Origin: Verrucomicrobiota bacterium
Lineage (GTDB): Bacteria; Verrucomicrobiota; Verrucomicrobiia; Limisphaerales; UBA1096
Assembly (NCBI GenBank): GCA_030749225.1
Contig: JASMKO010000019.1
Coordinates: 140 to 64,139, forward strand
Reading direction: 5' to 3'
DNA length: 64,000 nucleotides
Made by a program: the position numbers and the translations under genes. Numbering within the stretch: position 1 is the stretch's first letter; every line of letters begins with the position of its first letter. The notes beneath the pieces were generated by a model. The model was not told the origin of the DNA. It saw nothing but the letters and a program-made list of their open reading frames with translations, and ran no database searches. Positions 1 through 64,000 of this stretch are shown here, one piece after another.

Positions 1-486
1 AAGACGCTCGACTGGACCGCCGAGCAACTGGCCAAGCGCACCGGCCAAGCTAAGCCGGACCTGCCGGTGCAACACCGCACGACCGCCGCCTCCGTACTCT
101 GGCTGCTCAAGGGCGATGCCGGCCAACGCGCGCTCGCCGCGTGGCACATGGGCTGGACACCGGCGCACCAAGCCAGCGGCAGCAATTGGCAGCCGCCGCT
201 GCTTGCCGAGTTGCTCAACGATCCCTACTCTGCCGTCCGCTACGTGGCACACAAGGCCTTGGTTCGCCAGCCGGGGTACGGTGGATTCGAATACGACTTC
301 GTCGCCGCCGAACCCAAGCGTTTGGCCAAGCGGGAGGCCGCCCTGGCAAAGTGGAAGCCACCGACCGCCGACACACCAGAAAACCCTGCCGCCGTGCTGC
401 TGGGCACCAACGGCCAGCTGCTGACCAACCGCGTGCAACGACTTATCGAGACCCGCGACAACCGCCCCATGCGCCTGCGGGAGTGA
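1..486 (+). CDS. hypothetical protein, C-terminal part (ORF open to the window edge)
   Basis: Frame +1 is open from nt 1 (KTLDWTAEQLAKRTG...) to the TGA at 484-486. I recognise no family. DPYSAVRYVAHKAL is only vaguely HEAT-like. Confidence 0.45.
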   Translation, partial: KTLDWTAEQLAKRTGQAKPDLPVQHRTTAASVLWLLKGDAGQRALAAWHMGWTPAHQASGSNWQPPLLAELLNDPYSAVRYVAHKALVRQPGYGGFEYDFVAAEPKRLAKREAALAKWKPPTADTPENPAAVLLGTNGQLLTNRVQRLIETRDNRPMRLRE

Positions 487-569
487 GGGAGTTTTGGATA
501 GCGGCGACCGTGTCTTGATTGATGACTTGCCATTAACTGATTCCGTTTTCATACTGTAAGCCCGCTCCG

Positions 570-1268
570 ATGTTTTTGGCCATGCAGACAAAGGATCGGC
601 GTCGCGCATTTACGCTGATTGAGTTGCTGGTGGTGATCGCCATCATTGCGATTTTGGCCAGCCTGCTGCTGCCGGCGTTGGCTCGGGCCAAGGAGCAGGC
701 GCACCGCACCACCTGCAAGAACAACAGCCACCAATGGCTTCTCTCGTTGACGATGTACGCCGGCAACAACGATGAGGCTTTCCCGCCCGGCGGCTCGAGC
801 AACCCGTACTGGAACTCGGTTTGGTTTCGCGACACGATGACGAACCGGTACCACATCCGCCGTCCGATGTTCTACTGCCCCTCCAACCGGAGCTGGAACC
901 GGGACGATTTCTGGACCTGGCCGGGAGGGCGCGACTCGGTGATGGGCTACTTTTATTTCGCAGGCGAAACGCGCTACTCGAACAACCGGTCAATGTTCCA
1001 GGAGCCGGTGAGCACGCCGGTATTTGCGCTCAAGACCACGGATGACCCTCACTACAAGGTCATCTGGGCCGACTTGAACCGGAAATATAGGGACTCGTGG
1101 GGCAGACCCGGCGATCCGAATCCACTGATGCGAGGCGTCAACCATTACAACGACCGCGGCGATGAGCCGGATGGGGCCAACGAGGGATTTGTTGATGGTC
1201 ACGTGGAGTGGATCCGCGGGGCCACTTTTCGCAAAAAACCGAAAATGATGGGCAATCTCTATTTCTGA
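570..1268 (+). CDS. prepilin-type N-terminal cleavage/methylation domain protein (H-X9-DG / DUF1559-like)
   Basis: N-terminus [27 protein letters not shown] is the pseudopilin class III signal motif. The C-terminal FVDGHVEWI matches the H-X9-DG tail of the large PVC paralog family. An alternative ATG lies at 582. Confidence 0.85.
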
Positions 1269-1539
1269 TCCAAAGCCGCTGTTTTGTCACAAAATAGTCA
1301 CAGTAAAAAAAAGTGCTTGCGGGACAGGAAAAGTGCAGCGATGCTATTCCGCGTCTCACACGGCGTGTGAATGTAAGCGCTGTGGTGGGTATCTACAGTT
1401 ATCTGACATTACATTCTCTGAACTATCCCCGGAGGGGTTGCAGATTTCTTCAATCTGGCCTCTCCGGTTTCATTTTTGAAGCAGTATATTTTTTGCGGGC
1501 CAAAAAAATCGAAGTCTCCTGACATAAATTGCGTATATT

Positions 1540-2583
1540 GTGGCGAATGTGAGTTTCTCCCCGATGATTTACCGAGAGAGTGCAAACTTGTGCATGTCGC
1601 TTGCCTTGGCTTGGACTGCCCCGTATTTGCTTGGGCAGTCCACGGTGAAGTTGGAGTCCTCCGTAGATGGCAACGCCTTCAAACTTTCCACCTGGAACCT
1701 GCCCAAAGGCGGTGTGGCGGTGATCTGGAAAGCGGCCGGAAGCTTGGCCAAGGGTGGCGATTGGTCGGCGGCACACGCGTTTCCCGCCGAAAAACAGGCG
1801 GAAGCGGTTCTCCCCATCCGGCCCGGCAACATTGGCGCGGCGTTCTACCGCTTGTCCTGGCAGGACATCGCCGTACCGCCAAACATGATCTGGATTCCGC
1901 CGGGTGAGTTCAAAATGGGAAGCCCGGAGGATGAAACAGGGCGGTATGCAGACGAAGGCCCAGTGCACGATGTGACCATCCCGCACGGTTTCTGGATGGA
2001 TCGACACGAAGTAACACAGGAGCAATTCGAAAAACTGATGCGATCCAACCCGAGTAGCACTTTCCACACAGCGAACCTGCCAGTGAACCGGATCACCTGG
2101 CAAGAGGCCAACGACTATTGTGAGCGACTGACAAAAGCTGAACAACACAGTGGCACTTTGCCGCTTGGCTTTGTGTACCGGCTGCCAACCGAGGCAGAGT
2201 GGGAATACGCCTGCCGCGCCGGAACCGAGACGGCGTATAGTTACGGCGATTACACCGAGGATCTCAGTCAGCATGGCTGGTGGGCCGGAAATAGCGACGG
2301 CCTCCCGGATCCAGTCGGTAAACTGACCCCCAACCCATGGGGACTGTACGACATTCACGGCAACCTGTTCGAGTGGTGTCTCGACACGTATAAACCTTAC
2401 CCGGGAGGACGGGAGCTAACCTCGAATATACTTCTCAAGGTACTGCGCGGTGGCGCGTATTACTGCCCGGACTTCATTCTACGCTCCGCCTGCCGGGCTG
2501 AGCCGCAGAAACCCGATTACCGATGGATCCTGGCCGGCTTCCGCGTCGTGCTGGCACCCCCGGCTGGCCAAGCGGAAGATTGA
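1540..2583 (+). CDS. formylglycine-generating enzyme (SUMF1/FGE-sulfatase) domain protein, secreted
   Basis: MIWIPPGEFKMGSP, HDVTIPHGFWMDRHEVTQEQF, RLPTEAEWEYACRAG, NPWGLYDIHGNLFEWC and LRGGAY are the canonical FGE-sulfatase domain blocks. The N-terminus is hydrophobic and signal-like. The start is uncertain (GTG 1540, ATG 1564 or ATG 1594). Confidence 0.85.
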   Translation: MANVSFSPMIYRESANLCMSLALAWTAPYLLGQSTVKLESSVDGNAFKLSTWNLPKGGVAVIWKAAGSLAKGGDWSAAHAFPAEKQAEAVLPIRPGNIGAAFYRLSWQDIAVPPNMIWIPPGEFKMGSPEDETGRYADEGPVHDVTIPHGFWMDRHEVTQEQFEKLMRSNPSSTFHTANLPVNRITWQEANDYCERLTKAEQHSGTLPLGFVYRLPTEAEWEYACRAGTETAYSYGDYTEDLSQHGWWAGNSDGLPDPVGKLTPNPWGLYDIHGNLFEWCLDTYKPYPGGRELTSNILLKVLRGGAYYCPDFILRSACRAEPQKPDYRWILAGFRVVLAPPAGQAED

Positions 2584-2600
2584 CCGGCCTGGTTGACGCC

Positions 2601-2624
2601 GCCTGCCCAAGCGCTTGGCCAGGC
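2601..2624. repeat. 24-bp near-perfect palindrome built from the window-wide GCTTGGCC/GGCCAAGC motif, just downstream of the FGE gene
   Basis: gcctgcccaagcgcttggccaggc is self-complementary except for one mismatched pair. There is no T-tract. Confidence 0.5.
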
Positions 2625-2751
2625 GAACCCTTCTGCCTTGGTAAAGAGAGTCTTGACTTCCGCCGTTGAAACCCAATCATCCGCGCCCAACAAGAGGCGA
2701 ACGATCTTTGCCAAGCCGAGAGGGGGAGACAGAATCGACAAGTAGCATATA

Positions 2752-3171
2752 ATGCAGCCTGAATTGCTTTCGAGCGTGAATGATGTACTGCCGCAAGCAG
2801 CCGCGGCCGCCGATCCGTATACAGTCTATCTTATGCTGGCAGTTATGGTGGTGCTCGCTGTTGCTTTCGCTTGCATCCCGCTCATCCTCTCCGCCTTCCT
2901 GGCCCCAAAAAAACCAGGTGAGATCAAGGAATCCACATTCGAGTGCGGGCTAGAATCCAAAGGTGACTCTTGGGTGCAGTTCAAGGTGCAGTACTACCTT
3001 TACGCGCTGGCATTTGTGATCTTCGACATAGAGGTGGTGTTCCTCTACCCTTGGGCGGTGGCCTTCACTGGCCTCTCCTTCGGAGCGTTTCTCGCCATGG
3101 GTATCTTCATTTTGCTTCTGGCCGAGAGCCTAATTTATCTCTGGATCAAAGGCGTGCTGACCTGGAAATGA
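2752..3171 (+). CDS. nuoA: NADH-quinone oxidoreductase subunit A
   Basis: [40 protein letters not shown] is the NuoA/ND3 signature. There are three hydrophobic segments. It is the first gene of the nuo cluster. Confidence 0.9.
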
Positions 3172-3836
3172 CAACCCCAAACACTTCCCCCAGCATTGAA
3201 CTCGACGATACCATCCGAGCGGAATTGGAACGCGCCGGCGTAATCGTGTCGAAGGTAGATTTTCTCTATAACTGGGCTCGCGGGGGTTCGGTATGGCCCT
3301 TGACCTTCGGCCTCGCCTGCTGCGCGATAGAGATGATCGCCTCGGCGACGTCACGATTTGATATTTCGCGATTTGGATCGGAGGTGTTTCGCCCCTCACC
3401 ACGCCAAGCGGATCTCATGATCGTCTCCGGAACAGTAACCAAGAAGATGGCCCCGCAGGTGGTGCGCATTTACAACCAGATGCCGGAGCCAAAATGGGTG
3501 ATCGCCATGGGAGCCTGCGCCATCTCTGGTGGCCCGTTCAAGCAGGGCTACAATGTGCTCAAGGGAATCGACCGTTACATCCCAGTGGATGTGTATTTAC
3601 CCGGTTGCCCTCCGCGACCGGAAGCCGTGTTGCAGTCGCTAAACTATTTGCAGGAGAAAATCCGAACGCAGAATATCAAGTCCGACCCGGCCTTCACCCT
3701 GGGACGCCGCCAATACCCTGTTCCGGAGTTCACCGGAACGGATCTCAAGCCCCCTTACAATCCAGACGTCTGGCAGCCGCCGGTTAACCCCAACGCACCC
3801 GCCGAGGAAGAGACGAAAGAAGAATCAACTGCATGA
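3168..3836 (+). CDS. nuoB: NADH-quinone oxidoreductase subunit B
   Basis: The ATG at 3168 overlaps the nuoA stop (ATGA). [22 protein letters not shown] and LPGCPPRPE are the NuoB/PSST N2 cluster motifs. The ORF-track extension back to 2970 overlaps nuoA and is rejected. Confidence 0.9.
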
Positions 3837-4408
3837 GTGAACCGGTAAGCCACGAGCCTGTTTTGCAACACTTCCCCGACGTGGAGTGGGACGATGCGTT
3901 TGGCACGTTGATCGTTCCGGTGGCGAAGGCCACCGAAGTGGCCACTTGGCTTAGGGACGATGAGGCGTTCCGCCTCGACTACTGCAGCAACGTCACCGGC
4001 ATCGACTACCTTGATCGCGAATTCAAGGAGAAGGTCAAGAACGAGGAAGGCAAAACCGAAACAGTCATTCATACCGATCCCGCTCGGATGGAGGTGGTGT
4101 ACCATCTTTACTCAATGGAAAATCGCACGGGTCCGCTCGTAATGCGGCAGCGCACTAATCGGGAAAAGCCAGAGGCGCAGTCCCTGACCGCCGTCTGGCG
4201 AAGCTGCGAACTGCAGGAGCGGGAGATTTTTGATTTGTACGGCATCCACTTCATAGGCCATCCGGATCAACGGCGTATCCTGATGTGGGATGAATTTGAG
4301 GGGCACCCGATGCGGAAGGATTACGTGGAACCGTTCGACTACGAATGGGAACCCACTCCTCACGATGAAATCCTGGAAAAACACCAAAAAGGAACGGTGA
4401 TTTTCTGA
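3833..4408 (+). CDS. nuoC: NADH-quinone oxidoreductase subunit C
   Basis: [43 protein letters not shown] is the 30-kDa subunit signature. The ATG overlaps the nuoB stop. Confidence 0.9.
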
Positions 4409-4481
4409 TGTTTATCGTTCGAAACACAGAATCGCGTCGCTTGGCTAAGCGAGGATTTGAAACCTTGCCATCTGATTTGGA

Positions 4482-5630
4482 GTGACTGTCGCCGCACCAA
4501 ACTATGAACTTGTTCAACAGGATGGCCTGGAGACCAGCCTGCTGGAAGTCTCGATGGGACCGCATCACCCAAGTACGCACGGCGTGTTCCGAATGGACGT
4601 CAAACTGGACGGCGAAACCGTGGTAGATCTCAAGCCGGTATTTGGTTACCTGCATCGAAACCACGAAAAGCTTGCTGAGAACATGAGTTACCTCGCGAGC
4701 ATGCCGTTCACCGACCGGCTCGATTATTTCAATAGCATGACCAACAACTGGGCGTACGCACTCGCTGCGGAACAGTTGGTCGAGATTGAGATCCCAGAAC
4801 GAGCGGAATATCTACGTGTGATCATGTCGGAACTCACCCGACTGGTAAACCATGTCTCGCTCGTGGGCTTCTTTGTAAACGACCTCGGCGCACTTGGCAC
4901 CCCGTTGCTCTATGCCTTTCGTGAGCGCGAAAAAATCCTCGACCTGTTTGAGCAGGCGAGCGGCGCGCGGATGATGTGCAACTACTTCCGCTTCGGCGGA
5001 CTCCGCTGTGATGTACCCGACGGCTGGCTGGATCGCACCCGCGAAGTGGTCGATCGCTTCCCGAAATTCCTCGATGAATATGAAAAACTGCTCTGCGAAA
5101 ACGAGATCATCCTAAGCCGCACGCAGGGCGTTGGAAATCTTTCAAAAGAACTGGCCATCAGCGCCGGAATTACAGGCCCCATGCTGCGTGCCAGTGGAGT
5201 GAACTACGACATACGCAAGGTGGACAACTACGGCATCTACGAGCGGTTCAAGTTTCGTGTGCCCTACTCGGAAGGAGATGTCGGGGACTGCTACGACCGG
5301 TTCATGGTGCGGATGCTTGAGATGCGGGAAAGCATCGGGATTTTAAGGCAGGCACTGGACGGGATCGAGAATGGCCCGATAATGGGTAATGCCGGAAAGG
5401 TATTTAAGCCTCAGAAGTCGGAGGCCTACGGCCGAGTTGAGGCACCCAAGGGCGAACTTGGCTTTTATCTCGTGGCAGACGGCACAACCCAACCTTACCG
5501 GTATCGGGTGCGGCCGCCTTCATTCATTAACCTGACGGTGCTGCAGGACATGTGCATCGGCCAGCAGGTGGCGGATGCCGTGATCATCCTTGGCAGCATC
5601 GACATCGTTCTCGGCGAGGTGGACCGATGA
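4482..5630 (+). CDS. nuoD: NADH-quinone oxidoreductase subunit D
   Basis: [14 protein letters not shown], the YLHRNHEK-type block and the C-terminal [10 protein letters not shown]...[13 protein letters not shown] are 49-kDa subunit motifs. The GTG start is tentative. Confidence 0.9.
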
Positions 5631-6439
5631 GTGTGCTCGGCAGTGGCATTTTCAAGGGTATGGCGGTAACGCTGAAAAACTTCGTCGGCTCATATTTCGA
5701 CAAGGAACGTCTGACGACCAACGAGTACGCTTGGCAGGCCAATGACAAGTTGCCGGAACGCGCCGGTGACTACCCGAAGGAGGAAGCCGAACAACTTTCC
5801 GACACCACTACGGTCACCCAATACAGCCGCAATTTCCCCATGCTGCTACACGACGCGGGTGAGCCGATGGATACTGTCCGCTGCGTGGCCTGCCAGATTT
5901 GTGAGCGCGAATGCCCGCCACAGTGTATTTACATTGAGAAGAGCACGGAAAAAAAAGAACGGTCCGGGAACAAGGCCCAGTTTTATCCCGCCACGTTCGA
6001 TATCGACGTTTCGGTCTGCATGAGCTGCCAGATTTGCGTGGAGGTCTGCCCGTTTGATGCCATTGTGATGAACAGCCAGTTTGAGTTGAGCACACCGAGT
6101 CGTTTCGGTGAACTATTGCTCCGGCGCGACGACCTGCTCAAGAGCAACGACTACTATTACAAGATTCATCCCGAAGAAGCCTCAGCCCGGGACAAGCGTA
6201 TCGCCGACGAAAAAGCGGCCAAGGAAGCCAAAAAAAAAGCTGCAGAAGCTGCCAAGAAGAAGGCCGCAGAGGCGAAATCAAAGTCTGAAGCCGAAGCCAA
6301 GGCAAAAGAAGAGGCAGAAGCAGCGTCTAAGCCGACCGAACCATCCGACACTCCCCCAGCTGAATCCACAGCAACCCCATCGACTGAACCGCCTGCCACA
6401 CCGACCACTGAACCTGAAAAGGAGGGCAGTGCCGAGTGA
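5627..6439 (+). CDS. nuoI: NADH-quinone oxidoreductase subunit I with a long low-complexity C-terminal tail
   Basis: The ATG at 5627 overlaps the nuoD stop. Two 4Fe-4S ferredoxin motifs are present ([12 protein letters not shown] and [12 protein letters not shown]). The last ~80 aa are a K/A/E-rich then P/T/E-rich tail. Confidence 0.85.
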
Positions 6440-7605
6440 CCCTGGACCTGATCAAAGACATCCTGCTGGCCACGGTCCCATTGTTGATCATCTTCCCGAC
6501 GATGTTCGCTTTGACCACCTGGGTGGAACGCAAGGCACTGGCACGCATCCAAAACCGGATCGGCCCAAACAAGGTTGGCGTGCCTTTGACTCCCTACGGA
6601 GGCAAGCTGAGTTTATTCGGGCTTGGCCAACCGGCAGCTGACGGCATCAAAATGCTTTTCAAGGAGAACATCGTTCCCACCGGCGCAGATCGACTGTTCC
6701 ACTTCCTTGCCCCGATCCTTTCTTTGATCCCCTCAATGCTGGTGCTCTGCTTTTTGCCACTCGACTTTCCATGGCTTAACGGTGAACAAAATTCGGTTAA
6801 AGCATTCATGCTTGATGGTGCGGTGATCTTTTTCTTTGCCATCACAGGGCTCAACACCTTGGCCGTGTTCATGGCTGGCTGGGCCTCTCGAAACAAATAT
6901 TCACTGCTGGGCGGCATGCGTGCCATCGCCCAGATGGTGAGTTACGAAATCCCGCTTGTCCTCTCAGCAGTTGTCGTCGTAATGATCGTGGGCAGCCTGA
7001 ATGCTGACAATATAGCCAAGGCACAGGAAGGCTGGAACTGGTTCGTTTTCCAGCCATGGGGCCTTGCGGCGTTCGTGATTTTTTTTATCGGCGCGCTCGC
7101 GGAGACAAACCGCTCACCATTCGATCTCCCGGAAGCTGAAAGCGAGATCATCGCAGGCTATTTCACAGAATACAGCGGATTCAAGTTCGCCCTGTTTTTC
7201 CTCGGCGAATACATCGCCATGTTTGCGATCAGCGGCCTCGCCGTAACGCTATTTCTCGGGGCAGGTGCCGGCCCGGGTGTGGAGTCTTTGTCTTGGCTTA
7301 AGATCTTCTGGTTTTTGACAAAGGTCTGCATTCTGATCGGGGTAATGATCTGGCTGCGCGGCACCCTTCCCCGGCTTCGTGTCGATCAACTCATGGGCTT
7401 TGCCTGGAAGTTCCTGCTGCCTCTTTCCATCCTGAACATCTTCGTGGCCGGTTTCGCGTGGCACATAAAGGATGCCAATAAAGAAACAGCCACCAGTGTG
7501 GTCGTCTGGATCGCGTCAATCATCATCCTTTACGCAGCAGCCAAGGGGCTGGATCGCGTCAATCGAGCCAAGGTAAAGCCGAGAACGTATCAGTACGGCG
7601 AATGA
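6436..7605 (+). CDS. nuoH: NADH-quinone oxidoreductase subunit H
   Basis: VERKALARIQNRIGPNKVG and ETNRSPFDLPEAESEIIAGYFTEYSG are NuoH/ND1 signatures. The GTG start overlaps the nuoI stop. Confidence 0.9.
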   Translation: MTLDLIKDILLATVPLLIIFPTMFALTTWVERKALARIQNRIGPNKVGVPLTPYGGKLSLFGLGQPAADGIKMLFKENIVPTGADRLFHFLAPILSLIPSMLVLCFLPLDFPWLNGEQNSVKAFMLDGAVIFFFAITGLNTLAVFMAGWASRNKYSLLGGMRAIAQMVSYEIPLVLSAVVVVMIVGSLNADNIAKAQEGWNWFVFQPWGLAAFVIFFIGALAETNRSPFDLPEAESEIIAGYFTEYSGFKFALFFLGEYIAMFAISGLAVTLFLGAGAGPGVESLSWLKIFWFLTKVCILIGVMIWLRGTLPRLRVDQLMGFAWKFLLPLSILNIFVAGFAWHIKDANKETATSVVVWIASIIILYAAAKGLDRVNRAKVKPRTYQYGE

Positions 7606-8138
7606 ACGAAGTGACGGCATTTTGGATGTTGGCGGCGATCTCGGTGCTCGGCGCGCTGATTGCCGTACGCAAGCGCAACCTTGTCCATGGTGTCTTTGCC
7701 CTGCTCGTGTTCTTTGTCGGCTTGGCCGGACTGTTCCTTTTACTGCTCGCGGAGTTCATCGCCGTGGTCCAGATCCTTGTCTACGCCGGAGCAGTGGGCA
7801 TCCTGATTTTGTTTGCCATCATGCTGACCGATCGCGTCACGGGAAGGGACGCATTCCGGGTCACATCAAGGGGAAGTTTTTGGGGGGCACTGATTTCATT
7901 GGCCGTTTTTCTGGTGATCCTACTTCCAACCATTCAAGACATCCCCACGATTGAAAACCCGACACCCAAGGAAACGATCGTAGAAACATCAACTGTAAAG
8001 CAACTGGGCATCCACCTCATCAAGCCCTACATCATCACCATTGAAATCTTGGCATTGTTACTGACTGCCGCTCTGGTCGGTGCAGTAACGGCAGCCCAAG
8101 GCGGCCGTGCATCTGAAAATGAGGAAAACAACAAATGA
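7602..8138 (+). CDS. nuoJ: NADH-quinone oxidoreductase subunit J
   Basis: The call rests on position between nuoH and nuoK, a 178-aa polytopic membrane protein, and the ND6-like block AVVQILVYAGAVGILILFAIML. Confidence 0.8.
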   Translation: MNEVTAFWMLAAISVLGALIAVRKRNLVHGVFALLVFFVGLAGLFLLLLAEFIAVVQILVYAGAVGILILFAIMLTDRVTGRDAFRVTSRGSFWGALISLAVFLVILLPTIQDIPTIENPTPKETIVETSTVKQLGIHLIKPYIITIEILALLLTAALVGAVTAAQGGRASENEENNK

Positions 8139-8449
8139 CCCTTGCGCTCCACCATTGCTTGATCCTTGCAGCGGTCCTGTTTTGCATTGGGTTGCTTGGT
8201 GCTTTTTCACGGCGCAACGCCATCGTGGTTTTGTTCTCGGTCGAGATCATGCTCAATGCGGCCAATCTGAATTTCATCGCCTTCTGGCGTTACGGCACAA
8301 ACCCGGAGTTACTTCACGGCCCGCTATTTACCCTTTTCACTATTGCCGTAGCGGCGGCTGAGGTCGCGGTCGGGCTTGCTCTCGTCATTGCCGTTTACAG
8401 GCACTTTCGATCGGTTGACCTGGAATCACTCGACACACTTAAGGAGTAA
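8135..8449 (+). CDS. nuoK: NADH-quinone oxidoreductase subunit K
   Basis: The protein is 104 aa with 3 TM segments. SVEIMLNAANLNFIAF and AAAEVAVGLALV match NuoK/ND4L. Confidence 0.85.
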   Translation: MTLALHHCLILAAVLFCIGLLGAFSRRNAIVVLFSVEIMLNAANLNFIAFWRYGTNPELLHGPLFTLFTIAVAAAEVAVGLALVIAVYRHFRSVDLESLDTLKE

Positions 8450-10374
8450 TGACCACAACCACCCTCGCATTGATTCCGTTGCTGCCGCTCCTTGCGGCTG
8501 CTGTGACTTCATTGATGCGCGACGGCAAGCGTGCGTCAATTGTCGCTATCGCGGCACTGCTGGGTTCCTGCCTACTCTCCCTTATCGCTTTCAACGAAGC
8601 CTGGGCAATGGCTGCGAACGATGCCCCAAAATTGTTCAACGTCCCTTGGCTGGAACTCGGGAAAACAAAGATCAACTTCGGCTTTGTTCTCAATCCCCTG
8701 ACAGGAGCGATGGCCGCAATGGTTACGTTCGTCGGATCGCTCATTTTCATCTACTCGGCCGGCTACATGGCACAGGACAAACGGATGGCCCGTTTCTTCT
8801 GTTACCTGTCGCTGTTCGCCTCGGGGATGCTTGGAGTGGTATTGGCCAACAGCCTGATCCTTTTTTTCATGTGTTGGGAGATTGTCGGCGTAGCTTCCTA
8901 TCTACTCATCAGTTTTTGGAACCACAAACCAGAAGCCGCAGCGGCAGGCAAAAAGGCATTCATCGTCACACGTATTGGCGATATTGGTTTCCTGATCGGA
9001 ATTCTGTTGGCCTTCAAGGTCTCTGGTACGCTTGATTTTTACACGAAAGGCGGAACCGGGATTCTTGAACAGAATCTTACCTCTCACATGGCTTTTGGAT
9101 ATCAGGCCGCAACGGTGATCAGCTTTCTGTTATTCATAGGTGCCGTGGGCAAGTCAGGGCAGTTGCCGCTTCATGTCTGGCTGCCGGACGCAATGGAAGG
9201 CCCGACCCCTGTAAGCGCACTCATCCACGCCGCCACCATGGTTGCCGCCGGCGTCTTTTTGGTAGCCCGCACGTATCAGCTTTTCGATGACGGAGGAACA
9301 CTACCACTTGTCACATGGGTGGGCGCCATAACGGCACTGGTCGCGGCGTTCATCGCGCTTGGCCAATACGACCTCAAACGAATCCTCGCCTACTCCACCG
9401 TCAGCCAGCTTGGCCTAATGATGGTAGGCATTGGCGTCGCCGGCGTTTCGGTGGGCATGTTTCACCTGTTGACCCACGCCTTTTTCAAGGCGCTGCTTTT
9501 CCTTGGTGCCGGTTCGATAATCCATGGCTGCCACGAGGAACAGGACATTCGAAAAATGGGCGGCTTGGCCAAGCCAATGCCGTTCACCACAATCGCCTAT
9601 CTCTGTGGCACAGCAGCCTTAGTGGCGTTCCCATTTACGAGCGGATTTTTCAGTAAAGACGAAATCCTGATGGGAGCCTGGGCAAACGATCGCGGTGCCT
9701 TTTGGATTGCCACCCTCGCCTCACTGCTGACAGCGCTCTACATGACGCGCCAATGCATGTACGTGTTCCGCGGTACTCACCGTGGTGAACATGCCCCGCA
9801 CGAAAGCCCACCAATCATGACGGTGCCTCTGTTGATCCTATCGGTATTTGCGCTTGGCCTCGGCGCCTTGGTCAAAAACAGCCTGATGGAACATCTGCAC
9901 CCATTCAAAAACCCACCCACCGAACACGAGATGATCGTCATCGTCATTAGCGTCCTCGTCGCGCTTGGCGGAATCGTGCTTGGATTCATGATTTATCGTG
10001 GGCAGGTGCTTGGCCAAGCGGCAGACCCGCTGGCGCTCAAGCCCTTCGAGCGCAAGTTTTGGTTTGATGAGATTTACGAGGCCACTGTCGGCCAGCTTTG
10101 GACGCTGTTCATTATCATCAGTGAACAACTCAATGAACTTTTGGTTTTCATTCGCGATCTCGCCGTGGAACTTGCATCCCGTATTGGCAATGGCTTCTCC
10201 ATCGGAGGTGACCGAAAGTTAATCGACTCTCTAGCGTTCGATGGCATGTGCGCTCGCCTCCGCTGCGCAGGCCGAACCGTCACCCGGCCTCAAAATGGAT
10301 TTCTTCCCGGTTACCTCCGATTGATTGCTCTCGGCACGGTACTGCTTGGGGCACTGGTACTCTGGACTCGATGA
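8449..10374 (+). CDS. nuoL: NADH-quinone oxidoreductase subunit L (641 aa, extended lateral-helix region)
   Basis: GKSGQLPLHVWLPDAMEGPTPVSALIHAATMVAAGVFL and SQLGLMM are ND5/NuoL signatures. The C-terminal FDEIY...QNGFLPGY segment is unusually long (see findings). Confidence 0.9.
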   Translation: MTTTTLALIPLLPLLAAAVTSLMRDGKRASIVAIAALLGSCLLSLIAFNEAWAMAANDAPKLFNVPWLELGKTKINFGFVLNPLTGAMAAMVTFVGSLIFIYSAGYMAQDKRMARFFCYLSLFASGMLGVVLANSLILFFMCWEIVGVASYLLISFWNHKPEAAAAGKKAFIVTRIGDIGFLIGILLAFKVSGTLDFYTKGGTGILEQNLTSHMAFGYQAATVISFLLFIGAVGKSGQLPLHVWLPDAMEGPTPVSALIHAATMVAAGVFLVARTYQLFDDGGTLPLVTWVGAITALVAAFIALGQYDLKRILAYSTVSQLGLMMVGIGVAGVSVGMFHLLTHAFFKALLFLGAGSIIHGCHEEQDIRKMGGLAKPMPFTTIAYLCGTAALVAFPFTSGFFSKDEILMGAWANDRGAFWIATLASLLTALYMTRQCMYVFRGTHRGEHAPHESPPIMTVPLLILSVFALGLGALVKNSLMEHLHPFKNPPTEHEMIVIVISVLVALGGIVLGFMIYRGQVLGQAADPLALKPFERKFWFDEIYEATVGQLWTLFIIISEQLNELLVFIRDLAVELASRIGNGFSIGGDRKLIDSLAFDGMCARLRCAGRTVTRPQNGFLPGYLRLIALGTVLLGALVLWTR

Positions 10375-11816
10375 TCACCACAATGACATTGGCCCCGCTG
10401 GTGGCCGCAATCCTGATCCTCGCGATGCCCGCGCAACGTGCGCGTGCGTTGGCGTTGATTGGTGCGCTGGTGTCGTTCGCGTTAACCGCATGGATGCTCA
10501 TCGAGTTTAAAAGTTCAACGAACGATTTTCTGTTCAGGGAGTCCTACGAATGGATTCGTGACCTCAAGGTTCATTACCTCGTCAGACTGGATGGCACAAA
10601 CGCCCTCGTACTGTTTCTTGCCGCCCTGCTTGCACCGATCGTGGTTTGGATTTCGTGGGGGCACAGCGATCGACCCAAGACTTACTTCGCGCTGTTGAGT
10701 CTACAGTTCACCGGACTGTTCGGCACCTTTACGGCTCTGAACTTTTTTCATTGGTTCATCTATTGGGAACTCGCACTCGTCCCGGCATTTTTCCTGATAA
10801 AGCTCTTCGGAAAAAGCGAGGATCGCCACAAGGCCGCCATTAACTTTTTCCTGTTCACCGTATTGGGCAGCGTCGCGATGCTGCTCGGTTTTCTGTTCCT
10901 TTATCAGGAAACCGGGTCGTTCAGTTTTATTGATTTGCAAGACAAAGTGGAGAGCTCGGAGGTCAGTTCGTTGATCTTCGTCGCCATCCTTGCCGGCCTC
11001 TGGGTGAAAGTGCCATTGGCTCCTCTGCACATTTGGCAGGCCCCGGCCTACGCCGCGGCCCCGACACCGGTGGTCATCCTGCTGACCGGTGTGATGTCCA
11101 AGATGGGCGTGTACGGGTTCCTTCGGTTGATTGTTCCGATATTTCCCAACCAGCTCGAACAACATGCCGACATGCTGCTTGGCTTTGCGTTGCTGACAAT
11201 TCTTTGGGGAGCGTTCCTTGCGTTGCGGCAGACGGACCTTAAAAAACTGCTGGCGTTTTCGTCACTTAACCATGTGGCTTACTGTGTCCTTGGCATTGCG
11301 GCGCTTGGCGTTGCTGCAGAAGGTCTCAAGGTTGACGCCCATGAGTTGGCAAAACAGGGTGTCATCCTGCAAATGTTTGCCCACGGCCTTTCCGCTGCCG
11401 GATTGTTCTACCTTGTCGGGTTGCTGGAACAGCGCACTGGTACACGCGACCGCGATACCTTCGGCGGACTATGCTCGGTCACACCCCGGTTCGCCGCGGT
11501 GTTTTATATCCTGACGTTCTGCTCACTTGGCCTTCCGTTCCTCGCCGGATTCGCGGCGGAGTTCCTGATATTTAGCGGCAGCTTTGCCGTTGCGCCCAAG
11601 GTGACGGCGGTGGCCACCATGGGTCTGCTGGCCACAGCTGTCTTCCTGTTGACCATGCTGCAGCGCGTGTTTACCGGCCCGGTGAAGGAAAAACATCAAT
11701 CCATGTCAGACCTGACTCGAAACGAAATCCTGATTTTGATCCCGATACTGATTCTCGTTTTCTGGGCCGGCATTTATCCCAAAACTTGGCTGGCGTTCAG
11801 CCAATTGATTCCCTGA
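10371..11816 (+). CDS. nuoM: NADH-quinone oxidoreductase subunit M, divergent copy 1
   Basis: The ATG at 10371 overlaps the nuoL stop (ATGA). LDGTNALVLFL, FIYWELALVPAFFLI, and PLHIWQAPAYAAAPTPVVILLTGVMSKMGVYGFLRL are ND4-type antiporter-like blocks. The ORF-track extension to 10248 is rejected. Confidence 0.75.
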   Translation: MITTMTLAPLVAAILILAMPAQRARALALIGALVSFALTAWMLIEFKSSTNDFLFRESYEWIRDLKVHYLVRLDGTNALVLFLAALLAPIVVWISWGHSDRPKTYFALLSLQFTGLFGTFTALNFFHWFIYWELALVPAFFLIKLFGKSEDRHKAAINFFLFTVLGSVAMLLGFLFLYQETGSFSFIDLQDKVESSEVSSLIFVAILAGLWVKVPLAPLHIWQAPAYAAAPTPVVILLTGVMSKMGVYGFLRLIVPIFPNQLEQHADMLLGFALLTILWGAFLALRQTDLKKLLAFSSLNHVAYCVLGIAALGVAAEGLKVDAHELAKQGVILQMFAHGLSAAGLFYLVGLLEQRTGTRDRDTFGGLCSVTPRFAAVFYILTFCSLGLPFLAGFAAEFLIFSGSFAVAPKVTAVATMGLLATAVFLLTMLQRVFTGPVKEKHQSMSDLTRNEILILIPILILVFWAGIYPKTWLAFSQLIP

Positions 11817-11817
11817 C

Positions 11818-13308
11818 ATGACCGCACTGCTCACCGTCATATTGAGTTTCATCGGCGCGCTGCTCTGCGGATTCATGCCCGCAAGTGCCCACCAGCGAAT
11901 CCGCTGGGTTGCACTTGCCACGGCGGTAGCAGGGTTTGCGGTGTCGATGGTTTGTTATTTCGACATTACCGATGGGAAATTTCAGCACATACTTGGCGAA
12001 GCTGAAAATTGGATACCCACTCTAGGTATATCCTTCATCACCGGCTATGACGGGATCAGCCTACCGCTGCTTCTTGTAACTGGTCTGGTTGCCATATGCG
12101 GCGTGCTTTTCAGCTGGGATCTCGATAACCGAGCCAACCAATTTTACGCCTATTACTTCGCACTGATCGGAGGGGTTTACGGCGTCTTCCTGTCCCTCGA
12201 TTTGTTCCTCCTTTTTGTTTTTTACGAGATCGCGGTGGTGCCCAAGTATTTCCTAATCGCCATCTGGGGTGGAGTCCGTCGTCAATTCGCAGCGATGAAA
12301 CTGGTGCTCTACTCCTTCGGCGGCAGCGCGCTGGTTCTGCTCGGGATAATCGCCATTTTTTTCCTAACCAAGGATGCCGATGGAGCAATTAAATCATTCA
12401 ACCTGCTTGAATTGCAGAAGGGAGAAGTCGCCGCCGAGGCGCAAACCTGGATTTTCCCTCTGCTCTTCCTCGGCTTTGCCATCCTGGCCGGCATGTGGCC
12501 GTTCCACACTTGGGCGCCGACCGGCCATGTTGCAGCACCCACGGCAACCTCCATGCTGCTGGCTGGCGTGGTGATGAAACTTGGCGCTTACGGCTGTCTG
12601 CGCGTGGCTGTCGGACTGTTGCCGGAGGGGGCCCAAGAATGGGCCACATGCATAGGGATCTTTGCCATCATTAACATCGTTTACGGTGCGTTTGTAGCGC
12701 TCAAGCAGGACGACTTCAAGTTCGTAATCGGCTACTCGAGTGTCAGCCACATGGGCTTTGTCCTGCTTGGACTGGCCACGCTAAACGAGATCGGCCTGAC
12801 CGGCGCCGTGCTGCAAATGTTCTCCCACGGCGTTATTGGCGCCCTGCTCTTCGCGATTGTCGGGACTGTGATCTACACACGTACCAAGACACGCATGCTA
12901 GACGAGTTGCACCACTTGATCGACCGCATGCCGGGCATCGCCTGGGTGTTCGTCGCCGCCGCCCTAGCCTCAATGGGCTTGCCCGGGTTCAGCGGGTTCA
13001 TCTCCGAACTTTACGTCCTGATTGGCGTCTGGGAGTCGCTCTCCGGCTGGATTTTGATCGGGGCCGGTTTCGGCATCCTGATGACTTTCGGCTACACGTT
13101 GGTGAAAATTCACGAGGCCTTCTTCCGCGAACGCAAAACCGGCGACGCACCCAAGGTGGAGACGCCCTACCCCGCGATGACAATCCCCGAGAAAGTCGGC
13201 ATCACCATCCTGCTCGGAGCCTCACTATTGATCGGCATCTGCCCATGGATTTTGACGGATAAAATCACTCCCAGCCTTGAACTGCTGCTGAAGCCGTTTG
13301 CCAACTGA
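11818..13308 (+). CDS. nuoM: NADH-quinone oxidoreductase subunit M, copy 2
   Basis: YDGISLPLLLVTGL, FVFYEIAVVPKYFLIAIWGG, and PFHTWAPTGHVAAPTATSMLLAGVVMKLGAYGCLRV are classical NuoM/ND4 motifs. Confidence 0.85.
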   Translation: MTALLTVILSFIGALLCGFMPASAHQRIRWVALATAVAGFAVSMVCYFDITDGKFQHILGEAENWIPTLGISFITGYDGISLPLLLVTGLVAICGVLFSWDLDNRANQFYAYYFALIGGVYGVFLSLDLFLLFVFYEIAVVPKYFLIAIWGGVRRQFAAMKLVLYSFGGSALVLLGIIAIFFLTKDADGAIKSFNLLELQKGEVAAEAQTWIFPLLFLGFAILAGMWPFHTWAPTGHVAAPTATSMLLAGVVMKLGAYGCLRVAVGLLPEGAQEWATCIGIFAIINIVYGAFVALKQDDFKFVIGYSSVSHMGFVLLGLATLNEIGLTGAVLQMFSHGVIGALLFAIVGTVIYTRTKTRMLDELHHLIDRMPGIAWVFVAAALASMGLPGFSGFISELYVLIGVWESLSGWILIGAGFGILMTFGYTLVKIHEAFFRERKTGDAPKVETPYPAMTIPEKVGITILLGASLLIGICPWILTDKITPSLELLLKPFAN

Positions 13309-13317
13309 CCTGACTGT

Positions 13318-14811
13318 ATGGATTTGGATTTTCAAAAACTGCTATTGACGCTTCTACCCGACTTGGTCGTGGTGGTGGCCTTGTTCGCAGCGTTGGGGGT
13401 GGACTACTCAAGACTTCGCGGCGCAGCCTTGGCTAAGCGCTACGAAACCGCCTACCGCATCTCGGCGCTTGGCCTATTCGCTGGACTGGTAATGGCCGTG
13501 CTACAGGCGTGCGGTAAAATGTGCGTCATGGATGCAGCGGCCACAGCGGGACAACTCAAACTGACCACCAACACACTCACGCTAAAGACTGCCCTCTTCG
13601 CGCTTGCCTTGGCAGTGTTGCCCTTGGCCAAGCGCGATCTCGTCACGACCCATGCCAGCGAATACTTCGCGCTGATCCTGCTCGCGACGCTGGGGATGGG
13701 CTTTGTCGTGACGAGCCAAAATCTGCTGGGCGCCTTCGTGGCGCTGGAACTGGTTAGTCTGAGCCTTTATGCGATGACCGCACTCAATCAATCGCGTGCG
13801 GCCTCCGGCGAGGCAGCTTTAAAATATCTGACTTTCGGCGCGGTCTCTTCCGGGTTCTTGTTGTTCGGATTGAGCTACCTTTACGGAGCTACCGGCGAAC
13901 TTAATTTGGCCAATCTGCCCCAACTCGAATCCACCAGCCTGTTAATCGCCGCCTATCTTCTGATTTTTGTCGGGCTGGGATTCAAACTGGCGCTGGCACC
14001 CTTTCATCTGTGGGCACCTGACGTCTATCAGGCCGCACCCACGCCAGTCGCCGGGTGGATCGGAAGCGGATCGAAAATCGCTGCCGCTGCCCTGCTGCTG
14101 GTGCTATTGCAGCCGGTGGCGAACTCCCCTGAGTTGAAGAAAGCGCTCGTTCTTGCACTGGCCGCACTCGCCGTTGCCAGCATGTTGGTCGGCAACCTCG
14201 GAGCACTGCGTCAAACCAACCTCAAGCGCCTGCTCGCCTACAGCGCAATCGCCAATGCCGGTTATCTTCTGGTAGGTGTTTTGGCTTTTGACTCACCTAT
14301 TACAGATAAAGCCAACGGAAATCAATCGGTGTTGTTCTATATTTTGGTATACTCCATTGCCAGCCTTGGTGCCTTTGCTGTGATCTCCGTTTTAGCAGAT
14401 CGGCTGGGCCGAGATGCTGAGATCAGCGACTTCAACGGCTGCTGGAAAGCGATACCAGGGTTGTCCATCGCGTTCATGATCTTCCTCCTCTCTATGGCCG
14501 GCATTCCTCCCCTCGCCGGGTTCCTCGGCAAATTCTATCTCTTCCTTGCCGCAATCAGCGCGCTACCGGAAGCCGCATCTTTAGATCAAGGGTTTTACTG
14601 GCTAATCGCATTCGCCCTCATGATGAGCGTCGTCTCGCTTTACTACTATCTACGAGTACTAAAAGCCTTCCTCGTCGTCACAGATGAAGACGGTGAAGCC
14701 AAGCAGGTACCAGTTGGGATTGCCGACAGGATTTCTATCTTCGCCTTAGCCGCCATCATCGTAGCGCTTGGCCTCTGGCCGGAACCCCTGCTTGGCTTGC
14801 TGCAAAACTAA
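13318..14811 (+). CDS. nuoN: NADH-quinone oxidoreductase subunit N
   Basis: KLALAPFHLWAPDVYQAAPTPVAGWIGSGSKIAA and NLKRLLAYSAIANAGY are the NuoN/ND2 signature. It is the last gene of the cluster. Confidence 0.9.
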   Translation: MDLDFQKLLLTLLPDLVVVVALFAALGVDYSRLRGAALAKRYETAYRISALGLFAGLVMAVLQACGKMCVMDAAATAGQLKLTTNTLTLKTALFALALAVLPLAKRDLVTTHASEYFALILLATLGMGFVVTSQNLLGAFVALELVSLSLYAMTALNQSRAASGEAALKYLTFGAVSSGFLLFGLSYLYGATGELNLANLPQLESTSLLIAAYLLIFVGLGFKLALAPFHLWAPDVYQAAPTPVAGWIGSGSKIAAAALLLVLLQPVANSPELKKALVLALAALAVASMLVGNLGALRQTNLKRLLAYSAIANAGYLLVGVLAFDSPITDKANGNQSVLFYILVYSIASLGAFAVISVLADRLGRDAEISDFNGCWKAIPGLSIAFMIFLLSMAGIPPLAGFLGKFYLFLAAISALPEAASLDQGFYWLIAFALMMSVVSLYYYLRVLKAFLVVTDEDGEAKQVPVGIADRISIFALAAIIVALGLWPEPLLGLLQN

Positions 14812-14840
14812 TCGTCCCGCTTGGCCGAGTGGAAAACTGA

Positions 14841-16259
14841 TCAGTTCAGGTTTTCGGAAACGGCGGTGAGGGTTTCCTTGGCATCGCCGAAAAGCATGCG
14901 AGTGTTGTCGCGGAAGTAGAGCGGGTTCTCCACTCCGGAATAGCCGGCCGCCATGCTTCGCTTCAGTGCGACGACCGTCCGGGCATTCCATGCCTCGATC
15001 ACCGGCATACCGGCGATGGGGCTTCCGGCATCCTCCAGCGCAGAAGGGTTAACGATGTCATTCGCGCCAACCACGACGACCAGGTCTGTCTCCGGCAGAT
15101 CCTCGTTGATCTCGTCCATCTCAAACACGATGTCGTACGGGACACGCGCCTCGGCAAGCAGAACGTTCATGTGACCGGGCAACCGGCCGGCGACTGGGTG
15201 GATTGCAAACCGCACGTCGACACCCTTGCCACGGAGAGTATCGGAAATCTCCTGAATCACATGCTGCGCCTGTGCGACGGCCATACCGTAGCCCGGCACG
15301 AATACCACACTACCGGCGTCGTTCATCATGCCTGCTACCTCCTCGGCGCTGGTCTCTGTGACAGTTCCCTGTTCCTCACCACCCGCCGGGGTTGTCCCGG
15401 CCGTGGTACCGAATCCACCGAAGATGACGTTGGCTAAACTGCGGTTCATCGCGCGACACATGATGTAACTTAGGATCGCGCCGCTGCTGCCGACGAGCGC
15501 GCCGGTGATGATCAGTAGGTTGTTGTCGAGCATGAAACCGGACGCCGCGGCCGCCCAGCCGGAGTAACTATTGAGCATCGAGACCACCACCGGCATATCG
15601 GCGCCGCCGATGGCCATGATAAGGTGCACGCCAAGTATAAAGGAGATCACCGTGACGATGATCAGCGCGATTAACCCGCCCGTCCCATCTGCCCCAATGA
15701 ACTTCACGCCCAATGGCCAGATGCAGGCGAGCACCATGACCAGGTTGGCCAAGTGGCGACCCGGCAGCAGCAGGGGCTTGCTCCCAATCGAGCCGCGAAG
15801 CTTGCCGAAGGCGACGATCGAGCCAGTGAATGTCACGCCACCGATGAAAACGCCCAACAGAATTTCAATTTGATGAACGATTTCATGGGCTTTGTCCCCA
15901 TGATTGATGTAGCTGGCCAATCCAACGAGTACCGCCGCCAGACCGACGAAGCTGTGCAGAATGGCGACCAGCTCCGGCATGGAGGTCATCTCCACGCGCT
16001 TGGCCAATGCCATGCCGATCAACGCGCCAAAAATCATCAGCGGGATCAGCCAAGCAAAGTTCGTGATGCCGGAGAGCAGCGTCGCCGCAATGGCAATCGT
16101 CATGCCGATGATGCCATATATATTGCCGCGCTTGGCCGTCTCCTGCCTGGAGAGGCCACCGAGGCTCAGCACGAACAATAGCCCAGCCACGAGATAGGCC
16201 ATGGCCATCAGGCCCTGATATTCGTTGGCAGCCGATTCTGTTGCAGCAAGCGTGATCAT
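14841..16259 (-). CDS. pntB: NAD(P) transhydrogenase subunit beta
   Basis: [50 protein letters not shown] and the C-terminal dIII NADP(H) domain ([10 protein letters not shown]...[19 protein letters not shown]) are present. Confidence 0.92.
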
Positions 16260-17782
16260 TTGCGGAACATTTTGAGCATACGCTGGGTGACGAGGAATCC
16301 GCCCGCAACGTTAATCGTGGCGATCAGTACCGCTACGCCAGACAGGATCTGCACCGCCTGGTTGCCACTCGAGATGAACAACATCCCGCCAAGGACGATG
16401 ATGCCGCTGATGGCGTTGGTCACACTCATGAGCGGGGTATGTAACGCCGGAGTGACATTCCAGACGACCATATACCCGACGAAACACGACAGGGTAAACA
16501 CAGTCAACTGGTCGAGGAACTCGGAGCCGCTTCCCCAGCCCAACGCAAGCAACAACAGGCAGGCAAAACCCAACAACACCCCAGAGAGCGTCGACCCGCC
16601 CTTGGCCTCCCCGTCTTCCTGTGGCAGGACCGCGGCCGGCTTCGGTTTGGGGGGTGGCGAGGGTGCAGCCGTTTGTGGGGGCGGCCAGGTGATTTCGCCA
16701 TCGCGAACCACGGTCGCGCCACGGACAATTTCATCCTCGAAATCCAGCTTGAACTCTTCACCACCACCAAGCAGACCAAGCAACTTTACCAGGTTGTTTC
16801 CGTACAGGGTGCTGGCCTGGGTCGGCAACCGGCTGGGCAGATCGGTGTAACCAAGGATTGTCACGCCATGCTCGACCACCTTCTCGTTAGGGCGGGTCAA
16901 TTCACAATTTCCGCCGCCCTCGGCTGCGAGATCCACGATTACAGAGCCCTCCTTCATGCCGCGGACCATCTCCCCGGTGATGAGGACGGGGGATTTTTTG
17001 CCGGGGATCATCGCCGTGGTGACAATGATGTCCACCTCGGCCGCCTGCTCAGCGAACAGCTTCATCTCCGCCTCAATGAACTCCTTGCTCATCACCTTGG
17101 CGTAACCGCCCTCGCCGGTGCCATCTTCCTCGAACTCCAGTTCGAGGAACTCCGCGCCCATGCTCCCAACCTCGTCCTTGACGGCGGGCCGAGTGTCGAA
17201 GGCACGCACGATGGCACCCAGCTTGACTGCCGTCCCGATGGCCGACAACCCGGCGACACCGGCGCCGATGACCAACACCTTGGCGGGAGGCACACGACCG
17301 GCGGCGGTGATCTGGCCGGTGAAAAATCGTCCAAACTCACCGGCAGCCTCGACCATCGCGCGGTACCCAGCGATGTTGGCCATTGAGCTAAGCGCGTCCA
17401 TCGATTGCGCCCGGGAGATGCGTGGCACGGCGTCCATCGCGATGGCGTTGACCCCGCGCTTGGCCAGGCGCTCGAGCAGGTCGCCGTTTTGCGCCGGCTG
17501 GATGAGGCTGATCAACGTCGCCCCCTCACGGGCGAGCTCAACTTCACTATCCTGTGGCGGGCGAATCTTGAGCAGGATATCGGCCTTGTCCCAGACCTCC
17601 GCGGCGGACAACACAGTCGCACCGGATTGCTCGTAGAGCGCATCGGGAAACTTGGCCGCTTGGCCCGCACCAGCCTCAATCGATACCTCGAAGCCAAGCT
17701 TGATGAACTTGGCTACGTTCTCCGGTGCGGCGGCGACGCGGCACTCACCGGCCGCAACTTCTTTTGGTATTCCTATTAACAC
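16256..17782 (-). CDS. pntA: NAD(P) transhydrogenase subunit alpha (fused dI plus membrane dII part)
   Basis: (M)[19 protein letters not shown] matches the PntA N-terminus, and [17 protein letters not shown] is the Rossmann motif. A Pro-rich linker is followed by 4 TM segments. The start is GTG, and the stop overlaps the pntB ATG. Confidence 0.9.
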
Positions 17783-17917
17783 GATTTCAAAAATAAAACC
17801 AAGAGCTCCACCCGAGGTTACCTAGCTTGATCCTGGTGGTATGGCGATTGGTTAGTCTCCCCCCACCGAAAGAGTCGGGACGCTACCAAATGTCGAAGGC
17901 CATTCAAGCCCATAAAC

Positions 17918-19501
17918 TCACGCGCCTGCGAGCGCGCTGCCTTGAGTGACCCCGGGGGCAGGCAACAGGCTGGAGCCGGTGAGGTATTGATCGATGGTGC
18001 GGGCAGCGCCGCGGCCCTCGTTGATAGCCCACACCACAAGCGATTGGCCGCGGCGACAATCACCTGCGACAAAGATGCCGTCAATGTTGGTGGTGAACTC
18101 CCCGTGCTCGCCGACAAAGGTTTGCCAGTTGCCACGCGGGTTTTGCGTCTTCAGGCCAAGCATTTCGCCCACTTCCAATTCCGGGCCGACAAAGCCGGTG
18201 GCCAACAGCACGAGGTCGGCCGGCCATTCCTTCTCGGAGCCTTCCACTTCGCGAAACGGTGCACCACTCTCAGCCGGCTTGGCCCAGTCGACCTCGACGG
18301 TCTTTACGGCCTTCACTTGGCCGTTGTCGTCGCCGATAAACTCCTTGGCAAGAACGTGGTACGCGCGGGGGTCGTCACCGTGCTTAGCCTTGTTTTCCTC
18401 ATGCGAATAGTCGAGCCGATAGACGCGGGGCCATTGCGGCCACGGGTTGTTCGCGGCGCGCTCGTCGGGCGGCTTGTCGAGCAGTTCAAAGTTCACCACG
18501 CTCTTGCAGCCATGCCGCAGCGACGTGCCAATGCAGTCCGCCCCGGTGTCGCCGCCGCCGATCACAATGACATTTTTGTCCTTGGCGGACGTGTACGACT
18601 CATCCTCGAGATTGGAATCAAGCAGGCTCTTGGTATTGCGGGTAAGAAAATCCATCGCGAACTGAATGCCGTCGAGGTCACGGCCGGAGTTGCGGCCGGT
18701 GGGATCAAACGGCTTGGTCGCGCCGGTCGCCATCAACAGCGCATCGTTTTCCTTCAGCAAATCGTTCGGGTCGATGAACTGCATTTCGCAGCCGCGTTCC
18801 TCCATGATCTGCGTCATGTGGCCGGAGGCAAACTCTTCCTTTTTGCCAACGTGGGCGCAGGTGACAAACTCCACGCCAGCTTCGCGCATTAAACTGATGC
18901 GGCGCTCGACGACATTCTTGTCGAGTTTCATGTTCGGAATGCCATACATCAGCAGGCCGCCAATGCGGTCGGCGCGCTCGTAAACCGTCACCGAGTGGCC
19001 GGCCTTGTTGAGCTGATCCGCCGCAGCTAAGCCGGCGGGGCCAGAGCCGACGATGGCAATCTTTTTACCGGTACGCTCAGCGGGAGGCTCGGCGCTCACC
19101 CAGCCTTCGTTGAAAGCACGATCTATGATCGTGTTTTCTATGTTCTTGATAGTGACCGGCGGGTTGGTGATGCCAAGCACGCACGCACCCTCGCACGGCG
19201 CAGGACACACACGGCCGGTAAACTCCGGGAAGTTGTTCGTCTTGTGCAGCCGATCGATGGCTTCGCGCCATCGGTTTTGGTAGACGAGATGATTCCACTC
19301 GGGGATCAGGTTATCCACCGGACAGCCGGAACCAGACTGGCAAAACGGCACGCCGCAATCCATGCAGCGCGCACCCTGTGTCTGCAGATGTGTCTCACTG
19401 GGATTGGTGTTGATTTCCTTGTAATCGTTAATGCGCTCGAGCGGATCGCGGTACGGCACCGCCTCGCGCTCGAACTCCATAAATCCGGTTGGTTTTCCCA
19501 T
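17918..19501 (-). CDS. gltD: glutamate synthase (NADPH) small subunit
   Basis: [49 protein letters not shown] and [19 protein letters not shown] are present. Confidence 0.92.
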
Positions 19502-19513
19502 TGAAAAAATTGG

Positions 19514-24085
<4,572 letters not shown>

Positions 24086-24262
24086 TCGGTTCAAAACCAA
24101 AAAAAACTGGAAAAAAAAACGAAATCAGCCCGTTTTCCTTTCCCAGACAAAAGCCGCTTACCCTACTTTGAGCGTAAACGGCCGTACAAAAGGCCGGGCA
24201 GCATCCCACACCCAACTCGCTGAAGCAATATTTTAATGGCTAATGAACTACATTAGCTTAAC

Positions 24263-25399
24263 TTATCCATCTGCCGAATTGATCAGCAATGCTTCTTGCT
24301 TTGCCAAGTTTTCTAGATAAATCACGGGATTGGCCATTGCCGCCGGCTCGCTGGCCAAGTCCGGCACCATCGCTGCCAAACGCCAAAACAGCTGATCCCC
24401 CGGATCGACCGGTGCCGGGCCAAGCGCCAACTGGCCAGCCAAACCGATGCAAGGCTTGCCGAGTCGCCGGCAAAGCGTCGCGACTTGGCCCGTCCCCTTC
24501 CCCATTAGTGTCTGCTTGTCGATACTCCCCTCCGCTGTTACCACAAAATCTGCCTCCGCAATGTGTGCCTCCAAGCCGGTCGCTTCAGCAAACACGTCAA
24601 AGCCGGGATCGATCGACGCCCCAGCAAACGCCATCAAGCCAAAGCCAAGGCCTCCCGCTGCCCCGGCACCGGGTGTTACCGAAAAATCGACCCCGAGCAT
24701 CTTGGCAGCAACCTTGGCCAAGCGACCAAGGCAGCCCTCGGCCTTGACAAAATCCTTCGGTCGCATGCCTTTCTGCGGCCCATAAACGCGCGTAGCGCCA
24801 TCGACCCCGAGCAAGGGATTCCGAACATCACTGGCCACCGTCACGCTTGGCCAAGCTCGGCTAGCTGGCGGCTCGATCGCGACCAAACCGCCAAGCCCGG
24901 TCCACTCCTCGATCGCGCTGCCCGACTCATCGCGAAACACCCAGCCAAGCGACCGCGCCAGGCCGAACCCGCCATCGTTCGTCGCGCTGCCCCCGATACC
25001 CGCAAGGCAGCTCGTCGCTCCCGCTTGGCCAGCCGCCAACAGCAGTGCCCCCACCCCGCGCGTGTCCAGGTCAAATGGATGAAACCGCCCCTGCGACAGC
25101 ATCGCCAGGCCGTTGGATTGTGCTGTCTCCACCACCGCCTGGCCAGACTCAGCGTCGAGCCACAAGCCCACCTTCCGCGCTTGGCCTGCCGCGTCGATGC
25201 CCCCGATTAGCCGCTCTTTCAGACCAAGCGCCTTCGCCATCACTGGGCCGAAGCCGTCCCCGCCATCACTCATCGGCAACAGCACCAACCTGTCACCGGG
25301 ACAGGCCGCCGCCCAGCCGCGCGCGATCGCCCCGGCCGCCTCAACGGCCGACAGCGAGCCTTTGAATTTATCCGGAACGATGAGTATTCGGCGCAACAT
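24263..25399 (-). CDS. glycerate kinase
   Basis: ILIVPDKFKGSLSAVEAAGAI, LPMSDGGDGF, GIGGSATNDGG and GAAGG blocks resemble the GlxK/GarK family. The ATG at 25399 (MLRRILIV) is preferred over the upstream ORF-track start. Confidence 0.8.
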   Translation of the reverse strand: MLRRILIVPDKFKGSLSAVEAAGAIARGWAAACPGDRLVLLPMSDGGDGFGPVMAKALGLKERLIGGIDAAGQARKVGLWLDAESGQAVVETAQSNGLAMLSQGRFHPFDLDTRGVGALLLAAGQAGATSCLAGIGGSATNDGGFGLARSLGWVFRDESGSAIEEWTGLGGLVAIEPPASRAWPSVTVASDVRNPLLGVDGATRVYGPQKGMRPKDFVKAEGCLGRLAKVAAKMLGVDFSVTPGAGAAGGLGFGLMAFAGASIDPGFDVFAEATGLEAHIAEADFVVTAEGSIDKQTLMGKGTGQVATLCRRLGKPCIGLAGQLALGPAPVDPGDQLFWRLAAMVPDLASEPAAMANPVIYLENLAKQEALLINSADG

Positions 25400-25465
25400 C
25401 TGGTGGAAAAAACTTGCCAAACAACCCCGTCAAGGCAATCTGTTTGTGCATTATTAGGAAATAAA

Positions 25466-25798
25466 ATGGAGAAACCAACAATAATCACGTACATGAAACC
25501 GTCCTGCGGCTGGAGCAATGGTGTACGCGCCGTGATGCGCAAATACGACCTGCCATTCGAGGATCGCGACATCATCAACAACCCGGAACAGCGCCAGGAG
25601 ATGATCCAGAAAACCGGGCAGATGCTTCAGCCGTGCGTGGAGATCGACGGCCACATGCTGGCCGATGTCAGTGGCGAGGAGGTCGAGGCATACATGCTGG
25701 CAAACAATATCGTTGTGGAGACTGAGCGCGAGACCGATGCCCCGACCAACCAGCCGTGCGAAAACGAGATGCACGAGAGCCAGATCAACTTCCGATAA
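25466..25798 (+). CDS. glutaredoxin-like (thioredoxin-fold) protein with a CxxS site
   Basis: IITYMKPSCGWSNGVRAVMRKYDLPFEDRDI ... QPCVEIDGHMLADVSG follows the glutaredoxin layout. The ATG at 25466 is preceded by AGGAA. The C-terminal tail is acidic. Confidence 0.65.
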   Translation: MEKPTIITYMKPSCGWSNGVRAVMRKYDLPFEDRDIINNPEQRQEMIQKTGQMLQPCVEIDGHMLADVSGEEVEAYMLANNIVVETERETDAPTNQPCENEMHESQINFR

Positions 25799-25821
25799 GC
25801 CAAGCCGGACAAAACAATTTT

Positions 25822-25848
25822 AGGGCGGCCCTCAGCCGCCCTTTTTTT
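25822..25848 (+). terminator. intrinsic terminator after the glutaredoxin-like gene
   Basis: agggcggc-cctca-gccgccct forms an 8-bp GC stem followed by TTTTTTT. It overlaps the 3' end of the convergent DUF368 gene. Confidence 0.7.
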
Positions 25849-26854
25849 CTGCCTCAGCTTGATCGTGCTTAATGAACACAACGACCAAACCAGAGCCAAT
25901 TAGGAAGGCGAGAATGGTCCACAGGGTGTTGGCGTCGATGGGCGGGATGATCCAGCCGAAGTCAACCCGCTCGAGGCCGACGTTCACATCGCCGACGGTT
26001 TTGAAATGCCGGAATGGCCACAAACCAACTAACGATCCAGCCATCAGGCCGGTCAGGAAGGCAATCGTGGCATCGTGAAATGTGGCCAGCAGGCGCTTGA
26101 GCAAGCGCGTGAAAAGGAGCAAGCCCAGAACACAACCGCTCACGAACAGTCCAATGATCACCGGATCTCGATCATTAACCGCCTGCAACACGTCAAAGTA
26201 GACGCCCATCAGGATCATGATGAATGACCCACTGACTCCCGGCAGCACCATCGCGGAAATCGCGATCGTGCCGCACAACACGAGAAACACCATCCGACCC
26301 GCGTCCGCTTGGCCAACTTGCGATGCGGTGGTCTGTTCAATGCTGGCCCGTTTCATCTCGAGTTTGCGGTTAGCATCCTCGAGTTGCTGCTCAGCATCCA
26401 CCGAGAACGTAAGCACCAAGACCAAGCCGAGCGCAGCCAGCGCACTCAGCCCCTCAATCGCCCCAAATCGGCGAATCATATTCAGTGGTATCCAGATCGA
26501 CACCAAAATCAGCCCACAAAAAAACCCGTAAGTCGGGTCGTGCCACTTCTCGATCAGCCACACCATAACCTGTGAAAACACCACCACTGCAACAGCCCCA
26601 CCGGCTGCTATCCAAGTGAGAAAAGACCCATCGATCCGGCGCCACTCTGCGCGGAACCGCTCCCTTGCGCCGTCCCGAAATGTAGCAACTTCGAACACGA
26701 CCGACAGAGTGCCAAAGGCAATGTTGCCGACCGCGGCAATGAGGCGCTCATAGATACCAAGCGCAAGCGCCATGCTCCCGCCGCTTACGCCCGGGATGAT
26801 GCTCGCCACCCCGATCAGGAAACCGTGAAGAATTGTTTTGAAGGCGGCTACCAT
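25832..26854 (-). CDS. DUF368 family polytopic membrane protein (family linked to polyprenyl-phosphate recycling)
   Basis: The duplicated motif IIPGVSGGSMALALGIYE / VLPGVSGSFIMILMGVY is characteristic of DUF368. The ATG at 26854 is preferred over the TTG at 26899. Confidence 0.7.
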   Translation of the reverse strand: MVAAFKTILHGFLIGVASIIPGVSGGSMALALGIYERLIAAVGNIAFGTLSVVFEVATFRDGARERFRAEWRRIDGSFLTWIAAGGAVAVVVFSQVMVWLIEKWHDPTYGFFCGLILVSIWIPLNMIRRFGAIEGLSALAALGLVLVLTFSVDAEQQLEDANRKLEMKRASIEQTTASQVGQADAGRMVFLVLCGTIAISAMVLPGVSGSFIMILMGVYFDVLQAVNDRDPVIIGLFVSGCVLGLLLFTRLLKRLLATFHDATIAFLTGLMAGSLVGLWPFRHFKTVGDVNVGLERVDFGWIIPPIDANTLWTILAFLIGSGLVVVFIKHDQAEAEKKGG

Positions 26855-26951
26855 CGTTCGCGCGGATTCCACCCCAGCCAGACGCAAATGGCCAAACAAA
26901 AACGGCTGCCGTGTTGCCGGCTGCCGTTCGCCAAAAAGGGGGGGGTATCAC

Positions 26952-27431
26952 CTATTGCAGCTTGGCCAAGGTCTCCTTGATCGCGTCGAAATTCGGGAGA
27001 TCCTTCGGGGTCGGCGTTTGCTCGCTATACTGCACCACGCCTTCCTTGTCGATGACGAATGCCGCACGGGCGGAGACAGAGCCGAGACCCATCAGGTCGT
27101 CGAGCAACACGCCGTAGTCGGCTGCAACCGACTTATTCAGGTCGCTCGCCAGCGTGATACCGATGCCCTCCTTCTGCGCCCACGCCTCCTGCGCAAACGG
27201 GCTGTCCACGCTGATGCCGATCACATCTGCGTTCAAGTCGGTATACGCGCCGAGACCTGCGGTGATGTCGCACAACTCGCCGGTACACACGCCTGTGAAT
27301 GCGAGCGGGACAAACAGCAGCACGGTGTTTTTGCTGCCAAAGTTACTGCTTAGAGTGATGTTAGTGACGTCACCGGTGCTTTTCGATTTCAACGCAAAAT
27401 CCGGTGCCTTGGTTCCGATTTCAATTGCCAT
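26952..27431 (-). CDS. peroxiredoxin (AhpC/TSA redoxin family)
   Basis: MAIEIGTKAPDFALKS ... VLLFVPLAFTGVCTGELC is the peroxidatic Cys block. The ATG at 27431 is preferred over the ORF-track start at 27509. Confidence 0.8.
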   Translation of the reverse strand: MAIEIGTKAPDFALKSKSTGDVTNITLSSNFGSKNTVLLFVPLAFTGVCTGELCDITAGLGAYTDLNADVIGISVDSPFAQEAWAQKEGIGITLASDLNKSVAADYGVLLDDLMGLGSVSARAAFVIDKEGVVQYSEQTPTPKDLPNFDAIKETLAKLQ

Positions 27432-27552
27432 GATGTTTTTTGTGTTGTGCCTCCTTCGGGCCTCGCCGATTCTTTCGCAAGGCTGCTCAAAGTCAATCCC
27501 CTTAACCAAGCGGCTTGTTTATGGCAGGGCGCGGAGTTAGCCTCGCGGTGTT

Positions 27553-27943
27553 CTTCGATCCCGGTAGGGCGGAGGGTCGCCTCTGGCTTGCCGGGGGAGG
27601 AAAGTCCGAACTCCGCAGGGTGCGATGCCGCGTAACCCGCCCCCTAGGGCGGGATACACGCGGGAGACGGCGCTTCAAGGCGTCGCCGACGGCCAGTGCA
27701 GCAGAAAACAAACCGCCCGGCTTGCCGGGTAAGGGTGAAAAGGTGGGGTAAGAGCCCACCGCCCCGAGAGTAATCGAGGGGGCACGGTAAACCCCATCGG
27801 GAGCAAGACCAAATAGGGAGCCCGGGACGGCCCGTCCCATGGAGGCTCCGGGTTGGGTCGCACAAGATAAATGACCCTCTCCGCGTCCGGCTTGCCCGGT
27901 CGCGTAGACAGAATTCGGCTTACAGCCCAACCGGGATCGGAGA
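27553..27943 (+). ncRNA. rnpB: RNase P RNA, bacterial type A
   Basis: Universally conserved blocks are present: GGAGGAAAGTCCGAAC (27598-27613, P4 5' strand), CAGTGCAGCAGAAAACAAACC, GGGTAAGGGTGAAAAGGTGGGGTAAGAGCCCACC, GGTAAACCCCATCGGGAGCAAGACCAAATAGG and AGACAGAATTCGGCTTACAG (P4 3' strand). P1 pairing joins CGATCCCGGT (27556-65) with ACCGGGATCG (27930-39). The ends are approximate. Confidence 0.9.
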
Positions 27944-28032
27944 CGCCCTTGGCCAAGCGATTGGCCGTATTTTATGCATTTGACACAGAGGCGACGCGGC
28001 CATACGATCCCCGGCATTTGAATTTCTGAACG

Positions 28033-28482
28033 ATGCCTGAAGAAACCACCCAACCACCTGCCGCCGGCGGTTCGCAAGAATCCAAGAAACAAACAGTGCG
28101 CATCAGCCTGCCGCCGAAGCCGGCCGCCTCACCAACCATCAAGATTTCCGTGCCTCCCGCTGCGGCGACCGAGGGCAGCAAAGCGTCCTCCACTATCAAG
28201 ATCCCGGTTCCGCCCAAGACGGCGGCGTCAGGCGTCGGGATCGCCAAGCCTCCTGCCACCGCGGAAAAGAAGGAGGAGGCCCCACCTGCCGTGGCAGAGG
28301 AACAGGCCGCGGCCCCTGTGGAGGAGGAAGCCGTCGAGGCAGCCGCGCCCAAGCGGAAAAAAGCCCGAGTCAAGAAGGCCGCTCCTGCGGACAACCCGGT
28401 AGACACTGCTGCTGCCGCCGTTGCCGCATTGGCCGCAGTTGGCCTCGCGGCATTCCTTGCCAATCTCGGTGGCATGTTCTAG
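28033..28482 (+). CDS. hypothetical Pro/Ala-rich tail-anchored protein with a triple V/T-I-K-I-x-V-PP repeat
   Basis: It is co-oriented with trxA. The repeats are VRISLPPKPAASP / TIKISVPPAAAT / TIKIPVPPKTAAS, and the C-terminal segment AAAAVAALAAVGLAAFLANLGGMF is hydrophobic. An equally long antisense ORF exists, so coding status is not secure. Confidence 0.45.
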   Translation: MPEETTQPPAAGGSQESKKQTVRISLPPKPAASPTIKISVPPAAATEGSKASSTIKIPVPPKTAASGVGIAKPPATAEKKEEAPPAVAEEQAAAPVEEEAVEAAAPKRKKARVKKAAPADNPVDTAAAAVAALAAVGLAAFLANLGGMF

Positions 28483-28506
28483 GTCGCCGCTTTATCCAAT
28501 TTCAAA

Positions 28507-28836
28507 ATGGCTTCCGACAATGTCGTTACCCTGACTGCGGACAACTTCGACGCCGAGGTGATCCAGTCCGCCAATCCCGTGCTGGTCGATTTCTGGGCTG
28601 AATGGTGTGGCCCATGCAAAATGATCGGCCCGATGATCGATCAACTCGCCGACGAAAACGACGGCAAGGCAACCATCGGTAAGCTCAACATCGACGAGCA
28701 CCAACAACTGGCAGTCCAGTACAACGTGCAGTCCATCCCCACCCTGCTCGTCTTCAAGGGCGGCCAGGTCGTGGAGCAGGCTGTGGGCGCGCGGAGCAAG
28801 GCCGACCTGCAAGCCATGCTCGACAACCACGCCTGA
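28507..28836 (+). CDS. trxA: thioredoxin
   Basis: VLVDFWAEWCGPCKMIGP and IPTLLVFKGG are present. The protein is 109 aa. Confidence 0.95.
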   Translation: MASDNVVTLTADNFDAEVIQSANPVLVDFWAEWCGPCKMIGPMIDQLADENDGKATIGKLNIDEHQQLAVQYNVQSIPTLLVFKGGQVVEQAVGARSKADLQAMLDNHA

Positions 28837-28860
28837 TCGCGTTCTGCTTCCCGGGAGGAC

Positions 28861-29871
28861 ATGGCCTCCCTGATTGAGACCCCGCGCAGCTTCCGGGCCC
28901 GCTCCGAGTTTTATCACCAGCTTGGCGCGTTGCAGCAGGCCGGAATCGGCGTGGCCCAGTCGCTACAGCAAACCGCGCCTCCAAACCAGCGCGATCGCCA
29001 GCATGTACGCGAAATCATTGACCGACTGAACGCCGGCGAAACGTTTTCCGAATCACTCGAGAGCCGGGAAAGCTGGCTGCCAACGTTCGACCGAATGATG
29101 ATCCAAGCCGGGGAAACCGGAGGAAGGCTTGATGACACCTTCCGCATTCTCTCCGACCATTACGCCCAGCGCTCGGCGCTCATACGCGATGTGCTGATGC
29201 GGCTGGCCTACCCGGTGTTCATCCTTCACTTCATCATCCTGATGCCGGGCCTCATCTCATACGGGGCCAGCTTGCTGGGCGGTGGCGATGTCGGATTTGT
29301 CGGGGCGTTTCTCTCATCGCTGCTCACCTTGGGAGCGTTGTATGCCGCCGTTTTTTTATTGCTTTACCTAGGCCAGGCCAACCGCGGGTTTACCCTGCGC
29401 TATTGGCTCGAGAAACTTTGGCACCGCGTGCCGATGTTCGGCCCGGCGCTGAAGGAACTCAAACTGTCGCGTCTGTCGTTCGCGCTGTATGCCCTGCTCA
29501 ACGCCGGTGTCAACATCCGTGAGGCGTGGGAGAACGCCGCCAACGCCTCCGGCTCGCCCTGGCTGGCAACCAGCGTCCGCGCCTGGCTGCCGGAACTGGA
29601 TCGCGGCCTGCTGCCGTCAGAGGCGCTGAAACTGCGCAACGATTTGCCAACAACCTTCCGAGACCTGTACGCCAGCGGCGAGGTCTCTGGCCAACTGGAC
29701 GACTCATTGGAGCGCTTGGCAAAGCTATACCACGAGGAAGGCACGCGCCATCTCAAGAGCGCGGCCGGGGTGGCCACCGGGCTGGTTTACGGCGCGGTCG
29801 TCATTGCGGTGGCGTTCATCGTCATCCGGTTTTGGATGAACTATTACAACTCCGCATTGAACGCCTTTTGA
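28861..29871 (+). CDS. type II secretion system F (GspF/PilC) family protein, short orphan copy
   Basis: Two T2SSF-like halves each end in the GE-x-G-x-LD motif (MMIQAGETGGRLDDTFRILSDHY and LYASGEVSGQLDDSLERLAKLYHEE). There are about 3 TM segments. GGGAGGAC precedes the ATG. Confidence 0.6.
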   Translation: MASLIETPRSFRARSEFYHQLGALQQAGIGVAQSLQQTAPPNQRDRQHVREIIDRLNAGETFSESLESRESWLPTFDRMMIQAGETGGRLDDTFRILSDHYAQRSALIRDVLMRLAYPVFILHFIILMPGLISYGASLLGGGDVGFVGAFLSSLLTLGALYAAVFLLLYLGQANRGFTLRYWLEKLWHRVPMFGPALKELKLSRLSFALYALLNAGVNIREAWENAANASGSPWLATSVRAWLPELDRGLLPSEALKLRNDLPTTFRDLYASGEVSGQLDDSLERLAKLYHEEGTRHLKSAAGVATGLVYGAVVIAVAFIVIRFWMNYYNSALNAF

Positions 29872-29917
29872 TATTCGCGCTTTGCCAAGCGCCTGGCCAA
29901 GCGGTATCGTCACCCCC

Positions 29918-30397
29918 ATGGACGCACTGCTCAAGCTGCTTCGGGATAACGCCGCCCTGTCCACCGCGGACCTGGCCGGGATGCTGGAATTGTCCGAGGA
30001 GGAAATTCGCGAAAACATCCGCCGGGCTCAGTCTGACGGAGACATCCTCGGCTATCAGGCAATCCTTAGCGACGAGGCCACTGGCCACGACGGCGTGCAG
30101 GCGGTCATCGAGGTCAAGCTGACGCCGGAGCGAGGCGGGGGGTTCAACCGCTTGGCCGAACGCATCTCCAAGTACAACGAAGTCAACTCCTGCTACCTTA
30201 TGTCCGGCAGCTACGACGTGCTGGTGATTATTGACGGCAACAGCCTACACGATGTCGCCTCGTTCGTTTCGGAAAAACTCGCCACCATCGAGGGTGTCAC
30301 CTCCACCGCCACGCATTTCCTGCTCAAGCGCTACAAGGAAAAAGGCGTGCTGATCAGCGGCACGGAGGAGATCGAACTCCTGGCGGTCAGCCCTTGA
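29918..30397 (+). CDS. Lrp/AsnC family transcriptional regulator
   Basis: The N-terminal HTH (LLRDNAALSTADLAGMLELSEEEIRENIRRAQSDGDILGYQA) is followed by an RAM/AsnC_trans_reg domain (VQAVIEVKL...VNSCYLMSGSYDVLVII). The ATG at 29918 is preferred. Confidence 0.8.
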   Translation: MDALLKLLRDNAALSTADLAGMLELSEEEIRENIRRAQSDGDILGYQAILSDEATGHDGVQAVIEVKLTPERGGGFNRLAERISKYNEVNSCYLMSGSYDVLVIIDGNSLHDVASFVSEKLATIEGVTSTATHFLLKRYKEKGVLISGTEEIELLAVSP

Positions 30398-30424
30398 GAT
30401 TGAATACGGCAACCGAACCGTCAT

Positions 30425-31015
30425 TCAGTGATCCTCTGGCGAGATTTCGTGCCCTCTTCGGCCTCCTTTTTTGGCCAGCAACTGCGCCAATGCCTTTTTG
30501 CCGTCAATATCGGTGAATGTAATCCCGCTTCCCCGCCAAATGGCACAATCCAGTGGCGTCCAATGTTTATGATCCAGGGAGTTCACGGCAGCACCGTGAT
30601 CAATCAATAACTCGGCAACAGAGGCGTTCCCTTGCAAGGCGGCGAAATGCAATGCTGTCTGCATGGCGTGAGTCACCCCGTTCGGGTTTGCTCCATTTCC
30701 CAGCAACAACGCCACCAAATCATTTTGTCCCTGAGTCGTGGCGATATGTAGCGGCGTGACCCCAAACTGATTTTGAGCATCAACCGACAAGCCCAAGGCC
30801 ATGATTCTTTTGGCACCATCGGCACCCCCCTTCCTCACAGCCCGGTGGAGCGGAGACTCGGCAGTTGCCGCGACGCTAAAACCGGGCTCGTTCAACCGAT
30901 ATGCCAAGGAAACCGGCTCAGCGGGTTGAACCTTGGTTTCATAATCCGTCACACGGCAACCGGGCAGACTAACCACAAAAACCAATAGAACAAATCTTAA
31001 TAAAATCGATTTCAT
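30425..31015 (-). CDS. ankyrin-repeat lipoprotein
   Basis: The signal peptide carries a lipobox (VVSLPGC). At least three ANK repeats are present (GVTPLHIATTQGQNDLVALLLGNGANPN, QTALHFAALQGNASVAELLIDHGAAVN, WTPLDCAI). Confidence 0.8.
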   Translation of the reverse strand: MKSILLRFVLLVFVVSLPGCRVTDYETKVQPAEPVSLAYRLNEPGFSVAATAESPLHRAVRKGGADGAKRIMALGLSVDAQNQFGVTPLHIATTQGQNDLVALLLGNGANPNGVTHAMQTALHFAALQGNASVAELLIDHGAAVNSLDHKHWTPLDCAIWRGSGITFTDIDGKKALAQLLAKKGGRRGHEISPEDH

Positions 31016-31057
31016 TGAGCCACTCGGCAATCACCCACATTGTCGAACAAATCAAGA

Positions 31058-31083
31058 AGGATCACCCAATGTTGGGTGATCCT
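31058..31083 (-). terminator. perfect 26-bp palindrome downstream of the TonB-receptor gene (probable terminator)
   Basis: aggatcacccaatgttgggtgatcct can form an 11-12 bp stem. On the minus strand it is followed by the U-rich TCTTGATTTGTT. Confidence 0.5.
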
Positions 31084-31156
31084 CAGTTGATGCAGTAATG
31101 GCTGATGAACGGCACGTCGTGCCTGAAACCGCTCATTGCCGGGAGGAACTAATACA

Positions 31157-33457
31157 TCAAAACTGTGATTCAATGCCAAACAGTAACTGCTGAGGCATCC
31201 CAGGGCGTGCCCCCTGGGGCAACCGACCCACAACATACTCTTCATCAAACACATTATGCGCGGTTGCAAACAGATTGGTATTATCTGTAACCGAGTAATG
31301 AAGCGAGAAATCAGATACAAAATAGCTTGGCACCTCCCCATAACGTGAATCGTATTTGCCAGCATAGTTAAACGGGCCGCCTTCGTTAAATCCTGATGCA
31401 TAAGATTCATCGATATATGTACCGTCCAATGCGAGACGGAATTTACCAATTCCAAGGCCAATTCCAACATGGAGTTGAAATTCTGGTATGTATGGAACTG
31501 TGTTACCGTCCTTCGCACCACTGAAAATGCTTTCGCCATCGGCAGAACTTGCACCACTATCAAACTCAGCCTCGGTCCATGTGATACCGACGGTCACCGG
31601 TAAACTGTAATTCGCTCCATTGGCAGCACCGAAGTCATAGCCTGCCTGCAGTTCCAAACCGACCGCGGTAATCTCTCCGTCGTTCGGGCCATTATCGACA
31701 ACAACCGTTTCTCCAACTTCAAACTCCTCAAAACCGGTACCCAGATTGTCCGGCACAATAAAGTCTTCCAGATCCGAGTAGAACAAGGCACCCGTTGCTA
31801 CAAAAGCCTCATCTTGGTAGCGAAATCCTAACTCGTAGCTGTTAGAACTTTCTTCATCAAGAGACTCTCCACTACGAATATATGAACGTGGACCAGGCAA
31901 TGATGCCCCATGATACACCCCGCCAAAAAGATTCAAACCTTCGTAAACATCGCAGGAAAGGCCCAACCCTCCTGTGACAACATCTATGTCCCCAGAACCT
32001 TTTGCAGGTGATTTATCTGATGTACGCGTGTTCTGGTCATATGAGAAATCCAAAAACTCATAGCGAATACCTGGTATCACAGATAGTTTATCATTAATGG
32101 CAACACGATCCTCGAGATATAAGGACCAAGCGTCTGTTTCTTGATGACGATCGCCCGCTGCTCCACTCGGAGCATCCGGACCGGGCGATGACCAACCGCC
32201 TAATTCACCTTGATCATATTTATGATACCATTGGTAGCGGTCAATATCGTCATTATGGAAACGAACGCCTAATTGAATTTCATTCTCCAAAGAACCAAGC
32301 TCCAAATCATAATTCAAAATGGATTCAATGCCTTGTGCTGAATAATCTCGATTATTGGCTTTGAGCCTTATGAATCCAGCACTCTCGCCTTTGATTACAC
32401 TTAGGTAATCATTATTATTCCAAACTTTATATGCGCTTTTCCCAGCTTTCCCATCGGCCAAAGTGCCAACCTTATCCAACTTGAACCAGTTACGGTGGAA
32501 CTTGGTGAAGTAAGCAGTGGTTTTCAATGAAGCGTTGCTTCCCAGTTCAACAAAGTGACGCAGATACCCACGGGAAGCATAGGTGTTAATCATATCGTTA
32601 CGGGTGGCAGCATAGCGGGAATATGGGTTAGCCTTAAAATCTTCATCGGTTATACCCAGATAAGTTTCGTTGGCATCAAAATCAGTACTCCCCAGTTTCA
32701 ATTCAAATGATTGATAGTTTGAAGTGTTGGGCTCCCATGACAATTTGAGCATTGGCTCACTGCGCGTGAAGCCTGTTTCACCATTGACTCCCTGCAATTC
32801 TTTAAAGCCTTCCGTGTTGCGGTAATATCCCTCAACAAGATATCCAACCCTCCCCAAGTCGGTGTCCTTTTTACCACCGTGATAAATGTGACCGACCATT
32901 TCATCATACTCACCATAATAAACCTTTGAGTAAGTAGTGATCTCCTCAGGTATTGGAGTTGAAAGGTAATTAATGGCACCTCCAGTGGTGTGTGGGCCGT
33001 ACTTAACCTGACTCGATCCCTTAACGACCTCCAACCCACTCATCCGCTCCAAGGTCGGGCTGTAGTATGCTGAAGGAGCCGAGTATGGAGCGGGAGCGGC
33101 AAGAATGCCATCCTCCATGATCGTGACCTTGGAACTTCGCCCCATGTCGATACCGCGCAAACTGATATTCGGGAAATTTCCATAACCATCCTCAGGGCGA
33201 ACATAAACACCGGGCACACGTCGCAATGCAGAATTGATATCACTGATCGAGTGAACTCTTAGATCGTCGATATCCAGATAGGTTGCAGAACCGGTAATTT
33301 TTTTTACACCTTCCTTGGAACCCACAATTGCACCGCTCACTAATACGGGATCCAATTCCTCGAAAGTTTCTTCTGCTGCCCCCGTGGTAACTCCGAATGA
33401 ACAAATCCCGGCTACAATTGCCGGGACTGACTTATTGGTATTGAGTTTCGTTCTCAT
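31157..33457 (-). CDS. TonB-dependent outer-membrane receptor
   Basis: There is a signal peptide, a plug domain (LDPVLVSG..., SALRRVPGVYVRPEDGYGNFPNISLRGID, LERMSGLEVVKGSSQVKYGPHTTGGAINYLS), a long beta-barrel and a terminal aromatic residue (...GIESQF). GC is clearly lower than in the neighbours. The ATG at 33457 is preferred over the TTG at 33472. Confidence 0.9.
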   Translation of the reverse strand: MRTKLNTNKSVPAIVAGICSFGVTTGAAEETFEELDPVLVSGAIVGSKEGVKKITGSATYLDIDDLRVHSISDINSALRRVPGVYVRPEDGYGNFPNISLRGIDMGRSSKVTIMEDGILAAPAPYSAPSAYYSPTLERMSGLEVVKGSSQVKYGPHTTGGAINYLSTPIPEEITTYSKVYYGEYDEMVGHIYHGGKKDTDLGRVGYLVEGYYRNTEGFKELQGVNGETGFTRSEPMLKLSWEPNTSNYQSFELKLGSTDFDANETYLGITDEDFKANPYSRYAATRNDMINTYASRGYLRHFVELGSNASLKTTAYFTKFHRNWFKLDKVGTLADGKAGKSAYKVWNNNDYLSVIKGESAGFIRLKANNRDYSAQGIESILNYDLELGSLENEIQLGVRFHNDDIDRYQWYHKYDQGELGGWSSPGPDAPSGAAGDRHQETDAWSLYLEDRVAINDKLSVIPGIRYEFLDFSYDQNTRTSDKSPAKGSGDIDVVTGGLGLSCDVYEGLNLFGGVYHGASLPGPRSYIRSGESLDEESSNSYELGFRYQDEAFVATGALFYSDLEDFIVPDNLGTGFEEFEVGETVVVDNGPNDGEITAVGLELQAGYDFGAANGANYSLPVTVGITWTEAEFDSGASSADGESIFSGAKDGNTVPYIPEFQLHVGIGLGIGKFRLALDGTYIDESYASGFNEGGPFNYAGKYDSRYGEVPSYFVSDFSLHYSVTDNTNLFATAHNVFDEEYVVGRLPQGARPGMPQQLLFGIESQF

Positions 33458-33500
33458 TATTAAATCTTTCAAAAACCGCCTTTTTTGGTGGCAGCGCGTT

Positions 33501-33530
33501 AATAATGGGATTCATTCTCATTAAAGTCAA
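33501..33530 (-). promoter_or_regulatory. candidate promoter with a Fur-box-like element upstream of the TonB-receptor gene
   Basis: The minus strand reads TTGACTTTAATGAGAATGAATCCCATTATT. It has a TTGACT -35-like hexamer overlapping TTAATGAGAATGA, which resembles the ATAATGATAATCA core of the Fur box (about 10 of 13 positions by eye). Confidence 0.3.
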
Positions 33531-33559
33531 CCGCTTTGTAAAAAAATATTTGAATTGGA

Positions 33560-36500
33560 TTAGTTGGCTTTTTTCAAAAATTCGATTAAATCCGCGAAAT
33601 TCTGTTGCGTTAAACCCACCTCCAAGCCATTTGGCATCAGTGATTGATCCAAGCTATATAACGACTCAATTTGGTTTCGGTTGATCGACTGATCCCCTAC
33701 TCCCGGTACTTTAATCTGCAAACTTTCACCAGATTCAGAGCCAATGATGCCCACCAACACCCGACCGTCTTTGAATTCTGCGGTATAGGCAATGTACTTG
33801 GGATCTACTTGACGTGACGGATCAATGACAGAGGCAAGCAGACCCTCACCAGAGCGATCCGTGATTGATCGCAGATCTGGCCCGAGTTGCTTGTCTGGCG
33901 CGTGACACTCGGCACAAAGCTTAGTATAAAACAATAGGCCCGCTTCACTGTTACCTTTCAAGTTTAGTGCAGGCAAAAACTTAGCCACTGCTTCAGCACG
34001 ATCAGGAGAAACTACGTTATCAAAAATGCGCTTGGCCCGCTTCGCTATTGGCTTGCTCCCACTCTTCAACAAACGATCCCGATGAACAGGTGAAAATCCG
34101 TTTGAGGAAATGCGCTTAGACTCTAGTGCATCAATCAGCTCACCTTGCCATGCCGGACGACTAAGCAACACATCCAACGCTTTGCCTCGCTCGTTCGGGT
34201 TTAAGCTTGGCCAAGCGCCAAGCAACATCTTGGCCGACTTAAGCTTTGGTATGTTTCCTACTGCCGCGATCGCATCGTAACGAACAGCCGGATTTTCTAC
34301 TGGTTGAATCAACACAGCCAGGGCAGATACCACCCCATTGTGCAACACACCTCCGCGACTGAGCACTTCGATCGCCTGAATCCTCAGCGGCAAAATTTCA
34401 TCCATGTCGAGTGCTACTTGTCGTGCATTTTTTAGAATGGCTTTCAGCTTGCCTGTTTGTCTTGGAAAGCCGGCTTCGTCCAGCCTAGACAAGTTCACCC
34501 CGGCTTGTCCAAGCGCAATCATCCAAAGCTTGGCCAAATGAAATCTGTCGGCCAAGTTGGCCTTTTCCCAAACGGAATCTAGTTTTTTACTGAGTGCGGC
34601 TTGGTTTTTTTTAATGCCCATTCTCATTAATTCTTCAAAAAACGTTCCGTGCAATGACGACGACGTAAGCAACTGATCGTAATGAGCTGGTGCTGAGCTC
34701 AGGAGAGCCGCTTTCACATATGGAAAATTACTTTCTTCGAAACCTCCGGAAATAAATCGTGCCAGTGAATTGCTAATTTTTTGCTCTGTAAAATGCCCCG
34801 CACTAAACAGCTGCTGGAGTAAGACTTTGTACTCCCCGCCATTCTCTTTTTGGACAGGTGCAAAATCAAAAAACGAAGCCAAATATTTCCCTCCGTTGGG
34901 GATTTTTTCAGACAAACGGAATGCCAAGCGTTGCACGTAGGGATGCTTGTCAGTCAATGCTTGGCCAAGCGTATCGATATCCAGCTTCCCCAGGCCGTCC
35001 AAGGCGGCCAAGGCATGCAATCTGGCCTGTGGAAACTCCGATTGGCTTAGCAGTTGCCTGAGTTGGTTCGCAACCGAACCATCACTTGATTCCACAATCA
35101 ACCGATGCGCCAAGTCGCGAACCGTGCCATTAACCGAAGAAAGATTATCAATCAACTCTGCTGGTTTCTTTTCACTCAACTTGGCCATAGTTCGAAGTGA
35201 CCTACCCTTTGGAACGATACGGTAAATTCGTCCATATGCATCTCCACTGCGGTAGTTTGGACGCAGCTCATCCTGGCCGTTTTTCGGCAACCACTGCGGA
35301 TGCTCGATCATGTATCGGTACATGTCAGCAATCCAAAGCGCACCATCTGGACCGGTACGAGTAAATACAGGGCGACTCCACCGATCCGCCGAGGCATAAA
35401 AATCCTTATCTCCATCGTTGGCGCGCTTGCCGTCGAAAGAAGCCAATTTATCTAGAAGCAATGAATGTTGAACAACGTTGTGAAACGGTTCACAGGTAAA
35501 GGCATGTGTCATGCCATCATCACCGAACAATAATGTATCCCTGTAAATGGATGGACCACAGGCCGAGGTGTAACGTCCACTTTGTTCAAAGCTATGGAAG
35601 CGTTTTTGCGGTGATTTATTCGGGTATACTTTCGGATTGCGGGGTGTACGTATCTGATGACGTGAATCGGGATAAGTCACATCGCTGTTTCGACGGAGAT
35701 AGCGCGCCGGTAAAACATAGTGCCAAAGAGGATGACTGTTTTGCACTCCAAACCAGTTACCCCAATCGTCCCGAACACGACCGAACTGTGATGGTCCAGA
35801 TGTGGCCTCGATCCATCCAGTGCCAGGATTGAATCTAAAATCACCACTTTGGATCGCGACTGATTTGCCACTAATCATCGACTTGATGCTGTTGGCTCCA
35901 CCGTAGCCCCTTACATGGGCACCCGAGGCACAGTGCACGGTATTGTCCAGCCCCCAGTAAAGTCCATTGATGCGAAGCTGTTGGTTGCCTTCGTGAAATC
36001 CTTCAAACAACGTCCGTTGAATGTCGGCCCTGCCATCGCTGTCCATGTCCTCCGCATAGAGCAACACCGGTGCAGCGGCCACGAGCACTCCCTTGCGCCA
36101 CGGCATCACCCCAGCCGGAAACGACAGTCCGTCTAGAAACACGGTTGATTTGTCATAGCGACCGTCACCGTCGCTGTCGGTCACCAAGCGTATCCTCCCC
36201 CCATATTTGCCTTTATTGTCGATCCCCATTGGGTAATCGGCCATCTCTGCCACCCAAAGTTCCCCATCCGCCCCCCAATCGAACGCAACTGGATCGAGTA
36301 CTAGTGGCTCGGCCAAGACCAACTGCAATTCGAAACCCTCCGCCACATGCGTTAGCGCCATGGACTCCTTTGGCGTAAGCGGCTTTACTTCGACGCTTGC
36401 CTGTTTTTGTTTGCGAGGATTGGTCGCACTGAAATGTTTCTGAATTTCTCCCTCCGTCAATGCACGACTGAAAAATGCAATCTCGTCCAATTTACCTCCA

Positions 36501-38497
36501 AATTCCATTAACCCATCTTTCGATCCCCCGAAGATGAGTTTCATTATGTCTGAGGTGTTGTTTTGTTTTGGTTCTCTTCTTTCATCGAGATGTCTCTTAC
36601 CGTTGACCCAAAGTTGATAATTGTCAGGACGGCCAACCAAGACGATATGGTGCCAATGCCTCGGCGAAACGGTAGCTCTTCCTTTCCTTCCAGGGATGAC
36701 CGACAAAACCCGTTCCTCAATATTGGTCATATTTAAGATGCGTAGATTCAATCCTCCTAAATCCGCCACGCATATGTCTTGCCCTTGTTGCGATTTGATC
36801 GCCCCGTTCCAGAGCCAAAACTCTACAGTGAATGCCTCGGCCGCCGGCACCTCAGCAACTACTCGCCCCCCAGCAAAATGCGCCGCACGTGAGGTATGAT
36901 CCTCCTCAACCGCAGGATGCCGATATCCGGGCAAATAAAACGCGACTCCCGGTTCATATCCAGCATCGTGGTTGTTGCCCGTGGCATCAACAGCGGTTGG
37001 CCCGGACTGCTCGCCCAAGCGCCAATACGCAACCGGCTCGGATGCCATTACTGCCCGGGCATACGGCGATAACGGTTCGGTGTATTTCTTTTGGACTTGG
37101 CCGGATGCTCGTTCCAACAGCTTGAGGCAAGACTCGACGATGCGCGGCTCGGCATTGACTTCGAGCCCGGCGGTACGCGCCGGCCAGGTGGTGTAACCGC
37201 CAAGCGCATGCTGCTCAGGTGGCGGGATATAGCCGCTCGCTCCGTTAGCGAGACCGATGTTAAAGGTCAACGGGAGCGGGCTGGCCGACTTGAGTTTAAG
37301 GCCGGTCAATGCATAAACCTCGCACGGGATTGCCATAATCCCAAGATCGCCTATGCGGATCGCCTGGAGCGGCACCTCTTCCACTGGGTTTTCGTGTATC
37401 CAAAGCGCCTGCTCGGCATAAACCTCAGGACGGTTGCGGGGGCGGCTTCCGTCCATTTTGAAAAGCAACTCACGGGCCCACTGGAGGCGATCTTTATCCG
37501 GAGTGCGCCTGAAAAATTCTGATCGGGCCTCGGCCATCCCCAGAGGCACGTCCGTCGAGTAATTAAGTTTGGGCAAGCGGTTCGCCACCATCTCCACAAG
37601 TTGATCTGTATACTCCTGCATCGACCAGCCTCGGCGCTTTTCGCGACTGTAATCGCCCCACCACAGATCGCCACTGGTGCCCTGCGACATGATGCCGACA
37701 AACTCCGCGTCGCCGGGGGCCAACCGCTTGGCCAAGCTCTCCGAGAAGAGCCCTGCGTAATCAGCCGAGACACCCGGGTGACCGCTGAAGTAGTGCATTG
37801 AAAAATTGGCGAGCACTGACAGTGGCCGACCGTCAGCGGTCTGCACGCTCAAAAAACTCAGCCACGGATCAGGTGGGCCCGTGGGACCAACAGCGTTTTC
37901 GTTAACATGACCGGGGTGCATGTTGGCACGCACGGTCTCGTCGCCGAACGGATCGGCCAGTTCGCTCCCCTTGAGGAACGACCATCGGCGACAGGCGGTG
38001 AATTCGGCGGCGTCCACCCGATCCCACGCCGCCCTCGCAGGTTGAAGTCCGGCATTGGCGGCGACAATGACCTCGACCAGTTTGCCCGGCAGAAACGCCC
38101 GGTAGCGGGGATCGAGTCGGCTGCCGAGACAATAATTCATGGCACTTGGTGCGCTGTGCGAGTGTGTCGCTGAAATTAAGATGCGATCGAATGGAATACC
38201 AGTCTTCCCTGAAGCCGTGCGCTTGACCTCGTCGCACAAGTCGCGCGGCAGCATGCAACTGTCCACCACCATGATGGCTAGACGTATCACACGATCATCA
38301 AGCACAAGACATCGTGCGTGCAGCCGATCGATCACCTTGTTGTCGCTCGCCTCAAGGAAGCCGCCGTTTCGAATTACCGGCAAAATCTGCGGCGTAACAT
38401 CCACCTTGCACGCGCCGGCCCGAAACTTCGCCTGCGCCTTGGTTGGCAACCAACCCACAACCAACATCAAGGCAGACAGGATAATAGTGATTTTCAT
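33560..38497 (-). CDS. giant secreted multidomain protein: ceramidase-like N-domain, LamG domain, PVC-type putative dehydrogenase beta-propeller, HEAT-like repeats, C-terminal CxxCH cytochrome c domain
   Basis: The signal peptide is MKITIILSALMLVVGWLPTKAQA. LHARCLVLDD...AIMVVDSCML...ILISATHSHSAPS resembles neutral/alkaline ceramidase N-terminal domains. LDEIAFFSRALTEGEI is a LamG-type tail. FELQLVLAEPLVLDPVAFDWGADGELWVAEMADYP...DSDGDGRYD matches the Pirellula/Verrucomicrobium dehydrogenase domain (TIGR02604-like). CAECHAP...SLMPNGL matches the TIGR02603-like heme domain. Confidence 0.8.
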   Translation of the reverse strand: MKITIILSALMLVVGWLPTKAQAKFRAGACKVDVTPQILPVIRNGGFLEASDNKVIDRLHARCLVLDDRVIRLAIMVVDSCMLPRDLCDEVKRTASGKTGIPFDRILISATHSHSAPSAMNYCLGSRLDPRYRAFLPGKLVEVIVAANAGLQPARAAWDRVDAAEFTACRRWSFLKGSELADPFGDETVRANMHPGHVNENAVGPTGPPDPWLSFLSVQTADGRPLSVLANFSMHYFSGHPGVSADYAGLFSESLAKRLAPGDAEFVGIMSQGTSGDLWWGDYSREKRRGWSMQEYTDQLVEMVANRLPKLNYSTDVPLGMAEARSEFFRRTPDKDRLQWARELLFKMDGSRPRNRPEVYAEQALWIHENPVEEVPLQAIRIGDLGIMAIPCEVYALTGLKLKSASPLPLTFNIGLANGASGYIPPPEQHALGGYTTWPARTAGLEVNAEPRIVESCLKLLERASGQVQKKYTEPLSPYARAVMASEPVAYWRLGEQSGPTAVDATGNNHDAGYEPGVAFYLPGYRHPAVEEDHTSRAAHFAGGRVVAEVPAAEAFTVEFWLWNGAIKSQQGQDICVADLGGLNLRILNMTNIEERVLSVIPGRKGRATVSPRHWHHIVLVGRPDNYQLWVNGKRHLDERREPKQNNTSDIMKLIFGGSKDGLMEFGGKLDEIAFFSRALTEGEIQKHFSATNPRKQKQASVEVKPLTPKESMALTHVAEGFELQLVLAEPLVLDPVAFDWGADGELWVAEMADYPMGIDNKGKYGGRIRLVTDSDGDGRYDKSTVFLDGLSFPAGVMPWRKGVLVAAAPVLLYAEDMDSDGRADIQRTLFEGFHEGNQQLRINGLYWGLDNTVHCASGAHVRGYGGANSIKSMISGKSVAIQSGDFRFNPGTGWIEATSGPSQFGRVRDDWGNWFGVQNSHPLWHYVLPARYLRRNSDVTYPDSRHQIRTPRNPKVYPNKSPQKRFHSFEQSGRYTSACGPSIYRDTLLFGDDGMTHAFTCEPFHNVVQHSLLLDKLASFDGKRANDGDKDFYASADRWSRPVFTRTGPDGALWIADMYRYMIEHPQWLPKNGQDELRPNYRSGDAYGRIYRIVPKGRSLRTMAKLSEKKPAELIDNLSSVNGTVRDLAHRLIVESSDGSVANQLRQLLSQSEFPQARLHALAALDGLGKLDIDTLGQALTDKHPYVQRLAFRLSEKIPNGGKYLASFFDFAPVQKENGGEYKVLLQQLFSAGHFTEQKISNSLARFISGGFEESNFPYVKAALLSSAPAHYDQLLTSSSLHGTFFEELMRMGIKKNQAALSKKLDSVWEKANLADRFHLAKLWMIALGQAGVNLSRLDEAGFPRQTGKLKAILKNARQVALDMDEILPLRIQAIEVLSRGGVLHNGVVSALAVLIQPVENPAVRYDAIAAVGNIPKLKSAKMLLGAWPSLNPNERGKALDVLLSRPAWQGELIDALESKRISSNGFSPVHRDRLLKSGSKPIAKRAKRIFDNVVSPDRAEAVAKFLPALNLKGNSEAGLLFYTKLCAECHAPDKQLGPDLRSITDRSGEGLLASVIDPSRQVDPKYIAYTAEFKDGRVLVGIIGSESGESLQIKVPGVGDQSINRNQIESLYSLDQSLMPNGLEVGLTQQNFADLIEFLKKAN

Positions 38498-38498
38498 G

Positions 38499-41400
38499 TT
38501 AGTTTGGATTTGAAATAAACGCCAGTAGGTCTGCCATCTCAGTCACATTCAAGCCAGCCTCCAGGCCTTCCGGCATGAGAGATCGTCCTGTGTTAATCAA
38601 ACTGGAGATATCCGCCCGAAGAATAATCTGCTGTTTGCCATCGACCCCACGCAGTGTAAAGCCATTGGCTGACTCATCGGCAATCATCCCCGCCAAGGTG
38701 CCGCCATTTTTTAACTGGACCGAGTAGGCGGTGTATTGCTCAGACACATCACGGTTCGGATCAATCGTTCCGAGCAGCAGTGACTGCGGCGACTTGTCAG
38801 TCAGCGACGCCAAGTCTGGGCCAACCGAGTTACCAATCCCTCCCAACTTATGGCACGCAGAACAGCGCGACTGAAAAATCATGCGTCCCTTGTCAGCATT
38901 CCCGTTCAATGTCGTGATATCTGCAAATTGTTTCAAAACATCCGCCCGATTCGCCGCGACGACGGGTTGTAAATTGGCCGGGTTGTTTTTCCGAACGACT
39001 TCGGGCTTGGCAATAACGCGCTTGGCAATCTGCTCAACTTGTTTCACCACAACATCAGGCATGGACGACACGCCAAGCACCGATTTTTCAAACACCGCGA
39101 TATGCGGTAGGCTGGAACTCAGGATGGCAGCGACCTGATATGGATCGGTGTTATCTCGGTGCAACAACTCGATCAAGGCTTCGCCAGCAGCAGGATCGGG
39201 CGACTGACCAAGCGAATAGGCAAGTTGTTGACGTACAAATGGATCGGGATCATCAGCCAGCTTGGTCAAGCGGTCGATCCAATCAGGATCATTTACCCCA
39301 CCCCGCTCTGCTAACCGAATAGCATGACGCCGAACCGCCGGATGAGAATCACTTAACGCCTTCTCCATGTCGCGCTTGGTCAAGCTGCCCAATCCCTCCA
39401 GTGCCGCCAAGGATTGGACACGCGTTTGCGATTGGCCGCCAGATCGAGCCAAACGCCGTAGTTCACGAGCAGCCGTCTGATCCTCTGTCCATCGAATCTG
39501 CTGGTGCGCCAGTTCGCGGAGCGTTCCGTTGGGCGACTCAAGAGCCTTGGCCAAGTATTTACCGCTTAATCGGGTCAAGTCGGGAATAAGTCTCGGTTTT
39601 TTTCCAATCGGCAGCACTCGGTAAATGCGGCCGCGGTTGCTACCGGCCCGGGAGTCGATTCCGGACAGGCGTCCTGGCTGAATCCAACGCGGGTGCTCGA
39701 CCAGAAAGCGATACATGTCCACCACCCAGAGACCGCCGTCTGGCCCAGTTCGAATCTCAACCGGACGGAACCAATTGTCCGTGGACGCCAGAAATTCCGG
39801 CGAAGCCTTTCCCTCCGGGCGATACGCGGAAAAAGTAACCCCCTTTGGCTTTAACTTCAGACGTCGAACGAGGTTGTGCACTGGCTCGCAAACGAAAGCG
39901 TCGCCGTAAAGCTCGTTGCCCAGCAGTGTGTCGCGATACAAGCCCAAGCCGCAGGCAGAAGTCACCCTGTTGATGTGGCTTGGGTCGTTGAAACGTTTCA
40001 GAGGCTGGCTGATCGGAAATACGCGGTTGGCATCCGCGTAACTGGCTGCAACCACGCTCGGGTTGGGCGGTGAAAAGTGTGGGTTCCGACGCAGGTAATG
40101 GTCGACCAACGGATAGTGACGCAGAAGCGTCCCATTGTCGCAGCCGAACCAGTTGCCCCAGTCGTCGCACACGCGCCCGTGCTGGGTCAACCCGGCCAAC
40201 GTCTCGAACGCACCGGTGTCCAGGTTGAACCTGAAGTCACGGCCACGAATATCCACCGACTGACCGCCGGTGAAACCGACGATCTGACCGCCAATGAGGC
40301 CATTCGAGCCGTGCACCCAGCCGTCCAGCCCGTAGGCCAGACTGTTAACGCGCGCCTGATAATTGGTGGTGGCGAAGCCAGAAAACAGAGTGCGCCGGAC
40401 ATCCGCTCGGCCGTCTCCATCAGTATCCTCGGCGTAAAGAATATCAGGAGCGGTACAAACCAAAACACCTTTACGCCATGGTGTGACGCCAGTCGGGAAC
40501 GGCAGACCTTCAAGGAATACCGTTCGCTTGTCGGGAAAACCATCGCGGTCTGTGTCGTCTAAAAAAACGATCCTTCCGCCGGGTTCGTAGCCGCCGTGGA
40601 GGCCCAGCGGATAATCGTGCATCTCAACGACCCATGTGCGGCCGTCCGGGCCAAAGTGGATTGAGACTGGATCGATGACAAGCGGTTCGGAAGCAACCAA
40701 TTCGACTCGCAGACCGGGGTGAATGCGAATCGAACGCAGCGACGCACCAGGCGATTGTGGATTGGTTCCCTCCGTGCCTTTTTTAGACTGAAATGTCGCG
40801 GGTAACTGGCGGTGAATCTCGCTGACGATTTTATCCTCGAGACCGGCAGCCAGTTTTGTCGGGCGATCGTAATAAACCATCGCGCCGACGCCCTCGTAGC
40901 CGCCCTCTCGGAGAATCCGCTCGGAAGGGATGTAGCACGGCGCGTCATTGGCGTAGGCGTTGACCCAAAGCCGCGCGCAGTCGAACTCTCGCTTGAGTCG
41001 CAGCGAGTAATCGACCACCACCTCACCCGGCAGGAAGATCATCGCCAGTTCGCCGCCGAAGCACCATGTCTGGATGGGATAATCAAACTGTGTTTGCAGC
41101 GCCTCGTTCCGGGCGAGTCGGGTGAGTTGCACCCGGGCATGGTAGCCGACAGCGTCCGCGCGCCTGGCCAAACGCTCCCACTCCGCCTTGGGGGGCAGCT
41201 TGCCAAAAGCAAGTTCAACTTGGCCAAGGGTTGTTTTTAGACTACCCGCGAGCGGCGTCATCCCGTCCTTGAGTCGGCGGGCGATTTCGTCGGCGATCTG
41301 CCGGCCCTGTGCCGACGCAGCATCAATGTTGTCACCGGTAACGCCGGTGTCAGGGTTTTGATCCGCGCCGCAGCCAATGGAAACCATGGCCACTGCGCCA

Positions 41401-42122
41401 GGATGATTTTTCTGCAGCCACTCCTGCGCATAGCCGGCCCAGTCCCCGCTAATCTTGTTGTTCGAGAGGGTTACACAATGGCAGGCGTAGCTGGTATAAA
41501 TAGCGCGGATGCCGCCTTTAGCCGTACGGGCGATGAGCACCGGTAAATCGTGATCGACCGGACCATCCTTTGCACGACGGTTCTTGGCAAAACCAACCTG
41601 CCCCGCGCTACCCGGGCTCCACTCGAGTCGACCCGGTTGTAAATCGTCCAATGCCTCAAGCGCGGCCCGTTCAATCCAGGCAGTCAACTTTTCCGTGTAG
41701 CGATCGATGCGACTCTGGTGCGCAACCGGTATCGACCGGCCGAACAGGGTAGGCGTCACGCCCGATAACATCGGCGCGGTATGGGTATGCGTAGCAGTGA
41801 CAGCAAAACGTTCCGGAGCCAGGCCGGTTTGTTCCTTAAGACGCCCCGCCACAGTCTTCACCATCGGCCACGGCACACCAAGATTGTCGACGGTGACGAG
41901 CACCGCCGGACCAACTTCGCCATCGTCAACCGCCAGTGCCTTGGCCCAGATTTTCTGGGTGACCCCCTCCGACTCGGCACGGCGAAAGCCGAACCCGCTC
42001 AACCGCACCGGGAACTCGGGCGTGACATCTACCGACGATGCCCCGATGCTCCACTCCGCGTGGGTTTCAGCGGGCACAAACGCGGCAAGTAGCAGAGCAA
42101 CGACGAACGGAAATGGTCTCAT
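38499..42122 (-). CDS. giant secreted paralog: ceramidase-like N-domain, PVC-type putative dehydrogenase domain, HEAT-like repeats, CxxCH cytochrome c domain (no LamG insert)
   Basis: The signal peptide is MRPFPFVVALLLAAFVPAETHA (ATG 42122 preferred over TTG 42161). Matching blocks are IWAKALAVDDG...LVTVDNLG...FAVTATHTHTAPM, VELVASEPLVIDPVSIHFGPDGRTWVVEMHDYP...DTDRDGFPD and CSACHKLGGIGNSVGPDL...SLMPEGL. Its stop is 1 nt from the start of the next gene (TAAcATG). Confidence 0.8.
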   Translation of the reverse strand: MRPFPFVVALLLAAFVPAETHAEWSIGASSVDVTPEFPVRLSGFGFRRAESEGVTQKIWAKALAVDDGEVGPAVLVTVDNLGVPWPMVKTVAGRLKEQTGLAPERFAVTATHTHTAPMLSGVTPTLFGRSIPVAHQSRIDRYTEKLTAWIERAALEALDDLQPGRLEWSPGSAGQVGFAKNRRAKDGPVDHDLPVLIARTAKGGIRAIYTSYACHCVTLSNNKISGDWAGYAQEWLQKNHPGAVAMVSIGCGADQNPDTGVTGDNIDAASAQGRQIADEIARRLKDGMTPLAGSLKTTLGQVELAFGKLPPKAEWERLARRADAVGYHARVQLTRLARNEALQTQFDYPIQTWCFGGELAMIFLPGEVVVDYSLRLKREFDCARLWVNAYANDAPCYIPSERILREGGYEGVGAMVYYDRPTKLAAGLEDKIVSEIHRQLPATFQSKKGTEGTNPQSPGASLRSIRIHPGLRVELVASEPLVIDPVSIHFGPDGRTWVVEMHDYPLGLHGGYEPGGRIVFLDDTDRDGFPDKRTVFLEGLPFPTGVTPWRKGVLVCTAPDILYAEDTDGDGRADVRRTLFSGFATTNYQARVNSLAYGLDGWVHGSNGLIGGQIVGFTGGQSVDIRGRDFRFNLDTGAFETLAGLTQHGRVCDDWGNWFGCDNGTLLRHYPLVDHYLRRNPHFSPPNPSVVAASYADANRVFPISQPLKRFNDPSHINRVTSACGLGLYRDTLLGNELYGDAFVCEPVHNLVRRLKLKPKGVTFSAYRPEGKASPEFLASTDNWFRPVEIRTGPDGGLWVVDMYRFLVEHPRWIQPGRLSGIDSRAGSNRGRIYRVLPIGKKPRLIPDLTRLSGKYLAKALESPNGTLRELAHQQIRWTEDQTAARELRRLARSGGQSQTRVQSLAALEGLGSLTKRDMEKALSDSHPAVRRHAIRLAERGGVNDPDWIDRLTKLADDPDPFVRQQLAYSLGQSPDPAAGEALIELLHRDNTDPYQVAAILSSSLPHIAVFEKSVLGVSSMPDVVVKQVEQIAKRVIAKPEVVRKNNPANLQPVVAANRADVLKQFADITTLNGNADKGRMIFQSRCSACHKLGGIGNSVGPDLASLTDKSPQSLLLGTIDPNRDVSEQYTAYSVQLKNGGTLAGMIADESANGFTLRGVDGKQQIILRADISSLINTGRSLMPEGLEAGLNVTEMADLLAFISNPN

Positions 42123-42166
42123 GCAGTGGCGGCAGTATGGCCTTGCGGACACCGGGCGCAAGCCGC

Positions 42167-42180
42167 CGCTTGGCCAAGCG
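42167..42180. repeat. complete 14-bp form of the hyper-abundant palindrome (CGCTTGGCCAAGCG) in a divergent intergenic region
   Basis: This is an exact self-complementary 14-mer. It lies about 45 nt upstream of the 42122 start and about 110 nt upstream of the 42289 start. Confidence 0.8.
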
Positions 42181-42288
42181 CGGCAAATTTGGGAGAAAGC
42201 CGCTTTTGGGATTGACCGCAGCCAAGCGCCGGGGCTAATTTAAATGCGCTTTCCACTTGTGGATTAAACCAAAAACGAAACAGAAAAA

Positions 42289-42729
42289 ATGAGTGATAAA
42301 ATTGTTCCCCTAATCAGTTCCGGAACCAAAGGTCCACTGGGTGTGCTGCACCTGCCCCGCCTTTGGCAGAAAGTATCCCTTGAGGCTGCCGGCAAAATCG
42401 CCGATGGCTACCCGGGCATCGGTGCCGGCTACGACGCAATGGTTATAGCTGGGCTCGGACTCGACACCGACGCGGTTCGTGCCCACATCACCAACGACAA
42501 GCCGACCTACCCACAATTTGAGGCGTGGATTCAGGCTCAGGAAGGTGCTAAGTTGGACGCCGACTCCATCAGCACTCTGAACGACTCGATCACCGGCTAC
42601 AACCATGACGACGCCACGCGGCAGGGCATCCTGAGTGCCAACGGCCTCCCGGACGGCGACCCGAAAGACGCCATCAACCTGAATAATCTGGATGACTGGC
42701 TAGAATTTCACGCAGCCGAAATCGCCTAA
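42289..42729 (+). CDS. conserved-looking hypothetical protein (146 aa, soluble)
   Basis: The ATG start is clean, coding bias is strong and a strong terminator follows. No family is recognised with confidence (LHLPRLWQKVSLEAAGK..., PTYPQFEAWIQ). Confidence 0.6.
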   Translation: MSDKIVPLISSGTKGPLGVLHLPRLWQKVSLEAAGKIADGYPGIGAGYDAMVIAGLGLDTDAVRAHITNDKPTYPQFEAWIQAQEGAKLDADSISTLNDSITGYNHDDATRQGILSANGLPDGDPKDAINLNNLDDWLEFHAAEIA

Positions 42730-42749
42730 TTCCAGCATTTTCAAACAAA

Positions 42750-42778
42750 CCGCAGCCCGCAAACGGCTGCGGTTTTTT
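42750..42778 (+). terminator. intrinsic terminator
   Basis: ccgcagcc-cgcaaac-ggctgcgg is followed by TTTTTT. Confidence 0.85.
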
Positions 42779-42850
42779 GTTCTAATCGCTTCGCCAATCG
42801 TGAAAATAGGGGTTGTGTTGTCCTCGCCCGGCCGATAGTTTGCCCTCGTT

Positions 42851-42944
42851 CCAGGTCAAGATTTGGTCCGGAGCATGCAGACTCAACCCAAAACAGTTCC
42901 CGGTCAGGATTTGACCCGGAGTTTAGCCTGAACCCAAAATAGTT
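42851..42944 (+). repeat. two tandem imperfect ~46-48 bp repeats ending exactly at the start codon of the next gene
   Basis: Unit 1 (42851-42898) is ccaggtcaagatttggtccggagcatgcagactcaacccaaaacagtt. Unit 2 (42899-42944) is cccggtcaggatttgacccggagtttagcctgaacccaaaatagtt. Each unit has an internal short hairpin (ggtca..tgacc). Confidence 0.7.
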
Positions 42945-43802
42945 GTGAGCAAAATCAAATTCACCCTCATGGCCTGTGCCGCAGTTGTGGCATTTAACGC
43001 CAACTCGCTGGCCGGCAATCTTTCTGATTCCCTGCCACTAGGCAAAAGCCTGGCAGCCGGGCAGGAACTTCCCCTGCCGCTAGGAATCAGCGCCAATGTG
43101 TTTTTCCTCGAGCAGGACATGGAGGCGCAGTCCATCGCCATTGACATCCCACCGCTGCCGCTGCCCACCGGGCCGCTCCAACTGCCGCCCGGCCTCCCGG
43201 CCCAGACCGCCAAGTTGGAAAGCCGTGCCACCAGCACCACCGCCAAGTTGGATGCATGGGTTCTACCGTTTCTGAACGTGTACGCGGTGGCCGGATACGT
43301 GGACGGTGAAACCACCGCGAGCGGGTTCGCCGTCGGTGGATTGCCGCCCGAGGTGTCCAGCCTGCTGCCCAACTCGTTCACTCTCTCCTACAGCGGGCCG
43401 GTTTACGGTGGCGGCGTCACACTGGCTGCAGGGTTCGATAACTACTTCGCCTCGGTCGATGCCAACTACACCGAGTCCGACCTCGACATCGGCGACTCTA
43501 CCATCGAGGCGTTCATCATTACACCACGCATCGGCGTCACCGGCAGTCTGGGCGGGCTGAACGGCTCGCTCTACGTTGGCGCGATGTATCAGGATGTCGA
43601 TGAACAGCAAAACGGCACGGTCAATTTTCCGATCATGGGGCAGTCGGTGCCAGTCGGCTACGATGTCACCTCGGAAGCTGAGGAAAAGTGGAACTATCTC
43701 GTAGGAGCGAATTTCAAGGCAGGCGGAAGCTGGAATTACGGCATCGAGGCCGGCTTCTCCGACCGCACGCACGTGTTGGCTACGATTAACTACCGCTTCT
43801 GA
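42945..43802 (+). CDS. putative outer-membrane beta-barrel protein
   Basis: The signal peptide is (M)SKIKFTLMACAAVVAFNANSLAG. Beta-strand segments alternate and are rich in G/Y/S/T. The C-terminus is ...ATINYRF with a terminal Phe. The start is GTG. Confidence 0.5.
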   Translation: MSKIKFTLMACAAVVAFNANSLAGNLSDSLPLGKSLAAGQELPLPLGISANVFFLEQDMEAQSIAIDIPPLPLPTGPLQLPPGLPAQTAKLESRATSTTAKLDAWVLPFLNVYAVAGYVDGETTASGFAVGGLPPEVSSLLPNSFTLSYSGPVYGGGVTLAAGFDNYFASVDANYTESDLDIGDSTIEAFIITPRIGVTGSLGGLNGSLYVGAMYQDVDEQQNGTVNFPIMGQSVPVGYDVTSEAEEKWNYLVGANFKAGGSWNYGIEAGFSDRTHVLATINYRF

Positions 43803-43828
43803 GCAGGACACGAAACAAACTTTATCGA

Positions 43829-43857
43829 GGACGGGCCCGGGGCCCGTCCTTTTTTTG
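43829..43857 (+). terminator. intrinsic terminator
   Basis: ggacgggcc-cgg-ggcccgtcc forms a 9-bp stem followed by TTTTTTT. Confidence 0.85.
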
Positions 43858-43921
43858 CCCCAGTTGCCCAAGCAATCACCCTTGCCTCCTCGAGCGCTAG
43901 GCCTCATAAAGAGGCCACACC

Positions 43922-45082
43922 ATGAAAGCGTTTGCAACAGTCACTCTCTCCCTTCTCGGTTGGGCCGCGCTTACACAAGCCGGCCTGCCCACGTTCCGGC
44001 ACATCACTATCGATGCCGGCGTCAAGATCGGCTACGGCATCGCCATCGCCGACATGAACGCCGACAAAAAACAGGACATTATCCTGTGCGACGCCCGGAA
44101 CATCGCCTGGTACCAGAATCCGTCGTGGAAGAAACACATCATCGTCGAGAACCTCACTCAGCGTGACCACGTCTGCATCGCCGTGCGCGACATCGACGGG
44201 GACGGCCGGGCCGAGATCGCCGCAGGCGCGCAATGGAATCCCGGCGAGACGAGCGACACCGCCAAGTCCGGGGCCGTATTTTACCTCATCCCCCCGGCCG
44301 ACCGGACGCAAAAATGGACGCCGGTTCAACTACACCACGAGCCGACCACCCACCGCATGCGTTGGTTCAAAACCTCCAACAGGAGCTACGATCTCGTGGT
44401 ACTTCCGCTTCACGGCCGCGGGAATCGTGCCAACAAGGGGGAAGGAGTCCGCACGCTGGCCTACCACTTCCCTGTCGATCCGAAGCAGGCATGGCAAACC
44501 ACACTGGTCGACGACAACATGCACGCCAGCCACAATTTTGACGTCGCGCAATGGGACAGTGGCAAGGCGGACGAGATGCTGCTCAGCGGCGTGGAAGGCG
44601 TTTTCCTGATGCAACAAGGCAAAGGCCGCGGTTGGCAGCGCCGACAGATCTCCAACAACCCAACCGGCGAGGTCCGTCAGGGCCGGGGCACAGGCGGCGC
44701 CAACTTCGTGACCGCCATCGAACCCATGCACGGCTCGCAGCTTTCCATCTACACTAAGACCAGAGGCGAAACCAAGTGGAGCCGCAACATCATCGACGAC
44801 ACGCTCGACCAGGGGCATGCGCTAGCCACCGGCGATTTCATGGGCACCGGAGCCGACCAGATTGTAGCCGGCTGGCGCGGCACCCGGCGAACCGGCAAGG
44901 TGGGGATCAAGTTTTACTACCCTACCGACAAGGCGCGCACCCAGTGGAAAAGTATGCTCATCGATGACAACCAGATGGCCACCGAGGACATCCGCGTCGC
45001 CGACCTAAACGCGGACGGCAAGTTGGACATCGTCGCCGCCGGTCGCGCCTCCCACAACCTGAAGATTTACTTCAACGAATAG
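43922..45082 (+). CDS. FG-GAP/VCBS repeat protein, secreted
   Basis: There is a signal peptide. Repeated DxNxDGxxD calcium-loop motifs are present (IADMNADKKQDIIL, VRDIDGDGRAEIAAG, VADLNADGKLDIVAAG). Confidence 0.7.
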   Translation: MKAFATVTLSLLGWAALTQAGLPTFRHITIDAGVKIGYGIAIADMNADKKQDIILCDARNIAWYQNPSWKKHIIVENLTQRDHVCIAVRDIDGDGRAEIAAGAQWNPGETSDTAKSGAVFYLIPPADRTQKWTPVQLHHEPTTHRMRWFKTSNRSYDLVVLPLHGRGNRANKGEGVRTLAYHFPVDPKQAWQTTLVDDNMHASHNFDVAQWDSGKADEMLLSGVEGVFLMQQGKGRGWQRRQISNNPTGEVRQGRGTGGANFVTAIEPMHGSQLSIYTKTRGETKWSRNIIDDTLDQGHALATGDFMGTGADQIVAGWRGTRRTGKVGIKFYYPTDKARTQWKSMLIDDNQMATEDIRVADLNADGKLDIVAAGRASHNLKIYFNE

Positions 45083-46241
45083 TCGCGACGGCATCCAGCA
45101 GCGCGGCCACATCCTCACCGGTATGGCCGGTGGTTGTGGTTACCCGCAACCGCGCCTCGTTGCGTGCAACAGTCGGGTAACGGATCGCCGGGATGAAGAA
45201 TCCCGCCTCGTGCAACTGCCCCATCATGGCCAACGCCTTGGCCTCCTCGCCGACGATCAGCGGCAGAATGGCGCTTGGTCCGGCGGGTGTGCGCCAGCCA
45301 AGCGACTCGACACCTCGCCTCAGTTCCTCCACTCGCTGCCAAAGTTGCTGGCGCAGTGAATCCCCCTCCGCGCCCTGGATGAGTTCCACCCCAGCCCGGG
45401 CGGCGGCGCTGACCGCCGGACTGGGCGCGGTCGAGAAAATGAAACTGCGCGCCTTGTTCACCAGCAGTTCAATAAGTGACCCGCTGCCGCAGATGAATCC
45501 GCCGGCCGCACCTACCGCCTTGCCCAGCGTGCCCATCCGGATCTCAATGCGCCCAGCCAGGCCATCGGCCGCCGCCAGCCCTTGGCCAAACGGGCCGTGC
45601 AGGCCCACCGCGTGCGCCTCATCTAGCATCAACCATGCGCCATACCGCTCCTTTAACTCGACCATCTCGGCCAGCGGCGCGCAGTCGCCATCCATCGAGA
45701 AAACGCTCTCGGTTGCCAGCAGCACCCGCCCACCTTGCTCGGCGGCCCATTGTAATCGTTTCTCGAGATTCTCAAGGTCGTTGTGCCGAAAAACACGCAG
45801 CGTCGCGCCGCTCAGCTTGGCCGCGTCGATCATCGAGGCGTGCGCTTTTTTGTCGAGAATCACCACGTCGCCCTGGCCAAGCAACGACGTCAGCACACCC
45901 TGCGCGGCCGCAAAGCCGGAGGAGAACACCAACGCCGCCTCCGTCCCCTGCCACTGTGCCAGGGCCGCCTCCAGTTCGTGGTGCGTCTGCGTCGAACCGC
46001 AGATGAGCCGCGACGCCCCGGAGCCAGTGCCAAACTGCTCCAACGCCTCGCGCGCCGCTTGGCCAAGTGCGGGATGCGAGGCAAGGCCAAGGTAATCGTT
46101 CGAGGAAAAGTTGATCCAATCCCGACCTTCAATCGTAATCCGCGCCGCCTGCGCTGACTCGACCTGCCGCAACCCTCGCCACAAACCGGCATCACGGATT
46201 GCGTCGAGGTCACTACGAAGTTGTTTGTCGATCCTCCCCAT
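45072..46241 (-). CDS. bioF: 8-amino-7-oxononanoate synthase (alpha-oxoamine synthase family)
   Basis: INFSSNDYLGLASHP, SVFSMDGDCAPL, LMLDEAHAVG, GTLGKAVGAAGGF (PLP lysine) and SAILPLIVGEE...IRYPTV...ARLRVT are collinear with E. coli BioF as I remember it. The ATG at 46241 shares one nucleotide with the upstream stop (TGATG). Confidence 0.7.
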   Translation of the reverse strand: MGRIDKQLRSDLDAIRDAGLWRGLRQVESAQAARITIEGRDWINFSSNDYLGLASHPALGQAAREALEQFGTGSGASRLICGSTQTHHELEAALAQWQGTEAALVFSSGFAAAQGVLTSLLGQGDVVILDKKAHASMIDAAKLSGATLRVFRHNDLENLEKRLQWAAEQGGRVLLATESVFSMDGDCAPLAEMVELKERYGAWLMLDEAHAVGLHGPFGQGLAAADGLAGRIEIRMGTLGKAVGAAGGFICGSGSLIELLVNKARSFIFSTAPSPAVSAAARAGVELIQGAEGDSLRQQLWQRVEELRRGVESLGWRTPAGPSAILPLIVGEEAKALAMMGQLHEAGFFIPAIRYPTVARNEARLRVTTTTGHTGEDVAALLDAVATIR

Positions 46242-49200
46242 CACTGCGGCTCCACCACTAACCGATAGAACACCGGCCGACCGTTGTCGATTCGCAGGTC
46301 GATGTGCTCCATCACATCAAGCCGCGCGGTGGCTCCCTTGTTGAGTGACTCCCAAGCAGTCGGGTCGCCGTTGCTTTTCTCAACGCGGTAACGGCGGCCC
46401 GGCACGCTTGGCCAACGCAGCACGACGGTTTTGTTTTTCACCTCGATCGGCGTCGCGAACCGCAGAAACGAGTGGCGATCCCGCGGGTCGGTGCCGGCGG
46501 CGTACTCCGCGGTATCCGCAAAGCTGTCGCCATCAAAGTCGCTGTCCGCACCCGCGATGCCAAGTCCGGAAAAATGGCGACGCTCCCAGTCGTCCGGCAG
46601 GCCGTCGTTGTCCGCGTCCACCCCGGTCGCAACCAACCGGGCGATTTCAAACCGCTCCTCCGCCTTGTTGTGGTGAAACAGCAGGAGCGGCCGGGGCAAT
46701 TGGTTCTCCTCGAAGCCATTGCCGGCAAGGGCGTCGTGATCGACTGCGATCATCAGCGGCGCATCAGCGGCATGATACGGCGAATGGCCGATCTCCGGGT
46801 TGGCGGTGCGTAGTGCAGGCCGGGCGGCGTCGAATGGAATCCAGCGCGTGGTCTCGGTGATGTTGTGGAAACGGTATTGAATCCGCGTGTTGTCGTTACC
46901 CAAGCCGAGGTCGGCGGCCTCGGCCGAGTAGATCATCACGCTGTTGTTAAGCAACGACGTCTCCCGTTCCGCCGACGGGAACACATTCAGGATGCCGCCC
47001 AGCTTTGGATTCTCCCACTCGATCGAGTCGATGATCGTGAAGTAAGCGTCATCGGCGAGTTCGTGCTCGGTGATATCGCCGCTCACCAGTACGTCTCCCG
47101 AGGAGCCGTGCGTCAATTCGTAGTCAGTCACACCATCGAAGTCGGTGTCCACGTCGATACCAAGGTTCGTGAGAAACGACTGCGGCACAATCCACGGCCC
47201 GTCCATGGCGATGCCAAAAAACAGGGTAGCTTCGGCGATTCCGCCCAACTCCGGTGCGTTAGATGCTGCGCCCACCGCTCGCAAGTCCCGCGCTGCCTGT
47301 TCACGGTTGCTGTGCCCGCGCGACGGGCTTTGGTAGCCGAACTGAAACACCGACACCATCGGGGAGTGGTACAGGTTGGCCCCGGCCAGCTGCAACACCA
47401 CGGGTACCACACCTTCCAACTGCCGCACCGCCACGCGGCCCCCATCAACCCGGTGCTCCCCCGCCGGTTGCAACAGCATGTGAAACGGCAAATGCACCGA
47501 TCCCGACTCGCCGTGAAACCATACCTGCCCCGACGCCTCATGGGCAACATGCCTCGGCCCACCCTTGACCTCCGGCGGCGTGGTCGCATCAAATGCCAAC
47601 TGCATCTTGGCCGGGTCGATGGTCAGCGTCAGTTCCACCTTGGTCGTGCCGTTGGCCGGGACGGCGACCGTCGGCTTGGCTGCGGTGAGAGTCACGCCGG
47701 CATTGACCAGCGTGTTGCTCACCGCGAAAGTGCCAGTCCACGGCTGAGTGCCGAGATTGGTTAACTCGATGCTGCGCTTGGCCAAGTGCGGCTCACCGAC
47801 TTCCAGCAGGCCGAACGATAGCGACACCCGCCCCCGCGTCTCTGCGTCCGTGGCAACCACCGGCGTGTCGATGGCCAAGCGCGGATTCACGCGACCGGCC
47901 CCGGTGCGTGTCTCCGGATAAGGAGCTCCGTTCTCGTCCCGCGTCTGAACGGAGGTATTCATCAACGCCGCCTTGACGATCGTCGGCGTCCAGCCCGGAT
48001 GCCGCTCAAGCAGCAACGCCGCCGCCCCGGCTACATGCGGTGCCGCCATCGACGTGCCGCTCATTTGCTGTTCGCCCCCACTCCCAGCGCGTACCGAATG
48101 GATGTTGAAACCGGGAGCTGCGATGTCCGGCTTGAGCCAATGCGTCTCGTACTCCGGCCCTCGGGAACTGCTCGGCGAAAGTTGATCGCCCAGTTCGGGG
48201 CCACCAATCATGACGTCGCCGCCAAGCTTCACAAACAGGCCATCGTCGAGATGCGCTTTCAGCTTCGTCCCGTCCCGCAAGGTGATCATCATCGCCGGGA
48301 TGTCCACTGTGCCGCCGGACGTACCCATCGCGACCGGCGGGCCGCCCTCGTTGTTAACCACGAGCACCGCCCGCGCGCCGGCCTCCTTCGCCCGCTGAAC
48401 CTTGTCCAGGAAAAAACAAACGCCGCGGTCGATCAAGGCGATGTTGCCGTTGAGCGCAGCGGCATTCTTGAGATCGTCGCAGGCGCGCGGCGGGTCGGCG
48501 TACACCACCCGGCCCGTGATCTCCCCCGTTACATCAAGTTGTTTCGTAAACGCCCCCTCGACCGCCTCGAAAAACCCGCGAACCACCGCCGGGGCGGCGA
48601 CCTCGATGCTGTTGTTTTCGATGCCGTCATCCATCGAGTTGGCCACCGTGATCTCGATGCCGTCCATCGACGTTAGCGCGTAAAAATTGTTCCCGTTGTT
48701 TCCGGCGGACCGCACCACCACGGATCCCAACTTGGCCAGACGCGCGGCGGCGTTGTTCTCAAACGACGGGCGGGAGTATGAGTGGCCCAGCGACAGGTTC
48801 ACCACGTCAAGTCGGTCGCTGAGGTCGCCGTTCGCGTCCGGGTCGGCCGCCCACTCCATCGCGTCCACCGAAAGACCAGTCGTCCCCGAGCAACCAAACA
48901 CCTTCAGGGCATACAGCTTGGACTCCGGGGCCACGCCGGGGCCGATCAGGAACCGATCCATATTCAGCGCCTTCCCGTAACCACCGGTGTACGGCACGCC
49001 GTTGGTCATCACGCCCACCCCAGCCGCGATCCCGGCCACGTGCGAGCCATGACTGTTCTCAGCGCAATCGAGCGGATCCTTGTCCGGGCGCGGCACTTGC
49101 GTGCCATTATAGGCATCCCCGGCGAAATCGTAGCCGCCAACTACTTTTTCAGTGGGAAACGTGCCGGACTCGATGCGCGACGGATTGTTTTTCGTGTAGT

Positions 49201-49744
49201 CCGCCACCTTACCACTGCCTCCGAACATCGCGTGGGTGTAGTCGATCCCGGAGTCGATGATCCCGATGCGCACCCCCTTGCCGGTGGCCGGGAGGCTGCC
49301 GCGATTCCAGATGTTCGTCGCCCCGATAAACGGCACGCTGGTCGAGGTGAGGGGATGAAATTGCGCCACCGGCTGGACGTCGGCCACACCTTCGAGCCGG
49401 CGAAGGCGCTCCAGTTGACCAACCGGCAACCGCACCTTGATGGCGTTGACCAGGCGGTTGAACCGCGCCTCGACCTTCCCGCCAACTTGGGTAAGCCGCA
49501 CCATGAGCCGATCCTGTTGGGCGGCAATTTCAGCGATGCGCGCGCGCGTGGCCTCCGCGATGTCGCGCTTGCTTAAGCCTTGATCGCGGAGTCGCACCGC
49601 GACGTCTGCCGCTGGTTGGCCGGCCAGCGCCACATAAACCAGACGCGTTTGCACCTCAGACTCAGCCCCAAACGCCTGAGAAAGCCCAATCAAGCCAAGA
49701 CAAATCAAAAGAAAAAACCAGCCCCATCCGAAGCCCAAAGTCAT
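46241..49744 (-). CDS. subtilisin-like S8 serine protease with PA-domain insert and C-terminal Asp-rich calcium-binding/beta-sandwich region
   Basis: There is a signal peptide. The catalytic triad blocks are IGIIDSGIDYTH (Asp), HGSHVAGIAAG (His) and SGTSMAAPHVAGAAALL (Ser). An I9-like propeptide lies at the N-terminus, and DADNDGLPDDWE / DSDFDGDSFAD motifs lie near the C-terminus. Confidence 0.9.
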   Translation of the reverse strand: MTLGFGWGWFFLLICLGLIGLSQAFGAESEVQTRLVYVALAGQPAADVAVRLRDQGLSKRDIAEATRARIAEIAAQQDRLMVRLTQVGGKVEARFNRLVNAIKVRLPVGQLERLRRLEGVADVQPVAQFHPLTSTSVPFIGATNIWNRGSLPATGKGVRIGIIDSGIDYTHAMFGGSGKVADYTKNNPSRIESGTFPTEKVVGGYDFAGDAYNGTQVPRPDKDPLDCAENSHGSHVAGIAAGVGVMTNGVPYTGGYGKALNMDRFLIGPGVAPESKLYALKVFGCSGTTGLSVDAMEWAADPDANGDLSDRLDVVNLSLGHSYSRPSFENNAAARLAKLGSVVVRSAGNNGNNFYALTSMDGIEITVANSMDDGIENNSIEVAAPAVVRGFFEAVEGAFTKQLDVTGEITGRVVYADPPRACDDLKNAAALNGNIALIDRGVCFFLDKVQRAKEAGARAVLVVNNEGGPPVAMGTSGGTVDIPAMMITLRDGTKLKAHLDDGLFVKLGGDVMIGGPELGDQLSPSSSRGPEYETHWLKPDIAAPGFNIHSVRAGSGGEQQMSGTSMAAPHVAGAAALLLERHPGWTPTIVKAALMNTSVQTRDENGAPYPETRTGAGRVNPRLAIDTPVVATDAETRGRVSLSFGLLEVGEPHLAKRSIELTNLGTQPWTGTFAVSNTLVNAGVTLTAAKPTVAVPANGTTKVELTLTIDPAKMQLAFDATTPPEVKGGPRHVAHEASGQVWFHGESGSVHLPFHMLLQPAGEHRVDGGRVAVRQLEGVVPVVLQLAGANLYHSPMVSVFQFGYQSPSRGHSNREQAARDLRAVGAASNAPELGGIAEATLFFGIAMDGPWIVPQSFLTNLGIDVDTDFDGVTDYELTHGSSGDVLVSGDITEHELADDAYFTIIDSIEWENPKLGGILNVFPSAERETSLLNNSVMIYSAEAADLGLGNDNTRIQYRFHNITETTRWIPFDAARPALRTANPEIGHSPYHAADAPLMIAVDHDALAGNGFEENQLPRPLLLFHHNKAEERFEIARLVATGVDADNDGLPDDWERRHFSGLGIAGADSDFDGDSFADTAEYAAGTDPRDRHSFLRFATPIEVKNKTVVLRWPSVPGRRYRVEKSNGDPTAWESLNKGATARLDVMEHIDLRIDNGRPVFYRLVVEPQ

Positions 49745-49795
49745 GCGAAGAAGATGCCAGTTTTTACCTATATGGGCGAGTCCCGTCGCAAACGA

Positions 49796-52700
49796 TCAAC
49801 TCAGATCGTAGTTGAGGTTTGGGGCGAGCCACCGCTCGGCGTCAGCGAGGCTCATGCCCTTGCGCTTGGCCCACTCCTCCACCTGATCACGCTCGATTTT
49901 GCCGACGCCAAAATATTTGGCCAGCGGATGCGCGAAGTACAGGCCGCTCACCGAACTGGCCGGCCACATGGCGCAACTTTCGGTCAGGCGGATGCCGGTG
50001 TGCTTCTCAACGTCGAGTAATTTCCACAGCAAGCGCTTCTCCGTGTGATCCGGGCAAGCCGGATACCCCGCGGCGGGCCGGATGCCTCGATATTTCTCGC
50101 GAATCAACTCGTCGTTGCGCAAGGCTTCGTCGACCCCGTAGCCCCACTCACGGCGGGCGCGCATGTGTAGGCACTCGGCGAATGCCTCGGCCAGGCGATC
50201 GCCCAGCGCCTTGGCCATGATGGCGTTGTAATCGTCGTTGGCGGCCTCAAACGACTTGGCGAACGCCTCGACACCGTGCCCCGCTGTCACCGCAAACGCC
50301 CCGAGGTGATCGGTCAACCCGGTCTCCCTTGACGCAATGAAATCGGCCAGGCTGTGATTCTCTAAGGACGACTTGTCGGTTTGCTGGCGCAGAAAATGGA
50401 ACTTGGCCAAGCGCTTGGCCCGCGTGGCGTCAGTATACAATTCCACGTCGTCCCCAACCCGGTTGGCCGGGAAAAAACCGTACGCGCACTTGGCCTTGAA
50501 CAACTTTTCATCAACGATGCGGCTGAGCAATGCTTGCGCGTCGGCGAACAACTCCCGCGCCTTGTCGCCGACAGTCGCGTCGTCGAGAATCCCAGGGTAA
50601 CGCCCCCGCAACTCCCACGTGTGGAAGAACGGTGACCAGTCGATGAACTCAACCAGCATCCCCAGCGGGAAGTCATCCTCCGCACGGACGCCGGTGAATT
50701 CCGGCTGCGGGATATCCTCCACCCGCCAATCGATTTTTGTGGCGCGTTTGCGAGCCTCCGCAATGCTGAGCAGCGGCTTGGCCGCGCGTTTGCCGTGATG
50801 CTTTTCGAAAAGTTCCTCCTGCGTCGCCGTATTCGCCGCGATAAAATCATCACGGTCGGTTTCACTCAATAATTTACCGACAACGCCAACTGCGCGGGAG
50901 GCATCGAGCACGTGCAGCGTTGCCTGTCCGTAGCCGGGGGCGATCTTGACCGCAGTGTGCTCGCAACTGGTGGTCGCCCCACCGATGAGGAGCGGCTTAT
51001 CGAAGCACTCCCTCTGCATTTCCCTGGCGACATGTGCCATCTCGTCGAGCGACGGCGTGATCAATCCGCTGAGGCCAATCATGTCAACCTTTTCCTCGCG
51101 GGCGGCTTTCAATATCTTGTCGCAAGGCACCATCACGCCGAGGTCGATGACCTCGTAGTTGTTACATCGCAGCACCACACCGACGATGTTTTTACCAATG
51201 TCATGCACATCGCCCTTGACCGTAGCCATGACAATTTTTCCGCGCGAATGCACGCCGGTGTCCGCCTTTTCCACCTCCATGAACGGCTGCAGATAGGCAA
51301 CCGCCTTTTTCATGACGCGCGCACTCTTGACGACCTGAGGCAGGAACATCTTGCCCGCACCAAATAGGTCGCCGACGACGTTCATGCCATCCATCAACGG
51401 CCCCTCGATAACGTGGATCGGGCGTCCCAGTTTTTGTCGCGCCTCCTCGGTGTCGGCCTCGATGTGCTCGACGATGCCCTTGACGAGCGCGTGAGCCAGC
51501 CGTTCCCCGACCGGCCCATCGCGCCAGGCATCGGTTACCTTCTCCGACTTGCCCTGCTGCTTGACCGTCTCCGCAAACTCGACGAGCCGCTCGGTGGCAT
51601 CCGGACGGCGGTTCAGCAGGACGTCCTCGACGCGCTCGAGCAGGTCGGCCGGGATTTCCTCGTACACCTCGAGCATCCCGGCGTTGACGATGCCCATGTC
51701 CAGCCCAGCCTTGATCGCGTGGTACAGAAACGCCGAGTGCATCGCCTCGCGCACGGTGTTGTTGCCGCGAAACGAAAACGAGATGTTGCTAACCCCACCA
51801 CTGACCTTGGCCAAGGGCAGAGTCGACTTGATAATGCGCGTCGCCTCGATGAAGCCCACCGCGAAGTCGTTGTGCTCCACCATTCCGGTCGCCACGGTGA
51901 GGATGTTCGGGTCAAAAATAATGTCCTGCGGCGGGAAGCCGGCCTCTTTAGTCAGCAACTCGTAAGAGCGCGTGCAGATTTCGACACGGCGATCGGTCGT
52001 GTCCGCCTGACCCAGCTCGTCAAACGCCATCACCACCACAGCCGCGCCATAGCGGCGAATCTTCCGAGCCTTCTCGAGAAACGCTTCCTCCCCCTCCTTA
52101 AGGCTGATCGAGTTGACAATTCCCTTGCCCTGCAAGCACTTGAGCCCAGCCTCGATAACCGACCATTTTGAGCTGTCGATCATGACTGGCACGCGCGATA
52201 TGTCCGGCTCGCTGGCGATCAGGTTGAGGAACCGCGTCATCGCCGCCTCGGAGTCAAGCAGGCTCTCGTCCATGTTGACGTCGATGATTTGTGCCCCATT
52301 CTCAACCTGCTGCCAGGCGACTCCCAGCGCCTCCTCGTACTGGTCGTTCTTGATCAATTTGGCAAAGCGCGGCGAGCCGGTGACGTTTGTTCGCTCACCA
52401 ACGTTGATGAAATTAGACTCGGGCCGGACGGTCAACGCCTCCATACCGCTGAGCCGGAGCCATGGATCCGGCTTGGCCAAGCGGCGAGGTTCACAATCTG
52501 CAACCACCTCAGCGATGTGTCGGATATGTTCCGGGGTCGTGCCGCAGCAGCCGCCGACGATGTTCAACCAACCGTTGGCTGCCCAGTCGTGCAGCTGCGG
52601 CGCGAACGACTCGGGCGTCTCCGGAAAACCCGTCGGCAGCAGCGGATTCGGCATGCCAGCGTTCGGGTGCGCGCTGACATGGACCGACGCGATGCGGGAA

Positions 52701-53497
52701 AGCTCATCAATGTGCGACCGCATCTCCCTCGGGCCAAGCGCACAGTTGATCCCGACGCTGACTAGGTCGATGTTCGACACCGAGTTCCAGTACGCCTCGA
52801 CCGTCTGTCCAGAGAGCGTGCGCCCGCTCTGGTCGGTGATGGTGAAGGACAGCATCACCGGCAGCCGTTGGCCAAGCGAGTCGAACAACAACTCGAGCGC
52901 GAACAATGCCGCCCGCGAGTTGAGTGAGTCGAACACCGTCTCGACCAGCAGCAAATCCACCCCACCCTCCACCAAGCCTTTGGCCTGCTCCGTGTACGCG
53001 TCGACCAGTTGGTCATACGTCACCGCACGGAATGCCGGATCATTGACATCCGGCGAGATGGAGGCCGTGCGATTCGTCGGACCAAGCGCCCCGGCGACGA
53101 AACATTGCCGGCCTGGAACCGCCGTCATCACTTCATCGGCGGCGGATCGGGCAAGCCTCGCGTTGGCCGCATTCAACTCATGCGCCAGCGACTCCATCCC
53201 GTAATCGGCCAGTGCGATACTCGTCGAGTTGAATGTGTTCGTCTCAACGATGTCTGCCCCGGCTTCAAGATAGGTCCGGTGGATCGAGCCAATCACCTCC
53301 GGCCGCGTGATACCCAGAAGGTCGTTGTTTCCCTTCAAGTCACGATCCCAGTCTGCAAATCGTTCACCCCGAAAATCAGCCTCCTCCATTCTGTGCTGCT
53401 GGATCATCGTGCCCATCGCGCCATCGAGAATCACGATGCGCTTGGCCAAGAGATCAATCAGGGCATGATGCCTGTTACTGGACGATTTACAGCCCAC
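49796..53497 (-). CDS. metH: cobalamin-dependent methionine synthase
   Basis: The protein is 1233 aa. Domains run in order: Hcy-binding ([25 protein letters not shown]), pterin-binding, B12-binding ([12 protein letters not shown]) and AdoMet activation. The GTG start at 53497 is tentative. Confidence 0.95.
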
Positions 53498-53536
53498 AGA
53501 GCGGAAGGCTACCCGCCGCTCTTGCGCGAGTCAAAC

Positions 53537-53570
53537 AACATATCAACATATCTTGATATGTTGATATGTT
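53537..53570. promoter_or_regulatory. 34-bp perfect palindrome made of four 8-mers (AACATATC x2, TT, GATATGTT x2); candidate operator in the metH / cassette divergent region
   Basis: aacatatcaacatatc-tt-gatatgttgatatgtt has 16-bp arms, and each arm is a direct 8-bp duplication. It lies 40 nt upstream of the metH start and about 155 nt upstream of the 53726 ORF. Confidence 0.55.
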
Positions 53571-53725
53571 ACTAAAAATGGCGTAAATATGTATTATTCT
53601 GATCTAAAAAAACTCGAGGGTGCTATTCTCATCTTGCTTCCCCTAATTGTGCATTGGCAGAAATTTGTCGTTGTGGAAGTGCCATCAAAGCCGTTGGTCA
53701 AAGGGCAAGACGTTGACAGAACCGG

Positions 53726-54889
53726 TTGTCTTGGTACAATTTTCGTTGGCAACTATCAGCAACTGTGCCCAAAAAAGTCGAAATCGCGTACTCGTACGAT
53801 CCGCAGCAGGGTCATGCCGGTTTAACCGCGGAGTTGAAGATTTTGGACCCCAAGCTTATCGGCAAGGAAGCCACCTTTACGATCAAGCGTTTCGTCAAGG
53901 TGAAGGACTCCCGGCCAGTCAACAAATCGAAAGACCTTTTCAAGCACAAGTTTACCGCCTGTTCCGAGACTGAAACGATCAACATACCGCCCCATGTGCT
54001 CCATGAACGCCCTTTCGGGTACAACGGCACCAAAATCAAAATCCGCTGTTTCGGCAAACTGACCATCAACGACAGGCTTATCAGGAAGGACACTTCCACC
54101 GAGAAGGATTTGCCAACGGTTTCTCTTAAAAAACCGAAGATAACCCGAAGCACAAAAAAGCTGATCGACCCGAAGGACGTCTTTTCATTCACGAAAAACC
54201 TGATGGCGATACCCGCGCACAACAAACTGGCCACGTTATGCCTACTGGTCATCGGGGCGGTGATCATGGTGGTGAACATGATGATCGGGATCCATGATGA
54301 GTTTTCACCCAGATACGCCACCTACCTGTACTCGCAGGTCAACAGCGACGGCGAATCCTCCTCGCCAATCGTTAAGGCACTGTTTGGTTGCGGCGCCATC
54401 GGCGTGGCTATCTGGCTGGCCATCAAGCGGCAGCTTCGTCAGTACATGACGTTCCGCTTCAAGCCGATCACAGGCCTGATCGATCGCGGGACTGAACGAA
54501 ATGTGAGCGACCTGATTCAAGGAATCTCACGCACAAATTTGAAAGATGTCACGCTGCGCATCGTGGCGTGCAACCTCGAAAAGGGAAAGTACGTCCGTGG
54601 CTCGGGCAGCAACCGGCGTACGGTCAGCTTCAGTGTCCCAAAACGGGGCGTCCTGCTTTACTCGAAGGATGTGAAACTCATCCCGAAAAACCAACCGGTG
54701 GAACAATACTTTCTGGATCCAGTCTCGTTCGAACCGATGTTCAAGGCGCTTTACCCGCCGAACATCGTGTCCAAGTCACACGGACTGTTCGTTTACTGGG
54801 AGGTGCAGCTGATCCACAACGAGTTTGTGGATCAGGAACTGGAGGGGGACACCACGCAATTCAAGGTCGACGATTTCTTCACGGCATGA
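53726..54889 (+). CDS. hypothetical membrane protein: beta-rich N-domain, TM hairpin, beta-rich C-domain (cassette gene A)
   Basis: The long ORF is lower in GC than its surroundings. Two hydrophobic helices are present (LATLCLLVIGAVIMVVNMMIGI and ALFGCGAIGVAIWLAI). The flanking domains have alternating beta-type patterns (IPPHVLHERPFGYNGTKIKIRCFGKLTI; SHGLFVYWEVQLIHNEF). No ATG start exists, so the start is TTG 53726 or GTG 53764. Confidence 0.6.
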   Translation: MSWYNFRWQLSATVPKKVEIAYSYDPQQGHAGLTAELKILDPKLIGKEATFTIKRFVKVKDSRPVNKSKDLFKHKFTACSETETINIPPHVLHERPFGYNGTKIKIRCFGKLTINDRLIRKDTSTEKDLPTVSLKKPKITRSTKKLIDPKDVFSFTKNLMAIPAHNKLATLCLLVIGAVIMVVNMMIGIHDEFSPRYATYLYSQVNSDGESSSPIVKALFGCGAIGVAIWLAIKRQLRQYMTFRFKPITGLIDRGTERNVSDLIQGISRTNLKDVTLRIVACNLEKGKYVRGSGSNRRTVSFSVPKRGVLLYSKDVKLIPKNQPVEQYFLDPVSFEPMFKALYPPNIVSKSHGLFVYWEVQLIHNEFVDQELEGDTTQFKVDDFFTA

Positions 54890-55527
54890 ACACGGAAACA
54901 AACCAACAACCGGTGCTCTTTGACGATACCCTCGGGCTCCGCCAGAAGGCATTCCACGATACGAGATTGATCGTGTTCACCGGAATCAGCGGTTCCGGCA
55001 AAAGCACGGCACTCAAGTTCCTGTGTGACCATCACCCCAGTTTTTCAGCCGGCTCCCGCCGTTGGCTCTGGATGACGGGATTGATTCCAGACGTGAAGCC
55101 GATTCGCGGCCACCGGCTGGTGGTGGTGGATGAACTGTGCCATCCCCGCCAGTTGCCGGTCGTGGCCAAGTTGCTGGGGCAAAACCAAACCATTGCGGTC
55201 GCTTCACATCTCCGCTCCGCTTGGTTCTGGCCCTTTCGGCTCGCCGGATTGTGCCGTTACTATTCAACCGACGGTGATTGCGGCAAGATCAGCCGTTACC
55301 TGGCCCAGTTGGGCGTCCCGCACACCGCCGGGGCTGTCGTCGAATTCTGCCGCCGCCACGGTACGAGTTATGTCGATCTGAACTGTATCCTCGAGAGGCA
55401 TCCCGGGCGAAGCCTCGACCATGCCATACACCTGTCGGGAAAGCTGGATCAGCTAACAGTGGAACACCAGAAACGGTGGCGGCCAGTCATGCCGGTGATC
55501 GATGGAATCCGGCAACCACTTGGCTAG
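54886..55527 (+). CDS. small P-loop NTPase (cassette gene B)
   Basis: The ATG at 54886 overlaps the stop of gene A (ATGA). Walker A is FTGISGSGKST and Walker B is HRLVVVDEL. No specific family is recognised. The ORF-track extension to 54568 is rejected. Confidence 0.65.
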   Translation: MNTETNQQPVLFDDTLGLRQKAFHDTRLIVFTGISGSGKSTALKFLCDHHPSFSAGSRRWLWMTGLIPDVKPIRGHRLVVVDELCHPRQLPVVAKLLGQNQTIAVASHLRSAWFWPFRLAGLCRYYSTDGDCGKISRYLAQLGVPHTAGAVVEFCRRHGTSYVDLNCILERHPGRSLDHAIHLSGKLDQLTVEHQKRWRPVMPVIDGIRQPLG

Positions 55528-55531
55528 GCGC

Positions 55532-55990
55532 CTATCGCAACGCGATCTCGATGGGCATCAGTCGGAGGGTGAAGTCGAGAGCACTTTCGAGTTCGCTGCC
55601 CAGCGATTCGAGTTGCCGCTGATACGGGGCGTTAACCATATCGTTTAGCACACGATCGGAAATCAGGCTGGCCATCTGCCCGTCGCTGTTGGCCACCATG
55701 ACGATCCACTCCGACACTTTTTGCGGGGCGCCGGCAACCACCGGCTCGGAAACCGGGGCCGGCTTGAGGGCCAAAGCCAGCGCGATGACGCCCAAGCCGC
55801 CGGCGAACACCCAGCGCCACGCCTTGGCCAAGCCGTGCGTTGAGCGGGCCTGTTTTTCGGCCTCGGCATGGACGGCGGCCATGATGCGCCGGTGGAGGAA
55901 CGGCGGAAAATCCGGCGCATCCCGCCTGGCCCCATCGACGAGGCGGGCCTCGATGCTTGGCCAAGTGCTTGGTTGTTGTTCGTCTTTCAT
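55532..55990 (-). CDS. putative anti-sigma factor (single-pass membrane protein)
   Basis: It lies immediately downstream of the ECF sigma gene. A short cytoplasmic N-domain is followed by one TM segment (AWRWVFAGGLGVIALALAL) and an extracytoplasmic tail. The ATG at 55990 is preferred over the TTG at 56017. Confidence 0.55.
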   Translation of the reverse strand: MKDEQQPSTWPSIEARLVDGARRDAPDFPPFLHRRIMAAVHAEAEKQARSTHGLAKAWRWVFAGGLGVIALALALKPAPVSEPVVAGAPQKVSEWIVMVANSDGQMASLISDRVLNDMVNAPYQRQLESLGSELESALDFTLRLMPIEIALR

Positions 55991-56013
55991 GGTTCGATTC
56001 GCTTGGTTATTAG

Positions 56014-56631
56014 TCAAAATCCGGTTCCTGTCGGCAATTCCTCTGCGAGTTTTCGGCGGGCGCGGTGCAGCAGCACTTTCACAGAGCCGACACTCTTATT
56101 CATTACGTCCGCGGTTTCGGCCAGGTTTCGCTCTTCGCCGTAAAAATGCCACAACGCGTTGAACTGGCTTTCAGGGAGAGACTTTCGGGCCTGGCCCCAG
56201 ATGCCCCTGGCCTTCTCGCTGGCCATCAAGTTGCTCCGTGGATTTTCGTCGACAGCCCAGTCTGCGTTCTCCGCCTCAACCGGTTGCCTGCGGCGGAAGT
56301 GGTTGATGGCCAGGCGCGAGGCGATGGTGTAAATCCAGGTCGTGAAGGCGTATTTCGGGTTGTAGCGGTGTAACTTGCGATAGGCCGTGACGAAGGTGGA
56401 TTGCAGCAAATCCTGGGCGAGATGATGGTTTCCGGTCTTCCGGAAAAGGAAGGCGAACAACCGACCCTCGAGCCGGGTCACCAGTTGCTCGAACGAATCG
56501 ATGCAGCCCCCTTTCGCAGCAATGGCCAAGGCGAGTTCCTCCTCCCGCTCCGAGTCCCGCTCCGTGTTATCGCGAGTCGGGGCAATGACACAGCTTGAAT
56601 CAGCTTGGCCCTGGGGTGGAGCCGCCATCAT
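56014..56631 (-). CDS. ECF-type RNA polymerase sigma-70 family factor
   Basis: Region 2 is FEQLVTRLEGRLFAFLFRKTGNHHLAQDLLQSTFVTAYRKLHRYNPKYAFTTWIYTIASRLAINHFRR. Region 4 is LPESQFNALWHFYGEERNLAETADVMNKSVGSVKVLLHRARRKL. The start is either ATG 56631 or TTG 56655. Confidence 0.85.
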   Translation of the reverse strand: MMAAPPQGQADSSCVIAPTRDNTERDSEREEELALAIAAKGGCIDSFEQLVTRLEGRLFAFLFRKTGNHHLAQDLLQSTFVTAYRKLHRYNPKYAFTTWIYTIASRLAINHFRRRQPVEAENADWAVDENPRSNLMASEKARGIWGQARKSLPESQFNALWHFYGEERNLAETADVMNKSVGSVKVLLHRARRKLAEELPTGTGF

Positions 56632-56651
56632 CGAAGCTGAGGCATACTGAA

Positions 56652-57581
56652 TCAAGGCTTCGGAATGTCGATGTCGAGATCCTTCAACGCGGGGTCGATC
56701 AACTCCAACAGTTTGTCCACGGCGATGGAAAAATGAACGGACATCGTCACCTTATCGCGAGTGACCTTCAGACCGTTGAGGATATCCTTGATCTCCGGGT
56801 TCTCTTCCTGGCCCAATTTGGCAAAGCCAATCAGGCCGTTGACCATTGCCTCCAACTGTTGGGCAGTGTCGGCGTCGTAGGTGTCAACGACCAGGGAGAG
56901 GATCAGTTTCTCGCCCGTCTCTCCCATTACAAGCGCAGCCTGCTTGACCATTTCCTTGAAACTCTCATCGTCGATTTGCTCCTTGATCGACTCAATGTCG
57001 GCGTAAGCCGTGATGAATGCGTTCGTCGCTTTCTTGCTGATCGTCTTGAGACTGGGCGGCACCTGTTTCGCCGCTCCCTTGCCATTGACGAGGTCGATGG
57101 CATCGCCAGCCAGTTCACGGCTGGGAGCCAGCACGGCGGTGGTGGCATTGACAAAACTGACATACCCGCGCTCGTCGTCGCTTCGGTCGCCGACCCCGTG
57201 GATCTCATGTTTGCCATGCTCAGTTTTGCGATAATGCTCGTCGAGCTTCATGAACGCCAGCAGCTTGGAGTTGTCCCCCTTGTGCTTCACGACAAGAATG
57301 CCGTTATCCTCCTTCCCATTGCCGGACAGGGTGGCGCTTTGGAAAGCCGTCAGCGGATCAAATCCAACGATCTCAACCAGCGCATCAAACTTCTCCCTGC
57401 CCTCCTCCGTTCGGATTTGTTCGAGGAGGGTGGTTCCAATTTTCGATGCCCGGAAGGCGTCCAAATCCAGATGCGCCACGAACTTGGCATCATTGGAGAT
57501 GTTGCCCTTGTCGACCGCTGCCGCCTCGCTGGCAGTCAATGCCAGTGCCAAGCCAAATAATGTGAATACCGTTTTTTTCAT
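56652..57581 (-). CDS. hypothetical secreted protein, first gene of the ECF sigma operon
   Basis: The signal peptide is MKKTVFTLFGLALALTASEAAA. Coding bias is good. The stop abuts or overlaps the sigma-factor gene. No family is recognised. Confidence 0.6.
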   Translation of the reverse strand: MKKTVFTLFGLALALTASEAAAVDKGNISNDAKFVAHLDLDAFRASKIGTTLLEQIRTEEGREKFDALVEIVGFDPLTAFQSATLSGNGKEDNGILVVKHKGDNSKLLAFMKLDEHYRKTEHGKHEIHGVGDRSDDERGYVSFVNATTAVLAPSRELAGDAIDLVNGKGAAKQVPPSLKTISKKATNAFITAYADIESIKEQIDDESFKEMVKQAALVMGETGEKLILSLVVDTYDADTAQQLEAMVNGLIGFAKLGQEENPEIKDILNGLKVTRDKVTMSVHFSIAVDKLLELIDPALKDLDIDIPKP

Positions 57582-57678
57582 GGTTATTATTTTCAATTGG
57601 CGCCGCTTCGACGCTTCGTTGTAGGGGTGTACACGCTGCTAATTCCGAAGGTTACGCCCACAACCAAAAAGTTTGCTG

Positions 57679-58401
57679 CTACTCCCGCAAGATGGTGATA
57701 AAGCCGGCATTCTGGTTCGGCGCAATGTAAAGGCTCACGATTTTGCCGTTGCCGCTGAGGCTGGTCTTGGTGAGCGAACCGGCCGGCGTGAGGGCGAACT
57801 TGGCCAGCGCCGAACTGACACCATTTACCGTGCCGCGCACCTGCACCGAGTACTCCATCCCGGTCAGCGTCTCAAACTCCAGTTTCATGCGCTCGCCCGC
57901 GCCGGCTTCAACCAATTCGGTTGCCACTGAGTAGCCGATGTTCGGGAACTTGACGTTCACGGCGTCGTGACCGTTGTAGGCGGCCGAATACGACTTAAGC
58001 GAGCTACGGGCCGGGCCCTTCACCACCTTGCCATTTGCGTCGAACTGGGAGCCGTGGGCCAGGCAGCGCAGCCCGGCCCCTTTCTTGAATGGCTCAAGCG
58101 CCACGCCGCGGTGGGTACACAGGGCCGACACAGCGTAAAACTGGTTGCCCGGCATGCGCGTCACGATGATGTAATTATTCGACGACGGGACGCCGGGGAC
58201 ACGCAACCGCACCGAGCCATACGACTGTTTCAGTTGCGGAAAGTCATCAATCGCCATCCGGAACAGTGCCGACTCCCCAGCTTGCACGTGGGAAACAAAC
58301 CACCGGCCCGACCCGGCCCCACAGGCACCCGCACACACTGAGGTGAACAGTAGGGTTCGCAGTGCGCCGCGCCGGTTTATTTGTCGTTCCATCGAATACA
58401 T
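57679..58401 (-). CDS. Tat-exported Rieske [2Fe-2S] domain protein with an extra C-terminal beta-rich domain
   Basis: The twin-arginine signal is MERQINRRGALRTLLF. The Rieske motifs are CTHRG and CLAHGSQF. The ORF-track N-terminal extension (to 58926) overlaps yqeK on the other strand and is rejected. Confidence 0.75.
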   Translation of the reverse strand: MYSMERQINRRGALRTLLFTSVCAGACGAGSGRWFVSHVQAGESALFRMAIDDFPQLKQSYGSVRLRVPGVPSSNNYIIVTRMPGNQFYAVSALCTHRGVALEPFKKGAGLRCLAHGSQFDANGKVVKGPARSSLKSYSAAYNGHDAVNVKFPNIGYSVATELVEAGAGERMKLEFETLTGMEYSVQVRGTVNGVSSALAKFALTPAGSLTKTSLSGNGKIVSLYIAPNQNAGFITILRE

Positions 58402-58545
58402 GTCGGTTGACTCTGTGGAAAACCCACCCGAAGGGAAACAAAAAAACGGCGCATGGCCAAGCGACCGGTTTTGTCGTTTGACAGCCAAGCCGGATTCAGG
58501 CTTGCTCCCGCCTGCGCTTGGCCAAGCCAAGGCCACTTTTCTTCC

Positions 58546-59139
58546 ATGGCAAACGACCCCGAACAACTCTCCCGCATCGAGGCGTACTTGAGTGAAAACC
58601 TGTCCCCTGCCCGCTTCAAGCACGTTTTGGGCGTGCGGGAAACGGCGGTGGCCTTGGCCAATCGCCACGGCATCGACGCCGACCAAGCCGAGCTGGCAGC
58701 CCTGCTGCACGACTGCACAAAGGAGCGCCTCGACAACGAATTGGTCGCCTTGGCCAAGCACAACGGCCTGCCAGTGGACGAATATGAGAAACAGACGCCG
58801 GGCCTGCTGCATGGCAAGGTGGCCCCGTTCGTGGCCACCGAGCAGTTCGGGGTGACCGACGAGGTGGTGTGCGATGCCATGCGGTGTCACTCCACCGGCG
58901 CGGTGAAAATGGGGCCGCTGGATCAACTGCTGTTCGTCGCCGATTTCTGCGAACCGAACCGGCCGTACACGGCGGCGCAGGAGGTGCGCGAGCTGGCCGA
59001 GCGCGACCTAGAGGCCGCCGTGCTCGAGGTGATGCAGTTCAAACTCCGCAAAACCCTGCTAAAAAAACAGCCGGTGCACCCCGACTCCTTCCACGCCTAC
59101 AACGCCCTGCTCAACAAACGAAATCGTGAGACTGTGTGA
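58546..59139 (+). CDS. yqeK: HD-domain hydrolase, YqeK-like bis(5'-nucleosyl)-tetraphosphatase
   Basis: RFKHVLGVRETAVALA, AELAALLHDCTKE, LLHGKVAPFV, MRCHSTG and LLFVADFCEPNR are present. The ATG at 58546 is preferred. Confidence 0.7.
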   Translation: MANDPEQLSRIEAYLSENLSPARFKHVLGVRETAVALANRHGIDADQAELAALLHDCTKERLDNELVALAKHNGLPVDEYEKQTPGLLHGKVAPFVATEQFGVTDEVVCDAMRCHSTGAVKMGPLDQLLFVADFCEPNRPYTAAQEVRELAERDLEAAVLEVMQFKLRKTLLKKQPVHPDSFHAYNALLNKRNRETV

Positions 59140-60502
59140 CCTCAATCCCGGCCCAGGCATCGGCGCCAGCGCCTGGCACGTGGAAATGGAGGGCCACGGC
59201 CTGCTGATGGACGCCGGCACCCACCCCAAGCGGGAGGGTAGCCCGGCGTTACCGCTTTACGACGTGATCCGAGAACGGCCCGTCGACAGCATCGCCATCA
59301 CGCACTGCCACCACGACCATGTCGGCTCGCTGCCGGTGGCGCTTAGGCACTTCCCTCGCGCCCATGTGATGATGACCGAGCTGAGCTATTTCATCGTCGA
59401 ACGCGTGCTGCATAACTCGGTCAACGTGATGAAACGGCAGGCCGAGGAACTGGGCGTTGCCGAGTACCCGCTTTACACCCATCGCGAGGTGGACGAACTC
59501 GCGCCCCTGTTCCAAGGCTACCGCTATAACCGGGAGATTGAATGGGGCGCGTTCGAGAAAGCGGCCCGTGGCCAACTCTCCCCAACGCTTGAGTTCCATG
59601 ACGCGGGCCACGCGCTTGGCTCAGCCGGCATCATGGTCCGCGGTCGACAGGAGACGCTATTTTACACCGGCGACATCTGCCTGCACGACCAGACCCTCCT
59701 TAAAGCAGCCCGGTTCGGTGAAGTGCAGGCCGACGTGATGATCATGGAGACCACCCGCGGCACTCGTGAAATACCCGCTGACTACTCTCGGGTCGGCGAA
59801 ATCGAGAAGCTCATCGGCGCCATCGAAGCCTCTTTTGAACGAGGTGGAAGCGTGCTGATCCCGACCTTTGCACTGGGCCGGACACAGGAGATGCTGGCCA
59901 CGCTCGCCCTACTGATGAAGGAGGGCCGACTCCGCGAACAGCCAATCTTTATCGGCGGTCTCGGTCGGGTATTCACCGAGATTTACGACCTCCAATCCCA
60001 CCGTGCCAACCGGCAACACACCAGCCTGCAACTCAACGAGGCGCTCGACCTGCAGGTGCTGGATCGTGACCACGCAGCCTCAATCAAACTTGGCAAGGGG
60101 CGGCTATTTGTCATGACCGCCGGGATGCTCTCCGAGAACACCACCGCGTTTGAACTGGCCCGGCGCATGGTGGGAGAACCGGCCCACGGCATTTTCTTCG
60201 TCGGCTACGCCGATCCCGAGACTCCGGGCGGCCGTCTCAAGGCAGCGACGGACGGGGAAATGTTTCATTACAGCGACAGCGTGGGCGAATTGGCGAAGCG
60301 CTGCGATGTCCGAGACTTCGACTTCACCGCACACGCAAACCGCGAGGCCCTGCTGGAATTGGTCGGCGAGGTCGCGCCGCGCACACTGATCCTCGGCCAC
60401 GGCGACCCCGAGGCACGCGCCTGGTTTGAGGAACAGGTGCTAAACCGTTGGCCTAAAATCAAAATCCTCCAGCCCGCACCCGGAGAAGAGGTAGAAGTAT
60501 AA
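59126..60502 (+). CDS. MBL-fold beta-CASP family nuclease (RNase J/CPSF-like)
   Basis: LLMDAGTHP, ITHCHHDHVGSLP (HxHxDH), HDAGHALGSAG, IMETTRG, PTFALGRTQE and DFTAHANREAL...LGHGD are present. The GTG start overlaps the yqeK end by 14 nt. Confidence 0.8.
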   Translation: MRLCDLNPGPGIGASAWHVEMEGHGLLMDAGTHPKREGSPALPLYDVIRERPVDSIAITHCHHDHVGSLPVALRHFPRAHVMMTELSYFIVERVLHNSVNVMKRQAEELGVAEYPLYTHREVDELAPLFQGYRYNREIEWGAFEKAARGQLSPTLEFHDAGHALGSAGIMVRGRQETLFYTGDICLHDQTLLKAARFGEVQADVMIMETTRGTREIPADYSRVGEIEKLIGAIEASFERGGSVLIPTFALGRTQEMLATLALLMKEGRLREQPIFIGGLGRVFTEIYDLQSHRANRQHTSLQLNEALDLQVLDRDHAASIKLGKGRLFVMTAGMLSENTTAFELARRMVGEPAHGIFFVGYADPETPGGRLKAATDGEMFHYSDSVGELAKRCDVRDFDFTAHANREALLELVGEVAPRTLILGHGDPEARAWFEEQVLNRWPKIKILQPAPGEEVEV

Positions 60503-60610
60503 AAACGGCGGCGAAGAGTTACTTGCATCCTCCTCGCCGCCTCGGGGAAACGTAGTCTGAGCAAACTATCGCTCCCCTTGTTCCTCCCGAACCAAGACCA
60601 ATAAAAGACA

Positions 60611-60643
60611 CCCTTGGCCAAGCGATGGTCGCTTGGCCAAGGG
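60611..60643 (-). terminator. perfect 15-bp-arm hairpin made of two inverted copies of the abundant motif; probable amtB terminator
   Basis: The hairpin is cccttggccaagcga-tgg-tcgcttggccaaggg. On the minus strand it lies 10 nt after the amtB stop and is followed by TGTCTTTTATT. It sits between convergent genes. Confidence 0.6.
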
Positions 60644-60652
60644 CACAAATGT

Positions 60653-62020
60653 TTACGAACTGTAACCGGACTCCCCGTGACTGTTCAGATCAAGACCCTG
60701 ATCCTCCTCGTCGTCACTGACGCGACAACCGCCAGTCAGCAAGCCAGCGATCTTGAAGGCAATCACCGAAACAACCCCGCTCCAGATAATCGTGACCACG
60801 ATACCTTTTAACTGTGCAAATACTTGAGCACCCATGCTATCAAGTGCCATCCCGGATCCACCAAAGGTCTCTGCTGCACAAACACCGGTTAATAGAGCGC
60901 CCACAATTCCTCCTATACCATGCACACCGAATACATCTAAACTATCATCATAGCCCAGTGCTTTTTTCATTGAAGTCGCACAGAAATAGCAAACAACTCC
61001 AGCGGCAAGTCCGATGATGAGCGCTCCAATAGGTCCTGCCGAACCGGAAGCAGGCGTTATAGCGACCAACCCAGCAACAGCACCCGTAGCAATACCTACA
61101 GCAGTTGGCTTCCCGGTTTTAATCCATTCTACTATCATCCAACTGAATGCCGCAGTGGCCGTGGCGACTTGTGTTACCAGTAGGGCCATACCGGCCGTAC
61201 CATCGGCCGCGAGCTCACTACCAGCATTAAAACCAAACCAGCCAACCCAAAGCATACTGGCTCCAACCACTGTCAAAGGCACACTGTGTGGTGGTATTGC
61301 AGTTGATCCGTAGCCTTTTCGTTTACCAAGCATGATGCAGGTCACCAAACCCGCAATTCCTGCGTTAATATGAACGACTGTACCACCGGCAAAATCCATT
61401 GCATCCCAACCTGAAATCAATCCACCACCCCAGACCATATGCCAAACCGGTACGTAAGAGAACGTAAACCATAGTGCGCAAAAAATTAGAACTGAACTAA
61501 ATTTCATCCGCTCTGCAAAAGCCCCCACAATAAGTGCTGGAGTGATAATAGCGAAAGTCATTTGAAAGGTAAAAAAGACCGATTCCGGAATACTTCCATC
61601 AATCGTGTCAACACCAACTCCTTTCAAAAATAATTTACTAAAATCGCCAATGAATGCGTTGCCTTCTCCATAAGCCAAAGTGTAGCCGTAAATTAGCCAT
61701 AAGATGGTCATCAGGCAGGTGATTGCAAAGCACTGCACAAGGATCGACAGAATATTCTTGGCGCGAACCAATCCCCCATAGAACAGGGACAAGCCAGGGA
61801 TGGTCATGAACAGCACTAAAACTGTCGCCACAATCATCCAGGCGGTATCTCCTGAATTTAGTGTTGCTGCTTCTTCAGCCGCAGCAGGAGCGGCCTCAGC
61901 AGGAGCGGCCTCAGCGGCTGCTTCCTGGGCCATCAGTGATTCAACCGGCAACAATGTTACCGCCATTACGAAAAGCACACTCGCTAGTGTGCCAAATAAG
62001 GTTTTTTTCTTCATGCTCAT
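60653..62020 (-). CDS. amtB: ammonium transporter
   Basis: There is a signal peptide and 11 TM segments. DFAGGTVVHINAGIAGL, GFNAGS and DVFGVHGIGGIVGALLTG are Amt/MEP signatures. Confidence 0.92.
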   Translation of the reverse strand: MSMKKKTLFGTLASVLFVMAVTLLPVESLMAQEAAAEAAPAEAAPAAAEEAATLNSGDTAWMIVATVLVLFMTIPGLSLFYGGLVRAKNILSILVQCFAITCLMTILWLIYGYTLAYGEGNAFIGDFSKLFLKGVGVDTIDGSIPESVFFTFQMTFAIITPALIVGAFAERMKFSSVLIFCALWFTFSYVPVWHMVWGGGLISGWDAMDFAGGTVVHINAGIAGLVTCIMLGKRKGYGSTAIPPHSVPLTVVGASMLWVGWFGFNAGSELAADGTAGMALLVTQVATATAAFSWMIVEWIKTGKPTAVGIATGAVAGLVAITPASGSAGPIGALIIGLAAGVVCYFCATSMKKALGYDDSLDVFGVHGIGGIVGALLTGVCAAETFGGSGMALDSMGAQVFAQLKGIVVTIIWSGVVSVIAFKIAGLLTGGCRVSDDEEDQGLDLNSHGESGYSS

Positions 62021-62387
62021 TTAAAGGTTTTTGCGGCTCAACAAGCGTTCGTGCCAAGCACCACAAACTAACCCGCCCTGAAGCATCGCCCCTGCCAAAA
62101 CCAGTTCTCCTATGAGACAATGATTCCTTAACCAACTGAACTGGAAACGATTAGGAAAATATAATGATAATCGAACACGACCGGGCTTAGTCCGTTCGCT
62201 TGGCGGCTTTTTTTCGCGCTGCGCATTTTGTGACAGTTTGCCAATCGCGGCGCTTCGGCGTCCCATACTGGAGAATCGCCCGCTAAAGTCGCTTTATGCC
62301 ACGATTCGTTTATACATTTCGCAACATGATTTTCGAGGGCGGTGCCACAACCGACCGTCCAACTAACGCTCTTTGCCAAGCGCTTTG

Positions 62388-62786
62388 CTATTTGCCAGCC
62401 CAGTAGTCCACCACGAACACGTCCTCCACCACCGGCCCAACTAACTCGACGAATTTCTTGTGGGCCGGGTGCACGAGGTAGATGTCGCGATCTTTTTCCG
62501 ACCCGAACGTGATCAGGTAGCAGTGTTTGAACCCCTTGTTCAACCCCTCGGGACTGTTGTTCGTCCCTTTCTCAAACGCCTTGATTTCAGTGATTTTCTT
62601 TTCCAGCGCGGCAAACGCCTTCTCTACCTCGGCGATCTTTGCCATGGTCGCCTCATCCTTATACTTGAAACAGACGAAGTGCCGGAGTTGCTTCACCTGC
62701 TTTTTGTCCGCGGCCTCAGTGGTCATGCCCGCGTACAGCACCCCCAGCCCGACAGCCAGGCCTAACAGTCGTAAAATGTTTTTCAT
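62388..62786 (-). CDS. Dabb (stress-responsive alpha/beta barrel) domain protein with signal peptide
   Basis: LRHFVCFKYKDEAT...AFEKGTNNSPEGLNKGFKHCYLITFGSEKDRDIYLVHPAHKKFVE is the typical Dabb layout. Confidence 0.75.
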   Translation of the reverse strand: MKNILRLLGLAVGLGVLYAGMTTEAADKKQVKQLRHFVCFKYKDEATMAKIAEVEKAFAALEKKITEIKAFEKGTNNSPEGLNKGFKHCYLITFGSEKDRDIYLVHPAHKKFVELVGPVVEDVFVVDYWAGK

Positions 62787-62851
62787 GATTCAAAATTGAA
62801 CAAACACCAGACTCCCAAAGCCCACAAATCAAATCAAGGTTAGATTATCAA

Positions 62852-63907
62852 TTGGCAATTCTGTACTGGACATTCTTACTCCATGCCTTGAAAACTCGCC
62901 GCGTGAGAGTTCTGCTTGCTTTTAATTTACTGGGCTCGGTCATGTTTTTCAACAGCGCCGTGGCTGCCGATGATTCCATCAAGCCTTTCCTGGCGATTTT
63001 TGGTAAACCCTTAAAAGCGGCCAAGATGCCCGAAAAGGCCGAGGAACGTGCCAGAGTCGAACTTGGACGCACCCTCTACCACGAAAAACGTCTCAGCCGC
63101 GACAACTCCATTTCCTGCAACTCCTGCCACGACACAGTAGGCTTTGGAGTGGATGGAAAGAAATTCTCGCTGGGCTTTAATGGTCATCTTACCGGACGCA
63201 ATTCCCCCACCAGTTTCAACGCGTTCATGCATGTGGCCCAGTTTTGGGATGGCCGCGCGCCAACCGTCGAGGAACAGGCCAAGGGCCCCATTCTTGCCGG
63301 AGGTGAAATGGCCATGCCTTCCGCCGATGCAGTCGTGAAGAAACTGAACAAGATTGACGGATACAAGGCACTGTTCGAGGCAGCCTTCCCTAAAAGCGAT
63401 CCGCCCATCACATACGACAATGTCGGCAAGGCCATCGGCGCCTACGAGCGACTGTTCGTTACACCAGGACCGCTGGACCGACTCCTCAGGGGCAGGGACA
63501 ATGCTTTGTCTGAAGTCGAAAAGCGGGGGCTGCAAAAGTTTGTCACCACCGGTTGTGTTTCCTGCCATACAGGCAATCTACTGGGCGGCATCTCCTACCA
63601 GAAACTTGGCGTCGTCAAACCGTGGCCAAATCAAAAGGACCAGGGCCGGTACGACCTCACAAAAAATGAGGCCGAGAAGATGTTTTTCAAGGTACCCAGC
63701 CTACGAAACATTGCCAAAACTGCGCCCTACTTCCATGACGGCTCAGGTACAACGTTGAAACAGGCCGTTCAGATGATGGCCACCCATCAACTTGGCCGGG
63801 AATTGTCGAATGAGGATGTTTCGGACATTGTTGCCTTCCTGAACTCACTCACGGGCAAATTAAACTCCGCCATTGCGGCCCCACCGAAAAGCTTCCCCGG
63901 CAGATAA
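62852..63907 (+). CDS. di-heme cytochrome c peroxidase (CCP/MauG family)
   Basis: Two heme motifs are present (CNSCHD and CVSCHTG), plus FWDGRA, the PSLRNIAKTAPYFHDGS block and LNSLTG. The start is uncertain: TTG 62852, or GTG 62903 which gives a cleaner signal peptide. Confidence 0.9.
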   Translation: MAILYWTFLLHALKTRRVRVLLAFNLLGSVMFFNSAVAADDSIKPFLAIFGKPLKAAKMPEKAEERARVELGRTLYHEKRLSRDNSISCNSCHDTVGFGVDGKKFSLGFNGHLTGRNSPTSFNAFMHVAQFWDGRAPTVEEQAKGPILAGGEMAMPSADAVVKKLNKIDGYKALFEAAFPKSDPPITYDNVGKAIGAYERLFVTPGPLDRLLRGRDNALSEVEKRGLQKFVTTGCVSCHTGNLLGGISYQKLGVVKPWPNQKDQGRYDLTKNEAEKMFFKVPSLRNIAKTAPYFHDGSGTTLKQAVQMMATHQLGRELSNEDVSDIVAFLNSLTGKLNSAIAAPPKSFPGR

Positions 63908-64000
63908 GAGCGAGGAATCCTGACTATGCCTTAGGGCCAGGCCCACAGCACAAAACAGGGCTTGAAAATCGAGCCAAGAACCGTCAACCTGACTGCCCTT

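What the first reader, a model, noticed from the sequence alone, without database searches (positions are those of the whole stretch)
1..64000. Hyper-abundant palindromic octamer TTGGCCAA (extended CGCTTGGCCAAGCG) throughout genes and spacers
By eye I find at least 40 exact copies of the self-complementary octamer TTGGCCAA. Their starts are 322, 1744, 6623, 8842, 9359, 9565, 10010, 13624, 15745, 16000, 20106, 20292, 24714, 24847, 26299, 26962, 27949, 34207, 34530, 34961, 37728, 39547, 41220, 42170, 45582, 46059, 46408, 47778, 50403, 51807, 52473, 52868, 53442, 55824, 55957, 58518, 58654, 58750, 60614 and 60633. For an octamer with 4 G/C and 4 A/T at an assumed 60% GC, the zero-order expectation is about 0.8 copies in 64 kb (64000 x 0.3^4 x 0.2^4). 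That is roughly a 40-50 fold excess. About two thirds carry a GCG/CGC extension on at least one side, giving the consensus CGCTTGGCCAAGCG, with the complete 14-mer at 42167-42180. Tail-to-tail junction forms such as GGCCAAGCGCTTGGCC (50405-50420) also occur, as do many one-mismatch relatives (CTGGCCAAGCG at 28, 2564 and 29893). Most copies lie inside unrelated housekeeping genes and are read in all three frames: L-A-K-R in nuoN (13624), G-Q-A in nuoL (10010) and W-P-S in the glycerate kinase (24847). The selection or generation process therefore acts on DNA, not on a peptide. This resembles the cyanobacterial HIP1 palindrome (GCGATCGC) or the uptake sequences of Neisseria/Pasteurellaceae. I am not aware of this particular word being described. 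The core contains the TGGCCA (MscI/BalI) and GGCC (HaeIII) recognition sites, so a link to a methyltransferase or repair system is plausible.
Basis: partly seen in the sequence, partly recalled or inferred. Interest (0 to 1): 0.8.

Follow-up and report, generated by a model that had tools for sequence, protein, structure and literature searches.

The report
Hyper-abundant DNA palindrome in marine Verrucomicrobia
A short DNA palindrome (core TTGGCCAA, usually CTTGGCCAAG) is written about 46 times more often than chance into the genes of one clade of marine Verrucomicrobiota, even at the cost of changing proteins, which makes it a second, independent case of the still-unexplained 'highly iterated palindrome' of cyanobacteria.

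Summary
The window has 41 exact TTGGCCAA, against 0.9 expected from base composition, 1.9 from dinucleotide shuffles and 4.6 from a shuffle that keeps every protein and its codon usage. The strongest word is the 10-mer CTTGGCCAAG (27 copies, about 0.2 expected), with weaker palindromic flanks out to about 14–16 bp and nothing conserved beyond, so it is not a MITE or REP.

Copies lie in all three reading frames, on both gene orientations and in non-coding DNA. 61% of all Leu-Ala-Lys tripeptides are spelled TTGGCCAAG. The compatible peptides are themselves 3–6 times over-represented, but only in this clade: LAK O/E is 3.7 in the clade and 0.6 in outgroup orthologs.

At least 10 species-level MAGs and 8 distinct metagenome contigs share the word at 3–16 copies per 10 kb. 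Low-GC sisters have largely lost it, and relatives at or below about 72% protein identity lack it. Motif spellings are conserved in 85% of orthologs, against 9% for other spellings of the same peptide.

I found no VSP-repair signature, no regular spacing, and no methyltransferase in the window.

Verdict: a HIP1/uptake-sequence-like genomic tag in a new phylum. I found no description of it in the searched literature. The mechanism is inferred, not shown.

The parts
322..329 (.). TTGGCCAA copy; L-A-K frame in the partial ORF 1-486
   Evidence: shared with L002 and L022
1744..1751 (.). 10-mer copy; L-A-K in the FGE-sulfatase-like gene 1540-2583
   Evidence: relatives have CTGGCCAAG, so this is a lineage-specific gain by C>T
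6623..6630 (.). copy; L-G-Q in nuoH 6436-7605
8842..8849 (.). copy; L-A-N in nuoL
9359..9366 (.). copy; L-G-Q in nuoL, widely shared in the clade
9565..9572 (.). 10-mer copy; L-A-K in nuoL; outgroups encode V/I-W-K here
10010..10017 (.). 10-mer copy; L-G-Q in nuoL; outgroups encode L-G-E or L-G-V
13624..13631 (.). 10-mer copy; L-A-K in the last antiporter-like nuo gene 13318-14811; outgroups encode L-A-A
15745..15752 (.). copy; L-A-N in pntB (minus strand)
16000..16007 (.). copy; L-A-K in pntB
20106..20113 (.). copy; L-A-K in gltB
20292..20299 (.). 10-mer copy; L-A-K in gltB; shared with L002, L003 and L004
24714..24721 (.). 10-mer copy; L-A-K in the glycerate kinase gene
24847..24854 (.). 10-mer copy; W-P-S frame in the glycerate kinase gene
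26962..26969 (.). 10-mer copy; L-A-K in the AhpC/TSA gene
27949..27956 (.). 10-mer copy in non-coding DNA, 11 nt after the 3' end of RNase P RNA (27561-27938)
34207..34214 (.). 10-mer copy; W-P-S in the DUF7133 giant gene 33560-38497
34530..34537 (.). copy; L-A-K, same gene
34961..34968 (.). 10-mer copy; L-G-Q, same gene
37728..37735 (.). 10-mer copy; L-A-K, same gene
39547..39554 (.). 10-mer copy; L-A-K in the DUF7133 giant gene 38499-42161
41220..41227 (.). 10-mer copy; L-G-Q, same gene
42167..42180 (.). the only full 14-mer, CGCTTGGCCAAGCG; at the 5' boundary or divergent intergenic region between 38499-42161(-) and 42289(+)
45582..45589 (.). copy; F-G-Q in the aminotransferase gene
46059..46066 (.). 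10-mer copy; L-G-Q in the aminotransferase gene
46408..46415 (.). copy; W-P-S in the subtilase gene
47778..47785 (.). 10-mer copy; L-A-K in the subtilase gene
50403..50420 (.). 10-mer copy plus an overlapping half-word (GGCCAAGCGCTTGGCC); L-A-K in metH
51807..51814 (.). 10-mer copy; L-A-K in metH
52473..52480 (.). 10-mer copy; L-A-K in metH
52868..52875 (.). copy; L-G-Q in metH
53442..53449 (.). 10-mer copy; L-A-K in metH
55824..55831 (.). 10-mer copy; L-A-K in ORF 55532-56017
55957..55964 (.). 10-mer copy; W-P-S in ORF 55532-56017
58518..58525 (.). 10-mer copy at the 5' end of, or upstream of, the Rieske-domain gene; boundary with the HD-domain gene
58654..58661 (.). copy; L-A-N in the HD-domain gene
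58750..58757 (.). 10-mer copy; L-A-K in the HD-domain gene
60608..60646 (-). two 10-mer copies (60614, 60633) forming the arms of an 18-bp stem with a 3-nt loop, followed by CTTTTATT; a terminator-like hairpin 7 nt after the stop of the ammonium-transporter gene 60653-62020
   Evidence: (dG -31.9, z -6.3)

Best explanation
What it is (shown). TTGGCCAA, or more exactly (s)cgCTTGGCCAAGcg(s), is a 'highly iterated palindrome'. It is an isolated 8-14 bp duplex-symmetric word written by point substitution throughout the chromosome of one clade of marine Verrucomicrobiota (Pedosphaerales/Limisphaerales-type MAGs), at about 0.3-1.6 copies per kb. It is an attractor state. Any Leu-Ala-Lys, Leu-Gly-Gln or Trp-Pro-Ser tends to be spelled with it, neighbouring amino acids have been changed to make it, and once made it is retained across species.

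How it most likely works (inferred).
1. The word is read as double-stranded DNA by a lineage-specific, two-fold symmetric sequence-specific protein.
2. It serves as a 'self/kin DNA' tag in DNA uptake and/or homologous recombination, as methylated HIP1 does in cyanobacterial transformation and as DUS/USS do in Neisseria and Pasteurellaceae.
3. Incoming or recombining fragments that carry the word are favoured, so new copies spread by biased transformation or gene conversion (molecular drive) plus purifying retention.
5. A cognate orphan methyltransferase acting on the embedded TGGCCA/YGGCCR/GGCC core is a likely part of the system but has not been seen.
For: DNA-level, genome-wide force:
- 41 copies vs 0.9-4.6 expected under four nulls.
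- All frames, both gene orientations and non-coding DNA.
- No conserved flanks beyond about +/-4 nt.

Attractor and retention:
- 19 of 31 LAK are spelled TTGGCCAAG vs 1.7 expected; 7 of 15 LGQ are CTTGGCCAA vs 0.44.
- Motif sites are identical in clade orthologs 60% of the time vs 18% for control 8-mers.
- Given identical amino acids, 85% vs 37% in frame 0.
- The same peptide spelled otherwise is conserved 9% of the time, and in 50% of those cases the ortholog has the motif.

Overrides protein:
- VWK>LAK, LGE/LGV>LGQ and LAA>LAK at orthologous sites.
- LAK tripeptide O/E is 3.7 in the clade, 1.9 in low-GC sisters and 0.6 in outgroups.

Depends on a lineage-specific factor that can be lost:
- Enrichment is present in at least 10 species-representative MAGs and 9 metagenome contigs (two of them near-duplicates), absent at or below about 72% identity, and eroded in the 42-45% GC sisters, which still carry peptide 'fossils'.

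Gradual drive: words with up to 2 mismatches number 135 vs 37 expected, and one-off variants are mildly enriched.

Symmetric reader: all extensions preserve the palindrome.

Not a restriction target avoided by phage: phage-like contig L229 carries 8 copies vs 0.23 expected.

Parallels: methylated HIP1 raises transformation more than 100-fold and is not part of an R-M system (bioRxiv 10.1101/2024.09.10.611283). HIP1 abundance co-varies with DNA-uptake machinery (bioRxiv 10.64898/2026.06.24.733823). USS/DUS reshape proteomes (PMC2817400). One copy pair forms a terminator hairpin, as DUS/USS pairs do.
Against: - No reader protein, methyltransferase or competence-specific gene was identified. The window holds only a PilC-like T2SSF gene and a pseudopilin, which are common in this phylum.
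- Competence is unknown for these uncultured bacteria.
- Known uptake sequences are asymmetric, whereas this word is a perfect palindrome.
- USS are reported to be evenly spaced; here spacing is Poisson-like (CV 1.08).
- Conservation cannot separate selection for a function from continual regeneration by a biased process.
- The terminator hairpin is a single case. Other close pairs lie inside ORFs.
- The phage evidence is one contig whose host is inferred only from the motif itself.
Confidence: 0.4

Rival explanations
1. Methylation-directed repair signal (Elhai's HIP model). An orphan methyltransferase marks the TGGCCA/GGCC core. The methylated palindrome serves as the strand-discrimination or nicking signal for mismatch repair, and a one-way repair ratchet converts near-cognate sequences into the full word.
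For: The core contains known Type II recognition sites (TGGCCA, YGGCCR, GGCC; established knowledge). In cyanobacteria, HIP1 co-occurs with orphan CGATCG and GATC methyltransferases (PMC4390886). The word is palindromic, genome-wide, independent of frame and clade-limited. One-off variants are enriched.
Against: No methyltransferase was found in 64 kb or in the phage contig. The HIP1-type bias against deviation at the central positions is not seen. A repair signal would be expected to be evenly spaced, but spacing is Poisson-like. A mutational ratchet has to be very strong to force amino-acid replacements.
Confidence: 0.2
2. Binding site of an abundant nucleoid-associated or chromosome-organising protein. 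A dimeric DNA-binding protein uses the roughly 14-bp palindrome to structure or compact the chromosome (the proposal of Xu, Lawrence and Durand for HIP1).
For: A graded 14-16 bp palindromic logo is typical of dimeric DNA-binding proteins. Sites are conserved between species. There is no relation to gene starts, frames or orientation. HIP1 shows 10-90 kb periodicity in cyanobacteria (PMC5861425).
Against: Periodicity cannot be tested in 64 kb, and short-range spacing is random. By extrapolation from the window's density there would be thousands of copies per genome, and with the proteome remodelling this is far beyond known palindromic organiser sites (parS, matS, NBS, SBS; my own knowledge). 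This idea does not explain why a phage carries the word at host density.
Confidence: 0.15
3. Passive by-product of very-short-patch-type biased repair. A Vsr-like nickase coupled to an m5C methyltransferase corrects T:G mismatches in this context and so inflates the word, with no function for the word itself.
For: The core contains GGCC, a common m5C target. Such repair is known to distort word frequencies in E. coli (established knowledge).
Against: The expected depletion of the deamination neighbour TTGGTCAA/TTGACCAA is absent (O/E 2.0). Observed gains include C>T at position 1 (CTGGCCAAG>TTGGCCAAG), the wrong direction for Vsr. In E. coli, VSP repair distorts word frequencies only modestly (my own knowledge, not checked here), well short of the 46-370-fold excess seen here. 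Multi-base amino-acid-changing conversions occur (GTGTGGAAA>TTGGCCAAG).
Confidence: 0.05
4. Peptide, codon-pair or mobile-repeat artefact. The word merely reflects a repeated peptide, a translational codon-pair preference, or copies of a MITE/REP element.
For: 64% of coding copies are in one frame (L-A-K/N), and GCC and AAG are major codons.
Against: The excess survives a shuffle that keeps proteins and codon usage. The other two frames and non-coding DNA are also used. The peptide excess is itself clade-specific and follows the DNA word. There are no conserved flanks. Sites arise by substitution at orthologous positions without indels.
Confidence: 0.02

Closest known systems
HIP1 (GCGATCGC) and other cyanobacterial highly iterated palindromes (Robinson 1995; Elhai 2015, PMC4390886; Xu et al. 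2018, PMC5861425)
   Same: - A palindromic octamer core with palindrome-preserving extension to 10 or more nt.
- Hundreds to more than 1000 copies per Mb: 640/Mb in the window and up to about 1600/Mb in L085, against 300-2700/Mb for HIP1.
- O/E 22-126 in motif-rich clade loci, against 55-228 for most HIP1-rich cyanobacteria in Elhai's Table 2.
- Isolated words in coding and non-coding DNA, in all frames.
- Conserved at orthologous sites beyond background.
- Lost in some reduced or low-GC lineages.
- Contains Type II recognition sites.
- A GGCC-centred HIP (CAGGCCTG) has been noted in Synechococcus PCC 6312.
   Different: - An unrelated word with no GATC or CGATCG.
- A different phylum (Verrucomicrobiota).
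- No bias against central-position variants among one-off words.
- Cognate methyltransferases and long-range periodicity were not testable here.
- A strong, measurable remodelling of tripeptide content.
DNA uptake sequences: Neisseria DUS and Pasteurellaceae USS (PMC1939737, PMC2817400, PMC1626085)
   Same: About one copy per kb. Clade-specific. Found in genes in all frames, with preference for frames encoding tolerable peptides. Reshapes the proteome. One-off variants are enriched (gradual 'molecular drive'). Copy pairs can form terminator hairpins (one case here).
   Different: DUS and USS are asymmetric 9-12-mers, whereas this is a perfect palindrome. USS are reported as evenly spaced, and here spacing is random. 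Competence, a receptor and uptake bias are all unknown for this clade.
Vsr/Dcm very-short-patch repair word bias (E. coli CCWGG)
   Same: A sequence-context-specific DNA-level process that alters word frequencies irrespective of coding.
   Different: The magnitude here is far larger. The diagnostic depletion of the C>T neighbour is absent.
REP/BIME and MITE repeats
   Same: Abundant palindromic sequence, sometimes forming hairpins near gene ends.
   Different: Those are 20-150 bp units, intergenic, and spread by transposition. Here the unit is 8-14 bp, 88% of copies lie inside genes, copies are made by substitution, and flanks are not conserved.

Membership tests
Highly iterated palindromes (HIP) | Palindromic word of about 8 nt, hyper-abundant (at least 15-fold O/E, hundreds of copies per Mb) | tested here: met
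   41 copies in 64 kb (640/Mb). O/E is 46 (zero order), 21 (dinucleotide shuffle) and about 8 (protein-preserving shuffle). Motif-rich clade loci have O/E 22-126.
Highly iterated palindromes (HIP) | Isolated words dispersed through coding and non-coding DNA, not part of a longer repeat | tested here: met
   36 copies in CDS across three frames and 5 non-coding or at boundaries. Flank information is zero beyond about -5/+5.
Highly iterated palindromes (HIP) | Extensions, where present, preserve the palindrome | tested here: met
   C at -1 and G at +1 in 79% of sites, G/C at +/-2 in 56%, C/G at +/-3 in 56%. 150 of 232 pooled sites are the 10-mer. Compare Elhai section 2.4.
Highly iterated palindromes (HIP) | Sites conserved between related genomes more than background (Xu et al. 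2018) | tested here: met
   60% vs 18% overall. 85% vs 37% given identical amino acids (frame 0). 85% vs 9% against other spellings of the same peptide.
Highly iterated palindromes (HIP) | One-off variants avoid changes at the two central positions (Elhai 2015) | tested here: not met
   Central-position variants have O/E 1.4-2.0, similar to outer positions.
Highly iterated palindromes (HIP) | Co-occurrence with orphan DNA methyltransferase(s) recognising the core | not testable with these tools
   No methyltransferase was found among the window's genes or in phage contig L229.
Highly iterated palindromes (HIP) | Periodic distribution at the 10-90 kb scale | not testable with these tools
   The window is only 64 kb. 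Short-range spacing is Poisson-like (CV 1.08 vs 1.04 +/- 0.07).
HIP1 proper | Word GCGATCGC or a close derivative, in Cyanobacteria | tested here: not met
   The word is TTGGCCAA. The loci are Verrucomicrobiota MAGs.
DNA uptake sequences (DUS/USS) | About one copy per kb, clade-specific, all frames, proteome co-evolution | tested here: met
DNA uptake sequences (DUS/USS) | Asymmetric (non-palindromic) 9-12-mer | tested here: not met
   The word is a perfect palindrome.
DNA uptake sequences (DUS/USS) | Frequent inverted pairs acting as terminators | tested here: inconclusive
   One clear case at 60608-60646. The other 15 close pairs in clade loci lie inside ORFs.
DNA uptake sequences (DUS/USS) | Preferential uptake by a competence receptor | not testable with these tools
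   This needs an experiment. The organisms are uncultured.
REP / MITE | Unit of at least 20 bp with conserved flanks, intergenic, spread by transposition | tested here: not met
VSP (Vsr/Dcm-type) repair bias | Depletion of the C>T deamination neighbour of the favoured word | tested here: not met
   TTGGTCAA/TTGACCAA has O/E 2.0 in 300 kb of clade DNA.
Chi-type recombination hotspot | Asymmetric word with strand orientation relative to replication | tested here: not met
   The word is its own reverse complement, so it cannot carry polarity.

The most novel reading that the evidence does not exclude
CTTGGCCAAG is the recognition tag of a DNA uptake, recombination or kin-discrimination system in a clade of abundant marine Verrucomicrobiota. 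It would be an independent, convergent invention of the HIP1/DUS principle in the PVC superphylum. That would make the 30-year-old question of what highly iterated palindromes do directly testable outside cyanobacteria.
Probability: 0.3. Interest if true: 0.85.

Novelty: new variant of a known kind. Interest (0 to 1): 0.66.

Why it matters
Highly iterated palindromes have essentially been a cyanobacterial curiosity whose function is still argued over: repair signal, nucleoid organiser or uptake tag. An unrelated word behaving the same way in another phylum shows the phenomenon is convergent and general.

This case offers a cleaner natural experiment, with motif-rich and motif-poor sister lineages at about 80% protein identity. 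It also gives a clear demonstration that a DNA word can outweigh protein-level constraint: the LAK tripeptide is about six times more frequent, relative to composition, than in outgroup orthologs (O/E 3.7 vs 0.6).

Practically, the word is a strong taxon-specific marker. It could help with binning, with host assignment of phages (for example L229) and with detecting recently acquired genes in these uncultured marine bacteria.

Tried and rejected
1. Peptide or codon explanation: rejected by the synonymous shuffle, by frame use and by the clade-specific peptide excess.
2. MITE/REP: rejected because there are no conserved flanks and copies arise by substitution at orthologous sites.
3. VSP-type repair: the neighbour-depletion test was negative.
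4. Regular spacing: CV 1.08, indistinguishable from random placement. The 133-bp gaps seen twice in the window did not generalise.
5. Terminator role: only one convincing hairpin. The copies at 42170, 27949 and 58518 do not fold better than shuffles.
6. Methyltransferase, nuclease or Vsr near the motif: none among the window genes scanned with Pfam or in phage contig L229.
7. Source contig look-up by exact NuoL protein: not on record.
8. Viral scans: the 14-mer gave mostly single chance hits. The pair-of-10-mers pattern gave 12 contigs, none motif-rich. Only L229 is convincing.
9. Literature searches for TTGGCCAA, CTTGGCCAAG and Verrucomicrobia plus palindrome returned only primers or unrelated papers.
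10. I did not try to find a cognate methyltransferase with the large protein searches. Their hits carry no taxonomy, and I could not restrict them to this clade.

Full report
OBSERVATION

The window contains 41 exact copies of the self-complementary octamer TTGGCCAA. '26299' should be 26309, and a copy at 13906 was missed.

The window is 57.1% GC. With its real composition the zero-order expectation is 0.89 copies, giving O/E 46. Stricter nulls give the following:
- Dinucleotide-preserving shuffles: 1.9 (max 7 of 100).
- Order-2 Markov model: 4.1.
- A shuffle that permutes synonymous codons within each gene, keeping every protein sequence and each gene's codon usage: 4.6 +/- 2.0, against 36 copies observed inside CDS (max 12 in 500).

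TTGGCCAA is the most frequent palindromic octamer by far; the next, CGCCGGCG, has 7 copies. All of the ten most frequent octamers of any kind are overlapping pieces of one longer word.

THE WORD

The highest-scoring unit is the 10-mer palindrome CTTGGCCAAG: 27 copies against about 0.2 expected under order 2, and 22 in CDS against 1.1 under the synonymous shuffle.

A symmetrised logo from 232 sites pooled over the clade gives C at -1 in 79% of sites, G at -2 in 56%, C at -3 in 56% and C or G at -4 in 82%. There is no information further out. The consensus is therefore (s)cgCTTGGCCAAGcg(s).

In the pooled sites 65% are the 10-mer, 27% the 12-mer and 14% the 14-mer. The window holds only one full 14-mer, at 42167-42180. 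Words within two mismatches of the 10-mer number 135 against 37 +/- 6 expected.

Nothing beyond these few bases is shared between copies, so they are not copies of a MITE or REP element.

WHERE THE COPIES LIE

A gene map checked with Pfam shows ordinary housekeeping genes:
- a nuo operon, pntAB, gltBD, glycerate kinase, metH and an aminotransferase;
- a subtilase, peroxiredoxin and thioredoxin;
- two giant DUF7133 proteins;
- an ammonium transporter, among others.

Thirty-six copies are inside genes on either strand. Twenty-three read L-A-K/N, nine read x-G-Q and four read W-P-S. Five are non-coding or at gene boundaries. One of those lies 11 nt past an RNase P RNA gene.

Density is similar in coding DNA (0.62/kb) and non-coding DNA (0.91/kb).

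The copies at 60614 and 60633 form the arms of an 18-bp hairpin followed by a T-rich tail, 7 nt after the stop of the ammonium-transporter gene. This looks like a terminator built from the word. It is a single case, because the other close pairs in related loci sit inside long ORFs.

Spacing between copies is indistinguishable from random placement: CV 1.08 against 1.04 +/- 0.07 over 217 gaps.

THE WORD OVERRIDES CODING

Of 31 Leu-Ala-Lys tripeptides in the window, 19 are spelled TTGGCCAAG (1.7 expected from codon usage). Of 15 Leu-Gly-Gln, 7 are spelled CTTGGCCAA (0.44 expected).

The compatible tripeptides are themselves over-represented relative to amino-acid composition: LAK 31 vs 9.4, LGQ 15 vs 5.5, WPS 5 vs 0.8.

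At orthologous positions, outgroups encode different residues:
- window 9565: GTGTGGAAA (V-W-K) in outgroups, TTGGCCAAG (L-A-K) in the clade;
- window 10010: L-G-E or L-G-V, against L-G-Q in the clade;
- window 13624: L-A-A, against L-A-K in the clade.

Over the same aligned protein segments, LAK has O/E 3.7 in clade members, 1.9 in the low-GC sisters and 0.6 in outgroups, which show 15 occurrences where the window has 92. So the force acts on DNA and is strong enough to change proteins.

PHYLOGENETIC RANGE

NuoL-centred loci from species-representative genomes identify the source as a marine Verrucomicrobiota lineage, with titles such as Verrucomicrobiales, Pedosphaera sp. and Limisphaerales MAGs.

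Ten loci carry 3-10.5 copies per 10 kb, and in every one TTGGCCAA is the top palindromic octamer, tied in L005. They share about 70-85% NuoL identity with the window, with one exception: L024 (72%) is motif-rich although it sits at the cut-off. The loci are L002, L004, L005, L011, L014, L016, L020, L022, L023 and L024.

Apart from L024 and the partial case L006, other relatives at or below about 72% identity, and all Acidobacteriota hits, are at background.

An independent MetH-centred scan of metagenomes gives the same picture: nine contigs (two of them near-duplicates) at 85% identity or more have 4-16 copies per 10 kb, and none at 71% or less do.

Pooled over 300 kb of clade DNA there are 237 copies against 18.7 expected under order 3. 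In 308 kb of outgroup DNA there are 29 against 12.

Three close but low-GC (42-45%) relatives, L001, L003 and L086, have only 0.9-2.5 copies per 10 kb. They retain the LAK 'fossil' peptides spelled with AT-richer codons. The simplest reading is ancestral presence followed by decay.

Across the clade, density rises with GC (Spearman 0.78, p = 2e-5, uncorrected for phylogeny), although the word is 50% GC and its zero-order expectation is flat.

The MAGs come from many independent studies and assemblers, so this is not an assembly artefact.

EVOLUTIONARY DYNAMICS

- The window's motif sites are identical in clade orthologs in 97 of 161 comparisons (60%), against 18% for all other aligned 8-mers.
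- In the 22 true outgroup loci the figure is 6 of 123 (about 5%) against about 7% for controls. This is my recount's per-locus rows, excluding the clade locus L097, which that run wrongly placed in the outgroup set.
- Conditioning on identical amino acids gives 85% vs 37% in frame 0 and 77% vs 25% in frame 1.
- The best-matched control is the same peptide spelled differently. L-A-K/N spelled with the motif keeps its spelling in 85% of same-peptide orthologs. Spelled otherwise it keeps its spelling in 9%, and in half of those cases the ortholog has the motif.
- Of 49 orthologous columns with at least four clade taxa, 14 are singletons, 14 are held by 60% or more of taxa, and none by all.
- Where a minority lacks the word it is usually one substitution away, mostly a transition.
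- Gains occur by substitution without indels, for example CTGGCCAAG to TTGGCCAAG at 1744.

Together these results describe a gain/loss equilibrium with strong retention. They do not by themselves separate selection for a function from a continually acting biased process.

MECHANISTIC TESTS

A Vsr/Dcm-type origin predicts depletion of the deamination neighbour. TTGGTCAA/TTGACCAA is instead at O/E 2.0, and no neighbour shows the pattern. The only low one is TTCGCCAA/TTGGCGAA at 0.48, which I cannot explain.

The HIP1-type avoidance of central-position variants is also absent.

The window has no methyltransferase, restriction enzyme or Vsr gene.

A scan of viral contigs found one phage-like contig, L229, with a terminase large subunit, DnaB, a DnaD loader, an exonuclease and RusA. 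It carries 8 copies in 13.7 kb against 0.23 expected. So the word is not a restriction target that phages purge. L229 encodes no recognisable methyltransferase. A second viral scan found no other motif-rich phage.

COMPARISON WITH WHAT IS KNOWN

The behaviour matches the cyanobacterial highly iterated palindromes in these respects (PMC4390886, PMC5861425):
- abundance and O/E range;
- palindrome-preserving extension;
- dispersal in all frames;
- conservation across genomes;
- loss in some reduced lineages.

It also matches DNA uptake sequences in its clade specificity, its enrichment of one-off variants and its effect on the proteome (PMC1939737, PMC2817400).

It differs from HIP1 in word, in phylum and in the pattern of one-off variants. 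It differs from DUS/USS in being a perfect palindrome with random spacing.

Current work on HIP1 points to a role in natural transformation that depends on methylation and is not restriction-modification (bioRxiv 10.1101/2024.09.10.611283; 10.64898/2026.06.24.733823).

Full-text searches for TTGGCCAA, CTTGGCCAAG and Verrucomicrobia with palindromes found no description of this word. The library excludes most subscription journals, so this absence is not proof.

VERDICT

What is shown: a clade-specific, DNA-level, palindromic attractor word that remodels codons and proteins and is retained across species.

What is inferred:
- The word is read as duplex DNA by a lineage-specific symmetric protein.
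- It acts as a self or kin tag in uptake and/or recombination, and spreads by biased transformation or gene conversion plus retention (confidence about 0.4).
- The main rivals are a methyl-directed repair signal (0.2) and a nucleoid-organising site (0.15).
- Passive VSP-type bias (0.05) and peptide or mobile-repeat artefacts (0.02) are disfavoured or refuted.

I class it as a new variant of a known kind: a HIP-like element with a new word, in a new phylum, and with some different properties.

Noticed in passing
window 27561-27938 (+): Bacterial RNase P RNA class A (221.6 bits, full length). The ORFs predicted across it (27502-28092 -, 28033-28482 +) have no Pfam hits and are probably not genes.
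   Followed up: partly
window 2752-14811: The nuo operon has the order A-B-C-D-I-H-J-K-L followed by three Proton_antipo_M paralogs. There is no nuoE/F/G in the operon, so it is an 11/12-subunit NDH-1-like arrangement.
   Followed up: partly
window 33560-42161 (-): Two tandem giant paralogs (1645 and 1220 aa) with a ceramidase-like N-terminus, DUF7133 and HEAT repeats. The second also has a cytochrome c domain. Their function is unknown.
   Followed up: no
window 30425-33472 and 60653-62020: Genes with unusually low GC3 carry no motif copy: the TonB-dependent receptor (0.42), the ammonium transporter (0.44) and the ankyrin-repeat protein (0.56), against about 0.7 elsewhere. They may be recent acquisitions or differently constrained genes. 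The 6.3-kb motif-free gap from 27949 to 34207 covers the first group.
   Followed up: partly
window 60608-60646 (-): Two motif copies form an 18-bp stem, 3-nt loop and T-rich tail (dG -31.9 kcal/mol, z -6.3), 7 nt after the stop of the ammonium-transporter gene. This looks like an intrinsic terminator built from the palindrome, reminiscent of DUS/USS pairs.
   Followed up: yes
L229 1-13670 (IMGVR_UViG_3300032087_002358): A phage-like contig (terminase large subunit, DnaB, DnaD-like loader, exonuclease, RusA) carries 8 TTGGCCAA against 0.23 expected. It is a candidate phage or prophage of this clade that shares the host's word. No methyltransferase was recognised.
   Followed up: partly
clade loci L001-L024, L081-L097: Within the clade, motif density rises with GC content (Spearman 0.78), although the word is 50% GC. 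The low-GC sisters (L001, L003, L086) keep LAK 'fossil' peptides but have lost the spelling. A common cause such as recombination rate or GC-biased gene conversion is possible. The correlation is not phylogenetically corrected.
   Followed up: partly
pooled clade DNA: Among one-mismatch neighbours only TTCGCCAA/TTGGCGAA is depleted (O/E 0.48, against 1.25 in outgroups), and TTAGCCAA/TTGGCTAA is the most enriched (4.2). I have no explanation. Counts are small.
   Followed up: no
window and L004, L005, L022: CGCCGGCG is the second most frequent palindromic octamer in several clade loci (7-10 copies each). I did not test whether this exceeds what GC-rich coding sequence gives.
   Followed up: no
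window 570-1268 and 28861-29871: There is a prepilin-type N-methyl/DUF1559 pseudopilin gene and a PilC-like T2SSF platform gene. These are type IV pilus / type II secretion parts that could belong to a DNA-uptake apparatus, but they are common in this phylum and are not linked to each other here.
   Followed up: no

Follow-up and report, generated by a model that had tools for sequence, protein, structure and literature searches.

Organization of the locus

Two adjacent minus-strand genes, here called A and B, lie in the 64,000-nt window (the whole stretch of DNA analysed) from the 80%-complete genome of a marine member of the Verrucomicrobiota (Table 1). The open reading frame of A spans 38499..42161 (−) and its first ATG lies at 42122; the lengths of 1207 and 1645 amino acids and the one-nucleotide TAAcATG gap are as originally predicted. 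Both proteins have the same architecture, in which a predicted Sec-like signal peptide (recognized by eye, with cleavage between ...AETHA and EW in A and between ...TKAQA and KF in B) precedes the ceramidase-like head, after which come a propeller matching DUF7133 and TIGR02604, HEAT repeats and a haem domain with a CxxCH motif; a LamG insert is present in B and not in A. The original prediction for this gene pair was confirmed in what it observed and partly supported in its interpretation; its domain assignments hold in profile searches (Ceramidase_alk, Laminin_G_3, TIGR02604 and TIGR02603) and all the motifs it quoted (ATHTHTAP/ATHSHSAP, CSACH/CAECH, SLMPEG/SLMPNG) were found. Sequence identity between A and B, highest in the propeller (42%), falls to 37% in the haem domain and 25% in the head, which marks them as old paralogues rather than products of a recent duplication.

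The region between A and the divergent DUF5069 gene, presumed to hold the promoter, remains ahead of B at loci from which A is deleted. Terminator-like sites are absent between gene A and the end of the receptor gene that follows B, and the hairpin beyond the receptor gene probably marks the end of the transcription unit.

Table 1. Features of the gene A/gene B locus (positions refer to the window)
Feature	Position	Strand	Details
Terminator-like hairpin	31057..31084	−	12-bp stem, T-rich tail; 3' of receptor gene
FecA-like TonB-dependent receptor	31157..33472	−	without N-terminal signalling domain; next gene downstream of B
Gene B, B-type ceramidase-like/LamG/DUF7133/HEAT/cytochrome c protein	33560..38497	−	1645 aa from ATG
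B haem domain (TIGR02603)	33569..33955	−	CAECH 33902-33916; SLMPNG 33626-33643
B HEAT/helical region	33998..35200	−	HEAT_2; longer than in A; GC3 0.49
B propeller (DUF7133/TIGR02604)	35207..36373	−	profile searches
B LamG (Laminin_G_3)	36440..36841	−	residues 553-686, E 5e-11
B head, ceramidase-fold domain	37082..38428	−	profile and alignments; ATHSHSAP 38147-38170, CRRW 37982-37993, SMHY 37790-37801, PCEV 37316-37327, GYIP 37223-37234, GGY 37193-37201
A/B junction, TAA-c-ATG	38495..38501	−	1-nt spacer; ...AAC TAA c ATG AAA...
Gene A, A-type ceramidase-like/DUF7133/HEAT/cytochrome c protein	42122..38499	−	1207 aa from ATG; stop TAA 38499-38501; cluster P0005 identical
A haem domain (TIGR02603)	38511..38903	−	CSACH 38850-38864; SLMPEG 38565-38582, candidate axial Met
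A HEAT-repeat helical solenoid	38925..39611	−	HEAT_2 59.8 bits; helices 832-1015 of mature model
A propeller (DUF7133/TIGR02604)	39612..40754	−	six-bladed sGDH-like fold, two DxDxDG loops
A head, zinc amidohydrolase domain of neutral-ceramidase fold	40758..42056	−	profile, structure model, alignments; H112, H114 (41772-41795), R182/R183 (41574-41582), H215 (41475-41486), E367 (41019-41030), Y397 (40926-40937), Y409 (40896-40904)
A signal peptide (putative)	42057..42122	−	MRPFPFVVALLLAAFVPAETHA before EW; from sequence
Divergent intergenic region	42123..42288	.	gene A versus DUF5069 gene (42289..42720 +); presumed promoter region

Heads and chassis

The relationship of the N-terminal domains to ceramidases, as claimed beforehand, withstood comparison by profile, alignment and structure. 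Gene A scores 37.7 bits against Pfam Ceramidase_alk, above the cut-off of 32.1, and gene B lies slightly below it at 30.6 bits. The only significant PDB matches of the AF2 model of the A head (pLDDT 87.6, pTM 0.90) are the neutral ceramidases 2ZWS, 2ZXC and 4WGK (Foldseek, E 9e-24 to 6e-21, TMq 0.65-0.69), and the head profile matches 2zws at 2e-19 and 4wgk at 1e-15. Residues H112, H114, R182/R183, H215, E367, Y397 and Y409 of A, which align to H97, H99, R160, H204, E411, Y448 and Y460 of Pseudomonas aeruginosa PaCD, are invariant in 63 of 63 sequences, the B head included; their counterparts His196, Arg257, Tyr579 and Tyr591 are the catalytic residues of human neutral ceramidase (PMC6952831). 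Judged by the model, the structural homology between the heads and the catalytic domains of neutral ceramidases is genuine, and the predicted set of zinc and catalytic residues is complete. The ceramidase C-terminal domain was detected in neither A nor B with Pfam or NCBIfam profiles.

For the remainder of the proteins, referred to as the chassis, A matches DUF7133 (E 7e-145), HEAT_2, Cytochrom_C, TIGR02604 (261 bits, cut-off 122) and TIGR02603 (121 bits, cut-off 68), and B matches DUF7133 (E 5e-137), HEAT_2 and, with the same cut-offs, TIGR02604 (240 bits) and TIGR02603 (99 bits). In the full-length model of A (pLDDT 84.5, pTM 0.76), the propeller matches structures of the PQQ sGDH family (8RE0, 1CRU, 6JT5, 7CGZ, 3A9G and 3DAS) at ~1e-7 and the C-terminus matches the c-type cytochrome 7ZS0. 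The proposed C-terminal haem domain has intact haem motifs in both A and B, and among 101 A-type proteins the C..CH motif and the methionine of SLMPEG are (nearly) invariant. The sequence profile of the chassis is remote from sGDH, neither A nor B matches Pfam GSDH, and PqqC was not found in this genome nor in 147 of 151 genomes of the phylum. PQQ might be scavenged, as it is in E. coli. The label “dehydrogenase” for the propeller reflects only the predicted resemblance of its fold to PQQ sugar dehydrogenases. This genome encodes at least 18 DUF7133 proteins with interchangeable heads (ThuA, GDSL, DUF6807, FG-GAP, F5/8C and ceramidase-like), paralogues carry LamG, CBM_4_9 and F5/8C modules, and in one paralogue a cupredoxin replaces the haem domain, a swap that would be expected of an electron-transfer tail.

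Variation of the locus within the genus

Four states occur at one syntenic site across the genus: A with B, A with a short B, B without A, and a short B without A. The short B ends just past LamG, after ...GKLDEIAFF... (36470-36487 in gene B), and so comprises head and LamG, with propeller, HEAT repeats and haem domain lost; it is still under purifying selection despite this loss (dN/dS 0.08-0.25 versus 0.09-0.12 for full B). In one relative (L007), B carries the signal peptide of A because A has been deleted in frame. The constant unit within the genus is the B head with LamG plus the FecA-like receptor, which comes after B at all ~15 related loci whose contigs reach that far, an order that persists even where A or the chassis is gone or the receptor allele has been replaced.

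The head (with LamG) is an autonomous unit, to which gene A in its entirety and the chassis of propeller and haem are optional add-ons in a labile locus, and the A/B tandem is therefore a lineage-specific state and not an obligate two-protein machine. The duplicate arrangement stressed in the original prediction stands insofar as tight spacing is kept where relatives have both genes (L011, L013 and L010, with TGAcATG, TGAaATG and, in one, 7 nt), but sister species lack gene A or the propeller and haem of B. Similarly, adjacency to a TonB-dependent receptor holds here and throughout the genus but no further, as outside it no A-type or B-type gene adjoins a TonB receptor and receptor homologues elsewhere have no ceramidase-like neighbours.

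Distribution of the family

The placement of a ceramidase-like head on a dehydrogenase/haem chassis is not unusual but widespread in Planctomycetota and Verrucomicrobiota, where 90%-identity clusters contain over 2,500 proteins of A-type and over 1,250 of B-type; among the best 80 A-type heads in species genomes, 67 are fused to a propeller. The fusion is not new, and by sequence the two types form two old orthogroups, whose thousands of members are already annotated with no function assigned. NCBI names them [quoted passage not shown] or “PVC-type heme-binding CxxCH protein”, and JGI uses “putative membrane-bound dehydrogenase-like protein”. In the literature, we found no mention of DUF7133 and no substrate, cofactor or activity for any ceramidase-like/DUF7133 fusion. 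The chassis is indeed common in PVC genomes, but the accompanying claim that it is functionally uncharacterized needs amending, since Lac161_ORF7 has been assayed (PMC5342196) and another paper describes the family as a putative glycoside hydrolase (PMC7397252). That single biochemical report on the chassis concerns lactose hydrolysis, not oxidation, which runs against a redox reading (PMC5342196).

Heads and redox proteins are also linked without fusion. A chassis gene precedes a head gene at one locus (L088), a head overlaps a GFO_IDH_MocA gene at another (L014), a third head is flanked by two DUF1080 genes plus GFO_IDH_MocA (L086), and two are divergent from c-type cytochromes (L095 and L103). 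One standalone head adjoins a GH127-LamG gene.

Functional interpretation

With somewhat better than even confidence, we propose that A and B are anciently diverged, Sec-exported periplasmic enzymes of a large Planctomycetota/Verrucomicrobiota family that couple hydrolysis to a subsequent redox step. Each would consist of a zinc amidohydrolase that has the neutral-ceramidase fold and its catalytic residues but no ceramidase C-terminal domain, a propeller with six blades and the fold of soluble sugar dehydrogenases, and a HEAT-repeat arm bearing a mono-haem cytochrome c. The substrate would enter the periplasm, the probable route in this genus being the neighbouring receptor, and the head would cut its N-acyl or amide bond, while LamG would assist B in binding a glycan or glycoconjugate; the propeller would then carry out a redox reaction on this substrate or on the product of the head, and the tethered cytochrome c would pass electrons to the respiratory chain. 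Such a hydrolyse-and-oxidise pathway is plausible. Channelling from head to chassis is conjectural and unproven, since heads persist under purifying selection without a chassis in cis or adjoining, and hydrolysis consequently does not need the redox part.

We consider it unlikely that the protein is a deacylase combined with a glycosidase, in which it strips N-acyl groups, the DUF7133 propeller cleaves glycosidic bonds as a beta-galactosidase-like glycoside hydrolase, and the haem domain serves another purpose, for example sensing or docking. Purified Lac161_ORF7 (TIGR02604, HEAT and cytochrome c) did release glucose from lactose with a Km of 1.8 mM (PMC5342196), but this is one report with a coupled glucose-oxidase read-out, for which no follow-up was found in the literature. 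The listing of the family among putative beta-propeller glycoside hydrolases (PMC7397252), the LamG, CBM_4_9 and F5/8C modules of paralogues, the head beside the GH127-LamG gene and the lack of PQQ synthesis (PqqC not found) all fit such an enzyme; however, the nearest fold is that of PQQ sugar dehydrogenases, and a conserved covalent electron carrier, with a cupredoxin in one paralogue, is hard to square with a plain hydrolase.

It is quite improbable that the locus serves iron or micronutrient acquisition, with B head, LamG and receptor importing and then hydrolysing an amide chelate such as an acylated or citrate-type siderophore, and chassis electrons reducing the metal. FecA is the nearest solved relative of the receptor (E 7e-24), but its best NCBIfam match, a TonB siderophore-receptor subfamily, stays under the cut-off (162.7 versus 223.5 bits), no riboswitch or any other Rfam element was found, and iron-related neighbours are missing both here and beside its 38-48% homologues. 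An amide-cleaving head would suit siderophore amide bonds and the receptor invariably follows B in the genus, yet the B-type family as a whole occurs without such receptors, and ThuA, GDSL and lectin heads on the same chassis point to carbohydrates.

That the heads are true ceramidases, hydrolysing algal, animal or bacterial ceramides or glycosphingolipids while the remainder handles the sphingoid base or sugar, is very improbable even though the fold, every catalytic residue and, for A, the Pfam threshold agree with it. Identity to PaCD and ASAH2 is just 15-19% in structural alignments, the Pfam match covers only profile positions 2-230 of 509, the NCBIfam neutral-ceramidase equivalog reaches 22 bits where its cut-off is 1200, and the gene context is sugar and redox, not lipid. 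Because the head has ~430 residues versus ~500 in neutral ceramidases, roughly 70 fewer, the loops able to form a lipid pocket may differ. Scarcely credible is the view of the heads as non-catalytic binding modules on an ordinary PVC haem protein, given seven invariant catalytic and metal residues, A-type heads 55-65% identical between phyla and a dN/dS of ~0.1.

Comparison with known systems

As putative amidohydrolases on a redox chassis, A and B share their domain order with the “PVC-type heme-binding CxxCH protein” of the databases and are plain members of its two orthogroups. Relatives in Gemmataceae, Pirellulales, Tepidisphaerales, Schlesneria, Chthoniobacteraceae and others have A-type heads 60-65% and B-type counterparts (with LamG) 55-66% identical to those described here. 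Planctomycetal A-type proteins mostly measure ~1400-1900 aa with extra haem-domain matches, whereas gene A is a minimal 1207-aa form, and the A/B tandem beside a TonB receptor is confined to this marine genus.

The catalytic-domain fold, zinc ligands and catalytic His, Arg and Tyr are common to the heads, PaCD (2ZWS/2ZXC), human ASAH2 (4WGK) and PF04734; besides their low identity and missing C-terminal domain, the heads differ from neutral ceramidases in being fused to a propeller and cytochrome, and in B also to LamG. Lac161_ORF7 (GenBank AGW45552), from a Chthoniobacter-like soil cosmid, has the same chassis (TIGR02604, HEAT_2 and CxxCH cytochrome c) without the head, and is the sole chassis member with a published assay (lactose hydrolysis; Cheng et al. 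2017, PMC5342196). The six-bladed propeller fold of A recurs in Acinetobacter calcoaceticus sGDH (1CRU/1C9U) and in the PQQ domain of Coprinopsis cinerea pyranose dehydrogenase (6JT5), an enzyme whose own cytochrome domain follows the same logic of a propeller tethered to a one-electron carrier. Unlike sGDH-fold quinohaemoproteins, A and B lack a GSDH match, their genome yielded no PqqC, and the electron carrier they have is a class-I cytochrome c borne by a HEAT arm.

Other architectures of the superfamily are ~450-aa standalone heads, ~730-aa fusions of head and alpha/beta-hydrolase, and ~900-1050-aa double-head proteins, with heads 35-63% identical to A and 46-56% to B. None has a propeller or haem in cis, and the short B belongs with this chassis-free group. 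The double-head proteins place two heads in one chain, whereas at this locus the two heads are encoded by neighbouring genes.

Four states of one locus within the genus

The main new result of this analysis is a survey of one syntenic site in 24 other species genomes of the genus, where an FG-GAP gene, a 285-aa open reading frame (ORF) and a DUF5069 gene are followed, in divergent orientation, by an optional gene A, gene B, the gene for a FecA-like TonB-dependent receptor (hereafter, the receptor) and an optional ankyrin-repeat gene. Four states of the locus occur (see table), with either a full-length or a short gene B, each with or without gene A. The short B forms are frames of 685–727 aa that consist of the ceramidase-like N-terminal domain (the head) and LamG and end right after the latter (...GKLDEIAFF.RAL...N, followed by the stop codon), a clean loss of the propeller, HEAT repeats and haem domain, which together form the chassis. 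We rejected short B as a decaying pseudogene, since its frame is intact in at least eight lineages and dN/dS of head and LamG lies at 0.08–0.25 among short forms versus 0.09–0.12 among full forms. A maximum-likelihood tree of head and LamG needs three changes between full and short forms; deep nodes lack resolution, and the loss of the chassis may have had a single origin. At L007 (positions 10001-10070), where full B stands alone, gene A is deleted in frame with its upstream region retained, and gene B starts with MKPFPFVVALLLVTFAPAETHA followed by EFRAGA, i.e., the signal peptide of A joined to the mature N-terminus of B, the break lying inside the shared E(W/F)xxGAxxVDVTP segment.

The receptor gene follows gene B at all loci whose contig extends that far (about 15), and the constant unit is therefore the head and LamG of B plus the receptor, with gene A and the chassis of B optional; head and LamG are autonomous. 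An obligate A and B pair is ruled out by the four states, so that the coupled duplicate arrangement, which the original prediction had read as pointing to a periplasmic hydrolyse-then-oxidise pathway, turned out to be a dispensable, genus-specific state. The genus thus offers a natural dissection (full pair, subsets, or head and LamG only) with a constant receptor type, which marks the redox chassis as accessory and singles out head plus LamG, to be taken first, and the receptor as experimental targets.

The position after the receptor is a variable cassette slot: the ankyrin gene is present at L007, L113-L115, L117 and L120 and is absent or replaced in other relatives, by AMP-binding, PP-binding and radical-SAM genes at L010 and by AP_endonuc_2 at L013. 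On the 83-kb contig of L013, the genes for MetH, the S8 peptidase, FG-GAP and gene A (595 + 616 aa) are each split in two, which looks like frameshift errors of long-read assembly rather than biology. At the other end of the site, the 285-aa ORF keeps its synteny in all relatives examined.

Features and locus states (coordinates without a prefix are window positions; L, loci in other genomes; C, contigs of the window's own genome)
Feature or state	Location	Strand	Remarks
Gene A	42161..38499 (frame), first ATG 42122	-	1207 aa
Gene B	38497..33560	-	1645 aa, ATG start
TonB-dependent receptor gene	33472..31157	-	downstream of gene B
Terminator-like hairpin, strong	31084-31057	-	after receptor gene
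Ankyrin-repeat gene	30425-31030	-	201 aa, beyond the receptor's terminator
285-aa ORF	42945-43802	+	no Pfam match; syntenic with DUF5069 and FG-GAP genes in relatives
A-like-head genes (813-841 aa) in two planctomycetes	L074:7063-9501; L094:7369-9891
Third ceramidase-like gene, two pieces	C25:9-674 and C97:46267-47061
State A + full B	window, L032, L011/L033
State A + short B	L010 = L119, L013, L118
State full B alone	L007, L116, L117
State short B alone	L111, L113, L114, L115, L120; probably L112, L121

Gene organization and domain content

In the window, the stop codon of gene A and the start codon of gene B are separated by 1 nt (TAA-c-ATG), and the DUF5069 gene lies upstream of gene A and is divergently transcribed. 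The terminator scan gave no terminator-like sites between gene A, gene B and the receptor gene, the promoter scan returned fewer promoter-like sites (4) than expected by chance (8.9), and the sole stand-out of these scans was the hairpin after the receptor gene. Indirect support for a putative co-transcription of the three genes comes from the spacing of 1 nt, which is conserved, and from the absence of a terminator inside the unit. The upstream region of gene A contains the palindrome CGCTTGGCCAAGCG (~42170), which corresponds to the TTGGCCAA signature. GC3 declines along the putative operon (30000-42200), with values of 0.67 in the A head, 0.59 in the A haem domain, 0.68 in the B head, 0.50 in LamG, 0.49 in the B HEAT repeats, 0.47 in the B haem domain and 0.43 in the receptor, which could mean that the 3' part is foreign or that codon usage is relaxed. 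Since the DNA of the receptor gene is 93–97% identical to that of L011/L033, whereas the neighbouring A and B genes are only 71–88% identical to the same contigs, and since GC3 of the receptor compares with 0.77 in the housekeeping neighbours MetH and S8 peptidase, a recent exchange of receptor alleles between lineages is suggested.

Profile searches recovered every domain that the original prediction had named in A and B, including the LamG of the longer paralogue (Laminin_G_3, residues 553–686, gene B only), the C-terminal CxxCH haem domains and the adjoining TonB-dependent receptor, and we hold the domain-level statements on both proteins with high confidence. Ceramidase_alk (PF04734) scored 37.7 bits in gene A, above the gathering threshold of 32.1, and 30.6 bits in gene B, just under it, with matches that span only the first 100–230 of 509 profile positions. 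The chassis was detected by DUF7133 (PF23500; E 7e-145 in A, 5e-137 in B), TIGR02604 (261.3 and 239.6 bits, cut-off 122.2), HEAT_2 repeats in both products and the TIGR02603 haem domain (121 and 98.8 bits, cut-off 68.15). Both proteins have the CxxCH haem motif (CSACH/CAECH) and a distal Met in SLMPEG/SLMPNG, and CxxCH and the SLMPEG Met are (nearly) invariant across 101 A-type proteins. Their signal peptides, as read from the sequence, look Sec-type (cleavage at ...AETHA/EW and ...TKAQA/KF). A and B are old paralogues, with propellers that are 42% identical, haem domains that are 37% identical and heads that are 25% identical; a recent duplication was rejected because of the low identity of the heads and their separate orthogroups, each spanning phyla.

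A ceramidase fold in the head

The A head was modelled with AlphaFold2 on 62 homologues (pLDDT 87.6, pTM 0.90). Significant PDB matches of this model were limited to neutral ceramidases, namely 2ZWS and 2ZXC from Pseudomonas aeruginosa and human 4WGK (E 9e-24 to 6e-21, TMq 0.65–0.69; next-best other structures no better than 7e-3), which also lead the matches of the full-length A model, and the head sequence profile found the P. aeruginosa and human enzymes at 2e-19 and 1e-15. The predicted zinc ligands H112, H215, E367 and Y397 in gene A numbering (H97, H204, E411 and Y448 in the P. aeruginosa neutral ceramidase) and the predicted catalytic residues H114, R182/R183 and Y409 (H99, R160 and Y460) are invariant in 63 sequences including the B head. 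Among their counterparts in the human enzyme, His196, Arg257, Tyr579 and Tyr591 are considered critical for catalysis (PMC6952831). Model and alignment together point to a ceramidase-fold zinc hydrolase with an intact catalytic set, in line with the originally proposed ceramidase relation of the N-domains.

A sugar dehydrogenase-like propeller

The full mature A protein (1185 aa) was modelled on a 101-sequence alignment (pLDDT 84.5, pTM 0.76). Foldseek matched its propeller to six-bladed structures of the PQQ-dependent soluble glucose dehydrogenase (sGDH) family (8RE0, 1CRU, 6JT5, 7CGZ, 3A9G and 3DAS at E 2e-7 to 5e-5, TMt 0.46–0.59; also 1C9U) and its C-terminus to the c-type cytochrome 7ZS0. 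Pfam GSDH (PF07995) had no match in A or B and weak matches in three paralogues only, and the matches of the DUF7133 profile to 2G8S (3e-4) and sGDH (5e-3), which cover only a portion of the domain, are too weak for mapping PQQ-binding or catalytic residues. In the genome of the window (3.08 Mb, 80% complete), pqqC (TIGR02111) had no match, and of 151 genomes in the phylum, 4 had a match that exceeds the cut-off; a PQQ-dependent reaction would thus call for uptake of external PQQ, unless the propeller acts in another way. In Escherichia coli, PQQ is imported by PqqU/YncD. The idea of the receptor as a PQQ importer for the propellers found no support and was dropped, as a PDB search to E=1 gave only FecA, an enantio-pyochelin receptor and one unnamed receptor.

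Distribution of the fusion

Genes A and B are an ordinary pair in a very large family of PVC bacteria (Planctomycetota, Verrucomicrobiota and relatives) that already has database annotations but no assigned function, and there is no new architecture at this locus. Among long proteins, the A head had at least 2,564 matches, of which nearly all the best ones listed combine PF04734 and PF23500 (60–65% identical in Gemmataceae and other planctomycetes), and the B head had 1,254, nearly all with PF04734, Laminin_G_3 and PF23500. More than 7,500 standalone heads (~450 aa) are 55–63% identical to A. Clustered at 50% identity, the head superfamily falls into 23,417 groups (E <= 1e-3; 3,297 at E <= 1e-30), none of them characterised except true ceramidases. 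Checked across species-representative genomes, the predicted head-propeller fusion proved widespread: of the 80 best loci, 67 join the head to the propeller within a single frame, and 11 encode a standalone head. Their hosts range over Verrucomicrobiota and numerous orders of planctomycetes. Some of these planctomycetes are in culture, for example Schlesneria sp. T3-172, so that bench work on A-type genes is feasible.

DUF7133/TIGR02604 proteins are among the largest function-unknown families of Planctomycetota and Verrucomicrobiota. The chassis had been described as functionally uncharacterised, which holds for the ceramidase-like/DUF7133 proteins as annotated by NCBI and JGI, without function, but not for the family as a whole, since lactose hydrolysis has been reported for Lac161_ORF7 (PMC5342196). 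In the literature searched, no paper mentions "DUF7133", and nothing relevant was found on bacterial amidases that resemble ceramidases or on regulated "membrane-bound dehydrogenases" of PVC bacteria.

Other head arrangements include double-head proteins (P0062, P0021 and P0130) with two A-like (~900 aa) or two B-like heads (~1050 aa) and, in two planctomycetes, proteins of 813–841 aa in which a single A-like head is clear (42% identity) and whose genes lie immediately upstream of one for an A-type fusion. The window's genome has a third ceramidase-like gene, 42–46% identical to the A head and split over two contig ends. Of 24 genomes of the genus, at least 12 carry an orthologue of it (frames of ~675–750 aa), a wider spread than that of A or B.

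Possible functions of the locus

Several unfused heads adjoin redox genes: at L088, a chassis gene is directly followed by a head gene; at L014, the head gene overlaps a GFO_IDH_MocA oxidoreductase gene; at L086, the head lies between two DUF1080 (3-keto-disaccharide hydrolase) genes adjoining GFO_IDH_MocA; and at L095 and L103, heads are divergent from c-type cytochrome genes. Other unfused heads adjoin GH127-LamG or a sulfatase. As the partner families are abundant in PVC genomes, this tendency of heads and redox partners to adjoin is suggestive, not statistical. We tentatively favour hydrolysis and redox chemistry acting on one substrate. The substrate would probably arrive through the TonB receptor, the head would cleave an N-acyl or amide bond, LamG would assist by binding a glycan or glycoconjugate, the propeller would carry out redox chemistry on this substrate or on its product, and the tethered cytochrome would pass electrons to the respiratory chain.

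That the locus encodes a deacylase plus a glycosidase seems unlikely. The sole biochemistry on this chassis is the release of glucose from lactose by purified Lac161_ORF7 (AGW45552; TIGR02604, HEAT and cytochrome c; Cheng et al. 2017, PMC5342196), because of which the chassis family has been termed a putative beta-propeller glycoside hydrolase (PMC7397252). However, among the at least 18 (about 20) DUF7133 proteins in the ~3-Mb genome of the window, which carry interchangeable heads (three ThuA, four GDSL, DUF6807, FG-GAP and F5/8 type C) or lack a head, one paralogue with ThuA and GDSL heads (C57:32212-36219, L026) ends in a cupredoxin (Copper-bind) instead of cytochrome c. Such a swap of one single-electron carrier for another would suit an electron-transfer tail, and a redox role of the chassis is therefore kept as more likely.

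Less likely again, the head would be no amide hydrolase at all but the zinc partner in an oxidative (3-keto) route of glycan breakdown in which the propeller oxidises the sugar; electrons from the haem-linked propeller could then enter respiration and the zinc head, like the ThuA and DUF1080 modules that occur on or beside the same chassis, could process the activated keto-sugar. If true, the family would represent respiration-coupled, non-hydrolytic glycan dismantling in the PVC periplasm, and the four natural locus states would show its dispensable parts.

An iron-chelate uptake unit is improbable. The receptor has plug and barrel domains and FecA as its best PDB relative (E 7e-24), but there is no Rfam element in the window between 30000 and 43500, no riboswitch ahead of the receptor, and no iron-related gene next to the receptor in the window or next to its 38–48% homologues. 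These homologues also lack ceramidase-like neighbours, and A-type and B-type genes outside the genus have no adjoining receptor in the loci examined. A true ceramidase is very improbable: the heads share the fold, but are not ceramidase orthologues, given their 15–19% identity, the partial Pfam match, the missing C-terminal domain (no PF17048 match in A or B, where the head leads to DUF7133 or LamG, respectively) and the NF041649 neutral-ceramidase equivalog (22 bits for gene B against a cut-off of 1200, no match for gene A). A pseudo-enzyme head is scarcely credible, with the predicted catalytic set intact.

Comparison with known systems

Compared with FecA, the match of the receptor begins at FecA residue ~114–137, so that the N-terminal signalling extension is absent, and its score on the FecA equivalog is far under the cut-off (107 versus 1100 bits), as it is also under that of the siderophore-receptor subfamily. 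The propeller has a fold similar to that of the PQQ domain in the pyranose dehydrogenase from Coprinopsis (6JT5), and A and B have the TIGR02604, HEAT and cytochrome c architecture in common with Lac161_ORF7. Relative to the neutral ceramidases 2ZWS, 2ZXC and 4WGK, the heads have kept the catalytic N-domain fold and residue set despite their low identity.

Follow-up and report, generated by a model that had tools for sequence, protein, structure and literature searches.

nSTAND3 (PF20720) is part of bacterial immune receptors and is the NTPase of the Avs5 anti-phage proteins. To our knowledge, all known members of the arrestin clan are soluble. In bacteria and archaea the clan is represented by Spo0M, which is soluble, poorly understood and to date the sole family of the clan reported from prokaryotes (PMC2515105). 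Literature searches on bacterial or prokaryotic arrestin, on arrestin and phage defence and on arrestin and AAA+ returned 'arrestin' matches that were mostly to the word 'arresting', and no description of a pair like the one reported here, which is encoded in a 64,000-nucleotide stretch of Verrucomicrobiota DNA (the window). Analysis of this stretch revealed a real, previously undescribed two-gene unit.

Organisation, inheritance and context of the cassette

Genes A and B are same-strand ORFs located between metH (49,796 bp–53,497 bp, − strand) and a convergent anti-sigma/ECF-sigma operon (55,532 bp–56,655 bp, − strand), which confirmed the location of the two-gene cassette given in the original prediction. 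A near-consensus sigma-70-type promoter (TTGACA, a 16 nt spacer and TG-TACAAT; 11 of 12 matches) was found between 53,713 bp and 53,740 bp on the + strand. The sequence TTGAC(A/G)-N16/17-TATAAT was also present upstream of A in five relatives (L092, L097, L100, L095 and L105), and a remnant locus (L109) has kept this same promoter. As the promoter of the cassette overlaps the TTG codon at 53,726 bp, this codon was ruled out as the start of A. The GTG at 53,765 bp aligned with Met1 of A homologs of 371–380 aa, so that gene A (53,765 bp–54,889 bp, + strand; GTG start, TGA stop) encodes 374 aa and not the 387 aa first assigned to it. The residue numbers of A given below follow the 387-aa numbering. 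Gene B (54,886 bp–55,527 bp, + strand; ATG start, TAG stop) encodes a protein of 213 aa. Its start overlaps the stop of A in an ATGA at 54,886 bp–54,889 bp, as had been proposed, and its TAG and the stop codon of the anti-sigma gene, which is convergent, are 4 nt apart. A 34-bp perfect inverted repeat (53,537 bp–53,570 bp) was considered as an operator of the cassette and rejected, being conserved upstream of metH in cassette-less relatives. An Rfam search of the cassette and its surroundings gave no match.

The cassette had also been described as AT-richer than its surroundings, mainly in gene A, and as free of a palindrome that is abundant in the window. The GC content of gene A is indeed low (0.525), but it lies only at the 14th percentile among windows of the same size, and its GC3 of 0.715 is equal to that of its neighbours (0.70–0.77), with host-like codon usage. 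As GC3 matches that of the neighbours, a foreign origin by composition was rejected; the AT-richness of A reflects its amino acid composition together with an AT-rich promoter region. The palindrome, TTGGCCAA, is present in 41 copies against 1.9 expected. A stretch without a copy does run from 53,449 bp to 55,824 bp, but of the 40 gaps between copies 10 are equally long or longer, and such a common gap was not accepted as a sign of insertion.

In 70 of 87 loci the gene that follows A immediately downstream is B, and these pairs occurred in Verrucomicrobiota, Planctomycetota, Acidobacteriota and Proteobacteria, in housekeeping neighbourhoods that are unrelated to each other. The two ORFs overlapped or abutted in seven independent gene calls, and look-ups that were begun from B recovered A upstream. 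The pairwise identities of A and of B were correlated (r = 0.88, 1035 pairs). The possibility that A and B are merely neighbouring genes with no functional link, or spurious ORFs, can hardly be credited. Neither carries a family annotation, which would fit such a view, but the preservation of adjacency, strand and overlap in 69 further loci, which belong to several phyla and have unrelated flanks, the correlated divergence, the confident fold models of both proteins and their joint loss in relatives all argue against it, and the co-occurrence refutes it. The pair is therefore a co-inherited, co-diverging and translationally coupled unit across phyla. It is rare, with 85 matches among 185,579 species genomes. 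A is found without B in Lysobacterales, and presumably it can act there alone or with an unlinked partner. A tandem duplication was observed at one locus (L041), and an apparent A–B fusion at another (L071) was an artefact of masked N runs.

In relatives with the same metH and ECF flanks the cassette was intact, pseudogenised, reduced to a remnant or cleanly absent, and A and B were lost together. This variation among close relatives indicates that the cassette is dispensable and bears out the view that the pair is not a core one. Its synteny is stable and its position fixed within each clade. The neighbourhood was sampled as 127 proteins encoded within two genes of the pair on either side at 35 lineage-dereplicated loci, together with nine annotated contexts of ±6–10 kb. 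No restriction-modification, toxin-antitoxin, integrase or transposase family was found among these neighbours or in the nine contexts, which held metabolic and housekeeping genes only. The PADLOC matches among the 127 neighbours were to generic kinase and MutY-like models only. No copies were found on phages, plasmids or viral contigs in IMG/VR, PLSDB and INPHARED. All-against-all clustering of the neighbours revealed no third gene conserved with the pair, only clade-specific synteny. A general link to the ECF sigma operon was rejected, as this association is confined to the clade of the window and, coincidentally, to two other loci (L089/L090). The cassette is thus accessory but not mobile. 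Separately, we note that its patchy distribution and repeated loss would suit a conflict system equally well.

Structure and conservation of the two proteins

The AlphaFold2 model of A (pLDDT 85.8, pTM 0.77) showed an N-terminal beta-sandwich lobe (residues 18–128; 53,777 bp–54,109 bp, + strand) and a C-terminal one (residues 241–373; 54,446 bp–54,844 bp, + strand), the latter being the most conserved part of the protein. In place of the arrestin hinge there is a predicted transmembrane hairpin (54,227 bp–54,433 bp, + strand) that consists of TM1 (residues 168–189), an outer loop (190–214) and TM2 (215–236). The two hydrophobic helices, seen both in the model and by hydropathy, agree with the earlier description of two beta-rich halves around a hairpin. 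The best 50 Foldseek matches of A in the PDB were all Vps26, arrestin, ARRD (ARRD-6) or TXNIP structures, with full-length alignments, a probability of 1.0 and E-values of 4e-9 to 3e-6, and within these alignments the N-lobe aligned with the N-domain of arrestin and Vps26. The earlier remark that A is reminiscent of arrestin/Spo0M-like beta-sandwiches was thus upheld, all of these 50 matches belonging to the arrestin clan. The TM-scores were low (0.22–0.31) because the lobes are oriented otherwise than in soluble arrestins. Judged from its model, A has a two-lobe fold of the arrestin/Vps26 type, the likeness being one of fold and topology only.

At the level of sequence this likeness was not detectable. 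The arrestin-clan Pfam models (CL0135: Arrestin_N/C, Vps26 and Spo0M) had no match at E ≤ 1 among 42 members of the A family, and the family profile had no match at E ≤ 10 among PDB sequences. No family match to A was found in Pfam, NCBIfam or PADLOC (best PADLOC E-value 0.03), and a search of a viral structure library returned generic beta-sandwich noise only. The 228 homologs of A were all labelled 'hypothetical'. The family comprises 296 clusters at 50% identity among 1.84 billion representatives and has a uniform length of 360–395 aa. A block of similar sequence had been thought common to both halves of A, but this lacked statistical support: alignment of the N-lobe profile with the C-lobe profile (hhalign) gave a probability below 1%. 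An internal duplication was rejected on this basis, and the halves are alike only as beta-sandwich lobes.

The outer loop of A is 25 residues long in all 42 aligned sequences, in which it averages 5.1 acidic against 0.6 basic residues and is flanked by K/R-rich segments. By the positive-inside rule, this arrangement of K/R-rich flanks and an acidic loop places both lobes in the cytoplasm, and A is predicted from its sequence to be an integral inner-membrane protein with both lobes cytoplasmic. Within the loop lies the motif H-D-Q..P..Y-S-H-x-[DN]-S-D-G-[DE]-S-x-S-P, in which D191, Y202, G209 and P214 are invariant; it includes [DN]SDG[DE]SxSP (DxDGD), which we take to be EF-hand-like. The loop is also conserved in solo forms of A, which lack B. 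In the C-lobe, B-paired and solo forms alike show at least 90% conservation at 41 positions, and the motifs LRVVACNxEKGxYxRGSGSNRRTVSF, MFxALYPP, HGLxVYWEVQL and FVDQEL were recognised. The first of these contains the tip of a hairpin, R291-G-S-G-S-N-R-R298 (54,596 bp–54,619 bp, + strand), which its conservation marks as a candidate contact site for B. Among 57 B-paired A proteins the tip is conserved, and the corresponding sequence in the B-less Lysobacterales forms is EKSGKETK.

The predicted Walker A and Walker B motifs of B, GISGSGKST and LVVVDE, were confirmed. Walker A (G33-I-S-G-S-G-K-S-T41; 54,982 bp–55,008 bp, + strand) has G33, S35, G36, G38 and K39 invariant in 29 diverse orthologs, and these positions were also conserved among 52 sequences. 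In Walker B (L78-V-V-V-D82-E83; 55,117 bp–55,134 bp, + strand) D82 never varies and E83 reaches at least 70% conservation. The invariant residues of B beyond the Walker A positions are L46, H50, D82, H108 and K134. No arginine of B was invariant, and none reached 90% conservation, among either 29 or 52 diverse orthologs, which leaves no conserved arginine finger or sensor-2 arginine. The AlphaFold2 model of B (pLDDT 83.6, pTM 0.75) ended in a C-terminal four-helix lid (residues 133–197, including K134; 55,282 bp–55,476 bp, + strand). The best Foldseek matches of B were the AAA+ modules of RFC, the clamp loader (gamma-complex), ORC and RuvB (E-values of 3e-5 to 6e-4; query-normalised TM-score of about 0.5), and the lid helices aligned with the lids of AAA+ subunits from clamp loaders and ORC. 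In a profile search against PDB sequences, the likeness of B to solved structures was limited to the Walker A loop.

The Pfam AAA families (AAA_22, AAA_33, AAA_18, AAA_16 and the rest) were all below threshold for the B of the window, the best scoring 17 against 27 bits, and none reached its cut-off in the B orthologs. For several orthologs nSTAND3 was the best-scoring Pfam family. Two of them (P0136 and P0138) scored 28.0 and 30.3 bits against a PF20720 cut-off of 27.2 bits, though over profile positions 10–81 of 155 only, a stretch that corresponds to Walker A to Walker B. The B of the window scored 13.1 bits against the same cut-off, and 10 of 21 members of the family matched PF20720 at E ≤ 0.1. 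All 43 clusters of the B family are stand-alone proteins of 112–250 aa. Pfam, NCBIfam and PADLOC revealed nothing in B beyond the P-loop, to which the best PADLOC match (E-value 0.012) was confined. The claim that neither protein carries a recognisable family signature accordingly held, apart from the P-loop of B. On the evidence of its model, B is a minimal soluble AAA+/STAND-like ATPase, made up of a core and a lid, without a conserved arginine finger.

Proposed mechanism and alternative readings

The reading that we favour, tentatively and with somewhat less than even confidence, is that this autonomous and dispensable operon encodes a two-protein inner-membrane module that works as an ATPase-coupled transmembrane switch. 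Judging from their anatomy, A and B would form a stoichiometric complex in which the membrane hairpin of A would be the hinge of an arrestin clamp. Events at the outer loop or within the membrane, such as divalent-cation occupancy or envelope perturbation, would shift the relative orientation of the lobes, in analogy to the inter-domain twist that activates arrestins, and B would read or reset the state of A through its ATP cycle. The invariant length of the loop, its acidity and the invariant D191, Y202, G209 and P214 count in favour of a sensor-like role. The RGSGSNRR tip of A would be the likely contact for B and might supply a trans-acting arginine finger; the lack of an invariant arginine in B, and the retention of the arginine-rich tip only in B-paired forms, argue for such a contact. 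The role of the module would be an accessory one in the envelope or in stress response, neither a core process nor a classical defence-island system.

The original prediction saw in the cassette the look of a phage-defence or abortive-infection module. B would then be a minimal STAND-type sensor or switch that licenses A on infection, and the hairpins of A would oligomerise and depolarise or permeabilise the membrane. The compact, translationally coupled layout of an NTPase with a membrane protein is consistent with this, as are the rare and patchy occurrence over at least five phyla, the presence, absence and pseudogenisation among close relatives, the tandem duplication at one locus and the two B orthologs scoring just over the cut-off of nSTAND3, the Avs5 NTPase module. 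The surroundings point the other way. Neither A nor B matched PADLOC, the 127 flanking proteins from 35 lineages were devoid of restriction-modification, toxin-antitoxin, integrase and transposase families, the nine wider contexts were purely metabolic or housekeeping, and IMG/VR, plasmids and phages yielded no copy. Codon usage is host-like, synteny is stable with a fixed position within each clade, and the pair, strongly conserved and uniform in architecture, lacks a variable sensor domain. A defence role is possible but, being unsupported by context, it is no longer the leading reading, and we regard it as unlikely. What stands of the prediction is the undescribed, compact, translationally coupled accessory membrane module, given its co-occurrence, its non-core status and the lack of a match to any known housekeeping family.

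Less probable still is an arrestin-type adaptor, in which A would attach to a client, a transporter or receptor, by its cytoplasmic tail, which might be phosphorylated, and B would be the ATPase for release or recycling, so that the client's activity or turnover is controlled. The arrestin-clan fold generally binds the cytoplasmic faces or tails of membrane proteins, and the Foldseek matches of A included arrestin–GPCR, ARRD-6–TMC-1, Vps26–cargo and TXNIP structures. In several lineages unrelated to each other (L015/L089/L090, L076/L115/L116, L077, L085 and L039) a eukaryotic-type Ser/Thr kinase gene lies right next to the pair in convergent orientation, and an M48 (HtpX-like) membrane protease was encoded upstream in two lineages. 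The kinase association is weak, however, amounting to 3 of the 127 sampled neighbours, and kinases are abundant in Planctomycetota. With no third conserved gene, any client would need to be either universal or particular to a lineage, and B shows neither the pore-loop nor the arginine-finger features that mark AAA+ motors of the remodelling kind. An ATPase-regulated ion-conducting or ion-sensing assembly appears very unlikely. Here A would assemble into multimers whose hairpins form a cation path, in which N184, G188, H190, D191 and the acidic loop would be the filter and the cytoplasmic lobes and B the gate. Its basis is residue conservation purely: N184, G188, H190, D191, G221 and G223, polar or small residues within or ending TM1 or within TM2, are invariant, and the acidic outer loop does not vary in length. 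As a precedent, a preprint on Tmn reportedly describes a defence protein, a P-loop NTPase of the membrane, which exports Mg2+. On the other hand, each A subunit has only two TM helices, and A resembles no transporter family by sequence or fold.

Comparison with known systems

It is possible, though doubtful, that the pair represents an unrecognised class of transmembrane machine, a membrane-built arrestin fold whose hinge is the sensor and which is run by a dedicated minimal AAA+/STAND ATPase. If so, A would be the first arrestin-fold protein of a prokaryote for which both a partner and a membrane topology are defined, and the logic of an arrestin at the membrane with a nucleotide switch would exist outside eukaryotes, notably in Planctomycetes-Verrucomicrobia-Chlamydiae (PVC) bacteria. 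The pair offers a tractable bacterial system that could reveal how arrestin folds act at membranes and how signals are coupled to inter-lobe movement, and it is also relevant to how arrestin/Vps26 adaptors arose. If the role were one in defence, the pair would be a new type of effector, overlooked by island-based discovery because it lies outside defence islands. In either case two new protein families, A with about 300 clusters and B with at least 43, are unannotated in current databases.

Among described systems, the two-gene defence class of an NTPase with a membrane effector shares with the pair a small operon that encodes a P-loop NTPase and a 2-TM protein, and likewise an accessory, patchy and often lost occurrence. 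The pair differs in that it matches no catalogued model (PADLOC-DB v2.0.0), lies, at the sampled loci, in neighbourhoods without defence or mobile-element enrichment, is not carried by phages or plasmids, and is strongly conserved in sequence and uniform in architecture. B resembles the AAA+ modules of the clamp-loader, ORC-Cdc6 and RuvB group in its P-loop alpha/beta core, its Walker A and B motifs, its helical lid and the polar residue after strand 4 (H108), but unlike these it stands alone, at 190–250 aa, with no further domains and has no canonical arginine finger or sensor 2. Some B orthologs are likened to nSTAND3 by their marginal PF20720 scores; STAND proteins are large multidomain receptors, whereas B is without winged-helix, repeat-sensor and effector domains. 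The arrestin clan shares with A the two consecutive beta-sandwich lobes in arrestin/Vps26 topology and acts at the cytoplasmic face of the membrane, where the lobes of A are predicted to sit. Profile similarity to the clan was absent in the 42 members and the global TM-scores were 0.22–0.31. The members of the clan are soluble, with a short flexible hinge between the lobes, whereas A would have a transmembrane hairpin with an extracytoplasmic loop at this position and is encoded together with a dedicated ATPase.

Organisation of the cassette and its flanks

As originally predicted, the cassette consists of two plus-strand ORFs between metH (49796-53497, minus strand) on its upstream flank and a convergent operon that encodes an anti-sigma factor (55532-56017, minus strand), an ECF sigma factor (56014-56655, minus strand) and, as third member, a 314-aa protein. 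The predicted ATGA overlap was also present, joining the TGA stop of gene A to the ATG start of gene B (54886-55527; 213 aa, TAG stop). The start of gene A had to be revised. The proposed TTG at 53726 (387 aa) sits within a near-consensus sigma-70 promoter (TTGACA-16 nt-TG-TACAAT, 53713-53740, plus strand) upstream of gene A. In an alignment of 42 sequences the homologs (371-380 aa) start at the position of V14, which is GTG 53765; gene A was therefore assigned to 53765-54889 (374 aa). Residues of A are numbered below from TTG 53726. Only 4 nt separate the stop codon of gene B (TAG, 55525-55527) from that of the convergent anti-sigma gene (55532-55534), so that a terminator would not fit between them. 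B of close relatives has 15 additional residues and would run into the end of the anti-sigma gene.

The cassette had been described as AT-richer than its surroundings and free of an abundant palindrome. The GC content of gene A (0.525) is below the window mean (0.571) but only at the 14th percentile of equal-sized windows, and its GC3 (0.715) is like that of B (0.70), the ECF genes (0.71-0.75) and metH (0.77). As the deficit is confined to codon positions 1 and 2, it reflects amino acid composition. The 8-mer palindrome TTGGCCAA is a strongly over-represented genomic word, with 41 copies in 64 kb versus 1.9 expected from dinucleotide-preserving shuffles; sites near the cassette include 53442-53449 and 55824-55831. 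The palindrome-free 2.4 kb exists, but 10 of the 40 gaps between copies are equally long or longer. CTTGGCCAAG and GCTTGGCCAAGC occur 27 and 9 times in the window, respectively. A perfect inverted repeat with 16-bp arms, AACATATCAACATATC-TT-GATATGTTGATATGTT, lies at 53537-53570, approximately 40 bp upstream of metH; it is conserved in every relative, with or without the cassette, and so probably serves as an operator in the regulation of metH. GC content in the window is lowest at 31157-33472 (~0.43 vs a mean of 0.57), a stretch encoding a 771-aa protein that resembles, by eye only, a TonB-dependent outer-membrane receptor and adjoins a 1645-aa secreted protein.

Predicted folds of the two proteins

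A matched nothing in Pfam, and NCBIfam and PADLOC gave no credible match; nor did any PDB sequence match, not even when the family profile was the query. An AlphaFold2 model built on the family alignment was confident (pLDDT 85.8, pTM 0.77); in it, beta lobes at residues 18-128 and 241-373 are separated by two long helices (164-193 and 214-240). The best 50 Foldseek matches in the PDB all belonged to the arrestin clan (Vps26A/B/C, beta-arrestins, visual arrestin, ARRD-6 and TXNIP; probability 1.0, E 4e-9 to 3e-6, both lobes covered), in line with the earlier guess of arrestin-like beta-sandwiches; TM-scores were low (0.22-0.31), which a different orientation of the lobes would explain. The similar block reported in both halves found no support: aligned with hhalign, the N- and C-lobes gave a probability of <1%. 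The transmembrane hairpin between the halves was borne out by hydrophobic segments at 168-189 and 215-236 with K/R-rich flanks, and hydropathy and charge place both lobes, by prediction, in the cytoplasm. The connecting loop has 25 residues in 42/42 sequences, is acidic (mean 5.1 acidic vs 0.6 basic residues) and carries the motif H190-D191-Q, Y202, [DN]-S-D208-G209-[DE]-S-x-S-P214, the D-x-D-G-D core of which looks like the beginning of an EF-hand Ca-binding loop.

Comparison of B with Pfam, NCBIfam, PADLOC and PDB sequences yielded nothing but sub-threshold P-loop matches. Across its orthologs the commonest weak Pfam families were AAA_22, AAA_33, ABC_tran, nSTAND_NTPase5 and nSTAND3; only nSTAND3 exceeded its cut-off, marginally, in two orthologs (28.0 and 30.3 bits vs 27.2) and over half the model. 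The AlphaFold2 model of B (pLDDT 83.6, pTM 0.75) has a P-loop core of five strands with four helices after it, and Foldseek matched it to the AAA+ modules of RFC, gamma-complex, ORC and RuvB (E 3e-5, query-normalised TM-score ~0.5). Both predicted Walker motifs held: among 29-52 diverse orthologs the invariant positions were the Walker A residues, D82 of Walker B, H108, K134 and a few hydrophobic residues, and no arginine was conserved.

Linkage, distribution and loss of the gene pair

A and B profiles were searched against six-frame ORFs of the window and 86 fetched loci (fetched loci carry L-numbers). A was present in 87/87 and B lay directly downstream on the same strand in 70, so the pair is a conserved neighbourhood elsewhere; loci without B were cut by contig ends or carried distant forms of A. 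Independent gene calls, which came from seven lineages, showed the two ORFs overlapping by 4 or 11 nt, abutting or lying 4 nt apart, and look-ups starting from B orthologs again found an unannotated gene of 349-370 aa upstream. Pairwise identities of A and B were correlated (r=0.88, 1035 pairs). A and B are one unit. Both families are small and architecturally uniform: at 50% identity A forms 296 clusters among 1.84 billion representatives, with few lengths outside 360-395 aa, and B has 43 clusters, every one stand-alone. An Opitutia MAG (L041, 909-4163) has a tandem duplication in the order A, B fragment, second A, full B.

When one genome from each of 185,579 species was scanned with a pattern, 85 relatives were found. 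They belonged to Verrucomicrobiota (Opitutales, Verrucomicrobiales, Akkermansiaceae), Planctomycetota, Thermoanaerobaculia/Acidobacteriota, Gamma-, Alpha- and Betaproteobacteria and a few bins labelled Patescibacteria. Flanks vary among lineages and are stable inside each: metH/ECF in the window's clade, DLH-125 aa-A-B-rarA in one Opitutales clade, PSD1/DUF1501 in several Planctomycetota and Verrucomicrobiales, and ftsY-mutY-(folA)-A-tRNA-Asn, with a B-less form of A, in Lysobacterales. In the latter subfamily (L060, L062, L068, L074, L079, L086), whose housekeeping synteny is conserved, A lies at ~6000-7100 and tRNA-Asn at ~7100-7200, followed in L060 and L062 by a RelB antitoxin gene. A eukaryotic-type Ser/Thr protein kinase gene, usually convergent, is the immediate neighbour of A or A-B in several unrelated lineages, Gammaproteobacteria included (L015, L039, L076, L077, L085, L089 at 11707-13296, L090, L115 at 10727-11872, L116); a kinase beside an arrestin-fold protein is intriguing but statistically weak (3/127 sampled neighbours). 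In planctomycete-type L089 (6728-13885) the pair lies between an upstream gene for a MetE-like methionine synthase domain (Meth_synt_2) and, downstream, a convergent kinase and ECF sigma gene; as this likeness to the metH and ECF flanks in the window (49796-56655) is absent from other lineages, it is probably coincidence. An M48 (HtpX-like) membrane protease gene directly precedes A in two unrelated lineages (L088, 8491-9780, itself preceded by LemA; L069, 4850-5761).

Metagenome contigs were screened with the anti-sigma protein specific to the window's clade, which yielded 24 loci that share the metH to anti-sigma-ECF synteny. The cassette was intact in seven (L092, L094, L095, L097, L100, L105, L107), and four short contigs carried part of B. 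In L101 and L114 A was frameshifted into three pieces and B deleted; N-terminal stubs of A alone remained in L109 and L110 (~90 residues) and L099 (~80 residues, the contig ending just beyond), and the last 66 residues of B alone in L102. The cassette was cleanly absent from L103, L104, L106, L108 and L111, with 135-220 bp from metH to the anti-sigma gene. As intact, decayed and absent states occur at the same locus, the cassette is an accessory element that has been repeatedly lost.

Possible function and relation to known systems

Arrestins are activated by rotation between two lobes about a short hinge. In A, a transmembrane hairpin whose outer loop is strictly conserved would take the place of this hinge, so that movement of TM1 against TM2 would directly shift the two cytoplasmic lobes relative to each other. 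A beta-hairpin tip, R291-G-S-G-S-N-R-R298, is conserved in 57 B-paired proteins and reads EKSGKETK in the B-less Lysobacterales forms. Because B has no arginine finger and the tip is kept only where B is present, the tip is the best candidate for contact with B and may supply a catalytic arginine in trans. We tentatively favour an ATPase-coupled transmembrane switch that would have an accessory function in the envelope or in the stress response; alternatively, A could be an adaptor for a (phospho-)client, or A and B could form an ion path.

The original prediction was of a conflict (phage-defence or abortive-infection) module or another novel two-component machine. The rare, patchy occurrence and repeated loss of the cassette, its layout of NTPase plus membrane protein and the marginal similarity of B to nSTAND3, the NTPase of Avs5 immune proteins, are consistent with a conflict module, but no enrichment in defence islands was seen in a sample of two genes on either side in 35 loci and +/-6-10 kb in nine. 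In the sample of 127 flanking proteins (35 lineage-dereplicated loci), the Pfam families that recurred were DUF1501, Pkinase, MutY domains, peptidase S9, aminotransferases and MgsA, and the top 25 families included no integrase, transposase, restriction-modification or toxin-antitoxin family. No PADLOC model matched A or B, and the PADLOC matches in the flanks came from the kinases and MutY-like proteins, which cross-matched models such as PD-T4-6 and REase_II. Furthermore, 9/9 fully annotated contexts contained metabolic or housekeeping genes, and no relative was found in IMG/VR, PLSDB or INPHARED. A defence role is thus unlikely, and the transmembrane switch is the reading we tentatively retain.

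In full-text literature searches, neither 'bacterial arrestin' nor 'prokaryotic arrestin' turned up as a term in any paper, and no study connected arrestin-fold proteins with an AAA+ partner or with phage defence; most apparent matches contained the word 'arresting' instead. Judging from the models, A and B belong at fold level to known superfamilies. In agreement with the original proposal of an undescribed system, no description exists of the membrane-integrated arrestin architecture, of its partnership with a minimal ATPase or of either sequence family. The sole prokaryotic arrestin-clan family described, Spo0M, is soluble (PMC2515105), whereas A is predicted to be integrated in the membrane.
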